A stretch of 63,510 nucleotides of DNA, counting the filler, from Neolecta irregularis DAH-3 (Eukaryota): assembly GCA_001929475.1 (NCBI GenBank). It is 17 parts of 17 records of this genome, joined end to end, with 100 filler letters (N's around TTAATTAATTAA, not from the genome) between each part and the next. Parts side by side here need not be neighbours in the genome. Positions count along the whole stretch, not along the records: positions 6,668 to 10,746 come from LXFE01001877.1; positions 10,847 to 14,831 come from LXFE01001880.1; positions 14,932 to 16,803 come from LXFE01001882.1; positions 16,904 to 24,360 come from LXFE01001883.1; positions 24,461 to 25,674 come from LXFE01001887.1; positions 25,775 to 27,569 come from LXFE01001891.1; positions 27,670 to 36,767 come from LXFE01001894.1; positions 36,868 to 40,199 come from LXFE01001895.1; 9 more parts are not named here. One strand, given 5' to 3'. The notes beneath the pieces are model-generated. The model saw nothing but the letters and a program-made list of their open reading frames with translations, ran no database searches and was not told the DNA's origin. A program made the position numbers and the translations under genes. Every line of letters begins with the position of its first letter. The first letter of the stretch is position 1. Below are positions 1 to 63,510 of this stretch, piece after piece.

Positions 1-669
1 CCCAATGAAGCCTTCTCAAAAGCGACCCGCCGTTAGTTATAGACGAACCTCAGCAAAGCGTTCCTTGGAAGCCTTTGTATCTAACTTTTCCTTTGTTCAT
101 GAATCTGACCTCGAAGCTCAATCTCGCCCCTGAATCCCTTACAGGAAATGATTCCCTTGCATTAGAGCAGGTCAAACCGGGACTTCAAAAAATTGCAGAT
201 GAATTGGGAGGGAACATGGTACATACATGTGCAAGCTGTTCTAATCTCAAGCAATACAATAGTTTATGTAATCCAAAAGTGGTGCAACCAAAAACTCCCC
301 CTTCCAAGACGTCAAATATGTAGACTATAGAGGTTCGTGCATGCAAATATTAGAATAGTTTTTATACATTACTTTGGATGTAATCCATGTTTCATATCTT
401 GACTTTCTCATCTGTTTCTTCAGAGATGGTACTTTTATCACATCCCGAGTCTCTCAAAAACAGATTTTCTTCAAATGAGACACCTGTGTCCTCGTCCTCG
501 TCTGTCACAAGGTTCTCAGATTTTGGATGCCTCTGGGCCTGCACAACCCTTTCAATGATGATGACTACTATGATGGCATTGATTGGAACTGACTACCAGA
601 TTACCATAGGCCCTATTAGGAGCTCAAACGAACTCCAAGCTTCATTTGGAAGTATGGCTATCATATTCA

Positions 670-1096
670 GAGGAGATTGGGTGATAGAAAGTTTGTTTCT
701 ATGCAGATGGTGTCATCAACATAGCCAAAAAGGAGGTTTACTGAAAACGGGAACTACTTCCAGTGCGATCAAGTATCTTGCTCTTGACATTGAGGGCCAC
801 CGAATTTGCAAAGATGGGCCCGTCACATCAGCACTAGGAAAGCGAAAACAGACAGTTATCAACTTCAAGAGAAGTTTGATATTCCACAAGGAGCTGCAAA
901 TGCTCTTATTAAATCTTTCAGTGCTGAAGAATTTAAAAGAAAGATAGTTAAATGGATTGCTACAAGAAATCATCCTCTCCAGGAAGTAGAAACTCCAGAA
1001 TTTCATGAGGCAGGTGGTATGCTTGAGCCTCGTCGATCTAAACTTCAGTCAGATATTATGGCAGCAGCCGTGTCAGCGAAGCTAGGGTCGGAATGA
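670..1096 (+). mobile_element. Internally deleted, frameshifted hAT transposase remnant
   Basis: BED-finger-like W..FLCRWC..GTTSSAIKYL, then FKRKIVKWIATRNHPLQEVETPEF fused directly to a hATC dimerisation-like tail EAGGMLEPRRSKLQSDIMAA; DDE core absent. Confidence 0.65.
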
Positions 1097-1370
1097 TTTT
1101 GTGAATTGGTAATTTAATATGTATATTAATATATCTCTTCTTTTATATTTAGCTTATACGCTGCAATGCTTACAATATGATAAGACACCAGGCTGCGTCA
1201 ACACTAAAAATCCAGTGTGTCCACCTGCTTGCCTGGCGGGCGACCGGCGGCCAGAGCAGTAATGGGTGAGGTGGGCGGGGCGATAGCAGGCGAAGAGGGC
1301 AGGTGATAACAGGCGATAACGGGCGAGAGGGCGGGGCAGTAAAGAGCGAGGAGGGGGAGCAAGGCATACC

Positions 1371-1451
1371 TAACCGAAGCTCTAAGGTCTACTTACTTAG
1401 ATTAGGAAATATAATCCGATCTTATTTGTACTCAGAGCTTCACGACTTACA
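1371..1451 (+). mobile_element. Solo LTR fragment related to the Gypsy LTR at 16630-16803
   Basis: CTTAGATTAGGAAATATAATCCGATCTTATTTGTACTCAGAGCTTCACGACTTACA aligns to the reverse complement of about 16630-16685 and ends in CA. Confidence 0.7.
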
Positions 1452-2308
1452 GGATTCGTATGCCGGCCGCCTGCCGGAAAAATCTGAACTGTGCGCCCGC
1501 CGGAGCCCCCCACACAACGGTACACACAGGTTCAGACACAGAGGACGCCACAAGCTATGGGCATCCTCTCAGTCCAAGACTTTGGATCCCCATGTGGAAA
1601 GTGTTCCACAGGGACCAGTCAGATGACCTGACAGTGGCGCGCAAGGACGGGTATTTAGGTAGCGCCCAGCGCGATTAGCGCCCTAGGCTTAACACTGTAT
1701 ATTAATACGAACGGTTATTACTAATAACAACCCTCGGCTACTATACGACCTTAAGACTCAGCAGAACACAGACCATAGAGGTCAGATACTCACAAAGCTC
1801 CTTCTCATGGTGCCATGATCAGCAGTATTCTCTCTCATACCCCTTCTCAGAATAATGTATTGTTGGAAAGGAATATTGACATCAGGATATTTCATGCTGG
1901 CACTATTTGAGTTGCAGAATGTTTATGACCCGTTTGTCGTGTGAGATTTAAGTGGGTATTCCTGCAGTGTAGTCTTTCAAGTTGTTAGCCCACAGGTTCC
2001 AATCAATGTTTACGGTGAGGTTTTACTGCTTTGATGAAGGGTAGGTTCTTGCTGAAAATGGGGTTGAAGCTTTGTTGTGTGAGGCGGAGGTCTTGTAGCG
2101 AGGAATCAAGTTATCAAAGAAAAGACTTGACTCGCTATTGAGACAGTATCCTCGTCTATATAAAGGAAACCTTCGCAGCCCTTTTAACTTATTCGCAGAA
2201 CACACGCTTTGCCAAGTGGCTCGGAAAAACAAAGATGATAAGGTAAGTAAGTAAAAATAAAAGATAAGAACTTCTCTAAACTAGACCCAGTGAGACAACC
2301 GGCCGCAT

Positions 2309-2408
2309 NNNNNNNNNNNNNNNNNNNNNNNNNNNNNNNNNNNNNNNNNNNNTTAATTAATTAANNNNNNNNNNNNNNNNNNNNNNNNNNNNNNNNNNNN
2401 NNNNNNNN
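2309..2408. other. Artificial contig linker (N44-TTAATTAATTAA-N44), first of 16
   Basis: Identical all-frame-stop linkers also at about 3808, 5163, 6568, 10747, 14832, 16804, 24361, 25675, 27570, 36768, 40200, 46469, 56726, 60854 and 62201; adjacency across them carries no meaning. Confidence 0.98.
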
Positions 2409-3031
2409 GCACTCGACATTGTTGCGAGTGAAGAAGCGCCAAGTTCATTTGTACCCAGAGTCATCAGATTTGAGCAAACGACTGAATGTATACCAAATGA
2501 CCCAACGAGAAGTCTGCAGAAAATTGTACAGAAGCTTGTAGCAAGAACGAAAGAATCAGGGGACCAGAAAATCGGAGGAGTGTATGAGTTTCACATTTCC
2601 ATGAGCTGGTCACATCCTGTTTCCCGTCCCATTTCATAAATTGTTTCTGAATTTGATCTGATTATGCTGAAGCTTGCAGGATCGGTCATCAGGCCTTGAT
2701 TAAATAATCTTCAGGCCTCCCATAGTACGCCCCTGTTTCCACTTCCGGGTACTGTGCCGGCATTTCGTGTTCCGGCGGCTGCATCCGAGCTGAAACAACC
2801 TGCATCGGAATATCCCCGGCCCGTATACCATACGAGTAGTTTAGCCAGCGACCACTGGTTATATACCACTCGAAGCTTCATCCAAGTAGAATAACATTTC
2901 TACTCACAGTCGTAAAAACGCGGACCCCGAACGGCATTGTTACTCGGGGAAAATGTCCCGGAACATGAGCACGGGATCTATCAGCGGGTGTAATTAATGC
3001 CGGAATTATTGCTCCGCGTTGGGTGAATGTA

Positions 3032-3652
3032 GGCACACGCACCAATACGGAAGGAAGGCTTTATTAATATTCCGCAATTGTATAATATAGATAGCGACAT
3101 ACCTAGCCAAGTCGCCAATACTCGTTCCTAACCGACTGGACCAAATAGACCGTCCAAGTAGACCAGACCGGCAATAATTTTGGTCCAGACGGACCAGACC
3201 AAAGGGTCGATAGACTGAATAATTCATATACATAGTTAATAGTTAAGAAGAAATAGTAGAAGAGAAAAGGTACTTTGTAAGGGAATCTTGTAGAGGCGAG
3301 GCAAATTGAAATTGGTAGAAAATCTCAAAAGTGGTAGTGCGGTGGTAGTAGTAGTGGTAGTAGCGGCTCTATATTGCACCTCTTTGACTTTAGGTATAAG
3401 TTGACAACAGGATACATTTGTTAATACAAAATTCCCATTGTAACCAAGCAGCATATATCTGTTCGAAAAGATTTCTGAATGTATAGGATGGTCTAGACGG
3501 ACTAGACCGTCCATGGTCTATTTAGACGGACCAGACCAAGGAATCCAGCGGTCCAGACGGACCAGACAGGGGTCTTGGTCGGTCTGGTCCAGTCGGTTAG
3601 GAATTAGACTCCTGCGGAAGTCGCCAATACTAAATACAACGTCTTATTCGTA
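3032..3652 (+). repeat. Dispersed LTR-like repeat interrupted by the MITE; intact relative at 27931-28074 (-)
   Basis: 3032-3122 plus 3618-3652 align collinearly with the reverse complement of 27931-28074, with several small indels. Confidence 0.7.
3125..3603. mobile_element. hAT-type MITE (about 480 bp)
   Basis: Perfect 19-bp inverted termini TTCCTAACCGACTGGACCA / TGGTCCAGTCGGTTAGGAA; many subterminal GGACCAGAC/GTCCAGAC repeats; non-coding; another copy end at 6502. Confidence 0.8.
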
Positions 3653-3907
3653 TTCAATACTGAAACTCGANNNNNNNNNNCAGGTATAAGTTGACAACAG
3701 GATACATTTGTTAATACAAAATTCCCATTGTAACCAAGCAACATATATCTGTTCGAAAAGATTTCTGAATGTATAGGATGGTCTAGACGGACTAGACCGT
3801 CCATGGTNNNNNNNNNNNNNNNNNNNNNNNNNNNNNNNNNNNNNNNNNNNNTTAATTAATTAANNNNNNNNNNNNNNNNNNNNNNNNNNNNNNNNNNNNN
3901 NNNNNNN

Positions 3908-4200
3908 GGTGGAGGAGGCGGGCGAGGGGCCGTGGGAGCAGGGCGGCCGCGGGCAGCCGCAGCAGCGGGCGGTACAGCGCGACCGCGTGCAGGTAGCCGC
4001 CGACAAACATGGCGCGGTGGCGCGTGTAGTCCGCGACGAGCAGGCAGTGCAGCGCCGCCGCCGGCTGGTCGAGCAGCGCCGGCTGCCAGCAGTGCGCAAG
4101 CGCGTAGTTCTCCAGCACGCACGCGACGGCCGCCTGCGCGTGGAGGGCCGCGGCGACGTGCATGAGGCGGCACAGGCGGGAAAAGTCGACGTCTGCGGGT
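3908..4200 (-). CDS. GC-rich exon of a hypothetical protein (partial)
   Basis: Frame DVDFSRLCRLMHVAAALHAQ...LLVADYTRHRAMFVGGYLHAVALYRPLL has protein-like composition and GC-rich third positions; preceded by a CAG acceptor; truncated by the contig end. Confidence 0.45.
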
Positions 4201-4663
4201 GGTGAGTGCAGCCCGCGGACGCTACTCCGTGGATGTTGCTTAGTTTGTAGGCACTGCAATGAACAGGACCGAATATCACGACACTCTGTGAATTACTGTA
4301 GGGCGGCGTTTTCGAAGTGGACATTTTCTAGTCTGGAGTCATATTAATCACCATCTAAGTGGCGATGCTGTGCTTGGCGGCGTTCTGCAGGTTGTGGGCA
4401 GAACAAAACAGACAATCGCAATATGGAGCACGATGGGCATTGTCAATCTAGAACACAGAGATGTTGGTGTATTACTTGTGCGTGCTGGCGCGTTTGCAAC
4501 AGCTTCGAGCATTCACTATCTCTACCAGGAGATTCTATTGCTTTCATATCAAGGATAATATTTATTGCTACCTATTGTACACACATTCAACGCACATTCA
4601 TTTTTACAATTAACCAATATCAGATTGATGTTTCAAAATACTCATACAAAGATATATTTGCCT

Positions 4664-5162
4664 TCATATCTGCAGTTGATAAGGCTTGGACTTGTGTCTA
4701 CGAGATTTGTATGTATTATCTTCCTCATCCGTAGAGCCATCTGTGGAAGAGTCGTCATCTGACTCATAGACAATGTCTACAGCTGTGTTTGACGCACCTA
4801 CAGGTCCATTCTCAGTTGTAATGATTTGTTGACCAGAGGGACTTTCTTCAGGGTGAGAAGAGTCGGTATAACCAATCAGGGCAGAATTGCTATCATGGGG
4901 TTTGACATGATCTATTTTTTGTTGCTTCTTTGGAGGCCAAACAGAGCTGTTCATGGATTTCCGCTTGGTACTAGCAATAAGCAGCATCCAGTAAGGAATT
5001 GGCAATACCTCTCATTCTTCGAGTCGTTGAATGGAAATAGAATAGGCACAAGGGAGCGATTTACCCATTTCTCCGGACTGTATACCAAATATCGTGGATC
5101 ATTGCTAATTATTTTGAAAACTGTTTCAATAGTGTGCTTCGCTTCCAGTTGAAATTGATTGT
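4664..5162 (-). CDS. Hypothetical protein, 3' part (acidic tail, basic patches)
   Basis: Open frame from the contig end, probable short GT-AG intron near 4970-5010, then TKRKS...ESDDDSSTDGSTDEED...QI*. Confidence 0.35.
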
Positions 5163-5262
5163 NNNNNNNNNNNNNNNNNNNNNNNNNNNNNNNNNNNNNN
5201 NNNNNNTTAATTAATTAANNNNNNNNNNNNNNNNNNNNNNNNNNNNNNNNNNNNNNNNNNNN

Positions 5263-5895
5263 AAGAGACATTACCTACACTTTGGGAAACTACAAAGGAT
5301 TTCATTGCAAAACATCCAGATTTAATTGTGAAGGATAATGCTATGGAATTCATTACTCCAGATAATGGCAAGTCTTATAATCGTTGTCATTTTGTAAGTT
5401 GAATTCTGATGGTTTACTGATTTACTAGTGGTCAAATTTCGAAATTGCAAACTTGGTGAACATTTCCCTCGAGTTTCTTATTTACGGATAGAACTTTTGG
5501 AGGAACTCTTCATATAATGCATATTTCAACCATCTTGACCGAGCGGGAGGCTTTTTCTATGAGAGATGGGGCGACGCTCCTGTCCACACTATTGCAGCTG
5601 TGATGTTTCTCAAGCCGGAACAAATTCATTTCTTTAATGACATCGGGTACTACCATGTAAGCGGTTGATCAATATCTATCCAACTGACTGCACAAAGATC
5701 CCATTTACTCATTGTCCGATAGAAGATGAATTTCGTCAGAAGTGTCATTGCAGTCCGCATGATTCATTTGACTGGAAAGGTTCCATATCCTGAATGTCTC
5801 ACAATACTGAAAGACAAGATCATTCATGCACGAAACGATGGTTCAAGACTGCAGGGAACAAGTTACCTGAACATCATGCTAAGTACGCTGGCTGA
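5263..5895 (+). CDS. Alpha-1,2-mannosyltransferase, GT15 KRE2/KTR family (3' part, 4 introns)
   Basis: Spliced [19 protein letters not shown]...[18 protein letters not shown]...IGYYH, diagnostic of GT15; introns of 35-41 nt, two with AAG acceptors. Confidence 0.93.
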
Positions 5896-6501
5896 GTTTT
5901 TGAATGATTACGTTGTTGGTCGTGAATCAAGCAAGTATATATTTAGCAGTTATTATCATGTTCCCAAGAACTAACTAGATGAAGGATTTCCCTTTGATAT
6001 ATCTTATGAACCATTTCGAAACAGATGCAGGTTCTCCCTATTAACCCTTCGAGATCTAAATATCATTGTTGAGTTACAAGTCAATTAAACTCCTTCATCT
6101 CCTTTATAAAGCCCAGCCTTGAGGTAGTTGATTTGTGAAAGTCTAAATTTCTTATTTCTGAAACATATTCTTCCACCAGCGAGCAGAGAATAAACAATGA
6201 GATTATTCATGTGGAAGAACTCTGGCTATCTAGAAAGATTTGGGTCCAGCCCCAGAAACATAGAGACAAGAGCTTCCAGCATCTTGTTTTGAGGAAATAT
6301 GCTTGAAAAAACATGAAGAAATATTCAGAAAAAGGAGAACGAGAGAGTAACCGTAGATTGCTGATGTTGGCCATCTCGTCAACAAGATTTCGGAATCAAG
6401 CTGTTCCCTTCGATTCTTGTAAAACAACTGTATTTAGCATAAGATTGTTGAGCAGAGCATTTGGCCCGCAAATATCGATGTTTAAACGAAGGTATTATAT
6501 A

Positions 6502-6567
6502 CAGGGTTCCTAACCGACTGGACCAGACCGACCAAGACCCCTGGTCTGGTCCGTCTGGACCGCTGGA
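6502..6567 (+). mobile_element. Terminus of the same hAT MITE family, cut by the contig end
   Basis: CAGGGTTCCTAACCGACTGGACCAGACCGACCAAGACCCC matches the reverse complement of about 3545-3603 and keeps a hAT-like CAGGG end. Confidence 0.8.
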
Positions 6568-6667
6568 NNNNNNNNNNNNNNNNNNNNNNNNNNNNNNNNN
6601 NNNNNNNNNNNTTAATTAATTAANNNNNNNNNNNNNNNNNNNNNNNNNNNNNNNNNNNNNNNNNNNN

Positions 6668-6905
6668 GGAGATTCCTGGGGTCAGGCAGGACTAGGGGGA
6701 ACGCACTGCAGATGGTAATGAGGCCGAGCCAGTAGAGGGGTCATGATTGATTGATGAATATCATTGAATGAGTGAATAATTAATGTGATGAATAGCGGCT
6801 GCTCGAGGCTGGACAGCAGCGCAAACACGAGCACGAACCGAGGTTGAGGACTTGCACATCGCTGCGGTCAGAGCGTTAAGGGTCAGGGTTTGGCGCACTG
6901 TAAAA
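6668..6905 (-). pseudogene. Degenerate, internally deleted duplicate of the TPT transporter gene
   Basis: 6668-6748 aligns to about 8885-8968 and 6794-6905 to about 9490-9615, including intron sequence, with indels. Confidence 0.8.
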
Positions 6906-7122
6906 ACGTGGGGATGGCACCGCGGGCCTGCGCGGGCAGCTCGTTGTGAATTTCCCATTGGAACTTGATCTTTGAGCTCTTAGGTATAGTATAGTATATA
7001 ACAGTTGGGTCCCAAGGTCACTAGCGTTGTAGGATTGAGGTCAACTCTGGATCGCCTCTGCCATGTCGATTGCCGTAATAGCGATAAAACATACATACAA
7101 AATAAACCATATCTAGGTCCCA

Positions 7123-8435
7123 CTACCCATATGTAATAATATCAAGCATACTGTTTTCAAAATGGTTTTCCACACTACTCTTCCATAATCGTATCTGGGA
7201 TCTAATGTCCTTCCTATATACTTTAAAGAGCACAAATTTCACCATGTCGTCAAGACACTTCAGGAAAATATTCCTTCCGCTATCGTCCACATCCTGGCTG
7301 ATGTTTAAATGACCCAGAAGGATACCTGTCGCCTGTAATATAACGGCCGACACTGGTTGGACAAGATGTTTAAATCCAAGNNNNNNNNNNTCAGAAGGAT
7401 ACCTGTCGCCTGTAATATAACGGCCGACACTGGTTGGACAAGATGTTTAAATCCAAGTGGTGTTGAATGAGCAAAGGGTTGTTGGGGGCCTAGCAGATTC
7501 ATAGCTTCTTGAAACATTTTCAAGGCAAATTCGGATTTAAGACTGGGATCCGTTGCATATATGAGAGGTTGATTTTGAGGTTCGGGACGGTACTCTATGA
7601 TAAAGTAGTTTCCCTTGCCAGAAACGATGAAAAGGTAAATGTCATTACCATGGATAAACAAAGACTTTTTTATTGGATCAAAAACGGTAGTGAAGGATGG
7701 AACGATGTTGTGGCTAAATATCTCGAGAAAAGCTAGAGCAATTATGTCTGAGAATTCCGAAGGGTGTGGCCATGATTTGAGGCCAAGGAGGATTTCTGCA
7801 GTGATTGAATGTCCAGGGATTTTGCGGCTAACTCTTACTTTATCGATCGAATCTCTAGAGATTTTGCGTCGTTTGGCCTTTCGCTCTCCTGTATCCTCAT
7901 CACCTGTATCCTCATCACGTGTATCCTCGATATCGACAACAGTTGCTGGTGTGCCATTCAGCGCAGAGTTCCTGCAGCCATCCAGAAAAGGGATCCAGAA
8001 TGTATAATGTAATGATGGTAAATATCCCTTTTCAACGTTATCGATCCACTCGTCACGGGATTCAATATTGCGAGAAAGCTCTTCAAGGTCGAATCTCCGT
8101 GGTACAGTGATACTAGATTTCAATTTCATACTACAAGGTGCTTACGTGTAGATTGCCATCATTAGATAATCAAATTGTTCATCAGAAAATTGCCTGTTTG
8201 GAGACATTGCACAATGTCTGGTACCGTCCGGAAAGATGATGGCGAGGAATGCATTACAGGAATACTTCATTGAGAAGCACACCTCTGCACACATCTCTAT
8301 CAGTTGTACAGGGGTAATGTCAAAGTCAACAGGAATAGCAGCTGGTTCACCAGATTGTACGACGACCTCTGTGAAATGATCGAGAAAAGAGGCAGCGCAG
8401 AGATTCGCTAGCACGATCGACCACAAGATCTTCAT
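7123..8435 (-). CDS. Orphan secreted protein: signal peptide, Cys-rich domain, NLS and conserved helical domain (candidate effector)
   Basis: ATG 8435 MKILWSIVLANLCAA; a 33-nt intron (8145-8113) joins the 8142 and 7305 ORFs in frame (IYT|ITVPRR); RKAKRRK; collapsing the overlap at the 10-N gap (7381) gives the stop at 7123; TATAAA about 50 bp upstream. Confidence 0.7.
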
Positions 8436-8608
8436 AGTACAGGGTATGGAGTAATATAAACTGTAGAGTTGGGGCATCAGCCTTTATAGAGGATCCGCAT
8501 CCAGCTTTTGTGAAAAAGCCACCATGATGAAACATTGAAGTAGATATCGCCGAATCAAGCACCATTTTTGAATATTGAATATAGTGAAGACATGATATAA
8601 ATACATAA

Positions 8609-9961
8609 CTAGACCCCGATTTGATCCCGGAGAGGAACGAGATGAATGGAATGACTAGATTGAGAATCGAGATGAACTGAATTATTAAGAGAATGAGATT
8701 GAGATTGAGAATCAAGTTGAGAATCAAGTTGAGAATCAAGTTGAGAATCGAGATGAAAGGAATGATCAAGAGCCGAATCGAGATCTGAATGTGAATCCTC
8801 TGAATCCGACTCATGCAGAGGGTGTGCATCCACAGGGAGCGGGCCAGCAGGCTTGGAGTCTGTGTAGCGCACGTAGTTGTAGTAGGAGATTCCTGGGGTC
8901 AGGCAGGGCTAGGAGGAGCGTACCGCCGATGGTAATAAAAAGGCCGAGCCAGTTTACGGGGGTCATGATGTCGCCAAAGATGAGGGTGGAGGCGACGATG
9001 GTGACGACCTCCTTGAAGATGCCGAGGACGGAGAGGGTGACGACGCTGGAGCGCATGATGAGGCTGGGGGTCAGGCAGGCAACAGGAGACGGATACGCAA
9101 ACTCGGCGCAGTGCAGGCAGAAGGCGAGCAGGATGGGGCACAGGATGTAGAGCACGCTGGCGAGGCCGTGGGCGGGCCAGAAGGGCGAGCGCAGCAGGGC
9201 CAGGGGGCCCTCGGCGGCGCAGGCGAGGACGAAGAGGGTTGCGAACATGGAGGGCGCGATGTGGAACAGCGAGGCGACGGGGTTCGCGGTGGCGGGCGTG
9301 TCGCGCAGCAGGATCTGGGCGAGGGCCCAGCGCAGGCCGCCGAGCACCGAGGCGGAGCCGGCGAGCAGGAAGCCGGCGAGCACAAAGTGCGTCTCGGAGG
9401 CGACCATCAGCGCGACGCCTGGATCAGCGACGGTGCGGCAAGGGCGGCACCGGCAGAGATGGCGGCGATGGCGGCGGCGACGGGCGCGCGCGGCTGCTCG
9501 AGGCGGAACAGCAGCGCAAACGCGAGCACGAACGCGAGGTTGGAGGACTTGCACATTGCTGCGTCAGAGCGTCAGCAGAGCGGCGAGCGTCAGCAGAGGG
9601 CCGCACTGTAGAACGACAGCGAGATCGTCTGCAGCGACGCGTTGGACAGCCCGATGTCGAGGCTGGTCGCGATGCCGCACGGCGCAACGTGGCACAGGTA
9701 CGCGCGCCGCGAGAGCACGGCGGCGCGCGGCGGGGCCAGCGCGGGCAGCGCAGCGAGCGCGAGCGCGGACAGCGCCAGCTGGCCCAGCATGTGCGAGGCC
9801 GTCGCAAACAGCGGGAACGCAAAGGCCAGCCCCTGCGGCGAGAACAGCCACTTGTTGTACAGCGACAGCGCGAGCGACGCCGCGTACCAGCACAGCGCCA
9901 GCAGCGCGGTCGCGGCCGCGGGCGGCACGGCGCAGGCGCAGGCGCGGGCATGGCGGGGCAT
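8609..9961 (-). CDS. Triose-phosphate/nucleotide-sugar transporter (TPT, SLC35C2-like), 4 introns
   Basis: WYAASLALSLYNKWLFS..FPLFAT; DIGLSNASLQTISLSFY|MCKSS; LGGLRWALAQILL; VTLSVLGIFKEVVTI; YYNY; repetitive LDSQ tail. Start codon uncertain (9961 or 10069). Confidence 0.9.
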
Positions 9962-10080
9962 TCTGCAAGTGCAAGGCACTCCCGCGCGCCAGAGCGCCTC
10001 CGAGGCACCTCCTCCGCCTGCCTCCACAATGGCCCGCCCAGGAGTCGGCGCCTTTGTCGCGCCGCCCATACCAGCCGCTG

Positions 10081-10248
10081 CGTCCCACCTCGTCCTGCGT
10101 CCCGCCGAGTCCCGCTGCGTCCTCTTGAGTCCCTCCTTCGTCCTGCGTCCCGCCTCGTCCTGCGTCCCTCCTCGTCCTGCGTCCCTCCTCGTCCTGCGTC
10201 CCTCCTCGTCCTGCGTCCCGCCTCGTCCTGCGTCCCGCCTCGTCCTCC
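10081..10248 (+). repeat. 17-bp minisatellite CGTCCTGCGTCCC(G/T)CCT in the TPT/TEA divergent region
   Basis: About 8 degenerate tandem units read directly. Confidence 0.85.
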
Positions 10249-10252
10249 TGAA

Positions 10253-10660
10253 ATGTCCTCCGCCTCAAACCCAGAAATGTCCTCCTCGTCCTCCTCCTCA
10301 AACCCCGAAAACGTCTGGCCCCCAAAAGTAGAGGCCGCCTTCCAGGAGGGCATGTCCCCTCCCGGCCCGTCTGACCCCAGCTATCCGCCAGATCCCCATG
10401 CTCGGCCGCAGAAAGACAATGTTCAAGGGAAAGTCCTGCGGCCGCAACGAGCTCATCGCAGACTTCATCCTCGACCGCACAGGCAAGCACCGCTCCCGCA
10501 AACAGGTCTCCAGCCACATACAGGTCCTCAAGGCCATCGCCCTCCAGCACGAAGACCACAACTGTATGCTGCTGTGCTTCTCCGCTAACCCAGTCCTCCG
10601 CCTGGTCCAGGAAGCACCCTCCTTCCGCAAACGCTCCCGCCAGCAGTCCCGCCCCCCCGC
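10253..10660 (+). CDS. TEA/ATTS-domain transcription factor (Tec1/AbaA family), 5' part
   Basis: [24 protein letters not shown]...[31 protein letters not shown]; requires a 31-nt GC-AG intron at 10350-10380. Confidence 0.93.
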
Positions 10661-11544
10661 NNNNNNNNNNGATTAGTCAGTTGAAGTAGATATCGCCGAA
10701 TCAAGCACCATTTTTGAATATTGAATATAGTGAAGACATGATATAANNNNNNNNNNNNNNNNNNNNNNNNNNNNNNNNNNNNNNNNNNNNTTAATTAATT
10801 AANNNNNNNNNNNNNNNNNNNNNNNNNNNNNNNNNNNNNNNNNNNNAGATGTGAAACTGACTGCGCGGACAATGCAATGAGGGCACCTCGTTCAGCGAGC
10901 GGCACATATTAGCACATAGCCCTGTTGGTGCCCGCATTGCAACCCGCCGCATTTCCCATGCTCAAACAAGGTTCCCCGTAAATTGTCTCAATAAACAATC
11001 CGATATCTCCAGAGCACTCATACCCTTGATCCACCAACGAGATCTATGGGCTGTGGGTGTTTTGTTTTCTTATATAGATTGTGCTCTCATGTCTTCTTTC
11101 CACTTCGGCGTGTCACCTAGTTAAGGTGATTAGGCTCAAGGTGAAAAAATTGATCAGTTATCTGGCCCTTGCTCTAATGTTGGGGTTTAAAGTGAGTGGC
11201 CTGCGTGATTATCACCTGACACAAACAGTTTCATTCAGTATTCGCTCAATACAGCAGTGGTCCAACTAATACAGGCTGTATCTGGGCTAAGAGGGCTAAG
11301 AGTGGCAAGACCTCTGTCGGAATGGCCCGATCAGCTGGATAGGTTTTATCTCCAACAGAATGGCACTAGTTGCTTTCCCTAAGTATCGCCTACGATTCAA
11401 CGTGCAACTAAATTCTCTATGAATACAACAACGCGCAGTGAATAACACTCACTTGCAATACAGCTTTGAAGCCGGAATTGTTAGGTCTTAGACCCTGTTT
11501 TAGGTTGGCTTTTACATGACCGATTTGTTTCATTATGTCAGTAT

Positions 11545-11713
11545 AGTAGAACCTGATTATAGAAAATGTGGTGATCAGGGTTTGAATTTGTGATGAGGAT
11601 TCGTTCTATCATGATATCACGTTAGACCTTATACAAATTGATTCTGGAAGGCAGTTGGGTTCGTTATAACAAGGAATTCGTTGGACAGAGGTTCCCTATA
11701 ACCAGGTTCTACT
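11545..11713. mobile_element. Tc1/mariner-pogo-type MITE (about 170 bp)
   Basis: Inverted termini AGTAGAACCTGATTATAG / CTATAACCAGGTTCTACT (1 mismatch), TA-rich flanks, internal TTCGTTATAAC motif. Confidence 0.65.
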
Positions 11714-12235
11714 TATCCCTGATATCAGTCAAAATCTCACTGCAGTATATTTATGAATTCTTATTTTAAGAGTTTTCTCTTTCTTAGTTCAATCATGATT
11801 TTTCCAGCTGGGAAAGCTTTGGCACACATGACTCGAGGAAACTAGCTACAATTCTAGAAGTCGAGAATGACATTAAATTTCAATGTCAGAAGAGACTAGG
11901 AAGTTTATTATTGTAATGGAAGAATACCTAATTTAAAGCTAGCCTTCTTTACATTATTTTGATTATAATTGCCTGTGATAATCTCATGTTTACCAACTCT
12001 GATTATGAGATTTGCAGCTACCCCGTGTAGGGATAGGGCATATTACTCGAGGATATGGCAATGAGGATAGTAAGTTTTGATATCCTTGTAGAATCAGTTC
12101 TAGCTGTGCTCTACCAGTTTTATCTCCCGATCACTCTACAATAAAAGATCCTGAAAAATACAAATGCAATCCCAGAACATACATCATGATCAATCTTGAG
12201 CTAATCTGAGGAAGTTGGCAAAATAATACAAGATT

Positions 12236-13932
12236 TCAGATTTCATGAGCCGATATACGAAAACGCTCTGCTCGTTGGGCTCGCCACAAAGGGCCCTGCT
12301 TATATTCGAGGTATGCCAAAGGCACGACAAGAGCACAAACCACCGCACTGGTGGTGAATGTCCAGCCAATGCCAACAGTTTCAATCATAGGATTAACAAT
12401 ACTCACGCCTCCTGCGCCTATGAGGCACCGAACGAGATTATTCGAAGCCGTCGCAGCACTTCCATTTTGCGGAAATAGGTCGACTACGAGTGTAGTTGTA
12501 ACATTAAAGAGAGAAGTATTGCTAATACCGACTAAGTTAATTAGTTCATTGTAGGCATAAACCGAGTCTTACGAAAGAACTGAATGATGAGCGGAATTGA
12601 GATGTGGAGCTCTTCCTGTAATACCCAGCCATAGCATAGCTGGCATACGATGAATATGCCAAAGTAGAGGGGTAATATTCGCATTCTGGCGTGTTCAATG
12701 GCCATGTTTTCGCCTTCCTCAAATTTTGTTCTCTGAAAGGACCAATCCATAAGTCTTCCACTTGTGTAGCTGCCAATCAGACTGCCCACTCCGTATGCAA
12801 AATAACAAAGACCAACTTGTAAAAGATTGACGCCATAGATACGAATGAAAATTGGAGCAAGTGATGTAATCGACATATACAATGCTGCCCAATATATTGC
12901 ACCAATAAACAGTATAATTACAACGTCCTTTTCTTTGAGAAGTTTGAGCGTCAGGAATGGGTTTTTAGGACTCTGTCTTTCTAAAGGTGGAGTGCTCTTA
13001 CAACGTCGAAGGTCCGAAGGGCGAGCGTTTATACCTCGAGGTAATATGGAGCCATTTCCCACAAGGGATCTGAGAGTTTCGGGTAAAAAGAAGAAAAGAA
13101 CAACGAGATATATTGCAGCAAAGATGGTAAGAAACCAAAAGATGGCGCTATGTGTGTCAGTACAACCTTGTATGCAAAACATACCGCCAACCCAAAAACT
13201 GAGCAATTACTCCACCGACAATTGGTCCAAGAGTAAGCCCCGACATAGAACCTAATGACCAGACTCCCATATATCCTCCACGTTCCTCGGCCATTGTGAT
13301 ATCTCCAATTACTCCGGCCCCTGATGACTCAGCCCTTTGAACCGAATAGGAATGTGCCTAATGCTATGGTACTCGCACTTCCGCAACTTTGAAGCATACG
13401 AAGTACAAGGACTAACCAATATTGTCGAGCGAGAGCCAAACCGGTACATGCCGCAATGTAGATTAAAAAGGTCAGAAGGAAAATAGGTCTGCGGCCGTAT
13501 GTATCGCCAAGGGTACCGAAAAACGTTGGTGAAATACCTTGAAAGATGAGATATGCTGTAACCGTGTGATTGATAAGTTCGACAGAAACCTCAAGATCAA
13601 GAGCGAGAGGTGTAATTGCAGGATAATAAATGTTTGCCGTAAAGGGAGATATGAAGCTGGCAATTGCAGCGAGAATTACAATGACTCTTTTTTGATCCAG
13701 TGAGAAGACTGAATACGGCTGCATCCATAAGTAATGATAAATTTTCAAGTAGCGCACTTCCTGCTCGAGTTTCTTCTCAAGATCTAATACACCAGCGGCC
13801 TAACGAAGTCAGCCGTGCAGGAATGTATAGGGATACTTCATGAATCTCACTGCTAATTTTCCTCGTGCTGTTCGAAACTGCTTTCTCAGAGACTACAGAA
13901 AAGGTGGTTTCATCGTTCCGTAGTACTTTCAT
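12236..13932 (-). CDS. MFS DHA1 drug:H+ antiporter (QDR-like), 4 introns
   Basis: SPFTANIYYPA; GDTYGRRPIF; LRMLQSCGSASTIALG|AGVIGDI..EERG; FLPETLRSLVGNGS; ASNNLVRC; one GC-AG intron at 13357-13321. Confidence 0.93.
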
Positions 13933-14931
13933 TGTGACAAGATTCGATTTTATTTTGTAGAGGCAATAGCCATTGAGAAACATCCTTTATATAGGTATAA
14001 ATCGTAGATTAAAGAACATAAGCCAGATAGTTCGCGGCTTACTTGGAAGCCCCGAAGAACGTCATTCTAGGGACAATTCTATAGGGGATGTTGACAATGT
14101 GTAACCGCAAGACCAGATCGATAGCATTGCCTACATTTAAGAAGATAGTGCTCGGTAGTGTGCGCTGTTTGCCTCTATAGAGAGAATATTTGTATGAATA
14201 CTGTAGCGGGTTCTTTTATATCACACAATGTTTGGATGCGTGGCGAGAACATATTAAATGACTCGGTGGTCATCCGCGACGGTGAATGCCGGTTTTCGCT
14301 AAGAGGCCAAATGTGCATTCGAGGTCGTCACGAACAAATAAGACATCGGTTTTACATTGATACGGACCAGGAAACCTTGCAGCATAGGATTAGTTTAATT
14401 CGGCGATCGAATCCCAGCATCCCTTATCAGGGAAAATGTTTGTAAAACTATCACAACGAACATCGCTTAATGTTGAAGTAGACTCTCTAGTACATTCTTT
14501 TTCTGGAAGGCAGGGCCGACGCTTTTTGGCTTCCTTTCCTTTCGGCAGCGTTCTCTGAAGTTGAGAGTAGGAGATTGATATTTCATTACAAAGAATTAGA
14601 GATTCTTCGTTCCAGAGGTCCTGTGAAAAGTCCTGTGATACAGGTTTAAAGGAACATTGTTATTTATTTGTTAGGGCACATTAAACTATCCATGTGCGCA
14701 TTTGAGAAATATCATTCTTCTTTAACAATCTTTGAGTTGTGGAATAACTGACACGTGTCTGTCAGATGTGTTCTGTCCCACCTGTGGAATCGTCCCACTT
14801 GTGGAATCGCACAGCCACACCCCCAAATCTGNNNNNNNNNNNNNNNNNNNNNNNNNNNNNNNNNNNNNNNNNNNNTTAATTAATTAANNNNNNNNNNNNN
14901 NNNNNNNNNNNNNNNNNNNNNNNNNNNNNNN

Positions 14932-16803
14932 TCTGGTATTGGACTCATCATCCTTAGACTCTTCACCAGGTATTAGGCTGAGCTCCCTTATTGGTTGCAG
15001 CACAGCATAAGGATTTAGAACCATCCTTACAACAGGCCATTGATTGGCTCGGTTGGAGTCTTTACGAAATTAATGTGGTGCTTAGGTGCATCCTTCGGTG
15101 GTAGCTTGGGTGAATCAGTTACTTCAAATACCCTTGAAAAACACTTTCGGTAGCTTTTTTCCAATTCTGAGAATCATTGCTATAGGTTCTCTTCATCTTT
15201 ATCCATACTAGTAATACCTTCAGGTATTGCATTTTGAACATGTATGATTTGCTGTGACGGTGTTACTACCATGCTTTTGGACAACTCTGGACTAACTGAG
15301 ACAATGTTTGCTTTGCTGCCATTCATCATTGCAAGCCCTTCAAATGGGGACATCTTCACTTGAAACTTCTGCATAAATGGCTCTCCTAATATTGCTTCAT
15401 ATCTGGCAAGAGGGACAATGTGAAACCGTATCTTCTCTTTTGATACAAATTTTATCGAGGGAATCGAAACTTGTACTTCAATATATTCTTTTATCACTTC
15501 TGTATGTCCGTACAATACCTGTGACAATCGCAATAGTGGTTGCAATTTCTTTATCTCTATCTTATTTCTCAGCTTATCAGTTACAGTTGAGGCAATCAGG
15601 TTGCATCCTGCTCCAGTATCCAAAAATGCTTCTATAGCACATCCAGCTATATTCAACGTAACTGTAAGGCCTCTTCTCACTTTTTGAGATGGCTGGGTAG
15701 TAGTGGCAAATGAGCAGGCTAATTCGTCTTTATTGTCCTCATCTAAGCTAACTAACATAACATCTTTTCTTTTGTCCTTTTGTCCTGTATTTCCAGGGCT
15801 TTTATTCCTATTTTTTGGACATTCTCGTGCCAAATGTTCAGGGGATGTGCAAATATAACATTCATTATTTGCGTATCGTTTGGCTTTCTCTCGGTTGGAG
15901 GTTTGCGAATTACTTTTTACACCACTTTCTCGTCCTGGGCGTCGACTCAATGCTGCTTCTCCATTGAGCGCTGCATTGACTACTACCTCAAGCTTGGTCA
16001 TGTTCTCCAAATGTGTGCTTAAGGTGATCTCGATTTGCCATTTAAGTCCGTGTGTGAATTTCCGTACCATTAGTGGTTCAGTATATATTGATATATCTAG
16101 TTGCTGCCACAACTCCTCAAATTCAGCCTCATATTCTGAAACAGTTTTTGTGCCCTGTTTCAGTGCCTTGAATTTGGTTCTAATACCTGCAACATTCTGG
16201 TGGTGCAAATATTTTTGTGATAATTTTGTGAAAAAATCGTCCAGGTTAATAATGGTCTTTGCCTCTGTATCGAACCAAATGGTTGCATCATCAGTGAGTG
16301 TGCAGGCTACTTCGTAGTATAGTACTGTCTTTGATTCCTGCCCAACTTCTCAATGTAGTTGCACTATTCGTCGAGTCAGGCTCAACCATGCTTGGGCTAC
16401 TTTGATTGATTTCTCTTTTCCTGTAAACTTGGGTAGTGTCGGGAGGCTCCTATAAGGCCTTGCTTCAATGCTTTCTGCCTCTCTTTCTACTTTAGTAGAC
16501 ATTGCTGCATTACTAATACTGCATTGCTTTACTGCATTGCTTTTGCTGCACTAGTATTGGTGCTAATGAAAATATACTATATTTTCCTGTTTCTTCATAG
16601 AAACTTTTTATGATCAATTGTAAAAAAAATGTAAGTGATGGAGCTTGAGTACAATAAGATCAGGTTATATTTCCTTAATCTAAGCTTGTAGGTGTGTGAG
16701 CTTAAACATACCTTAATCTAAGCATGTAGGCGTGTGAGCTTAGACTAAGATATGTGCCCATAGTCTTTATATACATTTCTATCTAATGTCTTATTTCCCT
16801 TTC
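14932..16803 (-). mobile_element. Decayed Ty3/Gypsy retrotransposon, 5' part: LTR, gag, CCHC knuckle, aspartic protease
   Basis: LTR ends ...CTTACA at 16630; gag ATG 16502 with an in-frame TGA at 16350; LKQGTKTVSEYEAEF; CYICTSPEHLAREC; FLDTGA; ILGEPF; more stops at 15180 and 15174. Confidence 0.92.
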
Positions 16804-17239
16804 NNNNNNNNNNNNNNNNNNNNNNNNNNNNNNNNNNNNNNNNNNNNTTAATTAATTAANNNNNNNNNNNNNNNNNNNNNNNNNNNNNNNNNNNNNNNNN
16901 NNNGGCTCGGGTTCGAGTTCACCTGGCTCGACTGGCTCGGGGTTGTTTGGCTGCTCAGGCTCGCGGCGGACTGGATGCGTGGCAGGCTGCCGGGGCTGCC
17001 CAGGCGCACGCGGCTGCTGTCGCGGCCACGGTCGCCGTCGCTGTCGCTGTCGCACACACTGCTGGGCCCCAGCGCAAAGGCCACGGCGGGCACGGGCTGC
17101 GGCATGGGGTGCGGCACGGCTGCAGCGCGGCTTTATACGGCACAGGCGCTGTGGTCGCGGGTACCGAGGCTCCCTTATCTCCGACCCTCCCCCCTTTGGT
17201 GATGCACCCACCGTCACTGTATTCCGTGCTATCTATCTG

Positions 17240-18704
17240 TCACGCCAGCGCCATCGGCACTATCCCAGACACATGGCACTCGGCCCCATACACCCGCATC
17301 TTCAGCTCCAGCTCCTCCCCCGCCGCCGCCATCATCTTGAGCGCCTCCTGGTAGTTCGGCCCCGCCCGCCGCACCCAGATCGAGACCTTGAACACATGCA
17401 GCGCCGACTGGAAGTCCTTCAGCGCCCGGATAATCCCGCGGAACGTCGTGACGCAGTTGGTGAAATTCGCAATCCCGCCGCCAATAAACAGCACCTTGCC
17501 CGCCTCGTCGGGCTGCCCCCGCGTCATCAGGTCCAGCACCGTCTTCGCATACTCGTACGTCTGCGTCTCCGTCGGCGCCCCAGAGTACTCGCCGTAGTTT
17601 GCAAGCTCGCCCGCAAACCCGCTGGAGGCGATCGCGTCCGCATACACCACAGACGCGCCCCCTCCAGCCACAAGCGTCCATATTCGTCCCTTGGGATTGA
17701 ACACTGTCAGCTTGAGTGACGCCCCCGTCTTGGCATCCAAATCTTGGATGTACTTTTCCTCCTTTGACAATCGCCGTCCAAACGGCGCCGGAAACTCCAT
17801 CGGCGGCCCGTGATCCGCAGACACCCCACTTTCCTCTATCTCCGTAATCCCCAACACTTGCGGCGACCGTGCAATCGCCCACTTGGATCCGCACTCAAAC
17901 TCTGCCGTTTGGTCCAGCTTTGCCGCGAGATCCAGGTAGTGCACTTGCGCCCCCGTCTCCATAGGAAGCACCACAAGCGGGTTGATTTCAAGGTACGTGA
18001 ATTGACATTCAACATACACCGCATATAGCCGAACAATAAAGTCTGTAAGCACCGCATGAGTCTTTGCAGGCACCTGCGCCAGTAATGTCCTCTGAATCGT
18101 CTCCCGAGAAGGAAACTGCCCCAAATCAACCGGCACAAGCATTTTCTCTGCTTTCGAATCGACATCCCCAACATCAACGCCCCCCTCATGCGTAAACAAG
18201 ACTACATCTCCTTCTCGAATACTGAAAATGTTGATATAATATTCCGTGTCCTGCGGATGCGCAAGAAACGGCTCAACGAGAAAAACAGTGAGATATCCTT
18301 GAACGTGTTCAACTTGTTGCAATTTGCCAGCTCGCGCAGCAATCCATTCTTTAACCTTCTCCCACGTCGCATTCAATTTCAAAAGACCGCTCTTGCCACG
18401 TCGTTTAATCAGCATATCAGGCTTTGCAACAAACTTTTGCCCATCTTCAAGTAAAAACGGATACTTTTTTTCAGCAGACACCAACACATGCTCAACGTGA
18501 GCTGCATAGTCTCCTTCAAAAGTTTCTGGATCTTCAAAGAATAGTTGTGCAAGACGGTGAATCTGCGGCACGATATCTGTTTTCGTTTCAATTAGCGGGG
18601 TCGACCGGTGCAGAAAGTAAGCAAGGATAGCTTTCCCATCGGCTTCGCGGATAGATTTAGCAGACTGGCCCGTTAGCTTTGAAAATAGATAAATAACGCA
18701 CCAT
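17240..18704 (-). CDS. ACL2: ATP-citrate lyase, ATP-grasp subunit
   Basis: ATG-only first exon, intron 18701-18665, then SAKSIREADGK; KPDMLIKRRGKSGL; TLVAGGGASVVYADA; ANYGEYSGAP; GGGIANFT. Confidence 0.96.
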
Positions 18705-18918
18705 ATCAGATGAATTACTCGTCCGGTAAAACGTGTCAGTTATAAAGGTTTCTGCACAATGGTTGGGGCAAACGACGCTAATTTTGATCGAGCGAGACTC
18801 CGAAAGCGATGATTGGTTCCGTTCGGCGATTGGGGCACTTGCGTATTTCCAGCATTAACCCCCTCTTTAAATAAAAATCCCGCTCCTCAAAACTCATCTT
18901 GTTTCCAGACGTACAACC

Positions 18919-21030
18919 ATGACTCCCAATGCAAATGATCACATTCAACGCTTCAAGATAACAGATAAAGTATCTACTCATCCTCCCTACGAATTATTCT
19001 CTCAATATACTCGCGCCTTCGTGTATGGAATACAACCCAGAGCCGTACAAGGAATGCTTGATTTCGATTTTATCTGCGGCAGGAAAACTGCTTCGGTCGC
19101 GGGCATTATTTATCCTTTTGGAGGACAATTCGTTAGTAAAATGTATTGGGGGACAAAAGAAACGTTGTTGCCTGTTTATAAAGACGTTGGCGAGGTGCGT
19201 TGAACCCGTTCGTTTCTATTCCGCAAACTCCGTTTTACTCTTGCTAATCTGAATAGGCTATGAAAAAACACTCAGACGTCGATGTTGTCGTCAACTTTGC
19301 CTCGTCTCGAAGCGCATATAGTAGTACCCTTGAAATCTTGGAATACAAACAAATCCGAGTATGTCTCGCCTCTTTATTTGCTCTAATTCGAGACCATCGC
19401 AATCATCGCTGAAGGTGTCCCTGAACGGAAAACCCGAGAAATCTTGGTCAAAGCCACAACTCGTGGCGTTACTATTATTGGTCCTGCCTCCGTCGGTATT
19501 TCCCTAATTGTTGTATATCTAAAAGTCCAGGTGGAATAAAACCGGGGTGTTTCAAGATTGGAAATACTGGTGGAATGATGGATAATATCGTTGCGTCAAA
19601 ACTTTATAGACCAGGTTCAGTTGGTTATGTATCAAAGTCGGGTGGCATGTCAAACGAACTCAACAACATCATTGCACAAAACACCGATGGGGTATATGAA
19701 GGAATTGCAATTGGCGGCGACAGATACCCAGGATCGACATTTATCGACCATCTACTGCGTTACGAAGCAGATCCCGAATGTAAGATTCTCGTTTTACTAG
19801 GCGAAGTTGGAGGCGTTGAAGAATATCGAGTCATTGATCTAGTAAAATCTGGGAAAATCAAGAAACCAATGATCGCTTGGGCAATTGGTACCTGTGCAGA
19901 TATGTTTACTACAGAAGTCCAATTCGGCCATGCAGGTTCATTTGCAAACTCGAAACTCGAAACTGCAAAATCAAAGAACGAAGCTATGAAAAAGGCTGGA
20001 ATTCACGTTCCGAGTACTTTTGAACAGTTGCCCCAAGTTCTCAAGGAGGTCTATGATAAAATGGTCAGTGAAGGGACACTCGTACCTAAAGCAGACAAGG
20101 AACCTCCTAAAATTCCAATGGATTTCAGTTGGGCTCAAGAACTTGGACTTATCCGAAAACCCGCCGCTTTTATCTCCACAATTTCAGATGACAGAGGACA
20201 AGAGTTGCTTTATGCAGGGATGCCCATATCGGATGTGTTTAAAGAAGATATTGGTATCGGAGGAGTCATTTCACTCCTTTGGTTCCGAAGACGTCTTCCA
20301 AATTACGCATCAAAGTTTCTCGAAATGGTATTGATGCTCACCGCGGACCACGGACCCGCAGTCTCTGGCGCAATGAACACAATCATAACTACCAGAGCCG
20401 GTAAAGATCTCATTTCAGCCCTCGTGTCTGGTTTATTGACAATCGGTACACGGTTCGGCGGCGCACTTGATGATGCTGCTACACAATTCTCCTCTGCCTA
20501 CGATAAAGGTTTATCACCGCGGGATTTTGTCGACTCGATGCGGAAACAAAATATCCTTAGTATAAATATTTTTCACCTTGATCTGACCATTAGTTTCCGG
20601 CATCGGTCACCGCATTAAGAGCCTCAATAACCCCGATCAACGAGTCGAACTTATTAAAGATTACGTAAAGTTACATTTCCCATCGACTAAACTTCTCGAT
20701 TACGCACTAGCCGTCGAGAAAGTAACTACTTCCAAAAAGGATAATTTGATACTCAACGTAGACGGTTGTATAGCCGTATGTACCGTTGACCTTTTCCGCA
20801 ACTGCGGGGCATTCACAAGCGAAGAAGCGGAAGAGTATCTTAAAATGGGTGTATTAAACGGCATGTTTGTGTTGGGCCGTAGTATCGGATTCATTGGTCA
20901 CCATTTAGACCAAATACGATTACGAACAGGGTTGTATAGACATCCATGGGATGATATTAGCTATGGGCTTGGACAACTTGCCGAGAGCGCAGGTGGAGCT
21001 CAAGAGAATAGAGTAGAGGTAAAAATGTAG
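18919..21030 (+). CDS. ACL1: ATP-citrate lyase, catalytic/citryl-CoA lyase subunit, 4 introns
   Basis: [35 protein letters not shown] (phospho-His); [29 protein letters not shown]. Confidence 0.97.
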
Positions 21031-21219
21031 ATGATTCTGCTGCTGCTGTGGTGTTTGCAATGATGTGTTTATATCAATATCGTTGTTCGTTTTGGATCTG
21101 TTTATTGCATTCCCTCATAGCATGAATGGTGTCTGCTACATGGGATATATTACTGGAATAGAATAACATGTGGCGCACCCTCTGACGGTTTCAAACTACA
21201 CCACGCTTACGTCCGTTTT

Positions 21220-23227
21220 ATGCAATATTGTCATCCAAAAGCTAAACCAAAGGAACCAAAAAAGATTGTAGCTGAATCATCGTCAACTTTAGTAGATAAA
21301 TCCACACAACATGGATCCCATAATTCGACTGATATCAATTCTCCTTCCGAGTCGGCATCTAGCCATTCTCTCAAGGTAAATAAAACCTCGCCAGTCGAAC
21401 GATTGACAGGAAAATCAAACGAGTCTCAACTTGAAGCTCTAAAGCTTTCGCCTGTTTCCACGAGAAAGACTACATTTGAGACATTATCACCAGAATTGCA
21501 TATCCATATATTCTCCTTTCTACCAGCTCCAAGTCTTCTCAACATCGCTTTAGTCTCCCATCAATTCCACGACATAGCTACAAGCGAACGATCTTGGAAG
21601 TCTGCATTTATTCGGCTTTTCGGACAACAGCGATTCTCCAATATCAGTTCAACTTGGAAACAAGAATACCTTTTACGCTCAAAGTTATCAAGGTTTTCCA
21701 CTTTTTTTAAAAGTAGATTGTTAATATGAAATTTAGAAAGTGGAAGAAAGGCCAGGGTAGACTATCGTACGACGCTCGGGTAGGTTTAATCCGCGATTTT
21801 TCAATAGATTTTCAAACGAACCGAGTTATTGCAGTTTCCAATCACGGCACGATTAGTTTTTCCAGTGTAAGCGGTAAAGTAAAGAAACAGAAAATTCATT
21901 TACTCGAGAACCCTGTTCCAGATATTAGTATTTTAAAAAGTAATAAGAGGGCGATTATAGGAGCAACGGAGAACGGACAAGTTTCTGTTTTTCTAACGGG
22001 CAAGAATGGTCGTGTTTGGACTCGTCAGATGGCAAGTTTGATTACGCAAATTACCTGCGGAGAGGAAATTGTCTTTATAGGTACGTTTACAAGAGTTTTC
22101 CTTTGATTAATAATCTCACTAGGAACCGTCGACGGATTATTATCTTGTTTCGAATTGAGATCAGGCGAAGAAGTCAACACTGTTCAATGTATCAATCTTG
22201 CCTCAAAGGTTGTCGGTCTTATGATTTAGTCGACGCTCGCATTGAATATATTTTCGTTTCAGAGAGGCAGAAATCGGTTGTTGTTATATGCACAAACGAG
22301 ATTTTCTATGCTGATACGATCGACAACACTTTGACGTTTGACAAATCCCCCCATCGGCATAATGCCACTGATTTTCTCGTCGATTTTCCAACTTGTTATG
22401 TATTCGCCATCCAAGGAGCGAGTATGACTCGAGCTCATTTATCTGATAATTCCGAGGCTAAATATATGGGACACATGAATGACATTGTCGTGGCCAAACT
22501 CGATACGAACGATGGAATCTCTAATGGTCCTGGTAACGGGGCTCGCCTTTTAGCTACTGCTGAAAGCGACGGCACTGTTTATGTATGGGACGCCAGAGCT
22601 TCATCTCAGGAATGTGAACCGATAATGTATGATTTCTACTATCTGCATATCTTATCAGACAGTAAGATACATACAGGAATCTCACCAATCACTCACCTTG
22701 AATTATCCCCTCTGATACTCCTCGTCGGTTCTGCGTCGGGGTTTCTTGGAGTATTTTGTCCACTTTCCGGAGATCACATTCGAACCATCCATTCTAAACG
22801 GTTCGCATCATGCTCCTCCTTATCAATAGATACATCGAGTCTCACCCGTGGAGGCGCAGCTTTCGGCAAGATCCTTACTTGCTTTGACTTTAGTAAACTT
22901 TCACGAAACTTGAAACCTCGCTCAAGTCGAAAAAGTTCAGTCATTACTCGAGATGATATTCAGCAGGATATTGATGATCAGATTGACATGTTGGAGGAAG
23001 AAGGGGAAGACGAAAGGAAGCGACAATGGAACCTGGAGAGATGGAATGGTAATGCCGTTAATGGACTGAACAATCGAGAAGCATTGGATTTGGGTTTACT
23101 GATGTCTAAAGAGGAAGAAATAAAGATGGCCTCAATCGCTAGCGAAAATGGATTGCAAGAGGTTGATGAAGAGTTGGCATACATTTTGGCATTGAGTAAA
23201 GCCGAATCAGAAAGTCAAAAATGTTGA
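21220..23227 (+). CDS. F-box/WD40 protein with C-terminal UIM-like motifs (Pof10-like), about 4 introns
   Basis: F-box LSPELHIHIFSFLPAPSLLNIALVSHQF; WD repeat GHMNDI...DGTVYVWD; ALDLGLLMSKEE and ELAYILALSKAE. Confidence 0.8.
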
Positions 23228-24290
23228 TATTCTCGCGAATATTAGAAGGAATTGATATCTCAAGCACAGAAAAGATCGCTCACTATTTCTCGAGAGTTTT
23301 TCGATGTGGATTATATATGGATGGGTTTTGTCAGTCTAATTTCATTTTCGAGTCCGCGAGGGACAGTTGCAGTCTCACATCCCATTTCTGAATCGCATGT
23401 CTTTGAAATAATTCTCCTTTTGAAATTTCAAAGGTGCAAAAACCATCCCGCACCCACTCACCAGCCCTGACTGGCGCTGCTTCTCTCCCAATCTCCCTTC
23501 TGCGCGTCTAGTCGCTGCTCGCCTTTCTTGCCAGCAGAAGTATTTTGTGTACTTTCCGCGCATCGGTCGGGCTCAACCCCACAAACACTACTGCGCTCTT
23601 TACCGTGCTCTACATCGCATCCTCGCCATCTACGCAGCATCCCAGGTGTGTCTCGTCCTAAAGACCCTGCGCGATCGCTGGCCCCTGGTTAACATCGCCG
23701 TTGGCATCCTCGCGGCCAGCCAGGTCGTGTTTCATTCCCTGTCTCCCTCTTGTTAGCGAAGCGGGGCTTTTTGAACTATCTAGTTCGATTGGGCCAGTAT
23801 CCAGCATCCGCATCTGCAGGCATGCTGTAACATGAGGCTCACTTGGGTTTGCCAACGTCAACTCCCACAGCACGGCGGATGGTGTGTTGCACTTCTTGTG
23901 AGTATCCACTAGCCTTTGCAGGTCGAACAAGTTACTTATCCATGTCAAGGCCTGTTGCATTATGTGGAGTCAGCGCGATCTGATACTACCAGTGCTTTTG
24001 ACCCTCAGTGTTCTGGAGATCCATTGGGGACTGAGTATCACATCTATTCTGTTAATAAAATACGCTGTATCTATGCTGCTACGCCGGTTGGCTCTGCTTG
24101 GCTTCAACTTCAAACACCGCATCGTCCTCGTCACCCTCCGCTCCTACCTCTCAGACTCGGGCTTCCACCGCGCAAATTCATTCTCGCATTCGGCCAGGAT
24201 CTGCCGAGCCGAAGCCTGTACTGGCAATAAACCTAGAAAGCACAACTTGTGATTCATTCATACTAGAAACAAGACTCGTGATTCATTCAT

Positions 24291-24357
24291 CAGTCCTAAT
24301 TATCAGTCCTAATTATCAGTCCTAATTATCAGTCCTAATTATCAGTCCTAATTATCT
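24291..24357 (+). repeat. 13-bp tandem repeat CAGTCCTAATTAT x5
   Basis: Read directly at the contig end. Confidence 0.9.
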
Positions 24358-24460
24358 GTCNNNNNNNNNNNNNNNNNNNNNNNNNNNNNNNNNNNNNNNN
24401 NNNNTTAATTAATTAANNNNNNNNNNNNNNNNNNNNNNNNNNNNNNNNNNNNNNNNNNNN

Positions 24461-25674
24461 GAATTCTGATTTTCTAGAGAGTGTATCTGCCACGAGGTTT
24501 GCAGCTCCTGGGATGTACTCAACTTCAAAGGCCGAGAATTCTGCCATGAACTCTAGTATTCGAATCTGCTTTGGATTTAGTTTCGGTTATTTCATGATAT
24601 ACTGAAGTGCTTTGTGATTGGTCCGGATTATAAAACTGGCTCCATGTAACAATGGCCTAAATTTCTCTAGTGCTTTTCTTATCGCGAACAACTCCTTGTT
24701 ATGAGTTATCCAGTTCCTTTGATGCACGTCGAGTTTCTTCAACATGAACATGACCGGATATGCTAAATTGTCTGCCCCCACTTGCGACAGTACTGCTCCG
24801 ATGCCAATTGATGATGCGTCGCAGGTAACTACCGAAGGTTTGGATGGGTCATGTCATACTAGAACTGGAGGAGAGATTAATGCCTGTTTTAGTTTCTGGA
24901 ATGCAGTCCTTTGCTCTGCATCCTATTTCCATGTTTGATCTTTTCGAGTAAGTTCTGATAGGGGTGCTGAGATTGCTGTGAAGTTCGGAATGAAGCATTG
25001 ATAAACCCCTAGCATTCCCAAGAATGCTTGAGTTTCTTTGAGGTTTGTTGGCTCTTTCCATTCCGAAATCTCTGCAATCTTGGCATCTTGAGCTTCAATG
25101 CCCTTCTGTGATATCTTGAATCCCACCCACTCGATAACTTTCTTCTCGAATTCATATTTCTTCAATTTCGCGAAGAGTTTCTTCTCACGAAGTTGTTCAA
25201 GTATTGCCCGGACATCCTTAATGTGCTGACTCTGTGATTTGGAGAATATCAGTACATAATCCATGTAGACATTACAGCATCGTTCTAACCCAACCAATGC
25301 CCTATTCATCATCTGCATAAACATGGCTGGCACATTTGCCAAGCCAAATGGTAACACTTTAAATTCAAAGTGTCCTATCTTCGTCTTAAATGCTGAGGGG
25401 TATGGTGTCCAGGTGTAGTAGTTGCTGAAAATATCCCTATGCCAGGTTGAGTTTAGAGAACCAACCTGCATTACCGATCTGGTCCAACAGTTTGTCTATC
25501 CTTGGTAGAGCCATGTTATTTTTAAGAGTATTGCTATTAATATCACGATAGTCAATACACATGTGTAATTCGCCTGATTTCTTCTTGACGAATAGGCAAA
25601 CGGCACCATAAGGAGATGTACTATGCTGGATAAATCCCTTTTTTAGCAGACTTTGTACCTCTTCTCTCATTGCG
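24461..25674 (-). mobile_element. Decayed Ty3/Gypsy pol fragment (reverse transcriptase, RNase H)
   Basis: FVKKKSGELHMCIDYR; LPFGLANVPAMF; YMDY in place of YxDD; TCDASSIGIGAVL; KELFAI; frameshift near 25440 and several stops. Confidence 0.93.
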
Positions 25675-25774
25675 NNNNNNNNNNNNNNNNNNNNNNNNNN
25701 NNNNNNNNNNNNNNNNNNTTAATTAATTAANNNNNNNNNNNNNNNNNNNNNNNNNNNNNNNNNNNNNNNNNNNN

Positions 25775-26331
25775 GTGCTGCGTATAGTGTCAAATCCGAT
25801 GTCTGGTCCCTTGGGATTACGCTTCTGGAATTAGCGGTTGTTAAATTTCCTTTTGAGTTCCAAGGGATCTGGACCAATGGGTATTCTGGACTTGTTGCAA
25901 CGAATTGTCAATGAACCTGCGCCGACGTTGCCTAGAGGACAGTTCCCTAAAGAGCTGGAAGATTTAATTTCTAAATGTCTTATTAAAGCGCCTGCCTCTC
26001 GGCCTAGTCCGAAAGAGCTTTTTTGAAGAGCTTTTGGTAATGTCTCTAGAAAGTATTCAATTGAATCTACTCGAAGATCCATTCGTCGTCGATGCCAAAA
26101 ATAAAGATGTAGATTTAGCTGCATGGGCTGTTGGTTTANNNNNNNNNNCTAATTTCTAAATGTCTTATTAAAGCGCCTGCCTCTCGGCCTAGTCCGAAAG
26201 AGCTTTTGGTAATGTCTCTAGAAAGTATTCAATTGAATCTACAGGAAGATCCATTCGTCGTCGATGCCAAAAATAAAGATGTAGATTTAGCTGCATGGGC
26301 TGTTGGTTTACAAAAGAAATTGAAAAGATGA
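25775..26331 (+). CDS. MAP kinase kinase (Ste7/Byr1 type), 3' part
   Basis: YSVKSDVWSLGITLLELA..FP; MGILDLLQRIVNEPAPTLP; RPSPKELL|EDPFV; one apparent homopolymer frameshift and a duplicated overlap at the 10-N gap. Confidence 0.88.
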
Positions 26332-26400
26332 GGTTTTGGGGGGTTGCGGACTAGTTTTAAATTTCATCATTCAGGATGCATTTATTGTTATTCACAGTAA

Positions 26401-26528
26401 TTGATAAATTCAGAGATATTGCAATTCATCATTCAGAACATATTACTATTGATAAATTCATAGATAATCCAATTCATCATTCAGAACATATTACTATTGA
26501 TAAATTCAGAGATAATCCAATTCATCAG
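26401..26528 (+). repeat. 48-bp tandem repeat, about 2.7 copies
   Basis: TTGATAAATTCAGAGATA(T/A)T(G/C)CAATTCATCATTCAGAACATATTACTA units. Confidence 0.85.
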
Positions 26529-26643
26529 CCAATGAAAGAAAATATTTCACTACTCTCGTGACAAATTTACATGTGTTTTCTTTTTNNNNNNNNNNGATTC
26601 ATCAGCCAATGAAAGAAAATATTTCACTACTCTCGTGACAAAT

Positions 26644-27569
26644 TTACATGTGTTTTCTTTTTTTCGGTTCCAGATCTGAAAACGTATCACTGTCATCAAG
26701 CTTTCTCTTTCCGCCGTTTACACCCTGTTGAGAATCTGTTCCTGACGTTCCCGCCTCCAGATCGCTGGAAAATGTTGTAACACTGTCATCTGCAATCTTT
26801 CTGGTTACGCCCTCTTGAAAGCCTGTTTCTGAAGTCCACGTAATACTATTCAGTCTTTGAGAGTCAAAAGGAACTTCAGTATCGAGATCTTCTTGACGAA
26901 CCTTGTAAACCCATGATAATACCAACGTCATCATCTCCTGTATGGCCTTTGATGGAAGTGGGTTATTAAAAAGTTGATGCTTGTCATCGTATATTGCGCT
27001 CGCAATATGCCCGACTACTTCAATTGCCAATTTTCGCTGACGCTCAGGCGGAGATAATTCTTCAGGCGTGAACGTGACAATTTTCATCTTCTTAATGCCA
27101 TTTAGCAGCCTAACCTTATTTTGCCCTTTTGTAAGCTTAAGCAGCTCATCTGACCGCTCTATGTATATTTTAAAAGCCGTATCTGCCCTCTCTTTTGCTT
27201 GGGCAGCATTATCATCGGTTATGTATGTGATCTCATAATAAGAAGAGCGACCTGTTATTATCACATAGTGGCCTGAATCAAACGGAACGACCAACAGTCG
27301 AGAGGAAGGATCATTAGGTGAGACGGTAAATAAATACTCGTTGGAATAATACGAATGAGGTTCGTCTGCGACATAAAATCTGAGAAAAAGCAATACAAGT
27401 TGATAAAATGAAGTCGAAGATTGAGGATGTTCAACATTCCATAACTTGAGTGCGGAAATTAGTGGCTGTCGAGCAAGAATATCCGATCGTAAAGCAGTCA
27501 TAGGACTCGGGGGTATAGTAAAACGGCCGAATTCGTGACAAGCATAAAAGCAGAAGTTGAGAAATCCGT
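26644..27569 (-). CDS. Orphan protein paralogous to 7123-8435, 5'-truncated, with C-terminal bipartite NLS
   Basis: Frame open to the contig end; four collinear motif blocks shared with the 7123-8435 product; ends GKRKLDDSDTFSDLEPKKRKHM*. Confidence 0.7.
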
Positions 27570-27930
27570 NNNNNNNNNNNNNNNNNNNNNNNNNNNNNNN
27601 NNNNNNNNNNNNNTTAATTAATTAANNNNNNNNNNNNNNNNNNNNNNNNNNNNNNNNNNNNNNNNNNNNATGGAAAGGTCGATCGCGCTTTGAGGATGTC
27701 CTTGGTTCGTTTGCCGGTGGCGGTGGTTATCCGTCTCGGGTGGCTGTAGGGGTTCCGGGAATGCCCACATATACCAACTGCCATTTAATGAATGACAAAA
27801 TGTTTTATTCACGGCCTAATTTGAAGACTTTCATATGTCTAATTAGTCACTTTCATCCGCGCCAATCATCGTCATGAGTCTGGATCTAAGTGGCAAGTTA
27901 ATTTACATATGTTGAAGTATCGAAGCCCAG

Positions 27931-28074
27931 ATACGAATAAGACTAGGTTGTATTGTTTCTAGCCTAAGTATTGGCGACTTGGCTATGTATGAACCGCCTA
28001 TCTATATTAGATACTACAATTTAATTGCTGCAATATTAATGCAAGCCTTCCTTCCGTATTGGTAAGCGTGTGCC
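27931..28074 (-). repeat. Uninterrupted copy of the LTR-like repeat seen at 3032-3652
   Basis: Reverse complement shares GGCACACGC, ACCAATACGGAAGGAAGGCTT, AGCCAAGTCGCCAATACT and GTCTTATTCGTAT in order. Confidence 0.7.
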
Positions 28075-28336
28075 ATGGGTATACGCTTACATATGTCACG
28101 AAGCCTCCCACCCGGAGAAGTCGCTAATGGGACAATGGATTTCAACCACAAAGGGAGGAGTAATCTCAGACGAATTTTTTTCTTTCAAGTGTCTTAGATC
28201 AGTATTTCATGTCTCAGGCATGATCCTTTGGTTTACCAAAAGTAAATAAAATCATTCAGCCTGGCAGCATAACCTCCAATCAAACTCTTTGTTCTTCAAT
28301 CTTTTCGGCTGGTTCGATACTTGTTTTCTACAAATC

Positions 28337-28778
28337 ATGCATGTTAGACCTTCTACAGTTACTGTAGCGCTTCCTGAGTCTACACCTGATGAATCGTCTA
28401 TCCATCCCGGTGACGGTCTTTTTGTACCATCTCTCTTTCAAAAATCTACAAGTGGTACAAAACAGATAAACGACAGTGTCAAGTATATCCATTCAGAGTT
28501 ATAGTATGGGCTAAATCTATAGAAACACTATTTTGATACTAATTCTCATTGGGATCCCGGCAATACTATTAACTATATTCCTTGTTCGAAAGGTGTACAA
28601 CAAGCGAAAGAGAAGGCGCAACTTGCCACTGTACTCGCCCTCCGAGCCTGCTATGAAGCCGTTACCGATGCTAGATCATCTGAAGCGGATGTCGTTCCCG
28701 AGCGACTGGCCTTTTCCGGCAGAATCAAAAATTGAGAAAGGAGAAGAGGAAAGGAAACGGTGGGGCAGATGGATGTAA
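28337..28778 (+). CDS. Small single-pass membrane protein, hypothetical (1 intron)
   Basis: Intron about 28483-28522 joins the two ORFs; TM segment LILILIGIPAILLTIFLV followed by RKVYNKRKRRR and LPLY. Confidence 0.5.
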
Positions 28779-29013
28779 CGTAAACTACAATGGCTTAACA
28801 TTCCAGTGGGCTTGACATTTGTAAAATATATGGCTACCTGAAACAGTTTCAACATTGGAGCTATTCTACTTGTTCAAAGGCTTTTTCCTAGACCATGACC
28901 CCTTTAATCTATATTTTCACTTCGAATCGATTCAATGGAAAGTGTTTTGGAGCGAGCTAGAAGGTTCTCAATTTCTCTTTGATACCGCCAAGCCACGAAA
29001 AAGTTTTGTTGCA

Positions 29014-30130
29014 ATGACGACGCCGCTGCGCTTTTTCCATTGTTCATGTGTACCTCGTATTCTCACCAGATCAGTAGCTACTATAACTAGTAAGCCGATC
29101 CGCAAACCGTCCGCTCCAAAAGCCGACTCAAATGCTGAGGTGCTACCTCCTTTCAGACACAATTTATGATAGTATGTTCGGGTCTTTTCTACAGCAGAGG
29201 GATATCACTTAAAACAACTTCTTCAAAAGCTTCCTGGGTCAAAATATCTCGCTGAAGAGGTTTTATATCTGCAGGACTATCCATCAAAGCAATCGCTGTC
29301 GGGGAATCATTCAATTTCGCAACTCAATGAGATATTTATATTCAGTTCGGGTAGCGTGGTGACCTGGGGCCTATCTCCTTCAGAAGGCGACAGATTCGTT
29401 TCAGAGATGATAAGGATGCCAGAAATCGAGAAATCCCGATTTGAAGAGAGAGAAACAGAAGAGCTTCCCCTCGTAATCCAAGAGAACAAGTTTCCACACC
29501 ATACGTTGCTAGGACTAACTAAAAGATGTGCTCATATATCAAATGACAAAATCCATATCTCGCAGTCTACATCCACATTTGTCCGCCTAGCATATTCCCA
29601 AGGTCTTGCCCGATCAGCGAAACTAGCAGTCCTTGAAACTCGTCTTGAGAAATATCTCGAATCAGTATCAACAGTACCAAAATCTCTATCCCAAGGCAAA
29701 ATCAACTTTTCAAGAAAAGAAATTTTGATGAAAATTGGACAATTAATGGATTTCAGACAATCATTAAACTATAATGAGCATAATTTTTTGGAATTGCCCG
29801 AAATCTATTGGAACAATCCTGAACTTGAAAGTATTTCTCTCACACATATCTAAACTCATGGCTATAGAATACTTTGAAGAAATGGCACAAGCGTTGGATA
29901 TATACCCACGCATTCGGATATTTAATACGAAGATTAATTACGCAAGTGAAGTGCAGAGTACACTACGAGAAGTATTAAATGAGAACACCGGGCACCGATT
30001 GGAATGGATTATCATATGGTTGATCGCAGTAGAGGTTCTTTTGGCACTGGGTAGACATTGGGACGAATATACGGAACAGGAGCTAAAAGAGGCCAAAGTC
30101 TCAAATAACATTGAAACCATGAATACATGA
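29014..30130 (+). CDS. RMD1/DUF155 family protein (MRX10/RMND1-like), likely mitochondrial, 3 introns
   Basis: STAEGYHL; IFIFSSGSVVTWG; AYSQGLARSAKL; LELPEIYW; LDIYPRIRIFNTKINY; RLEWIIIWLIAVEV. Confidence 0.88.
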
Positions 30131-30755
30131 TGTAAACAGTTTCTATGTCACTGTCCAGAATACAAATAAAAGAGGCGTCGATCTATTTGGATTATTCTGC
30201 ATGTTAGGCTATTAATCGTACTCGTATCACGCTCCAATATACTTTCATCGTTCGTTCATTTTTCTGAGCTTCCTTTGTGGGTATTACCTAGGTAGTTAGA
30301 TCCTAGCCTTCTTGTTTTCCGTCTTACAACAAAGATAGGTTTTAGTTGAAGATACGGAAGATACAGAAGGGTGCAACTCGAGACCCGAAAGGGAATTTGA
30401 AGATTTTGCAGGCTCCACAGCTCGGCATCAAATACTAAAAACGTCGACATTTTAAGCAACAAGCTGGGAAGTATAATGTCAAAGACACTTGTATCATCCA
30501 AACACTGCACGTTTAATGTGCAGTAGAATTATATCGGTAAGATTTCCGAGCACTGGTTGAGGTTGGTAAATGCCATATAAGAGAAGTCATAGATATATTG
30601 AATGGATCGAGATTCAATTACTCAGATCCTTGGATACTATGTAAAACTGCTCTTTTCCATTGATTTTGATATGGAGGAAATATAAAGTTCACCTCGAGAA
30701 AAATATTTCCCGATTCTCAAATACCTCCTCCGTTACCCGAATTTTCCAGTTAACC

Positions 30756-31866
30756 ATGCCTTCCCCCAAACTTCAATTCCAGACAAAGAAATATCATAAA
30801 AAAGCCCTTGTTGCAGAATCAGAGGATTTGATGAAGCAAATCGAGAAACCTGCCACAAGATCGTTACTGGATCTGGATCAGGCAATATAAAGATTTCTTT
30901 GATTAGAGCTAACTTGTAGACTGCAAGAGCTACCAAGGCACTTCTTTCTCATCTCAAGAAACAGCCAGTCAAAGTGTCGAAAAGCTTATTGGAACTAGAG
31001 GCTGGTATTCCGATTTATCTGGTGTTATCAACGAAAAAATTCATAAGTGACGAAAAGAAATTGAAACCTCAAAAAATGTTGATATCTGCCCTTCGTAGCA
31101 CGGCTGACTTTCTAGTGTCATCCCTCATCCTATTCTTCCAGATTCTTCATCAATTTGTCTAATAACAAAAGACCCTCAACGAACGTACAAAGACCTCACT
31201 GCCTCAATACCAGAAATCATACGAGTGATCGGAATTTCAAAACTCAAGGCTGGAAAATGGAAGGGTTACGAACAACGCCGTCAACTCCGTGACACTCATG
31301 ATCTTTTCCTCGCGGACGATAGAATAGTTCGTTTTCTGCCTTCGTTATTAGGAAAAGTATTTATCGAGAAGAAGAAATTGCCGATACCTATTGATATTTC
31401 GAAAGAAAAGAAAATCTATTCAGAAATTAAAAAGGCGCTTAGTTCTACTTTATTGATTTTATCCCAAGGAAATTGTACAAGTGTGAGGGTTGGACACACA
31501 GGACTTACAGCGGACCACATTAAAGAGAACATAGAAGCGGTCGTGCAGCACTTGATTTCCAAGGTGGTATCAAAAGGATGGGAAGGCATTCGCAGTCTTC
31601 ATTTGAAGTCTCCAGAAAGCACTAGTTTGCCTATCCACGTTGCTGAAAAATTATACGGAGATGAAGACATACTGATTTCTGAGAATAAGAAACGACCCAC
31701 CGAAGGTGTTGAACCTGATAGTATACCTAAGAAAAAACTAAAAAGCACAAAGAAAGCCGGCGAGGATATTGAAGCCGTTGAGAAAACGATTAGTGGGAAG
31801 AAGGAAAAAAATGTAAAGTCGAAAAAGGTTACTGCAGCGAAACCAGTAAATTTGGTAGCTGTGTAA
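30756..31866 (+). CDS. UTP30: Ribosomal L1-domain nucleolar protein (Utp30/RSL1D1), 2 introns
   Basis: ICLITKDPQRTYK; HDLFLADDRIVRFLPSLLGKVF; IRSLHLKSPESTSLPI; first intron is GC-AG at 30882-30919. Confidence 0.88.
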
Positions 31867-31956
31867 TTGCCAAAAAATCAATTTCTCACTCACTTACAAT
31901 AAATCCAATGTTCTTCCCTTATGTATCCGAATTTTTCAATTATCGAGCTCGCCCTC

Positions 31957-33184
31957 TTAAATCAAGAACACTCTCTGCCCATTGCTCTCTTTGCGCCTTG
32001 CTGGATCTGATTTTTCAAGACGATCACGATCGTCATCTTCACCATAGCTTACACCTTCATTTGCCGGTCGGAAATAACGTTCAATAACATCAACAAGATC
32101 TTTATCAGCGAATCGCATCTAATAAATCAGTCACCAATAGCATGTTGGAATGTACATGATCACCTGGAAATCCAACAAACTCGAGACCGGCTTTTGAGTC
32201 AAGAGCTTTTAAACCAAGCCAATCCTGTCTGTACATTTGGGTATATTTTACAGGCAATAGCTTTCCAGTCTTGACGTCATACGACTGAAACCACTATGGA
32301 TATTAGATAAACATGACAGAATGATGTCAGGATATACTGAGGATTCTTTTGGCACCAGCATTGTATCATTCCGGAATACAATCATTACAAATCGATCAAG
32401 AGACGCGATATTCTTCGAATAGGTTCGGTTTTTATCCGCATATTCGTTATTGATATCTGCAAGAAAATCATTGTATTCGAGATACTTGTCATATTCTTCT
32501 GGGTTCTACGCATGATAAGCAATTGCATTGAAGCCTCCTATACCCGATAATACTGCGCTTGGACAATGTTTTTTCTCGCCCATCCACTATAGACACCAAA
32601 TTTTATGACTCGATGAACTTGCTGGCATACAAAATCGTCAGCAGAGCAAGGTGGTAGATCTGAAATTCCGTAATGGGGAGAGCCCCAGGTAACGAGATTC
32701 CGGACTGGTGGCTGGTTACACCTCTGAGCGTAGGCTCTGTTCTTGTAAGACACCAAAGTCGAATTATCGATAACCGTAGAAACAAGCCACCTTGGCTGAA
32801 CCCCATTGCATCAAAGCCTTGGGAGAGTTCTGGAATCGAGGAGATCTGTTGGCATACAAATTCAACCTGCTTTTTGAGTTTTATTTTCATTTGATAGGGT
32901 TCCAACCTGATCGTTAACGTATCCAAAGTAGCCTGCATTTTGATCCTTTTGAAGATCCTCGTTTAAATAGACAGAGTGTACGAATGTGCCGGGGTTTGTT
33001 TCTTTAATTATCGAGGCTACTCTCTGCATGCCCTTTGAATCATAACTATCTAGACTACTTAACGAAAGATAATCAGGACAAACATGCCTCCCATCCCATG
33101 CCAAAGAACAACTGGAAGCGGCTTATATGCCAATGCCGGTGAATGCAGAAGAAACCAAGAAAGGAATCTCCATTGGTTTACCAT
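31957..33184 (-). CDS. PPT1: Palmitoyl-protein thioesterase 1, 6 introns
   Basis: Signal peptide; PVVLWHGMG|DS; GFSQGGLFLR; NLVTWGSPHYG; VQAQYYR; PGDH|M; first intron is GC-AG at 33087-33050. Confidence 0.92.
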
Positions 33185-33601
33185 TTGGAAACGAGGTGTA
33201 GTTGAACCTCCACCAGAAGATCATGACTAGATCACCTCAAGCGAACACTCACTATGCAAAATTTCAAGAATGAACAATTTCGAGTATTTCAATTAGAAAA
33301 ATTTCGCATTAAAATACAAACGAACGACTCCAGTCTCAAAATTCGAAGTAGAAGCAGAGCAGTGTCTTAAGCCGAAGTCATTTGCCGGCTGGCATAGATA
33401 TCTAGGGAAGATAATGATTTCTTTGCGATACTTTCCATCCTGGCAGGTTTCAAAAGTCGCCCTACGAAGTATTCCGATCGGTTAGGCCTATTCAACATAG
33501 GCGATGAAATACTATTAAACGACTTGTAGCAGAAGACAATAATTTCTTTTTACATTATAGTACCGCATAATAATAATTCAACACCGTTGGTACAGTCAAT
33601 A

Positions 33602-34742
33602 TCACTTGTCGGTCCCTTCAAATGCTTGTTCAACTGCTTGAACATTTTTTATTGAGACTGTATCCTGCTTCCCAACCATTTCCTCGGCTCTGTCGCCTTT
33701 AACATCAGAGAGATCAGTTTTGTTTGCCTTATTCCTGTCCTTTGGCCAAACCTGATCCCAATAAATCTCTACGTGGGCGAAGAGTTTCTTGCCACGTTTC
33801 TGGGTGCCCTTAAATCCATCACAATCCTCCCACTTGATTATCATGGGAGATTCTTCAAACCATGGATTGAACCAGAATCGAGTAGTAGATATCGTCACAT
33901 AGGCAGTTGTTTTCCATAAGGACACGCAAACATCGCCCTTGATTCGGAGATGGGATGTCGGTCGGTACGAAAAGTGACTTTTTGGGGTCTGATTTTTCCG
34001 TCAGCTGGTGCAAACCGAAAACAGCGAACCGACTTGACTCCCAAAGTCTCGACATCATCGACCATAAGACCATTCTCAATATACCGACTGATAAGGCATT
34101 GAATTCCTTTTTCAGTCCCGTGTACACATACCTCTTTGATATTGACCTCTGTCTCCTCGTAGCGCTTTTGGTCTTTCACCCAGCGTTCAGCATATCCAAC
34201 CCAGCGGACTTGGCTAGGAATGCTAACTCCACGACCATACTTCATTCGCTTTTCCGTAAAATATTCCAACGCTTGTGTCGCAGTCCATCCTTGGTTTATA
34301 AGATAATAGCAGGATACACTTCCAGAACGGCCTTTCCCGGCCTTGCAATGCAGAACTGCTATTGCTTCTTTCGAAGAAGCAATATGCGAGTGTATCTCGG
34401 TAACAAGGGGATGGATTAGAGCGAAAGGAGGCGGATAATGATCTGGCCATTGGAAGTGAGAGACTATTGATCAAAACAGGGATACTGGCCCAAACCTCGA
34501 TTATCCATATCGTTATTCGTATAGCCTGCACCCTCTGCCATAAATTCCCAGATCCACCACTGATTAGGATGTCTTGTATCCAGAAAGCTCCTCACATCTC
34601 CAATTGAATTTCTGTAGATCGACTTAGGCCATGCAGCAGGCATTGACATTACGATTATCTGAGGAGTAATATATGCTAAGTCAAGAGAAACATGATCTTC
34701 TGTATGCCTTATACGTGGATGCGCGATTAAGGAACGGATCAT
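33602..34742 (-). CDS. PTEN: PTEN/Tep1 phosphoinositide 3-phosphatase, 2 introns
   Basis: LDLAYITPQIIVMSMPA; WPDHYPPPF; LHCKAGKGRSG catalytic loop; GVSIPSQVRW; FWFN. Start uncertain. Confidence 0.92.
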
Positions 34743-35036
34743 CAAAAAGGTGGAGAGTGCTGTTATTAGGTCACCACACCATTCAACCACCACCATCCCA
34801 TCAGTTCTCGCCACTTTTGTTCCCTTTGGGTCACGTATCACTAGCGATTTTATCCCGAGTTCGGCTAAGAGTTATATATCTCGTCGTTCAATTTACTTAA
34901 TCAACTGAGATCAAAAAGAAAGGTCTCTTAAATCTTCCTGCCACCCTTAAACTGCGTCTGCCTTCCTTGAAATTGCTGGCTTTCGATTGTTTCATTGCAC
35001 TGTATCTGTATCTCCCGCTCCATTATACAACACGAA

Positions 35037-36533
35037 ATGGCCACGAGGTCATATAATCCACTAGTGGAGTACGAAAAAATTATTAATCTTCATCAAAAAA
35101 TCCAGGATGGCAGTCACACAAGATTCTTCCGGTTTTCCTGCCCAGTTTCGCAACAGAACCAATCGACTGCGCAGTCACCAACTCCCATCTCTCATCCGCC
35201 GAATGTAGAGGAGGAGAAGACTAGACTGGAGAAATTGCTGAGAACCACTCTCGAAAGAAAGAAAGCAGAAAAAGAGGCTGCCAATGCTCAAGCTCTTTTA
35301 GAAGAAAAGAAACGAAGGAAGAAAGAGAAGAGAGACCGGAAAAAAACTCGCAATTTAAGCCATATATCTACATTGTCTACTTTCTCATCAGCTTCTAATA
35401 TTTCGAGCAATCCTTCCCAAGTAATCACTATTTCAAGCTCGCCTGTGGATCCTTCAGTCAGTGCTCAGACCGACATGACTGCACATGGTACACCTGCTGC
35501 AAGTCTTTCCGAATTCCCAGTAGTTGAAAAGACTACTGGGTTTTCAATACCATCGATCCCAAGTAAGACTCCCGTGCTGGAGACTATTCAACGAACATCA
35601 CCAAGTTTATCGGCACCCACAAACTCAAGTAACCGAATTCTGCGAGCTAGTGAGGGGTGTCCTTCCGACCAAGCAGTATCAGAAATTCGAGCAGAGCACT
35701 TAGATAGCCCGAAATTGAACCTGGATCACATTCCAGCGAACAATAGATTATATCCTCGCATCTCGACCGATATAAATACCTTTTCCCAAATCAGACCTGA
35801 GCCGCTCCAGCATGTTCTGTTGGAAGAGGGTGAAGTCAGTCCCTCGGTCCCGCCAAACTTTACCATTATCAATCCACGTAAACCTTCGGGTGCACAGCAG
35901 AGAAAGGCTGCCAAATTGCGAAGACAACAGACTTCTTTCGTAAACGATCGACTACTACCAGGGGGTAACTTGAGGAAAACAAGTTCTGATACAATTTATC
36001 GACCACCATATTCTCCCCCTCGTTATATCAAAGAAGAATTCTCGCCACGAACCCTGGAATTCAATGGCGATGCTCCTCGTCCTCCCTATGATTTTCGAAT
36101 CTCTGATCCAGGATATCGAAGTCCTCCTCGTCGCTTTACCGATTATGACCGTAGACCAATTGAGATGGATCGTTTCCGTCCTACTCCGGTGGATTTCGAC
36201 TGTCGACTTAGTGAGTTAGAAAATGACAGACCTGTTCCTTGTTTTAATACTCATCCATATTTTGAGGAAAGAATGGTGTTACCACCCTATCATCGTCGGC
36301 TCGTATATCCCCGCTCTTCACCTCCTGTACGTGGAATCCAAGATCCTCGTTCTGTTAGCCCTTATCACGGCCCACCCGCTACTCCTCCCGTCTACTACCG
36401 AGAACCGGCATTACGGATTGGAGATTTTGAGCCCTCAAGATTTTATACTAATGATAGGTCTGTTAGTTATGAAAATCCGGTCTTGGATGCAAGATATCGG
36501 AGGCCTGTGCCGGACATACCTCGAAGGTATTGA
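35037..36533 (+). CDS. Hypothetical low-complexity protein (coiled coil, Ser-rich, Arg/Pro/Tyr-rich tail)
   Basis: Uninterrupted ORF of about 500 aa with KKRRKKEKRDRKK; no family recognised. Confidence 0.7.
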   Translation: MATRSYNPLVEYEKIINLHQKIQDGSHTRFFRFSCPVSQQNQSTAQSPTPISHPPNVEEEKTRLEKLLRTTLERKKAEKEAANAQALLEEKKRRKKEKRDRKKTRNLSHISTLSTFSSASNISSNPSQVITISSSPVDPSVSAQTDMTAHGTPAASLSEFPVVEKTTGFSIPSIPSKTPVLETIQRTSPSLSAPTNSSNRILRASEGCPSDQAVSEIRAEHLDSPKLNLDHIPANNRLYPRISTDINTFSQIRPEPLQHVLLEEGEVSPSVPPNFTIINPRKPSGAQQRKAAKLRRQQTSFVNDRLLPGGNLRKTSSDTIYRPPYSPPRYIKEEFSPRTLEFNGDAPRPPYDFRISDPGYRSPPRRFTDYDRRPIEMDRFRPTPVDFDCRLSELENDRPVPCFNTHPYFEERMVLPPYHRRLVYPRSSPPVRGIQDPRSVSPYHGPPATPPVYYREPALRIGDFEPSRFYTNDRSVSYENPVLDARYRRPVPDIPRRY

Positions 36534-36867
36534 TTATGTGGACACACGATGTCATAAGATCCACTAGTGTTTGGGACGAGTATTTTGTATATACTCATCC
36601 CTGGATGATTACAAATTCATATCATTTCGCATCTTGATGACTTATTTTATCACCAATGTATTTTGGCAGGCCCATGAGTGGATAAAATGCCTAATAACAG
36701 TAAGGCTGCGTTTGGTTCGCACTAAATTTCATAAAATGTGGCTTTTAACAAATTGGAATTTCAGGCGNNNNNNNNNNNNNNNNNNNNNNNNNNNNNNNNN
36801 NNNNNNNNNNNTTAATTAATTAANNNNNNNNNNNNNNNNNNNNNNNNNNNNNNNNNNNNNNNNNNNN

Positions 36868-37426
36868 CGTGTAATCTTCGACTTTGCGAGTATGGACATT
36901 GTAAAACATGGAGTTTATTGTACAGTCTCTCCTTGACGCGTCTTCCTTTGGCGTTCCAAATTTCTCTTGAGACTTGGTAATGCATTGACACGGGGAATAC
37001 CATTTCTGGAATCCGGCTTGTTGTGGTGTATTCTTCGCTCCGCAGATTTACAAAATCGAGATCTAGATCTAGAAATCTGGTCGTTGCTGTTTCCAGGTGT
37101 TTTGATTTTGCCGGATTACTCTCGATTTTAGTTATGGATGTCAAGTCTGAGGATCCGGTTGTATCGAGATAATTTTTCATTTTGAGAGCGAATTGGTAGC
37201 CTGTTTGCGAATCGAGGGTTACGTCGAGATCGTTGCATTGGATACTGAGAAGCTTTGCGGTAAGAGAAGATGTAGTACGGATTACCTTGTCGCGAACCCA
37301 TCCGCCGGCCAACCGTACAGTCACGTCTTTGCCCTCTTTTATTTTTATGTGATCTGCAGTTGCGACCAGAGCTTTTCGAAGCCGTTCTTCTTTGGGGGTA
37401 AGAACTATTTCCGGGCAACAAGTCAT
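36868..37426 (-). CDS. CCA1: tRNA nucleotidyltransferase (CCA-adding enzyme), 5' part
   Basis: VRLAGGWVRDK|LL...DLDV; KSKHLETAT; DFVNLRSEEY...RIPEM|KFGTPKEDASRRDCTINSMFYN. Confidence 0.95.
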
Positions 37427-37571
37427 TTTAAAGGAAAGGGATCGCCGTGAGAGAAGAAGACGAGCCACGATGATAATTTAGATTGGAGTTGGTTACTCGG
37501 TTGACTTTGACCTCTTTCGCTCAACTCGAGCGACCTCTTTCGCTAACTCGGTTGACTTTCGCTACCTATAC

Positions 37572-39303
37572 ATGGCCAATGGCACCAAGAGCGATAACCT
37601 TGAAAAGTCTACTTGCGAACCAATCGGACTTGCCGCTCAGCGGAGGAGTTTGATAGTTGGAGCATTTTCGCCTCATGTGGCCGTGGTGTGTTCGCCTGAT
37701 GTGGATGAGATTGCACGCGATAAAGGCTGGAGCGGGTTTCTCGATCTTTTGAGGCCGTTTGGGGACCGAATCGCTGGACGCGTTAGTGTTCGCGATTCAC
37801 AAGGAACGAGCAGTTCGTATGATGATTTCTGTGTGAGGTTTGTCGAGTTGCCGAGAATGGAGGCGGGCGGGGAAATTTACCCCGGGAGTATCAGTGGAGG
37901 CGATCTTGTTGCGATTGAACGGCTTGCGGAGAACTACTTGGAGAGGGATGATGCGTGGGAGCTTTACTTTTCCAAGCTTGTGACTGCGTTGCCGCTGTCA
38001 TCGCACGAAACGTTTTCGCATCCGGTATGCTGTGTTTCATTTGTTTCGTCGCGGAACGAGAATCCGATGGATGCGCTTACAGTGTGCTATGCGCAGAGTG
38101 TGGATTCTGGGTATCCTGGATACGTGGACCGGTCGTATTTGCGGTACTGGGTGCTGATTCACGACGAGCAAGGGGACGATCTTGAAAAGTAAGGGTGAAA
38201 GAGAGCAAGGGTAACGGCAGGTCTAATGCTGTGTTTGAGATTATGCAGCGGCATTACAAGACGAATGTGTACATGGTGCGGATATGCTCGAAGCGGGCCA
38301 CGGGGGCCGACGCGGGGGTTGTCTGTGTGCCGCAGCCGGAATGGCGGTCTGCCGGCGAGGATCTCGTTCTCCGCGGCGGCTCAAAGAAGTACATGAAGCA
38401 GGCAGACTACGATTCGCTCGAGATGTTTGTCCGGGACATGACCCGGTCCAACATTGTGCCGTTTATGGAGCAACACGTGCACATATGGAACGAGCAGGTA
38501 TATCTATCTATTGCTAGTCTTACTGGCCGAGCTTGCGGCGGCGCGCCTGGGCCTTGCGGGGCGGCTCTTTACTGCATCGCGGCGGTACTTTGGCGGATCG
38601 AACCGGGCGGCGTCTGGGACCACGTACAGCTCGGCGGCGGGCGCGTACCCGGTGGACAGCGACGAGGCGCGGCTGCGCAAGATGGCCGACTATGCGGCGA
38701 TGCTGCGCGACTGGCGGCTTGCGCACTCGACGTACGAGTTTCTGCGCCGCGACTACGGCAACGACAAGGCGTGGAAGCACCACGCGGGGGCGCAGGTGCG
38801 CTCGCCCTCCGCTGCTGCTGCTGCTGAGGTTCTAGGAGATGGCCGCTGTTTCGCAGCTGATGGTGAACGCGGGCAGGGTGCGGGCGGACGCGGTGGATGC
38901 GATGCTGGACGCTGCGAGCTACTCGTACCTGTCGCGCTGTTCGCTGCCGTATTATGCGCTGCGGAGCGTGGTTGTTGCCGCGGAGCTGATGCGGGCGGGT
39001 GCGGGTGCGGGCGCGGACGGGGCGGCGCACTGGACGATGCGGGCGGCGGCGCTGGGGGCGGCGGGAGGCGTCGGCGTGGCGTTGCTAAGCGAGCATGTGG
39101 CGCATTGCTACGTGGCGCAGTCGCGGCGGCGCAAGCGAGCGATGTGGCTGGTGCTTGCGTGTTCTGGGTGGCTGGAGCGGCAGCTGGCGGCGCCGGCGCG
39201 GCGGTGTCTGCAGGCGGCGCAGAGCGCAGACGGGGCGCTGGAGCAGTGGGATGCAGCGGCCGCGTGGATGCGGCAGTTGTCATTGGAGTGTGAGGTTAAT
39301 TGA
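37572..39303 (+). CDS. TRS85: TRAPPIII subunit Trs85, 3 introns
   Basis: AFSPHVAV; DLLRPFG; HETFSHPV; IVPFMEQHVHIWNEQ; RKMADYAAMLRDW; DKAWKHHAGAQ|EMAA. Confidence 0.9.
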
Positions 39304-39360
39304 GGGTAATGTGGGGTAATTGAGGGTAATTGAGGGTAATGTGAGGTAATGTGAGGTGAG
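39294..39360 (+). repeat. 10-bp G-rich tandem repeat (TGAGGGTAAT/GTGAGGTAAT)
   Basis: About 6 units overlapping the TRS85 stop codon. Confidence 0.85.
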
Positions 39361-39686
39361 AGGGATGAAGTGAGAGGATAGTAATAGTGTTGCACATGGA
39401 CCATAACTTTATCCATACGACTAGGGAAAGCCTGGTCCACAGAGATGGACCGGATGGACAGTCACGTGATCGTAGGTCGAGATTTATCGTCATGAAATAG
39501 TTTCAACATGAACTGTTAATATATCATAGAAATCTGGACATATCAATGCTAGAGTCTGAGAACGATTAGTGTCTACAATCTACTGCCAGATAGTCGAGAT
39601 AGTATCTTATAACACGGCATTGAAGCTAAATCAGGATGGACCAGTCCATGGACCGACCTTGAAGTCCATTCTATGAAACTGGATGG

Positions 39687-39829
39687 TGAGAGGGGAGAGG
39701 ATGGTGAGGAGGGAGAGAGAGAGGAGAGAGAGGAGAGAGGAGAGAGAGAGAGGAGAGAGAGGAGAGAGAGAAAGAGAGAGGAGAGGATGGTGAGGAGAGG
39801 AGAGAGAGGATCGAGAAAGACAGACAGAG
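39687..39829 (+). repeat. (GA/GGA)n polypurine tract
   Basis: About 140 nt nearly pyrimidine-free, immediately 5' of the CHM7 ATG. Confidence 0.9.
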
Positions 39830-39838
39830 ATCACCACC

Positions 39839-40199
39839 ATGCCGCCACCCCCCTTTGCCGCCATTCTCGCCGCACAGCCCGCGTTCAGCACCGCGCGGCT
39901 GCCGTCGCTGTACTCGGACTTTGCGGCGCAGCGGGCGGCCAACCCCGAGGGCTACCGCGCAAACGCCGCGCTGTGGATCGCCGCGCTGGAGCAGGCGCTG
40001 CTGGCGGGCGCCCTGGAACCGGCGGGCAACGCAACCGTGCTCGATGTCGATGCGCGGCTGCTGCAGGCCACCAGCCACCGCGAGCACGGCGCCCCGCCGG
40101 CGCTCGCTGCCGCCATCGTCCGTCCTCCTTCTGTGTCCTGACCGACCCGCAGGCCGACGCTGCCGCCGCCGGCGCCTGGCTCTCGATCGAGCACTTTCT
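39839..40199 (+). CDS. CHM7: ESCRT-II/III hybrid Chm7/Cmp7 (CHMP7), 5' part
   Basis: RLPSLYSDF...NPEGYRANAALW N-terminal motif; one intron; truncated by the contig end. Confidence 0.8.
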
Positions 40200-40299
40200 N
40201 NNNNNNNNNNNNNNNNNNNNNNNNNNNNNNNNNNNNNNNNNNNTTAATTAATTAANNNNNNNNNNNNNNNNNNNNNNNNNNNNNNNNNNNNNNNNNNNN

Positions 40300-40422
40300 A
40301 ATAGCCAAATATTTGACTACTTGGATTTGGTTTATATTTGGCTAATTTTGGGCCCATTTGATTTGACTATTTGGCAAATATTTGAATTTGGTTTATTATC
40401 GTTTGAGTTATTAGGAACACTG
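40300..40422 (-). mobile_element. End of a second hAT-like MITE (terminus CAGTGTTCCTAA, ATTTGG/ATTTGA subterminal repeats)
   Basis: TTAGGAACACTG at 40411-40422 resembles the CAGGGTTCCTAA end at 6502; repeated ATTTG(G/A) array inside. Confidence 0.6.
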
Positions 40423-41239
40423 AATTGAACTCCAAGGTCCCCCGCGAGAATTGAACCATGCCACTGAAATTCGATTGAAATCAGTAGAGATACAATGGAG
40501 TGTTCATGCAGAAATCTTTATTGAAGGAGAATTAGAGCGGGAGTTATTTTCGCACAGTTTACTAGATTGGATAGATTTAGCACCAGGAATCGAGTTTATG
40601 GTCCAAGTCCTCTTGCCAATATTATCCATGCTCAGAATCTTGATATACAGACCGTGCACTCGCTCGGGTTAGGGTTAGGAGCCCCAGCGTCCACTGCATC
40701 CTCCCCGTCAGTCTGGAGCAGCCCACCATATCAGCCCGGACGCTCCCGCCGCCGGCTGCCACGTCTCCAGCCCACGCGCACCACCGCCCCGATCCAGCCC
40801 TGCACCCGCGCCGCCCGCAGATACCCCCGCGACCCCGCAGCACCTCCCCTCCCCCGTAATCTGGCACCCACTGATATACAATTCGTGCTGCCGCGTTGCT
40901 CTCCGACATGTCGTTGGTCACAATAGTATTATCTCTTTATATATTTATATATATTATTCGTATTCTTACATCACCATATTTCAAACTACAACCAGATATG
41001 ATAGATACAAGATCGGTTATATATGTTGCTGCTGGTGCGAATTCCTCAACGAATAGTGAGATAATTCAGTTGTCATTCAGAAATTGATTTCCCAGTTCTT
41101 TTATAAATGTTCTTTTCAATAAAACAAAAATCGTTATATCCCACATGTGCAGTTTTAGTCTGGAAATAGGCCATGTGGAATTTCACCTGGTGGATGATTC
41201 TCACGACTACCCTTAACCCTTCATCTTTCCCAAGCAAGC

Positions 41240-42801
41240 ATGGCTGGCCCGCTTTCTGCAGCCTCTCTCAATATGATCACTGCTCCGCTTCAGGAATTGG
41301 ATACACAAGTTCACGAAATTCTAGTGCAAGAAAAGAAACGTCAACTAGAAAGCATTGTCTTGATCGCTTCGGAAAATTTCACTTCACGTGCGGTAATGGA
41401 CTGTCTTGGCTCGCACATGCAAAACAAGTATAGTGAGGGGTATCCCGGTGCTAGGTACTATGGTGGAAACCAATGGATCGATAAAATGGAGCTCTTATGT
41501 CAGCAACGAGCGCGACAAGTATTCAATCTCAAGGAAGAAGAATGGGGCGTCAACGTCCAATGTACAACTATAGATGCTGGGAAGATCTAACAGTCAGCTC
41601 TTTCAGGAAGTCCTGCAAATCTTCAAGTCTACCAAGCACTCATGAGACCCCACGAACGATTGATGGGATTGGATCTCCCTGATGGTGGCCAGTATGGCTT
41701 TTTTCGCAGTATTCTGATTCATCCATTCTAGTCTTTCCCATGGTTATCAAACAGACACAAAAAAGATTTCTGCCGTGTCTACGTATTTCGAATCGATGCC
41801 ATATCGATGTGACCCAAAAACTGGCCTGATTGATTATGATGCTCTTTCCGCCAACGCAAAACTATTCCGACCAAAAGTAATCGTTGCTGGAACTTCGGCA
41901 TATTGTCGAGAAATCGATTATGCTCGAATGAAACAGATTGCAGAGAGCGTCAATGCGTATCTTGTGGTTGACATGGCGCATATCTCTGGTAGCCTCCCTT
42001 TCACACCCGAGTTGTGTTGATTGCTGCAGGGTTGGTCGCTGCGGGAGTGACCAAGTCGCCATTTCCATATGCTGATGTAGTCACAACGACGACTCACAAA
42101 TCATTGCGAGGGCCTCGTGGAGCAATGATTTTCTACAGAAGGGGCGTTCGAAAAATTGATAATAAAGGAAATGAAATCAAGTACGATTTGGAAGGGATCA
42201 ACTTTTCGGTCTTCCCTGCCCACCAAGGTGGTCCGCATAACCATACTATTGTATCCTGATCAGCTGTGACGTATTGCATGCTGACTTTCAGAGTGGAATT
42301 ACTGCTGCTTTAGGACATGCTCTCACTCCTGAATACAAAGAATATCAAACTCAAGTTGTCAAGAATGCGAAAACTCTTGAGCGCGAATTCTTTAGCTTGG
42401 GGTACACATTGGTCTCTGGTGGCACAGACTCGCATATGATTTTAATCGACCTCAAGGCACAAGGTGTGGACGGGGCTCGAGTGGAACGAATCTTGGAATT
42501 GGTGAATATTGCATGCAATAAAAACACTGTGCCGGGAGATAAATCCGCTTTTGTTCCCAGTGGAATACGCTTGGGATCACCTGCAATGACGAGCAGAGGA
42601 TTCAAGGAGGAAGAGTTCAAAAGAGTTGTTGGAATGATTGATCAGTGTGTCAAACTTGCCGTGCAGATTCAAAAGACTGTTGGTGGGAAACTAAAGGAAT
42701 TCAACGAAAAACTCGGCGACGGCAAAGATTATAAAGAAATTTCTGATTTGCGAGAACAAATTATTGGATGGGTTCGCCAATATCCTTTGCCGGGAAATTA
42801 A
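41240..42801 (+). CDS. SHM2: Serine hydroxymethyltransferase, probably cytosolic, 4 introns
   Basis: [47 protein letters not shown]; no presequence. Confidence 0.95.
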
Positions 42802-44004
42802 TCGCATATCTTTTTTCTTAATGTAGAATGTATACAATACTAGATTGATCACTTTTGAAAATCAAAGATATGTGTATGTTTAACATACTCTAAAAAAGCA
42901 TATGGGTTAACAAGTAGCGGAATTAACGATGTGTTTGAAATCGACTTCAATAACCATTATCAAATTTGGGGACAAAGCTTTGACATTGTTTTGTGGTATG
43001 AAACTTTTTCTTTGTCCTTCCAAGAAGAGTTGTTTTTCCCTTGGCTCATTATCACCCGTCGGCCGTAACTCGTTTGATTCGCTTTTATGCCGACGTAGAT
43101 ATTATGAGTAAGAGTAACTACATATTGAATATCAGGTGAAAGCCTCCCAGCTAGTCCGGCTGGGCGTCATGTTATATAAGCCTTCCTAATCTCCATTTTC
43201 TTTTCTTATCCCGTTATCCAGATCTTTATCACATGGCAGGTAGTGGTTGTGCCACCAATAAACGGAGACCGCATGAGGATACATCTACTTCATCGAGCTG
43301 AAAACAACACGTGTTTATTACAACCCAAAAATAGATATTTATGTTTCAGTGCGGATGCTTTGCTATCACCGGAAAAGGGATGATCGAAATATCGAGATCG
43401 GAGTTTACTGAACTGGCCTCTCTTGCATTAACTACCCTATCTAATCAAGGCTTGCCATAATTACTTCAATGCTATTCCAAGTTCTCGGTAAAGCTCTTCC
43501 CTCCCTAGACCTCCACAATTTCTATCTTCACTATTCGTCTTTAATTAGCTGACCTACCTACCTCGGTCCAGTTCTGTCTCCGTAAGAGTGTTTTCGTAAC
43601 TGGGAAGCTGACTAGTCACTGCGTGTAATTGGTTTTCCTTCTTATCTACTGCATGTGCTAGGAGGAAGTGCAAGTATTTGGGACAGTCTTCTGCCCCTCT
43701 TAACATACAGACTTAGGGTTAGCCCTCCCCGACCTTCAATCTTTTTGGATTTCAAAGTTTGGGGCGGATTATGTGGTACAGGCTTATAAACTTGAGCTAC
43801 AACGTGAATGTAACAAGTGCTACATATAAAACCAATGAACCCTTTGGTAATCAGACAAAGATAGTAGAAACATAAAGGATCTCCTAAACGTCCTCTACAG
43901 AATTACTTAATTTCATATACAATATAACATTTAGTCTCGTGGTAAGTTTATACGGATAAATTAAAACTGTACAGTATCAGTTGCCAAGAATAATATTTAT
44001 AGCG

Positions 44005-45235
44005 CTACTTTTGCACCCATTCGGAATGACCGATACCGTCAACCAAATCTAAACTCTTCATACTGCGTAAGACTCGTCTTGGGGTTTCTGGAATCTTTGC
44101 ATCAGCTGCTTTATTGGTGGAAGCTTTGGTGAGTTTGCGGGAATCATTATTGTCTTCCGAGTAAGCGAACATGGCCTTGATATCTCCCCTGTACCAAGCG
44201 AGAAAGGAGACAGAGATGATACATGAAGGGGATAGATATAGCAATGCGGGCTGAGCAGATTTGAAGAAATGCATTACGAGAACGGTGACTGTCAATCCAG
44301 CGATGTAGGCTGTGAAACAGGTAATAAAGTAAGATTTGGGAAAAGCAGATTTGTTGAAGGATAATTTTGGGTGTCGCGAATGATACAGGAACGCGTCAAA
44401 GCGAAGAGACAGCGCGACAAAGATGCCTAGGATCGCGTCAGTGATGATTACGGGGATAATGAACCTGGAAGGACGATGTCGCCGAGACCGAGGATGCCGT
44501 AGTCGCCGGAAGATTTTGGCCAGGAAAGTTTTATGGGGATATCGAGGCCTGTTGCTACGGCGAGCATGATAGGGGAACCAAAGACGAAAAAGATATCGTA
44601 AAAGAAGAGGCCGGATAAGAGGACGACGCCGGTTTTGAAATCAGATAGTTTCATTAACTGGAGTAAGATATATGGAATTGAAGGCACAGTACAGAGAAGG
44701 CGCTGTAAGCGATGCCTATGGCGAGGATGTCTGAGAGGAGCCAGTGTTTTGAGTAAAAGTAGGCGAGACAGAGGGCGAAGGCGAGAGGCATAGTGAAGAG
44801 ATGGCGCTCGTTGAACTTGAACTGCAGCAGCGCAGCCAGTGACCGCGAAGGATTGCCGCGGGTAGACAGCGCGATCTTGCGTGGAGGAGACGACAGAAGG
44901 AGCCCGAATGAATCTGCGAGAGTCGTACTCAACATGGGGAGCCCGAGCAGGCAAAAATACAAAGTCAAAATCAGATTTAGCATTTCTTTATCCACGAGAG
45001 ACAGCAGCACGTAGAGAAACGTGAGAACAGCTCCGGAAGCGAACGGAAACCAATAGGCATCGCGAAGTGACAACATTTCTGAGATGGAGTCTTCGTCGTC
45101 GTTGTCAGCTGGAAGTGCATTTTGGGGTCTGTGAAGAGCGGCATGGGCGCCTGAGTAGACAATTGCACTGCTAATGAGCAACAATAGCAGTGAACACAGT
45201 TCTGGGGTTGCAGCAAGCGGTGAGGGTGCAGCCAT
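44005..45235 (-). CDS. Signal peptide peptidase (A22B aspartic protease), 2 introns
   Basis: GLFFYDIFFVF; LGLGDIVLPG; QPALLYL. Confidence 0.94.
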
Positions 45236-46031
45236 GCCTGTTGCACCTTTGGTGTGGTGGTAAGTATTTGTTGTGGTTAGTGTGAGATCAGGGGTTCTCT
45301 GGGACTCGTGTTTTTCTCGTGTGCTTTTTTTTCCACCCCAAGTTTCATTTTCACTCCCATCTATGTCCTCTATCCCAACCCTTCCTGGATCTCTTCCTGG
45401 TACGTCTGTCTTCTCTTTTTTTGTCCAACATGATGATCACACACGGATGTATTCACACTGTCCAAGACACGTCTATGCCGATATCCGTTGCCTTCCTTCT
45501 GAAATATTTCTTTCTCTCGATTATTTTACTCGACTAACACGACAGCGTCTATACGCCATACGAAACGGATATAATTATTGTAGCTCTACATTTTCCGTGT
45601 ATCCACGAATCCAGCGAGATCATTAATGCCGTTAGTATAGATGTATCCACGACAGTGACCTATCCCAAAGATAACGCCGAGTTATTTTGAAACCACGATA
45701 TCCAAATATAGAATTATAGATAAAATTATTTATGTGTCTGTTACTGACAGATGTCATTAATATTTTTTATTAGGTGGGACATTTTATAAATTTAAAGGTG
45801 ATTTTGCAAAAGTGGTTTTGTGTATAGTTTGAGCGAAATGTAGGTCTCAGTGTGTCCATATTTGATTTGAATAAGGGGAGTATGAGGAGTATAATTTGTG
45901 GTTGAAAAGGCAGGAATGTGGACGATGGATTGGTAGGGAATGGCTTTGGAAAAAGATGGGCGGTGCGGGTATCTGATTGCGCAAGCGACATTCCCGCGGA
46001 GCAGGTGTTATTTTGGGCGGGGCGGGAGTGG

Positions 46032-46111
46032 ATGACGTCACGCGAGTGGGAGGGAGAGCGAGAGTAAGATGGAGGCAGAAGGGAAGGACAAAAAGAGCGC
46101 GGGTGACGTCA
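46032..46111. promoter_or_regulatory. Two perfect CRE palindromes (TGACGTCA)
   Basis: 46033-46040 (in ATGACGT context) and 46104-46111; function unproven. Confidence 0.45.
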
Positions 46112-46963
46112 CTCGGGCCGGCGAGGGTGTGGTGTATCGTGTGGCTTGGGCGATCTAGACCGAGCGTGGAGGCGGTAATTCCGGCGGGCGGGAGCAGGAC
46201 AAGGACGGGGCGGGTCACAGGGCGCACTGTGGGCGCACAAGGACGCACCGAGCGCAGCAGCTAGTTGCTGTGCCTGGGCGATCGTGGATGAGAACAAGCG
46301 TGTATATGGGCTGGATAGATATATATATATGTATCTATATGTATATGTATACATGTTCATCGCCAAGCCACGCGCGGAAGCCGCCCTGGCTGGACGCCAC
46401 CCGCATGCGGTCGCGGGCCGCCACCGAGCTGCGGCACAGGCGGGAGAGCGGGCAATCTGCGCCGCCGTNNNNNNNNNNNNNNNNNNNNNNNNNNNNNNNN
46501 NNNNNNNNNNNNTTAATTAATTAANNNNNNNNNNNNNNNNNNNNNNNNNNNNNNNNNNNNNNNNNNNNTTTTTTCTTTTTCTTTTTCTTTTTCTTTTTTG
46601 TTTTTCTTCGATTGTTGCTCACCTCATGGATGTTTCTGTTTCCATTCATTTGGTAATTAGGCCAGGGTTCTCCGCATGTATACATGAGATTTAACACAAG
46701 AAATAAAATATGTATATTCCAGTACTGAAAAAAAGGAGTGGAGTTACGAGGCGAGTCAGAAGCCTAGACGTCATTCGTGATTATCTCACCACAATAACTT
46801 TTTTGTGGGGTGGGCAACCGTCAGGTATAAATTCCAATACCCCCGGCCAGAATTCCTTCCCACCTCTTTACCCTCCTTTCAATCAGCAGTTGTGCTCCTG
46901 CTGCCCAGTACCCATCCCTCTCCTCTTCAATTGGTCCACTAACACTCGTGCAGTTCCTTCAGT

Positions 46964-49065
46964 ATGCTTCGTCGCTCTTCTTTCGCTCTTCAAAATGAGC
47001 AGCAAGCTCAAGTTGGACAACCAACACCTGCTTCAGACGAACAGTCTATGTCTACGCCTCCGGGCTCGCCTTCCAGTCTCACGGAAAGCAACCTTGTCAC
47101 TTTAACTCCCCCGTCGACAATCTCACCCAGGTACAGGCGTAACTCCATTCGACACACTTCATTTGTCGAAAACATTGTCTATACCCAGGCTCCGAAATCT
47201 AACCCATCTGTTGTTTCTACACCTGCTCGGACCGTCAATGCTCGGCGCAGTACTATCTCTTCTCTTTCGTCACTCAGGAATACTATGCAAGACATGTTTC
47301 TTGACCCTCCTCCAGATTTTGCATTAAAAGATTCTCCAGCTAAGAAATCTCAACTTCTTTTCAAGGCAAATGAGCTTGCGAATTCCTTGGCGAGAGATGT
47401 TGCGACTGGTATGCATTTGCAGCCGAAAAATATCTAATGGTACAGTGAATAGTCACGTCGCGTCTCCTTGTATTACAACTAGGATTGATGTGTCGCGTGG
47501 TCGACCTTCCTCTTGTATCTTTGTCGCTAGGTTCTGCTACTCTTCGATTGGACTGATTGTGTAGTTTAGCTGCATCTCGAAGCGACGAACAACTCAGAGA
47601 ATCAGTGACCAATCATTTCAAAGGAGTATAGACCCATCTGGCCAAGCCGTTCTAACAATAGTGGGGCAAACTGTTGTCTGTAAAGGTCTTGAAAGATTTC
47701 ATGAATAGACCTTATTCTTTTGTTCAATATACAAACGACGAAGATGCGAAAAGAGCACTTGTCGAAGCTCAAGGAACAATAGTCGATGGTAGACATATCC
47801 GTATCGAGAGAGCGCGAGTTAATCGGACATTATATATTATTAAAACTAATGGTAGAACCACTGATGAGAAGGTATTTCTTATCTTCTTCAAACCTCTTGA
47901 ATAACACATCAGGAAATAGAGAGCCTTCTAGAGTCTTTTGGCGAACTGGAAGAAGTTGTTTTCCCTTCGGAATTTAAAAACTCAAACCGAAGTCAGCGAA
48001 AGGGTTGTTTCGTACGCTTTGTATACAGAGATGATGCTATCAAAGCATTCACGGCACGCTCTATCTCATATCAACGTCGCTCATGCCTTGTAGCACATCC
48101 GGCACAATACCACTTATGGCGTCCAATGGGCCCAAAACCTCGACAATGAGGCAATCAATGGCATTGAAAAACCAGAGGCCTCGTTCAACCAGAAGTCTAT
48201 ATTCGTTGGACATTTGAATGCCGAAACTGTTTCCAATGACAAACTTGAGAGTCGCTTTGGTGTATATGGAAAGATTATGGAATGTAATCTGATTAACAAA
48301 GTCTCCAAAAATAGTTTGTCTTCCCTTGACATATCAAATTTTTGACAAATGAGGAACATCACAAGTCGCATTCGCATTTATAAAATATGAAAAAGAGGCA
48401 TACGCCACTCGAGCTATTGAAAAAGAGGTATTTACCCAATAGCGTAATTGTTTGATGCTATCTAGAACCACTCAATCTTTTTGGAAAGAATCATTCGCGT
48501 TCAATATTTGGAAATTCACAATAGAACAACTAGAGATTCCGCTCTTTTTGAACCAAAACCAGCGCCACCTCCGATTCTTACAAACTATTGCAGTCCACAA
48601 ACGACCATTGAAAACGGCTGGAATTCCAAAAACGGTTCTCCGCGAGACGCTTGTCGAAAGCCGAAAATTCAAAATGTATATCGTTACTCGTCTGAATTTG
48701 AACATGATGGTGGGCCAAACATGTATTCCCCATACCAACAAGTATGCCTTTGCACCTTCCAGAGCACTAACCTTCAGTTTCCTGGAAATGTACAAGACCA
48801 TTATGGAAACCCCGTGCTTCATAATTCATACCAGCATTTTGAACAAGCCTACACTCAGCCTGCTTATCAGCCAGGTCAGTACTTTTTTTTCCCGTCACCT
48901 CATGCATTCATACCCTACCCTAGCGGTCCTATTTACGACATGTCAATGCACTACAACTGGGCAGCGGATAGCCGCGGACAACCTTCTGCATTGAGTGGTC
49001 TTGAAAGGACAGAAGAGGGCGCTCTGCACTCCGAACCATGGCCAACGCCGGAATATGGCCCCTAG
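46964..49065 (+). CDS. RIM4: Meiotic RRM protein of the Rim4/Msa1 family, about 8 introns
   Basis: RGRPSSCIFVASLAA...VKVLKDFMNRPYSFVQY...RARVNRTL; RDDAIKAF; SIFVGHL; Q/Y/P-rich tail; GC-AG intron at 48054-48093. Confidence 0.85.
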
Positions 49066-49359
49066 ATATCTTGATAATCTTGCTTTGCTTTCGTGCTTGT
49101 AGAGATGGTCCGATGTACTGTGTTTATAGCTTTCATTTCTGGGGATTTTGTTAGTATTTTGGAGCTTACAGCAGGGAAGAAAATTTTGCGCTTTACATAA
49201 CGAATAGACGATTCTATCTGGGGAGCGCTCGTAATCAACGCCTATCCCGCCACAGCTGATCTTGTTATCTCAGCCACATCCGATAAAGGAAGGAAGTAAC
49301 CCTCTCTGTACTTGACCATTTGCCTCCAAGACAATGCGGTCTTATCACGTCTCTGCCCG

Positions 49360-50809
49360 TAAACCCAGCTCAAAAAGCTCAAGCGACAGAGACTCTGACC
49401 TGAGTGATTATGAAGACATTTGCCCAATCTTACATTTCGATACTTTTGTCGATATCACGTAATATTCCTGCTCTGCCAGTTACTCAAGCGCAAAAGCGCA
49501 CCAGAACCTGAAGTCAAAAAGGCTGTCGCAATCGCTATTGGGCGCCTTGGGATACGGTCATGGCGATCAATGCCTTTGTCTTTGTCTTGCGATCTCTCTC
49601 TCACTAGAATATCAGGAGCTCTAACCAACGCAGTATACTTGGTATCGCCGCCCTGTTCTACTACAGCAAAGAAGATCCTACTGCGAGTATATGGACCTCA
49701 CGTGTCGCACCTCATTGATCGGAGGTTGGAACTACAAACCATTCAGAAATTAAGCAGTCATCACATTGGGCCTCGATTACTGGGCACCTTTTCCAACGGC
49801 AGGTTTGAACAATGGCTTGAATCCTCTGCTTTGACCCGGGAAGAGATTCGTGACCCTATCACTTCTCGGTGCATTGCTCGGCGGATGAGAAAATTGCATG
49901 AGACTATTATTCTAAGCCAGGCAGAGAAACAGTCCATTTTAGTCTGGGAATATTGGGACAAGTGGGTGATCATTGCTCGCCAAGTTATCCAACGACGTCA
50001 AAAAAAGAAATGCCGTAAAGTTCCTGGATTAGACGAGCCTGCCTTTATCGATGCTAATTGGGCCCTTTTTGAAAAAGGCGTTCAAAGCTATCGCGAATGG
50101 CTCCTTGCCCTTCCTCGCGATTATCTTGACGATGTAGTTTTTGCTCATAATGATGTATGCCCAGCTCTGAAATGATGAGAATTCGCTAGAACTTTTTAGA
50201 CTCAATATGGGAATATACTCCGCCTCAAAGTTCCCTCAGATAGACACTTGAAGCCTTCGCATCGAGAGCTTGTGGTCATCGATTTTGAATATGCAGGTCC
50301 GAATCCTCGCGCCTTTGATTTGGCGAATCACTTCGTATGCGTATGCCTCTATCAAAGCTAATTACGAATAGTGTGAATGGATGGCAAACTATCACGATAC
50401 TGTTGCCCCACATATTCTAGATCCAGCAAGCTACCCTAAACCCGATGACATCAGTCGGTTTCTAAACGAATACTTGGAGCACGGGCGCATGTTGAGCGGA
50501 ATGCATCTGAATGTTGAATCGCAACAAAAATTGAATGATGATACTGAAATTAAGCGTTTAGCTGACCAAGTCTTGGCGTGGAGGCCAGCAAGTCATCTGC
50601 TGTGGGTAGCATGGGGAGCTGTCCAAGCAATGGAAGATGCAGACGATTCAGGAGATTGGGAAAATATCGCGGATACGCCAGACTTCTTCAATTACTTGGG
50701 ATATGCCGAGGATCGAATGAAATTATTCTTTGGTGATTTGTGTACTATTGGGCTGCTGAAGGCCGAGGAAATGGTTTCCGGGGGCGTCAAGTTTGTGTAT
50801 TCCGAATAA
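49360..50809 (+). CDS. Choline/ethanolamine kinase (start uncertain)
   Basis: ISGALTNAVY; LLRVYG; GTFSNGRFEQW; FAHND|TQYGNIL; VIDFEYAGPN..FDLANHF|CEW. Confidence 0.92.
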
Positions 50810-50858
50810 ATATAGCAATTTACATAAAAATACTGTAAAGGGAAATCTGAATGAAAAT

Positions 50859-51916
50859 TCACCTAAACCTCTCGAATGCTTCTCTTTCTTGTTCAATGTT
50901 CGTGATAGCCGTATCAATGTTATAGTTTGCAATTGAAGCGGTCAATTCGGCCCCCTCAAAATCTGTGGGTTCAAAGTAACCAAGTCGAATAATTTGAGCG
51001 GCACAATTCGAAATCTCAGGTTGTTCTTTGATTAAGATTTCTTCTAAGACAACCTCTTCTTTTGCTGGTTGTTTGTCGCTCTCATCCGGGCGGGGCTCAT
51101 CCACATCGATGGCCGTATGTTCGTTCTTTTCCTCACTGTGAAATTAATAGTGTCCAGGTTCTTTTTCGGGACATACTCTACGCTATGGAAAGAATTCTCT
51201 TCATCAGAATCAACGTCTCGAACTCCACGTATAACGTTGAGAGTCTCAAAAGCCGACTGTATAACGGGATGTCCAACTTCAGCAAAATGGTCTAATACGT
51301 TTGCGTAATGTTGCCGACTGTTGCTCAGTGTATGTTCAATATGCCTTCCGCACAACCCGATAGAAGTCTGAATCTGTGCAAGTGGTGCGGTAAGAATAGA
51401 TCGAAGGCCACCATTACGAGCATTGTTTCGAGCGACCTGAGAAACTTGCTGGAGTAAATCGTCGATTGCTCGTTTAGCAGCTTTGGATTCCTGAGCGAAA
51501 TTTCGCTCGAGATCTTTCAAATCCGCACCTAGCCCGGCTACAAAATCTCCGAATGGAGTATAGGCGGTTGTTGGTATTGGATCAGTATGTTGTTCGTTAC
51601 TTGTCTCCCTCTCTGGTGTCTGATCCTGTCGGTATTCGTCACCAGTTGGTCTGACTCGCTTCCACAAAAAAGCATTGGTTCTATCACATGTGCCTTGTAT
51701 CTCCTGAATTCGTAGACAAAGCTCTTCCTCCGATCCGATTATAATTTCGTCTCCTTCTTCGTCTGTATATGTCAAGACGTGGTTGGGTGACTGGGTTTGG
51801 GATCGTAGTTGGTCTATCCATGAAGAGTAAAGTCCAGCGGGAAAGTGAGCATGAATAACAGGGCTCTCTAAGCTGGCATCTGCTTGGATATAGTCAAAAC
51901 TGATATCCGTGGCCAT
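50859..51916 (-). CDS. PB1-domain protein with C-terminal UBA-like domain (1 intron)
   Basis: OPCA motif LTYTDEEGDEIIIGSEEEL; intron about 51177-51137; QIIRLGY...ANYNIDTAI. Confidence 0.7.
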
Positions 51917-52347
51917 GTTGGGTGGTGGCGAAAAGGGAGCCACGGAAAAGTGGAAATGGTGTCGTAGTTATTATCGATTGGCGTAGAATATCTCCGACAT
52001 AGGCCTAGCATCTGGCAATTACGTTGTATGTCTTATGCAATCATGAACAAGTCTTCTTTATCAAGGTGCGATGACTTCATGTCCAGAATATAGTATTTCT
52101 TCTGTATCTTATTTTGTGCTGCCTCGATACTCGTTCGACATGATTTCAGATAAGTAATAGAGCTCTGCAATATGGATTTCTGCCCGATCCGGTTGGATTG
52201 GCAAGTAAACTACTCGGACAAGAGCAGAGCTCCGAGGGCCTGTACTAGATAGACAAGATAGATGACTTCAAGACGCATAGCAGGATACAGGTGAACGAAA
52301 GTATCACGAGATTGCAGCAGTGTAGTATTTTGGGTGTGCAGGAGACA

Positions 52348-54412
52348 TTATCTGCGGCTCTCTCGGTCCATCTGCTTCCAAGCAAAGTACAATATGTTCT
52401 TCAGCTGCAATACGTCTTCTCGTTTTCCATCCTTTGCCAGCCGTCGACTTTCATCTGTAAGTACTGCACATCGGGAAACATTTTCTGGCGATACAAAATC
52501 ACACGCGACCTTGATACACGATGAGAGATTACAGACCTGGTGTGCGCAACCCGCTGGTATAAATACTGCGTCGCCCGGGTTCTGATACATTCGATAAGAC
52601 TGAACCCCATATTCATAACTTAATTCCTTCAACTGGTCAGTTGTAAGATAATGTTGCTGACGGTGAATGGGATCATCGCAGTTCATTTTAGGGAACTTTT
52701 CCAGCAAGAAACGGCGAATCTTATCTGTATCAAGTGCAGAGAAGATGTCCCAGACAGCGCATCCTTTCTTATCCGGATTCTCAACGGCATGAACCATGAT
52801 GTTGATAGCATCGGTCATGTCGAGATGGAGATTGGTAGTGCCCTTCCCTCCAATATCTAACATCAGAGAATATTGGACAACCGAATTCACCATCAGATGA
52901 AGGATATGCAATATACATTTTGGGTCCCAGATCTGGTACAAGGTAATCTGGAGGAAATCGTGAATTCAAGTTGTAATATCCAGTGCGTCTAGTATACGAA
53001 GGGAATGGAAGAGCTTGTTGAAAGTCCTCGAAGAGATCAGGAAATGCAGTAGAAAAGTCCTCTGTAGGAGGCCAATCCTATTCCATATCAGTACAGGGAG
53101 CCTGGCGGGAGTATACCTTGAGTTTGAGATTCTGAGTCTTCCCTCGAAAAATTCCTTCCTTGAAATTTTCAAAGAACTCTTGGACAGTAGCTTGAATATC
53201 GGCCCCTGTTTGACAATTCACCAGATAGCATTCAGTCTTGCCATAGTGTTGAATAAAATAATCTGCATCCCAATTTAGTTTAAAGCCTTTTCCCACATTA
53301 TGGAGCATAAAAGGAACACCTTGGCGCCAAAAAGAGCGAAAATCAGACTCTGACAATATATCAACAGGAACTTGGACAACAGGAGCAGTCCACTGATCTG
53401 CCTGTTGAAAGTTAAGCGATTTTTGTAACACAACTGGCGTTAAAGGAATTTTCTCAATTTCGCAAACTCGAGTCAACAGCTCTGATATCTCTTTTGATTT
53501 AAATCGAGTAAGCGGAATCAGGTGTTCCTTTCGATGCTTCCGCCTTCTCGAACAGCGTTGTAAATTTTCATGATATTTCTCGATGCAACTCTCGTCCCAT
53601 TCGTCATAACAATCCAGGCAAAATTCCTTCCCACAAACATAACAAAACCAAAAGCCAGAAAAGATCGTGGTGGCGCAAGTGTCGCATAATGGTCTTATTC
53701 CCTTCTCTCGAGGTCGTCGTATTATCGTACTTTGCTGTTCATGTTTGAGCTCTTGCATTAAGACATCGTGAAAGAAAGGTGCGATGATTCTCATCGCGTA
53801 ACTTCTACTATCATCGGATGGATCTGTGGTAAATGAAGGCTCAAAAACAATTTCGTGTGCATCTTCTAGAGATGCAAATGCATACTGATCAACGTTTATT
53901 GGTTTGCCGTTTTGGGAATCGAAGAGCCGAAAGCCGTTGAATCGACAAGACCCTAGAGAAGCTTGCCGGATGATACAGGATTGACATTGAGGCAGCTGGC
54001 GCAATCTTTGACAAGACATGTTTTGAAGCCATGATTGTGTTGTCTGTGATATTGGTAATGGACCATACAAATCTGCTGAGGATTTTGTACTAGTTTTCTG
54101 TTTCTTGTTGAGAGATCCAGTCTTTCTAGAGCGTTTCTTGCGTTTGATATTACCGATTTTCCTTTGAGGAGAGATGTTTTCTGCACCAGCACTGAGACCA
54201 TCCACGATTTGTCCATTTCCACTGGGAACAAGATTAGCACGGAAGAATAGTAGAGAATACTTGTCGCGCTGCTGAGACATATCTTCGTCATCCAAGCCAT
54301 CATCAGATTCTTGTACTTCCCTGTAATTGACTGCTGTTTTAGAGCGGCGGTTCCTTCCTCGAGTGCTCTCGGTTTGAGTCTTTGTGGGATTGAAATTTTC
54401 CAGCACAGACAT
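52348..54412 (-). CDS. KDM3/JHDM2-type JmjC histone demethylase, 3 introns
   Basis: CDTCATTIFSGFWFCYVCGKEFCLDC; LKLK|DWPP; PDLGPKMYIA; TTNLHLDMTDAIN; FIPAGCAHQV; DFVSPE. Confidence 0.93.
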
Positions 54413-54588
54413 GAACAGCGCCCTGTATTTTTCTATTACCCCGGGAAGATAGAAATAACGTAATTCACAGCGAGCAGAGTTGAGGGCTGACTAACTATTT
54501 CTGTATTTTGATGTTGGTGTGATTGCGAGCCGCAATTTAAACAAACACGTCCAGACCTAGGAAGCCGGACACTATTTCAAAAGTAGAA

Positions 54589-55870
54589 ATGTCCTCCAAT
54601 TGTTCGACGCTTGCAGGAATTGGTCCTGTTCGCCATCCAATCGATGAAGCCAAATTAACGGCATACTTGAAGCAGACAGTTCCGTCTATCGCCCTACCCG
54701 TTAAACTTCTCCAAGTTCGTTTCTCCATTTTTTCGTTCTGATAGCGCAAGTTCACCTACGGACAAAGTAATCCGACGTATTACTTGCGTGACGCCAATAC
54801 AAAGAGCTATGTACTTCGCAAAAAGCCTCCTGGTACTCTCCTATCCAAAACTGCACATGCTGTGGAAAGAGAATATAAGATCTTGAAAGCACTGCAGCCG
54901 ACCAATGTTCCTACTCCAAAAGTATATTCGTTGTGTGAAGATAGCAATGTTATAGGAACTCCGTTCTATGTAAGAAATCTTGCAAGTATAAAAGTTCACA
55001 TTGAGATTATGGAATTTCTCAATGGCAGAGTATTCGCTGATCCATTATTGACTGGCCTACCCCGCGAAGAGAGGCGCCAATGGTAGCATGATTGGACACC
55101 ATATTCTCATTATCAGCTGGAACTCTGCTATTAAAACACTGGTAGCCTTGCATTCCCTCGATCCAGTCTCGATAGGACTTTTGAACTATGGTAAGGCGTC
55201 AGAGTTCTACCCTCGCCAGTTGAAAACATTGACTGCCATCTCGACTGTTCAGGCTGCTGTGAAAGATCAAGACACTGGTCGTCCAGTTGGTGAGATTCCA
55301 TGCTTCAAACAAATGGCTTCCTGGTTCCTGAGAAACCTTCCGGAAGAGCGTTCGACTGTTATTCATGGAGATTTCAAGATTGATAATCTTGTGTTTCATC
55401 CAACTGAATCCATTGTGATTGGCATTTTGGATTGGGAGCTTAGCAGTATTGGTCATCCTCTATCCGATCGTAAGATGCATCTCTGCGCCCAGGTAACATG
55501 ATAGTAAGTAATCTCTGTCAGCCTTACGTGCTTCATAGGGCCATAGGCGGCTTTGCAGGCGCCTATTTAGATGGTGTTCCCCAACTCGATGAGGTGCTTG
55601 AGTTATACACCAGATTATCTTGCTGGGATCCTCGTCCCTTGTGGACTTTTGGTACTGCATTTGCACATCTGAGGGTACGGCGTGAATTGTTGCTCCCGGA
55701 TTTTTATTCCCTAGTTGGCTGTGATATGTCAAGGCATTGCCGCCCGAGTTGCAAGAAAGCAGGCTTCTGGTGCAAAGGCTGCTGTTTACCGCAAAGCATT
55801 CCCAACGCTGGGAGAGAGTGGGTGGCATATGATTATGAACGGTCAAATGGCTTATAAACCGAGAATATAA
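54589..55870 (+). CDS. APH/ACAD10-11 N-terminal-like phosphotransferase, 5 introns
   Basis: [57 protein letters not shown]. Confidence 0.92.
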
Positions 55871-56825
55871 ACTCGAGCCCGCCGGATCTTGAACAAGCCC
55901 CAAAACTACGGCCCGTACTCCACAGACGACTACCCAGACCAGCCACACTATATGTACTGCCCTCGCTGTACTACCCTGCAGGTGCCAGTGCGGTAGATAC
56001 TTGTATCAGTGCGGGTGTAGGTGCTGCTGAGACGCTACTATTACTACGACTATGACTATTACTGCGACTATGACTATGACTACTGCTACGACTAATGCTG
56101 TCTTCTCCTTTCTCCTTCTTCCACTTTGTCTCCTGCCAGGCCTCCCCCACAGCCAGCAGCTCTCTGTGAATCTGGACAAGATGATGAACACCTGCTGCAG
56201 GTGAGGAATTGCGATTGGGAGGAATACTGCTGATTGTAGGGGTAGGAGCCGATCTACCGGGCGCAGCAGCAGATTGGGGCGGTGGTAGCAGCGGGATCGA
56301 CGGGATATGCTGGCGGGGCAGGGACGGGCATGCAGCCTAGGGTTGGGTTAGAATGACAACGCTGCATCCCTCATTCTGGTAAATTTGCAGATAAAAAAGT
56401 GTAATCTTTCATTATATGAGTAGCACTTATTCAGTTATTGTTGTAGTTGAAATAAAGTGGATAGTTTCATTGAAGAGTGCTCATAGGTTGTCATCAGAAA
56501 AATCATGACAAGAAAATACTGGTCATGACCAGTATCTTTTTAAAAAGTTCCTTTACGGTGTACAAAATGCGCCTGTTATTATGTAAGATATATGGTTTAC
56601 AAGATGTAACCCAAGTTTATTTAGCCTAAGTTACAACACTCACACTAGACTGATATGTAGTGTGGGGACATAATCATGCCCCACGATCCGACCGTACTGG
56701 CGCCTAGCAGCACAAGCGACTATGANNNNNNNNNNNNNNNNNNNNNNNNNNNNNNNNNNNNNNNNNNNNTTAATTAATTAANNNNNNNNNNNNNNNNNNN
56801 NNNNNNNNNNNNNNNNNNNNNNNNN

Positions 56826-57098
56826 AAAAAAACGGTTTGACCTGCCAGTGCCCGCCCGCCTGCCGGAAACGTTTTGACCAGCCCGCCCGCCTGCCGGAGA
56901 TTGATTGACCGGACACACTGTAAAACGGTTTATCAAGCAAGTCCAGACAAGCAAGTCCAGACAAGCAAGTCCAAGTTTGCAAGTAAAATAGCAAGTAAGT
57001 CCAAGCAAGCCAGTCCAAAGGCCTGAAATATGCAAGCAAGCAAGTCCAAAGTCCAGAATTGGACTTGCCTACTTGTTAGCAAGTCTGGGTGCAACCCC
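56826..57098. mobile_element. MITE-like element end with AGCAAGTCCA subterminal repeats
   Basis: Repeated GCAAGT(CCA) units and a duplicated GCCCGCCCGCCTGCCGGA; ends ...GGGTGCAACCCC; contig breaks inside it. Confidence 0.55.
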
Positions 57099-57352
57099 GC
57101 ATTCACTAGTTGCTAATATAAATTGATTTCTATCTGGCCATTTCTTCAGTTGCTATTATTTCTCCTCGTGGAAAGGCCTTTAATTAACCTATTTGACCAC
57201 CCGGAATAATAGTCTTGTCTGCGAATAGCTTATTGGAAAGGTCAAGTAGGCTACTTTACATTTCGCGCAGAACACATATACCCCGGTTTCTCCCGACCCC
57301 CGTAACCGCAATCGCCTTGATCCCTGTTGAATATATAATTCCAACCCGCCAC

Positions 57353-58510
57353 ATGAAACCCATCACTACACATCGACGTTATAGTCTCTCTGCCGCATTT
57401 CAGCCGGTTCAGACCATATCGACACAACGGAAAGGAGATGGATTTCTTGAATTCCCATGGCCTACATATGCCATCGACTGGTGCAAATGGCAAACCTCTA
57501 GAAAGATCGCTGTAGGCAGTTTTATAGAAGGAAACCACAACAAAGTATCTCAATCTCTTAAAGATCATGCGATTAATTCAAAGTTACGAATCCTCACGGA
57601 AACAGGAAACCAGGAATTCGATAGTTCAGCCGAAGCCGATACACTGTATCCTTTTACCAAAATTCAATGGGAGCCCAAAAGTGACAAGGTCGCCTGTTCT
57701 TTATTGGCGACTACAAGCGATCATCTAAGGATATGGGAGGATAAAGTTGTCGTAATTGACGAGAAATTGACATTAACCAACGTATTCTTTTTCCTGACCC
57801 TGCTAATAGTCTAGAAAGCTTCAAAATTTTCGGCTCCGTTAACCTCATTTGACTGGAATTTAATATCGCCAAATATTATCGTCACCAGTTCAATAGATAC
57901 TACTTGTACCGTATGGGACATCCATGTGCAAACCGCGAAAACACAATTAATCGCTCATGACAGGGAAGTTTTTGACGTGGGCTTTTTATATGGTAGTACC
58001 GATATCTTTGCAAGTGTAGGATCAGATGGAAGCGTACGCATGTTTGATTTAAGGTATCGTTACAAATAGAAAGGATTGACATACAGGGCCTTGGAACATT
58101 CTACCATTATTTATGAAGGAGTTAATCCTGCGCCGCTATTACGACTATCAATGAATCCACGAGACGCCAATTTTATCGCGACGTTTCACGCTGATAGTTC
58201 AAGTATTCAGATTTTGGATATCCGGAACCCAGGGGTTTCGTTTCTCGAGTTAACTGCTCATGTCGGCAATGTCAATTGTATCTCATGGCAACCTGATTCG
58301 CGGACTGTACTCGCGAGCGGGGGCGATGACTGCCAAATCCTCATATGGGATGTCGAAAAAGATGCTGGATTTCCAAAGAAAGAACCCACGTTGAGTTGGA
58401 GCAGCGACTGGGAAATAAATAATTTGGCTTGGGGACTCTCACTAAACCCCAATGAAAAGAAAATCGCAGTTGCAAGCGGGAAGAGAGTGAGCTATGCAGT
58501 CGGATGTTAA
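57353..58510 (+). CDS. DCAF7: WD40 scaffold of the DCAF7/WDR68 family, 3 introns
   Basis: [54 protein letters not shown]. Confidence 0.93.
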
Positions 58511-58537
58511 TTATTATATTGCAAGTACATGGACAGG

Positions 58538-60223
58538 TCAGGTCGTTTTCAACTTTCGGTTTGCCCTCCATATCTTCAGTTCTGTAATTAATGCCGTTAA
58601 CAGTGGGAATACAAGGGGTCCAAAGAGGGGTGTATATATCGCATATTTATGCTCGTTGGGAAAATAAAGCATGCTGACCATTGTTGGATCGAAGAATGCT
58701 TTTTCAGCTGCTTTATGAGCTGCTCGGCTGAATTCTAAAGCAAGCGTAAATTGAGACGAATGTAACGCCCAACAAGTCTGTTGTCAACAACCTTTCAAGA
58801 AAAACTTCAACCTTTTCGAGAAATAAAATAGAATGCTCTACATCTTCACGCACCCTTTCTGGAACAGCCATATTGCCAATCTGACGAACTAGTCTTGCCA
58901 AACTTCCCATTGTCCCAGCTGCACTAACCAAATTTTCTGCAGTTCGTAATCGAATCAGTCCATCTAAGCTTTTAGGCGACAACAACGAACTCGCGCTAGG
59001 AGAATGGGAAGCAGGTACACCTAATAACGAGAGAAACTGAGAAATAAACGTTGAAAATATGGGTTTCATTTCGTCTTTTGAAAGATGAGTTGAATCAGAT
59101 ATGGGATTGTGAATCAATATTCCTCCCCATTGGGGTACCAAAAATGCATTTGAAGGAACCGGGTTATTCGACCGATCCTTGATGATCAACGGCCGGTATT
59201 TCGGCGATGGTACATAAACGATGAAATTAATTGAAGGATAATCTGAAATTGGAGTTGCTGTTTGTTATTGCGCGAAGACTTGGAGGTGTTACCTAATGTC
59301 CATTCTGCAGAATTGATGAACCCAGGAATTTCATCGATACTCAATTCCCAATGGTCGCCAAAACTCCGAGGTTCAAAAGAGCTCGTAGTATAATACTGGA
59401 TCTGAGAATCGACTGTGAAATTGCTGACAACGCTGAGTTGATGGATGAGGGGCTGTAGGTATGCTACTTATCAATAACTGGCCCTGCAAGCAAATACATC
59501 TCTCTGCATCCTCTATATCCCAGCTTTGAATCAAACCATCTCCTTCGGCGTTCATCAAACTAAATGTAACTCCAAAAGTTGACGAATATTTCAGAACTCG
59601 GATGTTTTGGGCGGAAGTATCTTGAGCAAGAATATCACGAACTATGATACGTTCGCTCGAGAATAAATTAAGAAGATTTGAAGAAATGTATTGTTTTAAT
59701 GCCCCTTTTGATGACAGAGGATACCAAATGGAGAGAGTTCGGTTGTGGTCATGAAAATTGATTGTAGGTTCTGACAAGGTGGGATCCGGAAATAGCAAAA
59801 CTGAATATTCCTCGAGTTTTAGGGATTCGTGCGAGTCTAGTCCATCATTATATATCAAGATTGGGTCATATACCTGGCCTTGAGTGTAATCTTAAATGAT
59901 GGGAATTGAATTCATTCGAATCATCAATCTGATGCTGCGCATTACGAATAAGACTTTCCAAATCCAAGGTCGAATCAAAAGAAGACACGGCAACTGATAT
60001 CGGAAATTCAACACTACATACCTGTTTTATCAATATTTTTCGCATAAAGGTATACCTTTCCCAACGACCACTGTTTCATAGTTTCCAAAGGCAGATTTGC
60101 CCGATATATCCGCGTCGTGATCCACCATAACGGAACGCCCACAATGATTACAGCCCAAAAAGAAAAGACGACTTTACGGCGAGTTGCAGATTCTGGTGGA
60201 AGATTGTTGGAATCGGATGCCAT
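58538..60223 (-). CDS. GPI17: GPI transamidase subunit PIG-S, about 5 introns
   Basis: GVPLWWITTRIYRANLP; FINSAEW; NAFLVPQWGGI; AFFDPTMVSMLYFPNEHKYAIYTPL. Confidence 0.93.
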
Positions 60224-60485
60224 AGGGGAAGTAGTATTGTGGGGAAAAAACTATCTCAACAAGAAATTCATATTTTGATTTTACGATTCCTTTGTCTGTG
60301 TCTGAGATGCAATATTGCATGTAGAATACAACTCATTATTGAAAGTCAAACAACACAGTAGCAAGACTTGTTTACATCCCATGTCTAATAAAGGTGCTGT
60401 TTTTATGTAGAAACATTGCTCTGTCGCCTAAACGCATTCCCTAAACTCCAAATCCCGAAATTCCGAAATAAAACGCCGAAATTGG

Positions 60486-60816
60486 TCAAGTCATTGTCAC
60501 TTGACAGTCAGCTCAATCCCTGGGCTCGTCAATATACCCCAAGGTCTCCGATCCATTGGACACTGGCCCTTTGAACTTTCCGTCCCAATCCATTTCAGCA
60601 AGCAATGCATATGGAAAACATGTGTACATTTTCCCCATACTGGCATTAACCGCGATACAAGGATAGAGAAATACTCAGTGGGCAATTATCGCCTGCAGCT
60701 TTACATTCTGGACAACATCCGTCGAATGGAATTCTGCAAATACCACAGACTTCATCTTGGGAAACATCCCACGTCCAGGTTGCGACGAATCTCATTTTCT
60801 TAATACGGAGTTTCAT
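60486..60816 (-). CDS. APC11: APC/C RING subunit 11, 2 introns
   Basis: CGICRIPFDGCCPECK..GDNCPL|WGKCTHVFHMHCLLKW...CPMDR. Confidence 0.95.
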
Positions 60817-60953
60817 ATCGTCGTTCCAAATGTAACTTGTCTGATAAATGTATNNNNNNNNNNNNNNNNNNNNNNNNNNNNNNNNNNNNNNNNNNNNTTA
60901 ATTAATTAANNNNNNNNNNNNNNNNNNNNNNNNNNNNNNNNNNNNNNNNNNNN

Positions 60954-61670
60954 GTCCTTTTTCCACCAAGCACACTCTAAATACAAAAATTTCCCTAAGT
61001 TCCCCAACCACCACCACATATTCCCCAATATCTTGTGATCCGAGTAAGCAAGGTATAACAAACTTTATACCAGCATGTAGAGCACATTGAGGCAGATATT
61101 TTTTGTCTATGATTTATAAGGTGGATCATCATTGTTAAGGAACCGTTCAGGATTTAAAGCATGAATTTCTCTCTTTTTAACATAAAATGTTGGTGTTTGG
61201 CTTAATCAATAAAGTAAGGCATCAAAATCTTTCTACGACCGGATAGAGGTTGTCAAGCTGAGTATTTCCCTCCTATATTTGCCAAGTTGGATTGAGGTGG
61301 TTAATGAGTTATTGAGCTTTGAAGCAAAAGTTTTCCATCAAAACCACTCCAATGGGAAAAGGTTATCTCCAATTATCCATAAACTACATTGACGATTGTT
61401 TGAGGCAATAGAGGGCATCAAGACAATCCTTTCTTTATGTTGAAGATGTAAGGATAATGGCTAATTAGGCCTCCTTACAGTGGCTTATATAGCCATAGGT
61501 GCCCCTATTCTATAGGTCCCCTATCTCAGGAATTGTGCCTGGTTAATAGTGGGCCCCTGTCTCAGGTACTGCCCCTGGCTAATAGTCTGCCCGTGGCTCA
61601 GGGGTGCCCCTGTGTCATTGGCGCCCCTGTCTCAGAGGATAATCCAGGCTCAGGGATCCCCTGTGTATGT
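60954..61670 (-). mobile_element. Heavily decayed DNA transposon end (subterminal CCCCTGTCTCAGG-like repeats)
   Basis: About 7 GCCCCT(G/A)T-type units at 61500-61665; adjacent stop-riddled frame containing IIGDNL, weakly hAT-like. Confidence 0.35.
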
Positions 61671-62307
61671 TTATTATTGGATTACATAGTACCCAGATGC
61701 CTCTAGGCATATGGGTACTTGGAGTGAGGTCCACTCAGTGTGTCATGTGATCCATGGTCAGGTGATGCCAGACACGAGCCTTGATATTGTTACTGTTAAT
61801 TAGACAACTAGGCAGGAATAAGGTATCTAATTAACAGATATATTGTACATATATATAGTATGTAGCTGTGGGGGTGACACCTTGTCTTTGTATAGGTGTT
61901 TACCACCACAGATACCCTGTGCCTTACATTTGGAGGTCCTACTATTGTAGACATATTTTGAGGTTATGCTTATCAGTGTTATTTGAAGTTAACCAAACTT
62001 GCTGAATACTGAGTGGGACCAATTTTCATAAGTTTCTTTCTGATTTATCAACTGCCCTGTTATTAGGGACTTAATCCAATACAACAATGATCAGGAAGAC
62101 CAAGTACTCGTGACTTGTGAAATCTTCATTGTCAAGGGACCAAGAATATACAGATATCCTGCTGACTTGTACTTTGTCATAATAACTTGATATAAAACTT
62201 NNNNNNNNNNNNNNNNNNNNNNNNNNNNNNNNNNNNNNNNNNNNTTAATTAATTAANNNNNNNNNNNNNNNNNNNNNNNNNNNNNNNNNNNNNNNNNNNN
62301 TCTCAAT

Positions 62308-62778
62308 TCAACCATCAACTGAAATTTCTTCATCTCCTCTCAATTCAACCATCAACTGAAATTTCTCTATATAGCCTGGGTCCATGGGCTGGGCCAGTCC
62401 CTCAGGAAAGCCCATGGACAGGGCTCTACAAAAGCACATGGGCGTCGGACTGCCAACATTGACTCCATCTCCATCCGTTTCACGACTGTAACTCTCGGGA
62501 CGGATTCCGAGCGACAAATCATTATTGACCTCAGGAGCAGGCGCTGGGCTTTCGACAAAATTCAAATTTGGGTTGCCACTTAGTTTCTCCTCTAGAGGAG
62601 GGTATAATAAATCAAACTGGACCTCAGGAGGAGCGAGCGCTGGGCTTGTGACAAAATGCAAATTGGGGTTGCCAGGTAGTTCCCCCGCTAGAGGTTGGTA
62701 TAATTCGATAGAGGAAACCTTGCCTGGAGCAGTAACGACTAATGTGAGTAGAGTTGCGAATACAATGTCAAGTTGCAT
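62308..62778 (-). CDS. Orphan, probably secreted protein with two internal repeats of about 33 aa
   Basis: MQLDIVFATLLTLVVTA signal-like; LYxPLxxxLxGNPNLxFVxSPAxAP twice; 3' end unreliable at the contig edge. Confidence 0.55.
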   Translation of the reverse strand: MQLDIVFATLLTLVVTAPGKVSSIELYQPLAGELPGNPNLHFVTSPALAPPEVQFDLLYPPLEEKLSGNPNLNFVESPAPAPEVNNDLSLGIRPESYSRETDGDGVNVGSPTPMCFCRALSMGFPEGLAQPMDPGYIEKFQLMVELRGDEEISVDG

Positions 62779-63510
62779 TGTAACTGAATCTTTTGGCACA
62801 GACGAGTGAATCTGTAAGTGATCGCCTGAAGTACGAATAAGACCCGGTGTATTCTATCCAAGGTAAGTCAATTTCTTGTATATACAGGAGTATACCTAGC
62901 CAAGATAAGTTGGCATGGTGGCTTGACGGCAAGTATATAAAGGCACAAGTTAGATGTTCCCAGAATACTTTGGCTAGGTATGTCCCTTTGTAACAAGAAT
63001 GAATAATTTGGCTATTTATAACACTCGGTCTTATCATACTTCTAAACGCATAGCTTACAATAACCAATCAATCATGCGGATGAGATTGCAGACCACACGA
63101 TGAGAACAAGCTCAAAGAGGAAGCTAACCTCATCCCTAGTAGCTGCCGCACTATCGATATACCAACTGTAAGTGCCTGTGTCGCGCAGAATCCGGCTCAA
63201 GGGTCAAAGTCGGGAAGAGGATGGAGATTGGGTGACAGTTCTTAAAGTTGTTCTTTTTGATCTTTGATATATTCTTGAATTTCTTGATTTGAAAAGAAAG
63301 AGGGGCGGGGACTGTTCTATATACCTGCAGAACACGACATACTTACTTTCAGTACACGCTGTAGATAAAAAAGGAAAAGCTAAACTAAGCCCCGTTTTAT
63401 ATACGGTGACTCGTCAGCACGCCTCATACTCCCGGTACGAAGATACTCTCGGGAAGACAGGACCGACGTCGGAAGCAGAACCGTGCCGAGATGGATATGA
63501 TAGTGGATCG

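Follow-up and report, generated by a model that had tools for sequence, protein, structure and literature searches.

A minus-strand ATG at position 8435 on one scaffold of the Neolecta irregularis assembly opens a 96-codon ORF (protein start MKILWSIVLANLCAAS, fuller read MKILWSIVLANLCAASFLDHF) that shares its frame with a second, long minus-strand ORF, the two being separated by a lone TAA (8144-8142). This candidate gene lies between a transporter gene and a degenerate partial copy of that gene; positions here and in Table 1 are numbered along the whole stretch of DNA that was analysed (63.5 kb, hereafter the window). The N. irregularis genome is reported to comprise 14.5 Mb with an N50 of 16 kb, a GC content of 44% and 5,546 genes, and fruiting bodies are named as the source of both the sequenced DNA and the sequenced RNA (PMC5309816). 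The window consists of small scaffolds strung together by 16 linkers (N44-TTAATTAATTAA-N44, spanning 2309-62300) and contains five N10 gaps (at 3671, 7381, 10661, 26139, and 26586). Since the scaffolds are merely linker-joined, apparent neighbours across linkers are not physically linked, and the physical linkage of the finding reported here is restricted to the scaffold at 6668-10746.

The scaffold and its neighbouring genes

Exact 66-nt duplicates flank both N10 gaps of this scaffold (7315-7380 is identical to 7392-7457, and 8535-8600 to 10681-10746); these duplicates are contig overlaps that were left unmerged by the assembler. The first of them interrupts the candidate gene, where 77 nt (7314-7390) are skipped by one contig of the DNA-type run X1 and by one contig of a second run, X2. 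Excision of this 77-nt artefact and of a 33-nt unit that holds the TAA yields a 1203-nt CDS of 400 codons plus a TAG (7125-7123). The original prediction that the two ORFs form one protein of about 400 aa would therefore hold with the artefact and the 33-nt unit excised, whereas in the literal sequence the frame is broken at the N10 gap. As a practical lesson, unmerged 66-nt overlaps and small scaffolds make it advisable to check frames and "neighbourhoods" against reads before they are interpreted.

None of the runs listed is recorded as RNA; X2 is classed here as RNA-type solely on account of six joints at which it lacks GT-AG or GC-AG units that are retained in X1 (Table 1). The CDS of the upstream neighbour, a TPT-family transporter gene, ends at about 8609 (in VPLRDQIGV and a stop), and its GC content is about 71% until the last intron (8892-8922) and about 40% thereafter, with one RNA-type contig covering both parts. 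A tandem array of nine 17-nt units (TCGTCCTGCGTCCC[GT]CC) occupies 10056-10256, in the 5' part of the transporter RNA-contig region, with a period that is not a multiple of three, and an ORF with a TEA/ATTS domain (PF01285) lies beyond the TPT gene. Elsewhere in the window, a 499-codon minus-strand ORF (17240-18739), which by its appearance may be an ATP-citrate lyase, passes from about 44% into about 63% GC, and two minus-strand ORFs on small scaffolds (15180-16349 and 24923-25495) are, by their appearance, presumably retrotransposon gag/protease and reverse transcriptase fragments.

On the downstream side, the TPT duplicate is spliced in an X2 contig (37-nt intron, 6862-6898) that continues into a diverged copy of 8882-8410. 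The presence of the TPT gene and of its degenerate copy in one scaffold bears out the proposal that the candidate occupies a rearranged site between a housekeeping gene and its broken duplicate, and the two TPT-like blocks downstream point to an origin of the locus by local segmental duplication, which would also have carried part of the TPT gene. The start of the duplicate fragment (6668) is 2217 nt from its homologue (8885), and the final 76-nt piece of the scaffold (10671-10746) carries an exact 66-nt repeat of the transporter 3' region (8535-8600), 2146 nt apart; these spacings reflect either tandem repetition of a unit of about 2.2 kb or mis-scaffolding across a repeat.

Table 1. Coordinates of the candidate gene, its parts, its neighbours, a paralogue, and the introns supported by RNA-type contigs
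Feature	Position	Strand	Remarks
Start codon and signal-peptide-like N-terminus	8388..8435	-	ATG 8435; read by eye
Exon 1 (290 nt, 96 codons + 2 nt)	8146..8435	-	Open in phase with exon 2; codon score 0.109
Four-Cys module C48-x3-C52-x6-C59-x15-C75	8211..8294	-	From exon 1 translation
Putative GT-AG intron GTAAGC...CTAG holding TAA (8144-8142), or retained stop	8113..8145	-	33 nt
Exon 2, first part (240 codons, P0004)	7392..8112	-	X2 contigs cover 7391-7677 and 7866-8086 exactly
Acidic run (DIEDTRDEDTGDEDTGE) then basic cluster RKAKRRK, NLS-like or dibasic processing site	7863..7934	-	From exon 2 translation
Conserved family core (SEF..LAFL..F, DPIKKxLF, GNYxI, MFQEAM)	7473..7760	-	34% identity to P0007 over 109 aa, E 1e-15
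Assembly artefact	7315..7391	.	N10 7381-7390, odd base 7391, 66-nt copy (7315-7380) of 7392-7457
Last 63 codons and TAG stop (7125-7123), end ...SMLDIITYG	7123..7314	-	C-terminal motif common to P0007
Upstream neighbour, TPT-family transporter gene (PF03151)	8609..10167	-	Four RNA-supported tiny introns
Downstream neighbour, degenerate partial TPT duplicate	6668..6980	-	Two blocks, 84-92% identity, about 520 nt missing between
Distant paralogue P0003	26647..27567	-	Other scaffold; N-terminus cut by scaffold end; C-terminal KRK-x12-KKRK
X2-supported intron	9559-9606		48 nt
X2-supported intron	9418-9449		32 nt
X2-supported intron	9064-9096		33 nt
X2-supported intron	8892-8922		31 nt
X2-supported intron, TPT duplicate	6862-6898		37 nt
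X2-supported GC-AG intron, TEA-domain gene, GCATGT...CTGACCCCAG	10350-10380	+	31 nt

Coding status and the 33-nt unit

With an expected stop frequency of 5.5% of codons, taken from the local base composition, the chance that the in-phase frame upstream of exon 2 stays open is P = 0.0018 over 113 codons and P = 0.0046 over 96 codons. By a codon-usage log-odds measure for which 17 long ORFs of the window served as training set, exon 1 scored +0.109 bit per codon in its own frame, as against -0.35 and -0.31 in its two alternative frames, and exon 2 (translation ITVPRRFDLEE...DIEDTRDEDTGDEDTGERKAKRRK) scored 0.199, as compared to 0.106-0.215 for six training genes of the window. Of 55 control stretches without stops (off-frame or antisense), 5 attain the exon 1 value. 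From the open frame (P 0.002-0.005) together with the codon score, we conclude that exon 1 codes now, or did so until recently, in one continuous frame with exon 2; apart from the TAA, the 1.2-kb frame is free of defects.

Starting at 10167, one X2 contig of 1861 nt takes in the transporter gene with its four introns removed, an AT-rich tail and exon 1 as far as 8151; as the transporter CDS ends at about 8609, the exon 1 sequence, while present in RNA, is possibly there just as the 3' region of the transporter gene, and a single transcript does not follow from a contig that spans two genes. Exact X2 matches extend over 7123-7313 plus 7391-7677 (depth 44.6) and over 7866-8086 (depth 18.2), and no X2 contig was found over 8087-8150. 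The contig with 7866-8086 extends upstream into 377 nt unlike the scaffold, so that the copy expressed over this interval may be a paralogue. Compared with both the assembly and X1, X2 has a 12-nt deletion at 8705, where the transporter has its DSQL-repeat tail, and an 18-nt insertion near 7083-7096; because of these indels, the source of X2 may be another allele, genotype or individual.

The 33-nt unit itself has the form of a minimal GT-AG intron. The six X2-supported introns of this scaffold measure 31-48 nt, a range in which 33 nt is unremarkable. Each of them has CTGAC or CTGAT at 6-8 nt from its 3' end; the candidate is without a branch motif of the form [CT]T[AG]A[CT], its nearest approximation being TTGAA, 7 nt before the 3' end. 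This absence appears to weigh against an intron, yet it is not decisive, since in a scan of AT-rich sequence for GT-AG units that link two ORFs of at least 90 codons (42 unverified candidates in 19 clusters) a motif of this form, 5-20 nt from the end, was present in only 8 of the remaining 18 clusters. Among the X2 joints listed, none joins 8146 to 8112, though contigs of this kind cannot show absence. The earlier proposal of a 33-nt GT-AG intron is therefore upheld as to the in-frame ORFs and the GTAAGC...CTAG unit of exactly 33 nt, but RNA does not confirm the splice. On balance, the 33-nt unit is probably an intron whose removal would take out the in-frame TAA; it is doubtful that the TAA is a true stop, and very unlikely that exon 1 and exon 2 are separate units.

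The doubt about the TAA can be phrased as a reading of the whole gene, namely that this is a disabled copy in which a true stop interrupts a once-continuous frame of about 411 codons, leaving a pseudogene or a 97-aa product, with other paralogues working. Several observations are consistent with such a history, including the lack of YTRAY in the 33 nt, the duplicated and partly degenerate surroundings, and the upstream continuation of the X2 contig over 7866-8086 into sequence that differs from this copy. In addition, alignment to an environmental relative (P0007, described below), which has a single continuous ORF across the site of the 33-nt unit, gives practically equal scores whether the 33 nt are retained (223.5) or excised (224), and the kept segment would read MKLKSS, near EKLKPP of P0007. 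Against disablement, the stop falls exactly within GTAAG, an in-frame CTAG follows 33 nt on, and the resulting length is typical of local introns; moreover, the 1.2-kb frame has coding-like codon usage throughout and no further defect. We thus regard a disabled copy as a minority possibility and continue with the spliced, two-exon gene.

The predicted protein and its family

The predicted protein begins with MK followed by 13 uncharged hydrophobic residues, with small residues at -3/-1 (CAA|S or AAS|F). By eye, both the (-3,-1) rule and an n/h/c pattern fit, in agreement with the hydrophobic N-terminus that had been predicted. As read from the N-terminus alone, the protein may therefore enter the secretory pathway by way of a cleavable, signal peptide-like start. 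Downstream of it in exon 1, the four cysteines described in the original prediction are present, but the supposed resemblance to PAN/apple was not detected by Pfam, with which exon 1 matched 0 families at E <= 10, PAN/apple included. The relative P0007 retains the middle two cysteines and is without both outer ones in a collinear alignment; this paired loss suggests that the module probably forms two disulfides, C48-C75 and C52-C59. In exon 2, the acidic patch and the RKAKRRK cluster were located, as predicted, at 7934-7863. In P0007 the RKAKRRK stretch is gapped and the aligned position is without a similar basic cluster, so that the patch sits in a non-conserved linker; if the protein is secreted, a role of RKAKRRK as an NLS and one as a dibasic processing site of Kex2 type would be equally conceivable.

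Relatives of the protein are few. An HMMER pass of exon 2 against 1.84 billion representative proteins gave three matches (P0005, P0006, and P0007). Two of these, the bacterial proteins P0005 and P0006 (E of about 4e-17), are He_PIG Ig-repeat proteins matched 14- to 16-fold and are not relatives, since it is always one stretch of 23-61 residues that is aligned, at about 30% identity, to repeat after repeat, and the low E-values are a sum over repeats. By contrast, P0007, an unnamed 367-aa protein from one 1605-nt JGI/IMG metagenome contig, is a true relative (34% identity over 109 aa of exon 2, E 1e-15) and has in common with exon 2 the start (RF..E..R...S.D.W..N.E..Y) and the C-terminal SMxDIIT. 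Local alignment of the whole frame to P0007 runs from residue 49 (AEVCFSMKYSCNAF vs ADRCLKYNYFCYSF) to residue 398 with a score of 224, of which exon 1 contributes 16.5, a share attained by 51 of 2000 shuffles; exon 1 alone shows no significant similarity to the N-terminus of P0007 (its score is equalled or exceeded in 157 of 2000 shuffles), and BLAST finds nothing with it. Together with the open-frame probability, this collinear gain lends statistical support to the one-frame, modular reading of the original prediction. The ORF of P0007 reaches 74 residues upstream of the RF motif; its 5' end is cut off, such that a signal peptide is not visible and conservation of one is not checkable. P0007 also differs from the predicted protein in having neither the acidic/basic linker nor the two outer cysteines.

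Within the window, profile search of the six-frame ORFs retrieved no member other than this gene and P0003, a distant paralogue, and tblastn with exon 1 found no second copy. The pairwise E-values of P0003 are weak (0.03-0.09), and its strong match to the family profile arises by construction, P0003 being a row of that profile; the four-row family alignment is nevertheless collinear over the part of P0003 that is retained. P0003 ends in GGKRKLDDSDTFSDLEPKKRKHM, which resembles a bipartite NLS. Word-based searches retrieved nothing with exon 2 alone and just P0007 with two family profiles, the gene is absent from the proteins of a 5.8-billion collection, and metagenome locus scans yielded no relative. 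Among the protein sets searched, the family has so far been seen only in N. irregularis and in one metagenome relative, and the claim of a lineage-specific family is sustained by this one relative among 1.84 billion representatives and by the lack of a Pfam or PDB match.

Copy number was read from the DNA run. Summed X1 depth over 7606-7873, which overlaps the upstream two-thirds of the core, is 2570-4305, as compared to depths of 382-500 for six of the seven window-identical X1 contigs among the matches listed (the seventh, over the GC-rich end, has a depth of 123). Position 7716 is covered by seven variant contigs, and several copy variants in this run have internal deletions; among the paralogue differences listed, four of nine are synonymous and five are residue-changing. 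The extra depth indicates that several paralogues exist and that the gene belongs to a multi-copy family. A multi-copy signal by itself does not make a gene a transposon, and no sign of a transposon protein was seen here, with no Pfam match to a transposase, reverse transcriptase or integrase and 0 inverted repeats of at least 25 nt in scaffold 6668-10746. Homology to a housekeeping or transposon protein, which had been named as grounds for abandoning the prediction, was not found in Pfam or the PDB.

Fold tests gave no assignment. Against PDB sequences there was no match for P0007 (E <= 1) or for the family profile (E <= 10), and the AlphaFold pLDDT values of 34.5 for P0007 (3 rows) and 38.2 for P0003 (4 rows) make both models unusable. 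In the Atlas, P0007 had no usable match, and all matches of exon 2 scored below 0.9, where a score is a lead only. Pfam search of exon 2 returned nothing but a sub-threshold match to SMI1_KNR4.

Readings of the locus and comparison with known systems

Taken together, these data are best explained, in our view, by a real protein-coding gene that represents one copy of a young, multi-copy family seen in N. irregularis and in one environmental relative, a tentative reading to which we assign a probability of roughly 0.45. Under this reading, a 33-nt intron would excise the in-frame TAA and two exons would give a 400-aa protein, which would consist of a signal-peptide-like start, a four-Cys module, helices, a disordered acidic/basic linker, a conserved alpha/beta core, and a helical tail; this copy would have been produced by local segmental duplication together with part of the TPT gene. 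The splicing, secretion, disulfides and function of the protein are features that we infer.

A different view of the same family is that it is intracellular and probably nuclear, with a hydrophobic start that does not work as a signal peptide, with exon 1 unused or ATG 8129 used instead, and with NLSs that act in the fungal nucleus. Such a family would account for basic clusters in two paralogues at different places (RKAKRRK in the middle of this protein, KRK-x12-KKRK at the C-terminus of P0003, the latter more suggestive of a nuclear signal than of secretion) and for the acidic run next to the basic cluster; in addition, the in-frame ATG at 8129 opens MKLKSSITVPRRF, and the X2 contig that includes the TPT gene extends over exon 1 as far as 8151. 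However, an unused exon 1 is difficult to reconcile with an in-phase upstream frame that stays open at P 0.002-0.005, with a collinear extension into exon 1 that is matched by just 51 of 2000 shuffles, and with a single ORF in P0007 that has 74 residues ahead of the RF motif, and the lack of a matching basic cluster at the aligned position of P0007 also speaks against this view. An intracellular family is thus unlikely, and a two-exon gene with a signal-peptide-like start is preferred.

That the protein is an intact secreted effector which reaches the nuclei of host cells after delivery into them is, for all the appeal of a signal-peptide-like start, a Cys module and a strong basic cluster in a lineage-specific, multi-copy family, highly improbable, given that the basic cluster lies in a non-conserved linker, that PAN/apple was undetected, that the splice junction is unseen in the RNA contigs (which cannot show absence), and that the main text of PMC5309816 uses "effector" for endomembrane factors alone. 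The label "effector" is a hypothesis that draws on just the signal-peptide-like start and the basic patch, and we likewise give little credence to the broader proposal of a secreted effector family with a signal peptide, a disulfide module, a processed or nucleus-targeted body, and expansion by tandem duplication. If such an effector family were real, it would offer a first molecular handle on host manipulation by a fungus of unsettled lifestyle.

If the preferred gene model of a spliced copy of a young family holds, the locus represents a fast-evolving, multi-copy family, unannotated and without a known fold, in a lineage that diverged early among the ascomycetes. Fungal genomes commonly contain families of this type, and secreted or conflict-related proteins often go unnoticed in them. 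The gene merits a re-annotation line and a place in a secretome screen. In the Neolecta literature (on introns, the complex multicellularity genome, and rootlets), the titles and the opening parts of abstracts among the matches listed mention no such family.

Among known systems, the likeness to PAN/apple domains consists of four cysteines and an aromatic residue after the third, and exon 1 has no Pfam match to them. For SMI1/KNR4 (SUKH-1, PF09346), residues 159-190 of exon 2 (the IYLFIVSGKGNYFIIEY hairpin) match profile positions 78-110, with a sub-threshold score (E 0.091, 13.8 bits vs a cut-off of 25.4) and with no match in P0007 or P0003. Peptidase C48 (Ulp1-like, PF02902) is carried by three of the six Atlas clusters among the matches listed for exon 2, at scores of 0.85-0.87, and a strand-turn-strand pattern in exon 2 presumably recalls its His-Asp region; by contrast, exon 2 is without a Pfam match to this family, the family alignment has no conserved His or Cys column, and none of the catalytic His, Asp or Cys corresponds to an invariant column of the four-row alignment. 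Secreted fungal effectors that carry an NLS and act in host nuclei form a class that is defined by function and not by sequence, and comparison with it was by class description alone. The candidate, known from its sequence alone, differs from this class in that its NLS-like patch is not conserved, and it resembles the class in its hydrophobic N-terminus, its basic cluster, and its lineage-specific expansion.

Follow-up and report, generated by a model that had tools for sequence, protein, structure and literature searches.

Five putative GC-AG introns in a 63.5-kb window of Neolecta irregularis and their probable excess over the usual fungal share

Five unrelated genes of Neolecta irregularis DAH-3 were found to carry what we consider genuine U2-type GC-AG introns, and their share among the introns of the analyzed stretch of DNA (63,510 nt, here called the window) most likely reflects a genome-wide, several-fold excess over the level of about 1% cited for other ascomycetes. 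We assign a probability of roughly 0.6 to this reading. The affected genes, 5 of about 25 in the window, encode a TEA/ATTS transcription factor, a QDR-like MFS transporter, a UTP30/Cic1-family protein, a palmitoyl-protein thioesterase (PPT1) and a RIM4-like protein. The assignment to this strain agrees with the 100% identity to its annotated proteins. The window represents draft scaffold sequence with gaps and many runs of N, and its G+C content ranges from 38 to 52%, the value given for the whole assembly in the genome paper being 44% (PMC5309816).

Homology evidence for the five junctions

An earlier note on this DNA had named five GC donors, and the sequence at every one of these positions is as claimed. 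All five introns begin with GC and end with AG (read directly and asserted by script); position -1 is G and position +3 is A throughout, and the lengths (31, 37, 38, 38 and 40 nt) are in no case a multiple of 3. Judging from the homologs, each of them must be removed to restore the conserved reading frame; the claim that conserved frames need GC donors at these sites is thus backed by homology in 5/5 cases, by profiles in four genes and by Pfam in the TEA gene.

In the profile-based test, all possible donors, whatever their dinucleotide, were combined with all AG acceptors located up to 45 nt away, in frame, and scored against profiles of homologs. The proposed GC junction took first place in all four genes analyzed in this way (UTP30, RIM4-like, MFS and PPT1), among 107, 22, 155 and 212 candidate pairs, respectively, of which 8, 3, 15 and 18 start with GC. 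By arithmetic from these candidate sets, the chance of drawing a GC candidate at random from each of the four is about 8e-5. The margin of the GC model over the best GT rival ranged from 5.6 to 49 bits. As a positive control, 13 other junctions of the profiled genes were scored in the same way, and GT ranked first at 12 of them and second, 1.2 bits behind, at the remaining one. One of the 12 first places was shared with a shifted but equivalent junction.

GT introns were also used to train a signal model that leaves positions +1 and +2 unscored, and in each case it favored the GC intron over the best GT rival, the margins ranging from 3.7 to 10.2 nats. With equal priors, the ab initio parse took 20-83 introns whichever donor dinucleotide was allowed, and therefore sequence signals alone cannot establish GC donors here.

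The largest margin was obtained for the RIM4-like gene, whose GC-AG intron (48054-48093, plus strand; 40 nt, acg|GCACGC) lies within the second RRM. With a profile of 27 homologs, the GC model scored 434.0 bits, compared with 384.8 bits for the best GT alternative, and it left no alignment gap across the junction. In penalized controls, the acceptor of this intron was the only one that GC alone, and no other dinucleotide, could serve. The intron of the MFS gene (13357-13321, minus strand; 37 nt, tag|GCACAT) gave 611.1 bits (100 homologs), the annotated GT model with its donor at 13372 reaching 585.5 bits and an 82-nt GT model 546.8 bits, and only under the GC donor was the alignment free of gaps.

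The UTP30 intron (30882-30919, plus strand; 38 nt, cag|GCAATA ... GCTAACTTGTAG) scored 346.6 bits with a profile of 108 homologs, ahead of the annotated 110-nt GT intron (30810-30919; 341.0 bits) and of a 65-nt GT alternative (340.4 bits). The corresponding signal scores were 8.2, 0.6 and -3.9 nats, and the GC intron was retained in the Viterbi parse under a penalty. For PPT1 (33087-33050, minus strand; 38 nt, gag|GCATGT), the GC model reached 412.9 bits (42 homologs) and 8.8 nats, compared with 406.5 bits and 5.1 nats for a GT alternative, also of 38 nt, at 33083-33046. In the GC model, the W-[HN]-G-x-G motif is followed by Asp-Ser; among the 42 motif-carrying homologs within the 150 matches listed, Asp occurs in 39 and Asp-Ser in 21. 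The GT rival places Gly-Ile there, Gly being found in 1 of the 42 homologs. The margins of UTP30 (5.6 bits) and PPT1 (6.4 bits) are modest, with in-frame GT rivals in both genes.

For the TEA gene (10350-10380, plus strand; 31 nt, agg|GCATGT ... CTGACCCCAG), the final 14 residues of exon 1 correspond to positions 2-15 of the Pfam TEA domain and residues 2-51 of exon 2 to positions 18-67; positions 16-17 are taken by the split codon and by the residue that opens exon 2, so that there is no break across the junction. Exon 2 also aligns to TEAD DNA-binding domain chains, beginning with chain residue 20. The sole in-frame GT alternative traced by eye, a 64-nt intron (10328-10391) chosen by the GT-only parse, would delete 11 residues of the domain. 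The signal scores were 11.9 nats for the GC intron and 1.7 nats for this alternative, and the GC intron was retained in the Viterbi parse under a penalty of 4.6 nats.

The junctions might instead have been mis-traced, with PPT1, UTP30 and perhaps MFS using in-frame GT donors such as the public annotation has, which would leave two or three GC-AG introns and no excess (3/87 gives a binomial p = 0.09 against a rate of 1.2%). The in-frame GT-AG alternatives of PPT1 and UTP30 described above, together with that of MFS (13372-13321), speak for such an error, as does the statement of the genome authors, who also sequenced RNA, that 99.4% of the Neolecta gene models are supported by RNA-seq (PMC5309816). 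However, support at the level of a gene differs from support for each of its junctions, and by homology the GC model is ahead every time, in the MFS gene by 25.6 bits. Moreover, the GT rivals remove or swap conserved residues and have poorer signals, and two of them (110 and 52 nt) contrast with the homology-checked introns, which measure 28-45 nt (median 38). By arithmetic, the homology and signal margins combined favor each GC model even at a prior of 1%, and we regard mis-tracing as improbable.

Donor flanks, branch sites and intron class

The homology-checked junctions comprise 29 GT and 5 GC donors, Pfam continuity placing a junction only to within 1-2 residues. Among the 29 GT introns, A occupies +3 in 20, T occupies +4 in 16 and G occupies +5 in just 9; the view that the GT donors are degenerate was thus confirmed, and two of the examples cited for it, GTACAA and GTTGAT, were found among the checked donors. 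Position -1 is G in 5/5 GC introns and in 12/29 GT introns (Fisher p = 0.022), and this G is accompanied by A at +3 in 5/5 and 7/29, respectively (p = 0.0028). The flanks of the GC donors scored between the 18th and the 92nd percentile of the GT donors (median, 79th). Compared with the local GT donors, the GC donors are not weak, and the assertion of the earlier note that they mostly fail to compensate is not supported: by the weak local consensus they are compensated.

The branch sites gave no sign of such compensation, with scores of 6.6, 4.6, 6.0, 2.4 and 4.1 nats for the five GC introns under the GT-trained model. The branch motif is CTGAC in the TEA gene and CTAAC in UTP30, while the matches in PPT1 and RIM4 are weak. 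Assignment to the U12 type, likewise a non-standard class missed by gene predictors, was rejected: none of the five donors has an ATCC core at +3 to +6 (the [AG]TATCC donor core is absent), nor does an extended branch box of the TCCTTAAC type lie 10-15 nt before the 3' end.

The donor context also bears on the proposal that the C at position +2 results from a sequence error or represents a minor allele of the draft assembly, the real introns being GT-AG. The gapped scaffold with its many N runs and the origin of the material, wild fruiting bodies according to the genome paper (PMC5309816), would be compatible with such errors. Nevertheless, five independent T-to-C changes would be needed, each exactly on an intron +2 position, and random errors would not select the G|GCA context that functional GC donors should have and that is common to all five. 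The 199-fold coverage reported for the assembly (PMC5309816) also makes five base errors at +2 unlikely, and we consider this proposal very improbable.

Frequency of GC-AG introns in the window

A GT-only Viterbi parse of the window gave 93 introns, of which at least 5 are known to be false, while 1 intron is known to have been missed, so that the earlier figure of roughly 80 hand-traced introns was about right. The share of GC-AG introns is 5 of 89-98 (5-6%; 95% interval approximately 1.7-12.6%). Among the homology-checked junctions alone it is 5/34 (15%; interval 5-31%), a value inflated by the selection of genes, as four of them were profiled because they had been flagged, and the checked subset is enriched for flagged genes.

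For fungi overall, GT-AG introns constitute 98.7% (PMC7072748). In some ascomycetes, according to Rep et al. (2006, cited in PMC4500085), GC-AG introns account for 1.0-1.2%; they account for 1.85% in the manually curated genes of Ganoderma lingzhi, according to its authors (PMC11590231), and possibly for up to 3% in basidiomycetes, as cited in PMC4500085. The binomial probability of the count of 5 in 89-98 is 0.0045-0.0067 against a rate of 1.2%, 0.025-0.036 against 1.85% and 0.13-0.17 against 3%; for 5/34 the respective values are 5e-5, 4e-4 and 0.003. The suspected excess therefore stands above the ascomycete rate with both counts, whereas against 3% only the 5/34 count is significant.

The most serious competitor of a genome-wide excess is that the five introns are real, but the genome has an ordinary fungal share (about 1-3%) and normal splicing machinery, the introns forming a cluster by chance. 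The Ganoderma and basidiomycete percentages, the marginal or non-significant probabilities that they yield for 5 of 89-98, and the sampling of one 63.5-kb window are in its favor. It is opposed by the low probabilities obtained against the ascomycete rate and, for 5/34, even against 3%. In addition, the GC introns of MFS and PPT1 were masked by in-frame GT sites that the GT-only parse took, and hence more GC donors may exist among the approximately 55 unchecked introns. One possible sixth case is a candidate GC-AG intron of an APH-family gene (55086-55116, plus strand), which shares its acceptor with a GT donor at 55083. The GT donor lies 3 nt upstream; either choice keeps the frame, and the products differ by a single residue. 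The signal scores are 7.6 (GC) and 6.7 nats (GT), the Pfam coordinates do not discriminate between the two, and the intron was entered as GT in all statistics. On this balance a chance cluster appears unlikely, though it deserves more weight than mis-tracing or sequence error.

Splice-site recognition and comparison with known GC-AG introns

A genome-wide excess could plausibly reflect a putative relaxation of 5' site recognition by the spliceosome. The Neolecta lineage would combine ultra-short introns with a 5' site carrying little information beyond G-T/C-A, and recognition would then probably lean on the branch-site motif CTRAY, located a few bases before YAG, and on its short and almost constant spacing from the 5' end. 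If the branch site and spacing weigh more than the pairing of positions +4 to +6 with U1/U6, replacing T by C at +2 may be cheap as long as G is retained at -1 and A at +3, and GC donors could accumulate. No match was obtained in a search of the window for snRNA genes, and no U1, U6 or splicing-protein genes were found in it.

The five introns resemble ordinary fungal U2-type GC-AG introns in having (i) GC at +1/+2, (ii) an AG end, (iii) a CTRAY-like motif near the 3' end in the TEA and UTP30 introns, with weak matches in PPT1 and RIM4, (iv) lengths similar to those of neighboring GT introns and (v) flanks stronger than those of the average GT donor. They differ in their local share, which is about 5-fold higher, and in positions +4 to +6, which are far from the near-perfect match usual for GC-AG introns, as are those of the GT donors of Neolecta itself.

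The cyst nematodes Globodera rostochiensis and G. pallida, whose splice sites are reported to be GC/AG in 3.46 and 3.56% of cases (PMC4901422), offer a parallel: the GC-AG share is elevated in genomes that are not GC-rich and was missed by predictors. According to the same source, automated prediction under-called the GC donors about 100-fold, and they surfaced on correction of exon borders. There, GC and GT donors have one common flanking consensus, a strong CAGG[T|C]AAGT, and the junctions are backed by RNA-seq (PMC4901422), whereas in Neolecta the consensus is weak, the introns are about 38 nt long and the basis is homology. Much higher shares have been described by Iwata and Gotoh (2011, PMC3033335) for Aureococcus anophagefferens (39.6%), Micromonas pusilla (22.2%) and Chlorella (7.7%), against an average of 1.3% over 61 species. 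These three genomes have 65-70% G+C, in contrast to the values given above for the Neolecta window and assembly. The 5' end of U1 was described there as unaltered in the two high-GC-AG lineages examined, the cause being sought elsewhere (PMC3033335).

Our literature search found no paper naming both "Neolecta" and "GC-AG". We tentatively propose, as a bolder and rather doubtful extension, that Neolecta may be the first known fungal lineage with GC donors at about 1 intron in 10-20, its approximately 38-nt introns being defined chiefly by G-Y-A as a minimal 5' end and by a branch site at a fixed distance, with U1/U6 pairing at +4 to +6 largely given up. With very short introns, a 5' site of low information content and many GC donors in a genome that is not GC-rich, such a fungus would lend itself well to studying what portion of the 5' site is really required by the major spliceosome. 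About 1 gene in 5 would carry a GC-AG intron, and the GT-only public proteome would contain errors in several hundred genes. Comparative studies would inherit systematic errors in the gene models, since proteins of Neolecta widely serve as the multicellular outgroup within the Taphrinomycotina.

GT-only gene predictors would be expected to settle on GT sites close by and to yield incorrect proteins. Two public models could be compared at the GC sites, and both splice around the GC donor: P0001 (UTP30) uses the GT donor at 30810, with the loss of 24 conserved residues, and P0148 (MFS) the GT donor at 13372, with the loss of 5.

GC-AG junctions in five genes

A Pfam search of open frames (136 of the 191 frames of at least 85 residues served as input) mapped approximately 25 genes in the window. 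Five of them host the introns for which the earlier note had proposed GC donors: (i) a TEA factor gene (10350-10380, plus strand), (ii) an MFS transporter gene (13357-13321, minus strand), (iii) a UTP30/Cic1-family gene (30882-30919, plus strand), (iv) PPT1 (33087-33050, minus strand) and (v) a RIM4-like gene encoding three RRMs (48054-48093, plus strand). By direct reading, the five sites were exactly as described there, with G|GCA at every 5' end and AG at every 3' end. The introns are 31, 37, 38, 38 and 40 nt long; as none of these lengths is a multiple of three, the frame holds only if each intron is removed. The donors lack the ATCC core, which rules out U12-type identity; the introns are in kind ordinary U2-type GC-AG introns.

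Signals in the sequence were examined using a Viterbi gene parser, which paired a codon model with a self-trained intron model covering donor flanks, branch site, acceptor and length. When 15 non-GT donor dinucleotides were permitted one at a time with equal priors, 20-83 introns were accepted for every one of them (30 for GC). As evidence for GC donors this test has no power and was discarded; it also means that hand tracing on such degenerate signals could yield "GC introns" by chance. Under a penalty of 4.6 nats on non-GT donors, equal to a 1% prior, GC retained 3 introns (TEA, UTP30 and RIM4), and the other dinucleotides retained 0-3, mostly TEA or UTP30 acceptors with shifted donors, the remainder being at 9064 and 37481. 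GC was the only dinucleotide workable with the RIM4 acceptor. The penalised control locates the sites that require a non-GT donor but does not identify the dinucleotide. Since ab initio signals were insufficient, the decision had to rest on homology.

A look-up of RNA runs for positions 30000-39999 of the window returned an empty list; the window sequence and homologs form the evidence base of the analysis. Profiles were built for four of the genes (108 sequences for UTP30, 27 for the RIM4-like gene, 100 for MFS and 42 for PPT1), with two Neolecta proteins left out. Donors of any dinucleotide within 45 nt were combined with every AG within 45 nt, and the in-frame, stop-free products were scored. 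The proposed GC junction came top in all four genes, among 107 (UTP30), 22 (RIM4-like), 155 (MFS) and 212 (PPT1) candidates. In a positive control of 13 other junctions of the same genes, the GT junction ranked first at 12, sharing that rank with a slid equivalent in one case, and came second at the remaining junction, 1.2 bits behind; the enumeration therefore recovers real junctions without the dinucleotide being given.

The protein spliced from the RIM4-like GC donor scored 434.0 bits, against 384.8 for the best GT-AG rival, and that of MFS 611.1 against 600.3 for a rival with an impossible 22-nt intron. The two weaker cases are UTP30 (346.6 versus 340.4 bits) and PPT1 (412.9 versus 406.5 bits). 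The PPT1 rival is a 38-nt intron (33083-33046) displaced by four bases, which places Gly-Ile instead of Asp-Ser after the W-[HN]-G-x-G motif. This motif was present in 42 of the 150 PPT1 representatives listed, where the next residue was Asp in 39, followed by Ser in 21, and Gly in one. Exon 1 of PPT1 alone is too short for Pfam.

The TEA junction was judged by Pfam coordinates, not by a homolog profile. The end of exon 1 corresponds to TEA positions 2-15, and residues 2-51 of exon 2 to positions 18-67. Exon 2 can in addition be aligned to TEAD DNA-binding domains of solved structure, starting at chain residue 20; a PDB search with exon 1 returned no match. The only in-frame GT alternative among those traced by eye, 10328-10391, was the choice of the parser when GT donors alone were allowed; it would delete 11 domain residues.

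A signal model in which positions +1 and +2 were never scored preferred the GC intron over the best GT rival by 3.7 (PPT1), 7.6 (UTP30), 4.3 (MFS), 6.2 (RIM4) and 10.2 (TEA) nats. Summing the homology and signal margins (our own arithmetic), every GC model is still favoured under a 1% prior. Comparison of the predicted products with their families shows five GC-AG junctions. A search of metagenome contigs for the RIM4 junction (26-nt pattern with Y at +2) gave 0 matches.

Public gene models of the GC-AG genes

The comparison with public models covers UTP30 and MFS, for which the exons 31108-31863 and 12574-13146 share 100% identity with the annotated N. irregularis DAH-3 proteins P0001 and P0148 (NCBI models), respectively. 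Both models use GT donors upstream of the GC donors, and their acceptors are identical to those of the GC introns. In P0001, 30809 is joined to 30920, i.e., a GT donor at 30810 opens a 110-nt intron, compared with the 28-45 nt span of checked introns, and 24 residues aligned by the family profile are missing from the protein (341.0 bits). In P0148, a GT donor at 13372 gives the intron 13321-13372 (minus strand), and the protein (585.5 bits) lacks five residues, S-T-I-A-L, coded just upstream of the GC donor and matching the family consensus, and carries one substitution besides. Both splices are probably errors introduced into the annotation by a predictor limited to GT donors. An elevated GC-AG share in cyst nematodes (3.46%) was missed by automated prediction as well (PMC4901422, in extract); in the genus Globodera, GC donors are shared between orthologous introns. 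The 27 RIM4-like matches included no Neolecta protein, nor did a Neolecta sequence come up among the PPT1 representatives.

The MFS gene also contains a 39-nt in-frame candidate intron (13719-13757, minus strand; GTGCGC ... TGCAG), which is coding in P0148 and lies in the unconserved N-terminus.

Frequency of GC-AG introns

With GT donors alone allowed, the parser gave 93 introns, 84 of them in homology-supported genes. At least five are false (34319-34290, 17882-17836, 49687-49724, 49803-49845 and 48260-48301) and one true intron was missed; the earlier estimate of roughly 80 is a fair one. The missed GT-AG intron (38498-38531, plus strand), in the Trs85 gene, explains away an apparent frameshift in the Pfam coordinates there; it reads GTATAT ... 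GAG, and G at acceptor position -3 is rare here (2/29). Pfam coordinates taken exon by exon confirmed, with a precision of 1-2 residues, another 16 GT junctions (four in SHMT, three each in PIG-S and Trs85, two each in SPP and choline kinase, and one each in ACL and DUF155). Together with the 13 control junctions, the checked set comprises 29 GT and 5 GC junctions.

Relative to all introns (5/89-98), the GC share is 5.1-5.6% (95% interval 1.7-12.6%), a value probably too low, because in unchecked genes a GC donor masked by an in-frame GT alternative (the situation in MFS and PPT1) would go unseen. Relative to the checked junctions (5/34) it is 15% (95% interval 5-31%), probably too high, since flagging was the sole reason for profiling four of the genes. 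Published shares, as they appear in extracts of the sources, are 1.0-1.2% for some ascomycetes and as much as 3% for basidiomycetes (both cited by PMC4500085), 1.85% in Ganoderma (PMC11590231) and 1.3% over 61 species (PMC3033335), with 98.7% GT-AG in fungi overall (PMC7072748). The excess claimed in the earlier note holds against 1.2% on both counts (p = 0.0045-0.0067 for 5/89-98; 5e-5 for 5/34), as it does against 1.85% (p = 0.025-0.036 and 4e-4); against 3% it holds on 5/34 (p = 0.003), but not on 5/89-98 (p = 0.13-0.17). An elevated GC-AG share across the Neolecta genome is probable.

An APH-family gene (55083-55116, plus strand) has two candidate donors in tandem, a GT (55083) and a GC (55086), that share one acceptor at 55116, with products differing by one residue. 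The 55086-55116 interval, entered as GT in the counts, may represent a sixth GC-AG intron; alternatively, the gene may have an alternative 5' site here.

No report of GC-AG introns in Neolecta was found in the literature searched. The data set of Frey and Pucker (2020) does not include Neolecta, and the intron-evolution paper PMC8476143 does not mention "GC-AG". The main text of the Neolecta genome paper (PMC5309816) does not contain "intron", "splice" or "RNA-seq" in that spelling; the annotation procedure belongs to its Supplementary Methods and may have a bearing on the donor model used. One supplementary file contains no mention of introns, RNA-seq, transcriptome, Augustus, MAKER or GeneMark. 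According to an extract of the same paper, its authors sequenced fruiting-body RNA of N. irregularis. An elevated GC-AG share is known as well in some GC-rich algae (PMC3033335, in extract).

Donor flanks, splice-site recognition and features of the window

The 29 checked GT-AG introns measure only 28-45 nt (median 38), which is extremely short. Their 5' splice site is nearly uninformative past GTA, and the branch motif CTRAY lies just a few bases upstream of YAG. Among the 29 GT introns, A occurs at +3 in 20, T at +4 in 16, G at +5 in nine and G at -1 in 12. In most fungi, G at +5 is strongly conserved; the 5' site here is unusually information-poor, as had been suspected from individual degenerate donors. 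The earlier description of the GC donors as weak and mostly uncompensated does not stand against this local background: G at -1 is present in 5/5 GC introns versus 12/29 GT introns (p = 0.022), and G at -1 combined with A at +3 in 5/5 versus 7/29 (p = 0.0028). Two of the five GC donors, both GCATGT, match the local optimum apart from the C at +2. No compensation at the branch site of the GC introns was revealed by the branch scores. At the checked junctions, the introns are ultra-short, the GT consensus is degenerate, and the GC donors are compensated by their flanks at -1 and +3.

At a length of about 38 nt, introns may be recognised via a minimal 5' end and a branch site at a near-fixed distance. 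In that setting, C at +2, i.e., one lost pair with U1, would cost little, and GC donors could accumulate as a consequence. The U1 5' end is unchanged in Micromonas and Aureococcus, although 22-40% of their introns are GC-AG (PMC3033335, in extract), so a change in U1, U6 or 5'-site proteins need not exist. Rfam and tRNA scans found no snRNA or tRNA genes within the window. Overall, the observation of GC donors is confirmed and its earlier interpretation is partly supported; relaxed 5' site recognition would be a plausible mechanism.

Neolecta is an early-diverging ascomycete of the Taphrinomycotina. The G+C content along the window is 38-52% (4-kb steps). A region at 8600-10700, between a TPT transporter gene (minus strand) and the TEA gene (plus strand), is GC-rich and of low complexity, with several frames open on both strands; gene starts are uncertain within it, and the parser is unreliable there. 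The window is a scaffold with many N runs, including five 10-N runs and 17 pairs of 44-N runs with exactly 12 real bases between members (e.g., 2309-2408, 3808-3907 and 5163-5262), a regular spacing that suggests scaffolding or masking, not ordinary gaps. Two Ty3/gypsy-type retrotransposon fragments were distinguished on the minus strand, one with gag, zinc knuckle and protease (15183-16349) and one with reverse transcriptase and RNase H (24590-25495). Two ATP-citrate lyase subunit genes (17243-18848, minus strand, and 18874-21024, plus strand) are arranged head to head with approximately 25 bp between them, a split two-gene arrangement typical of ascomycetes.
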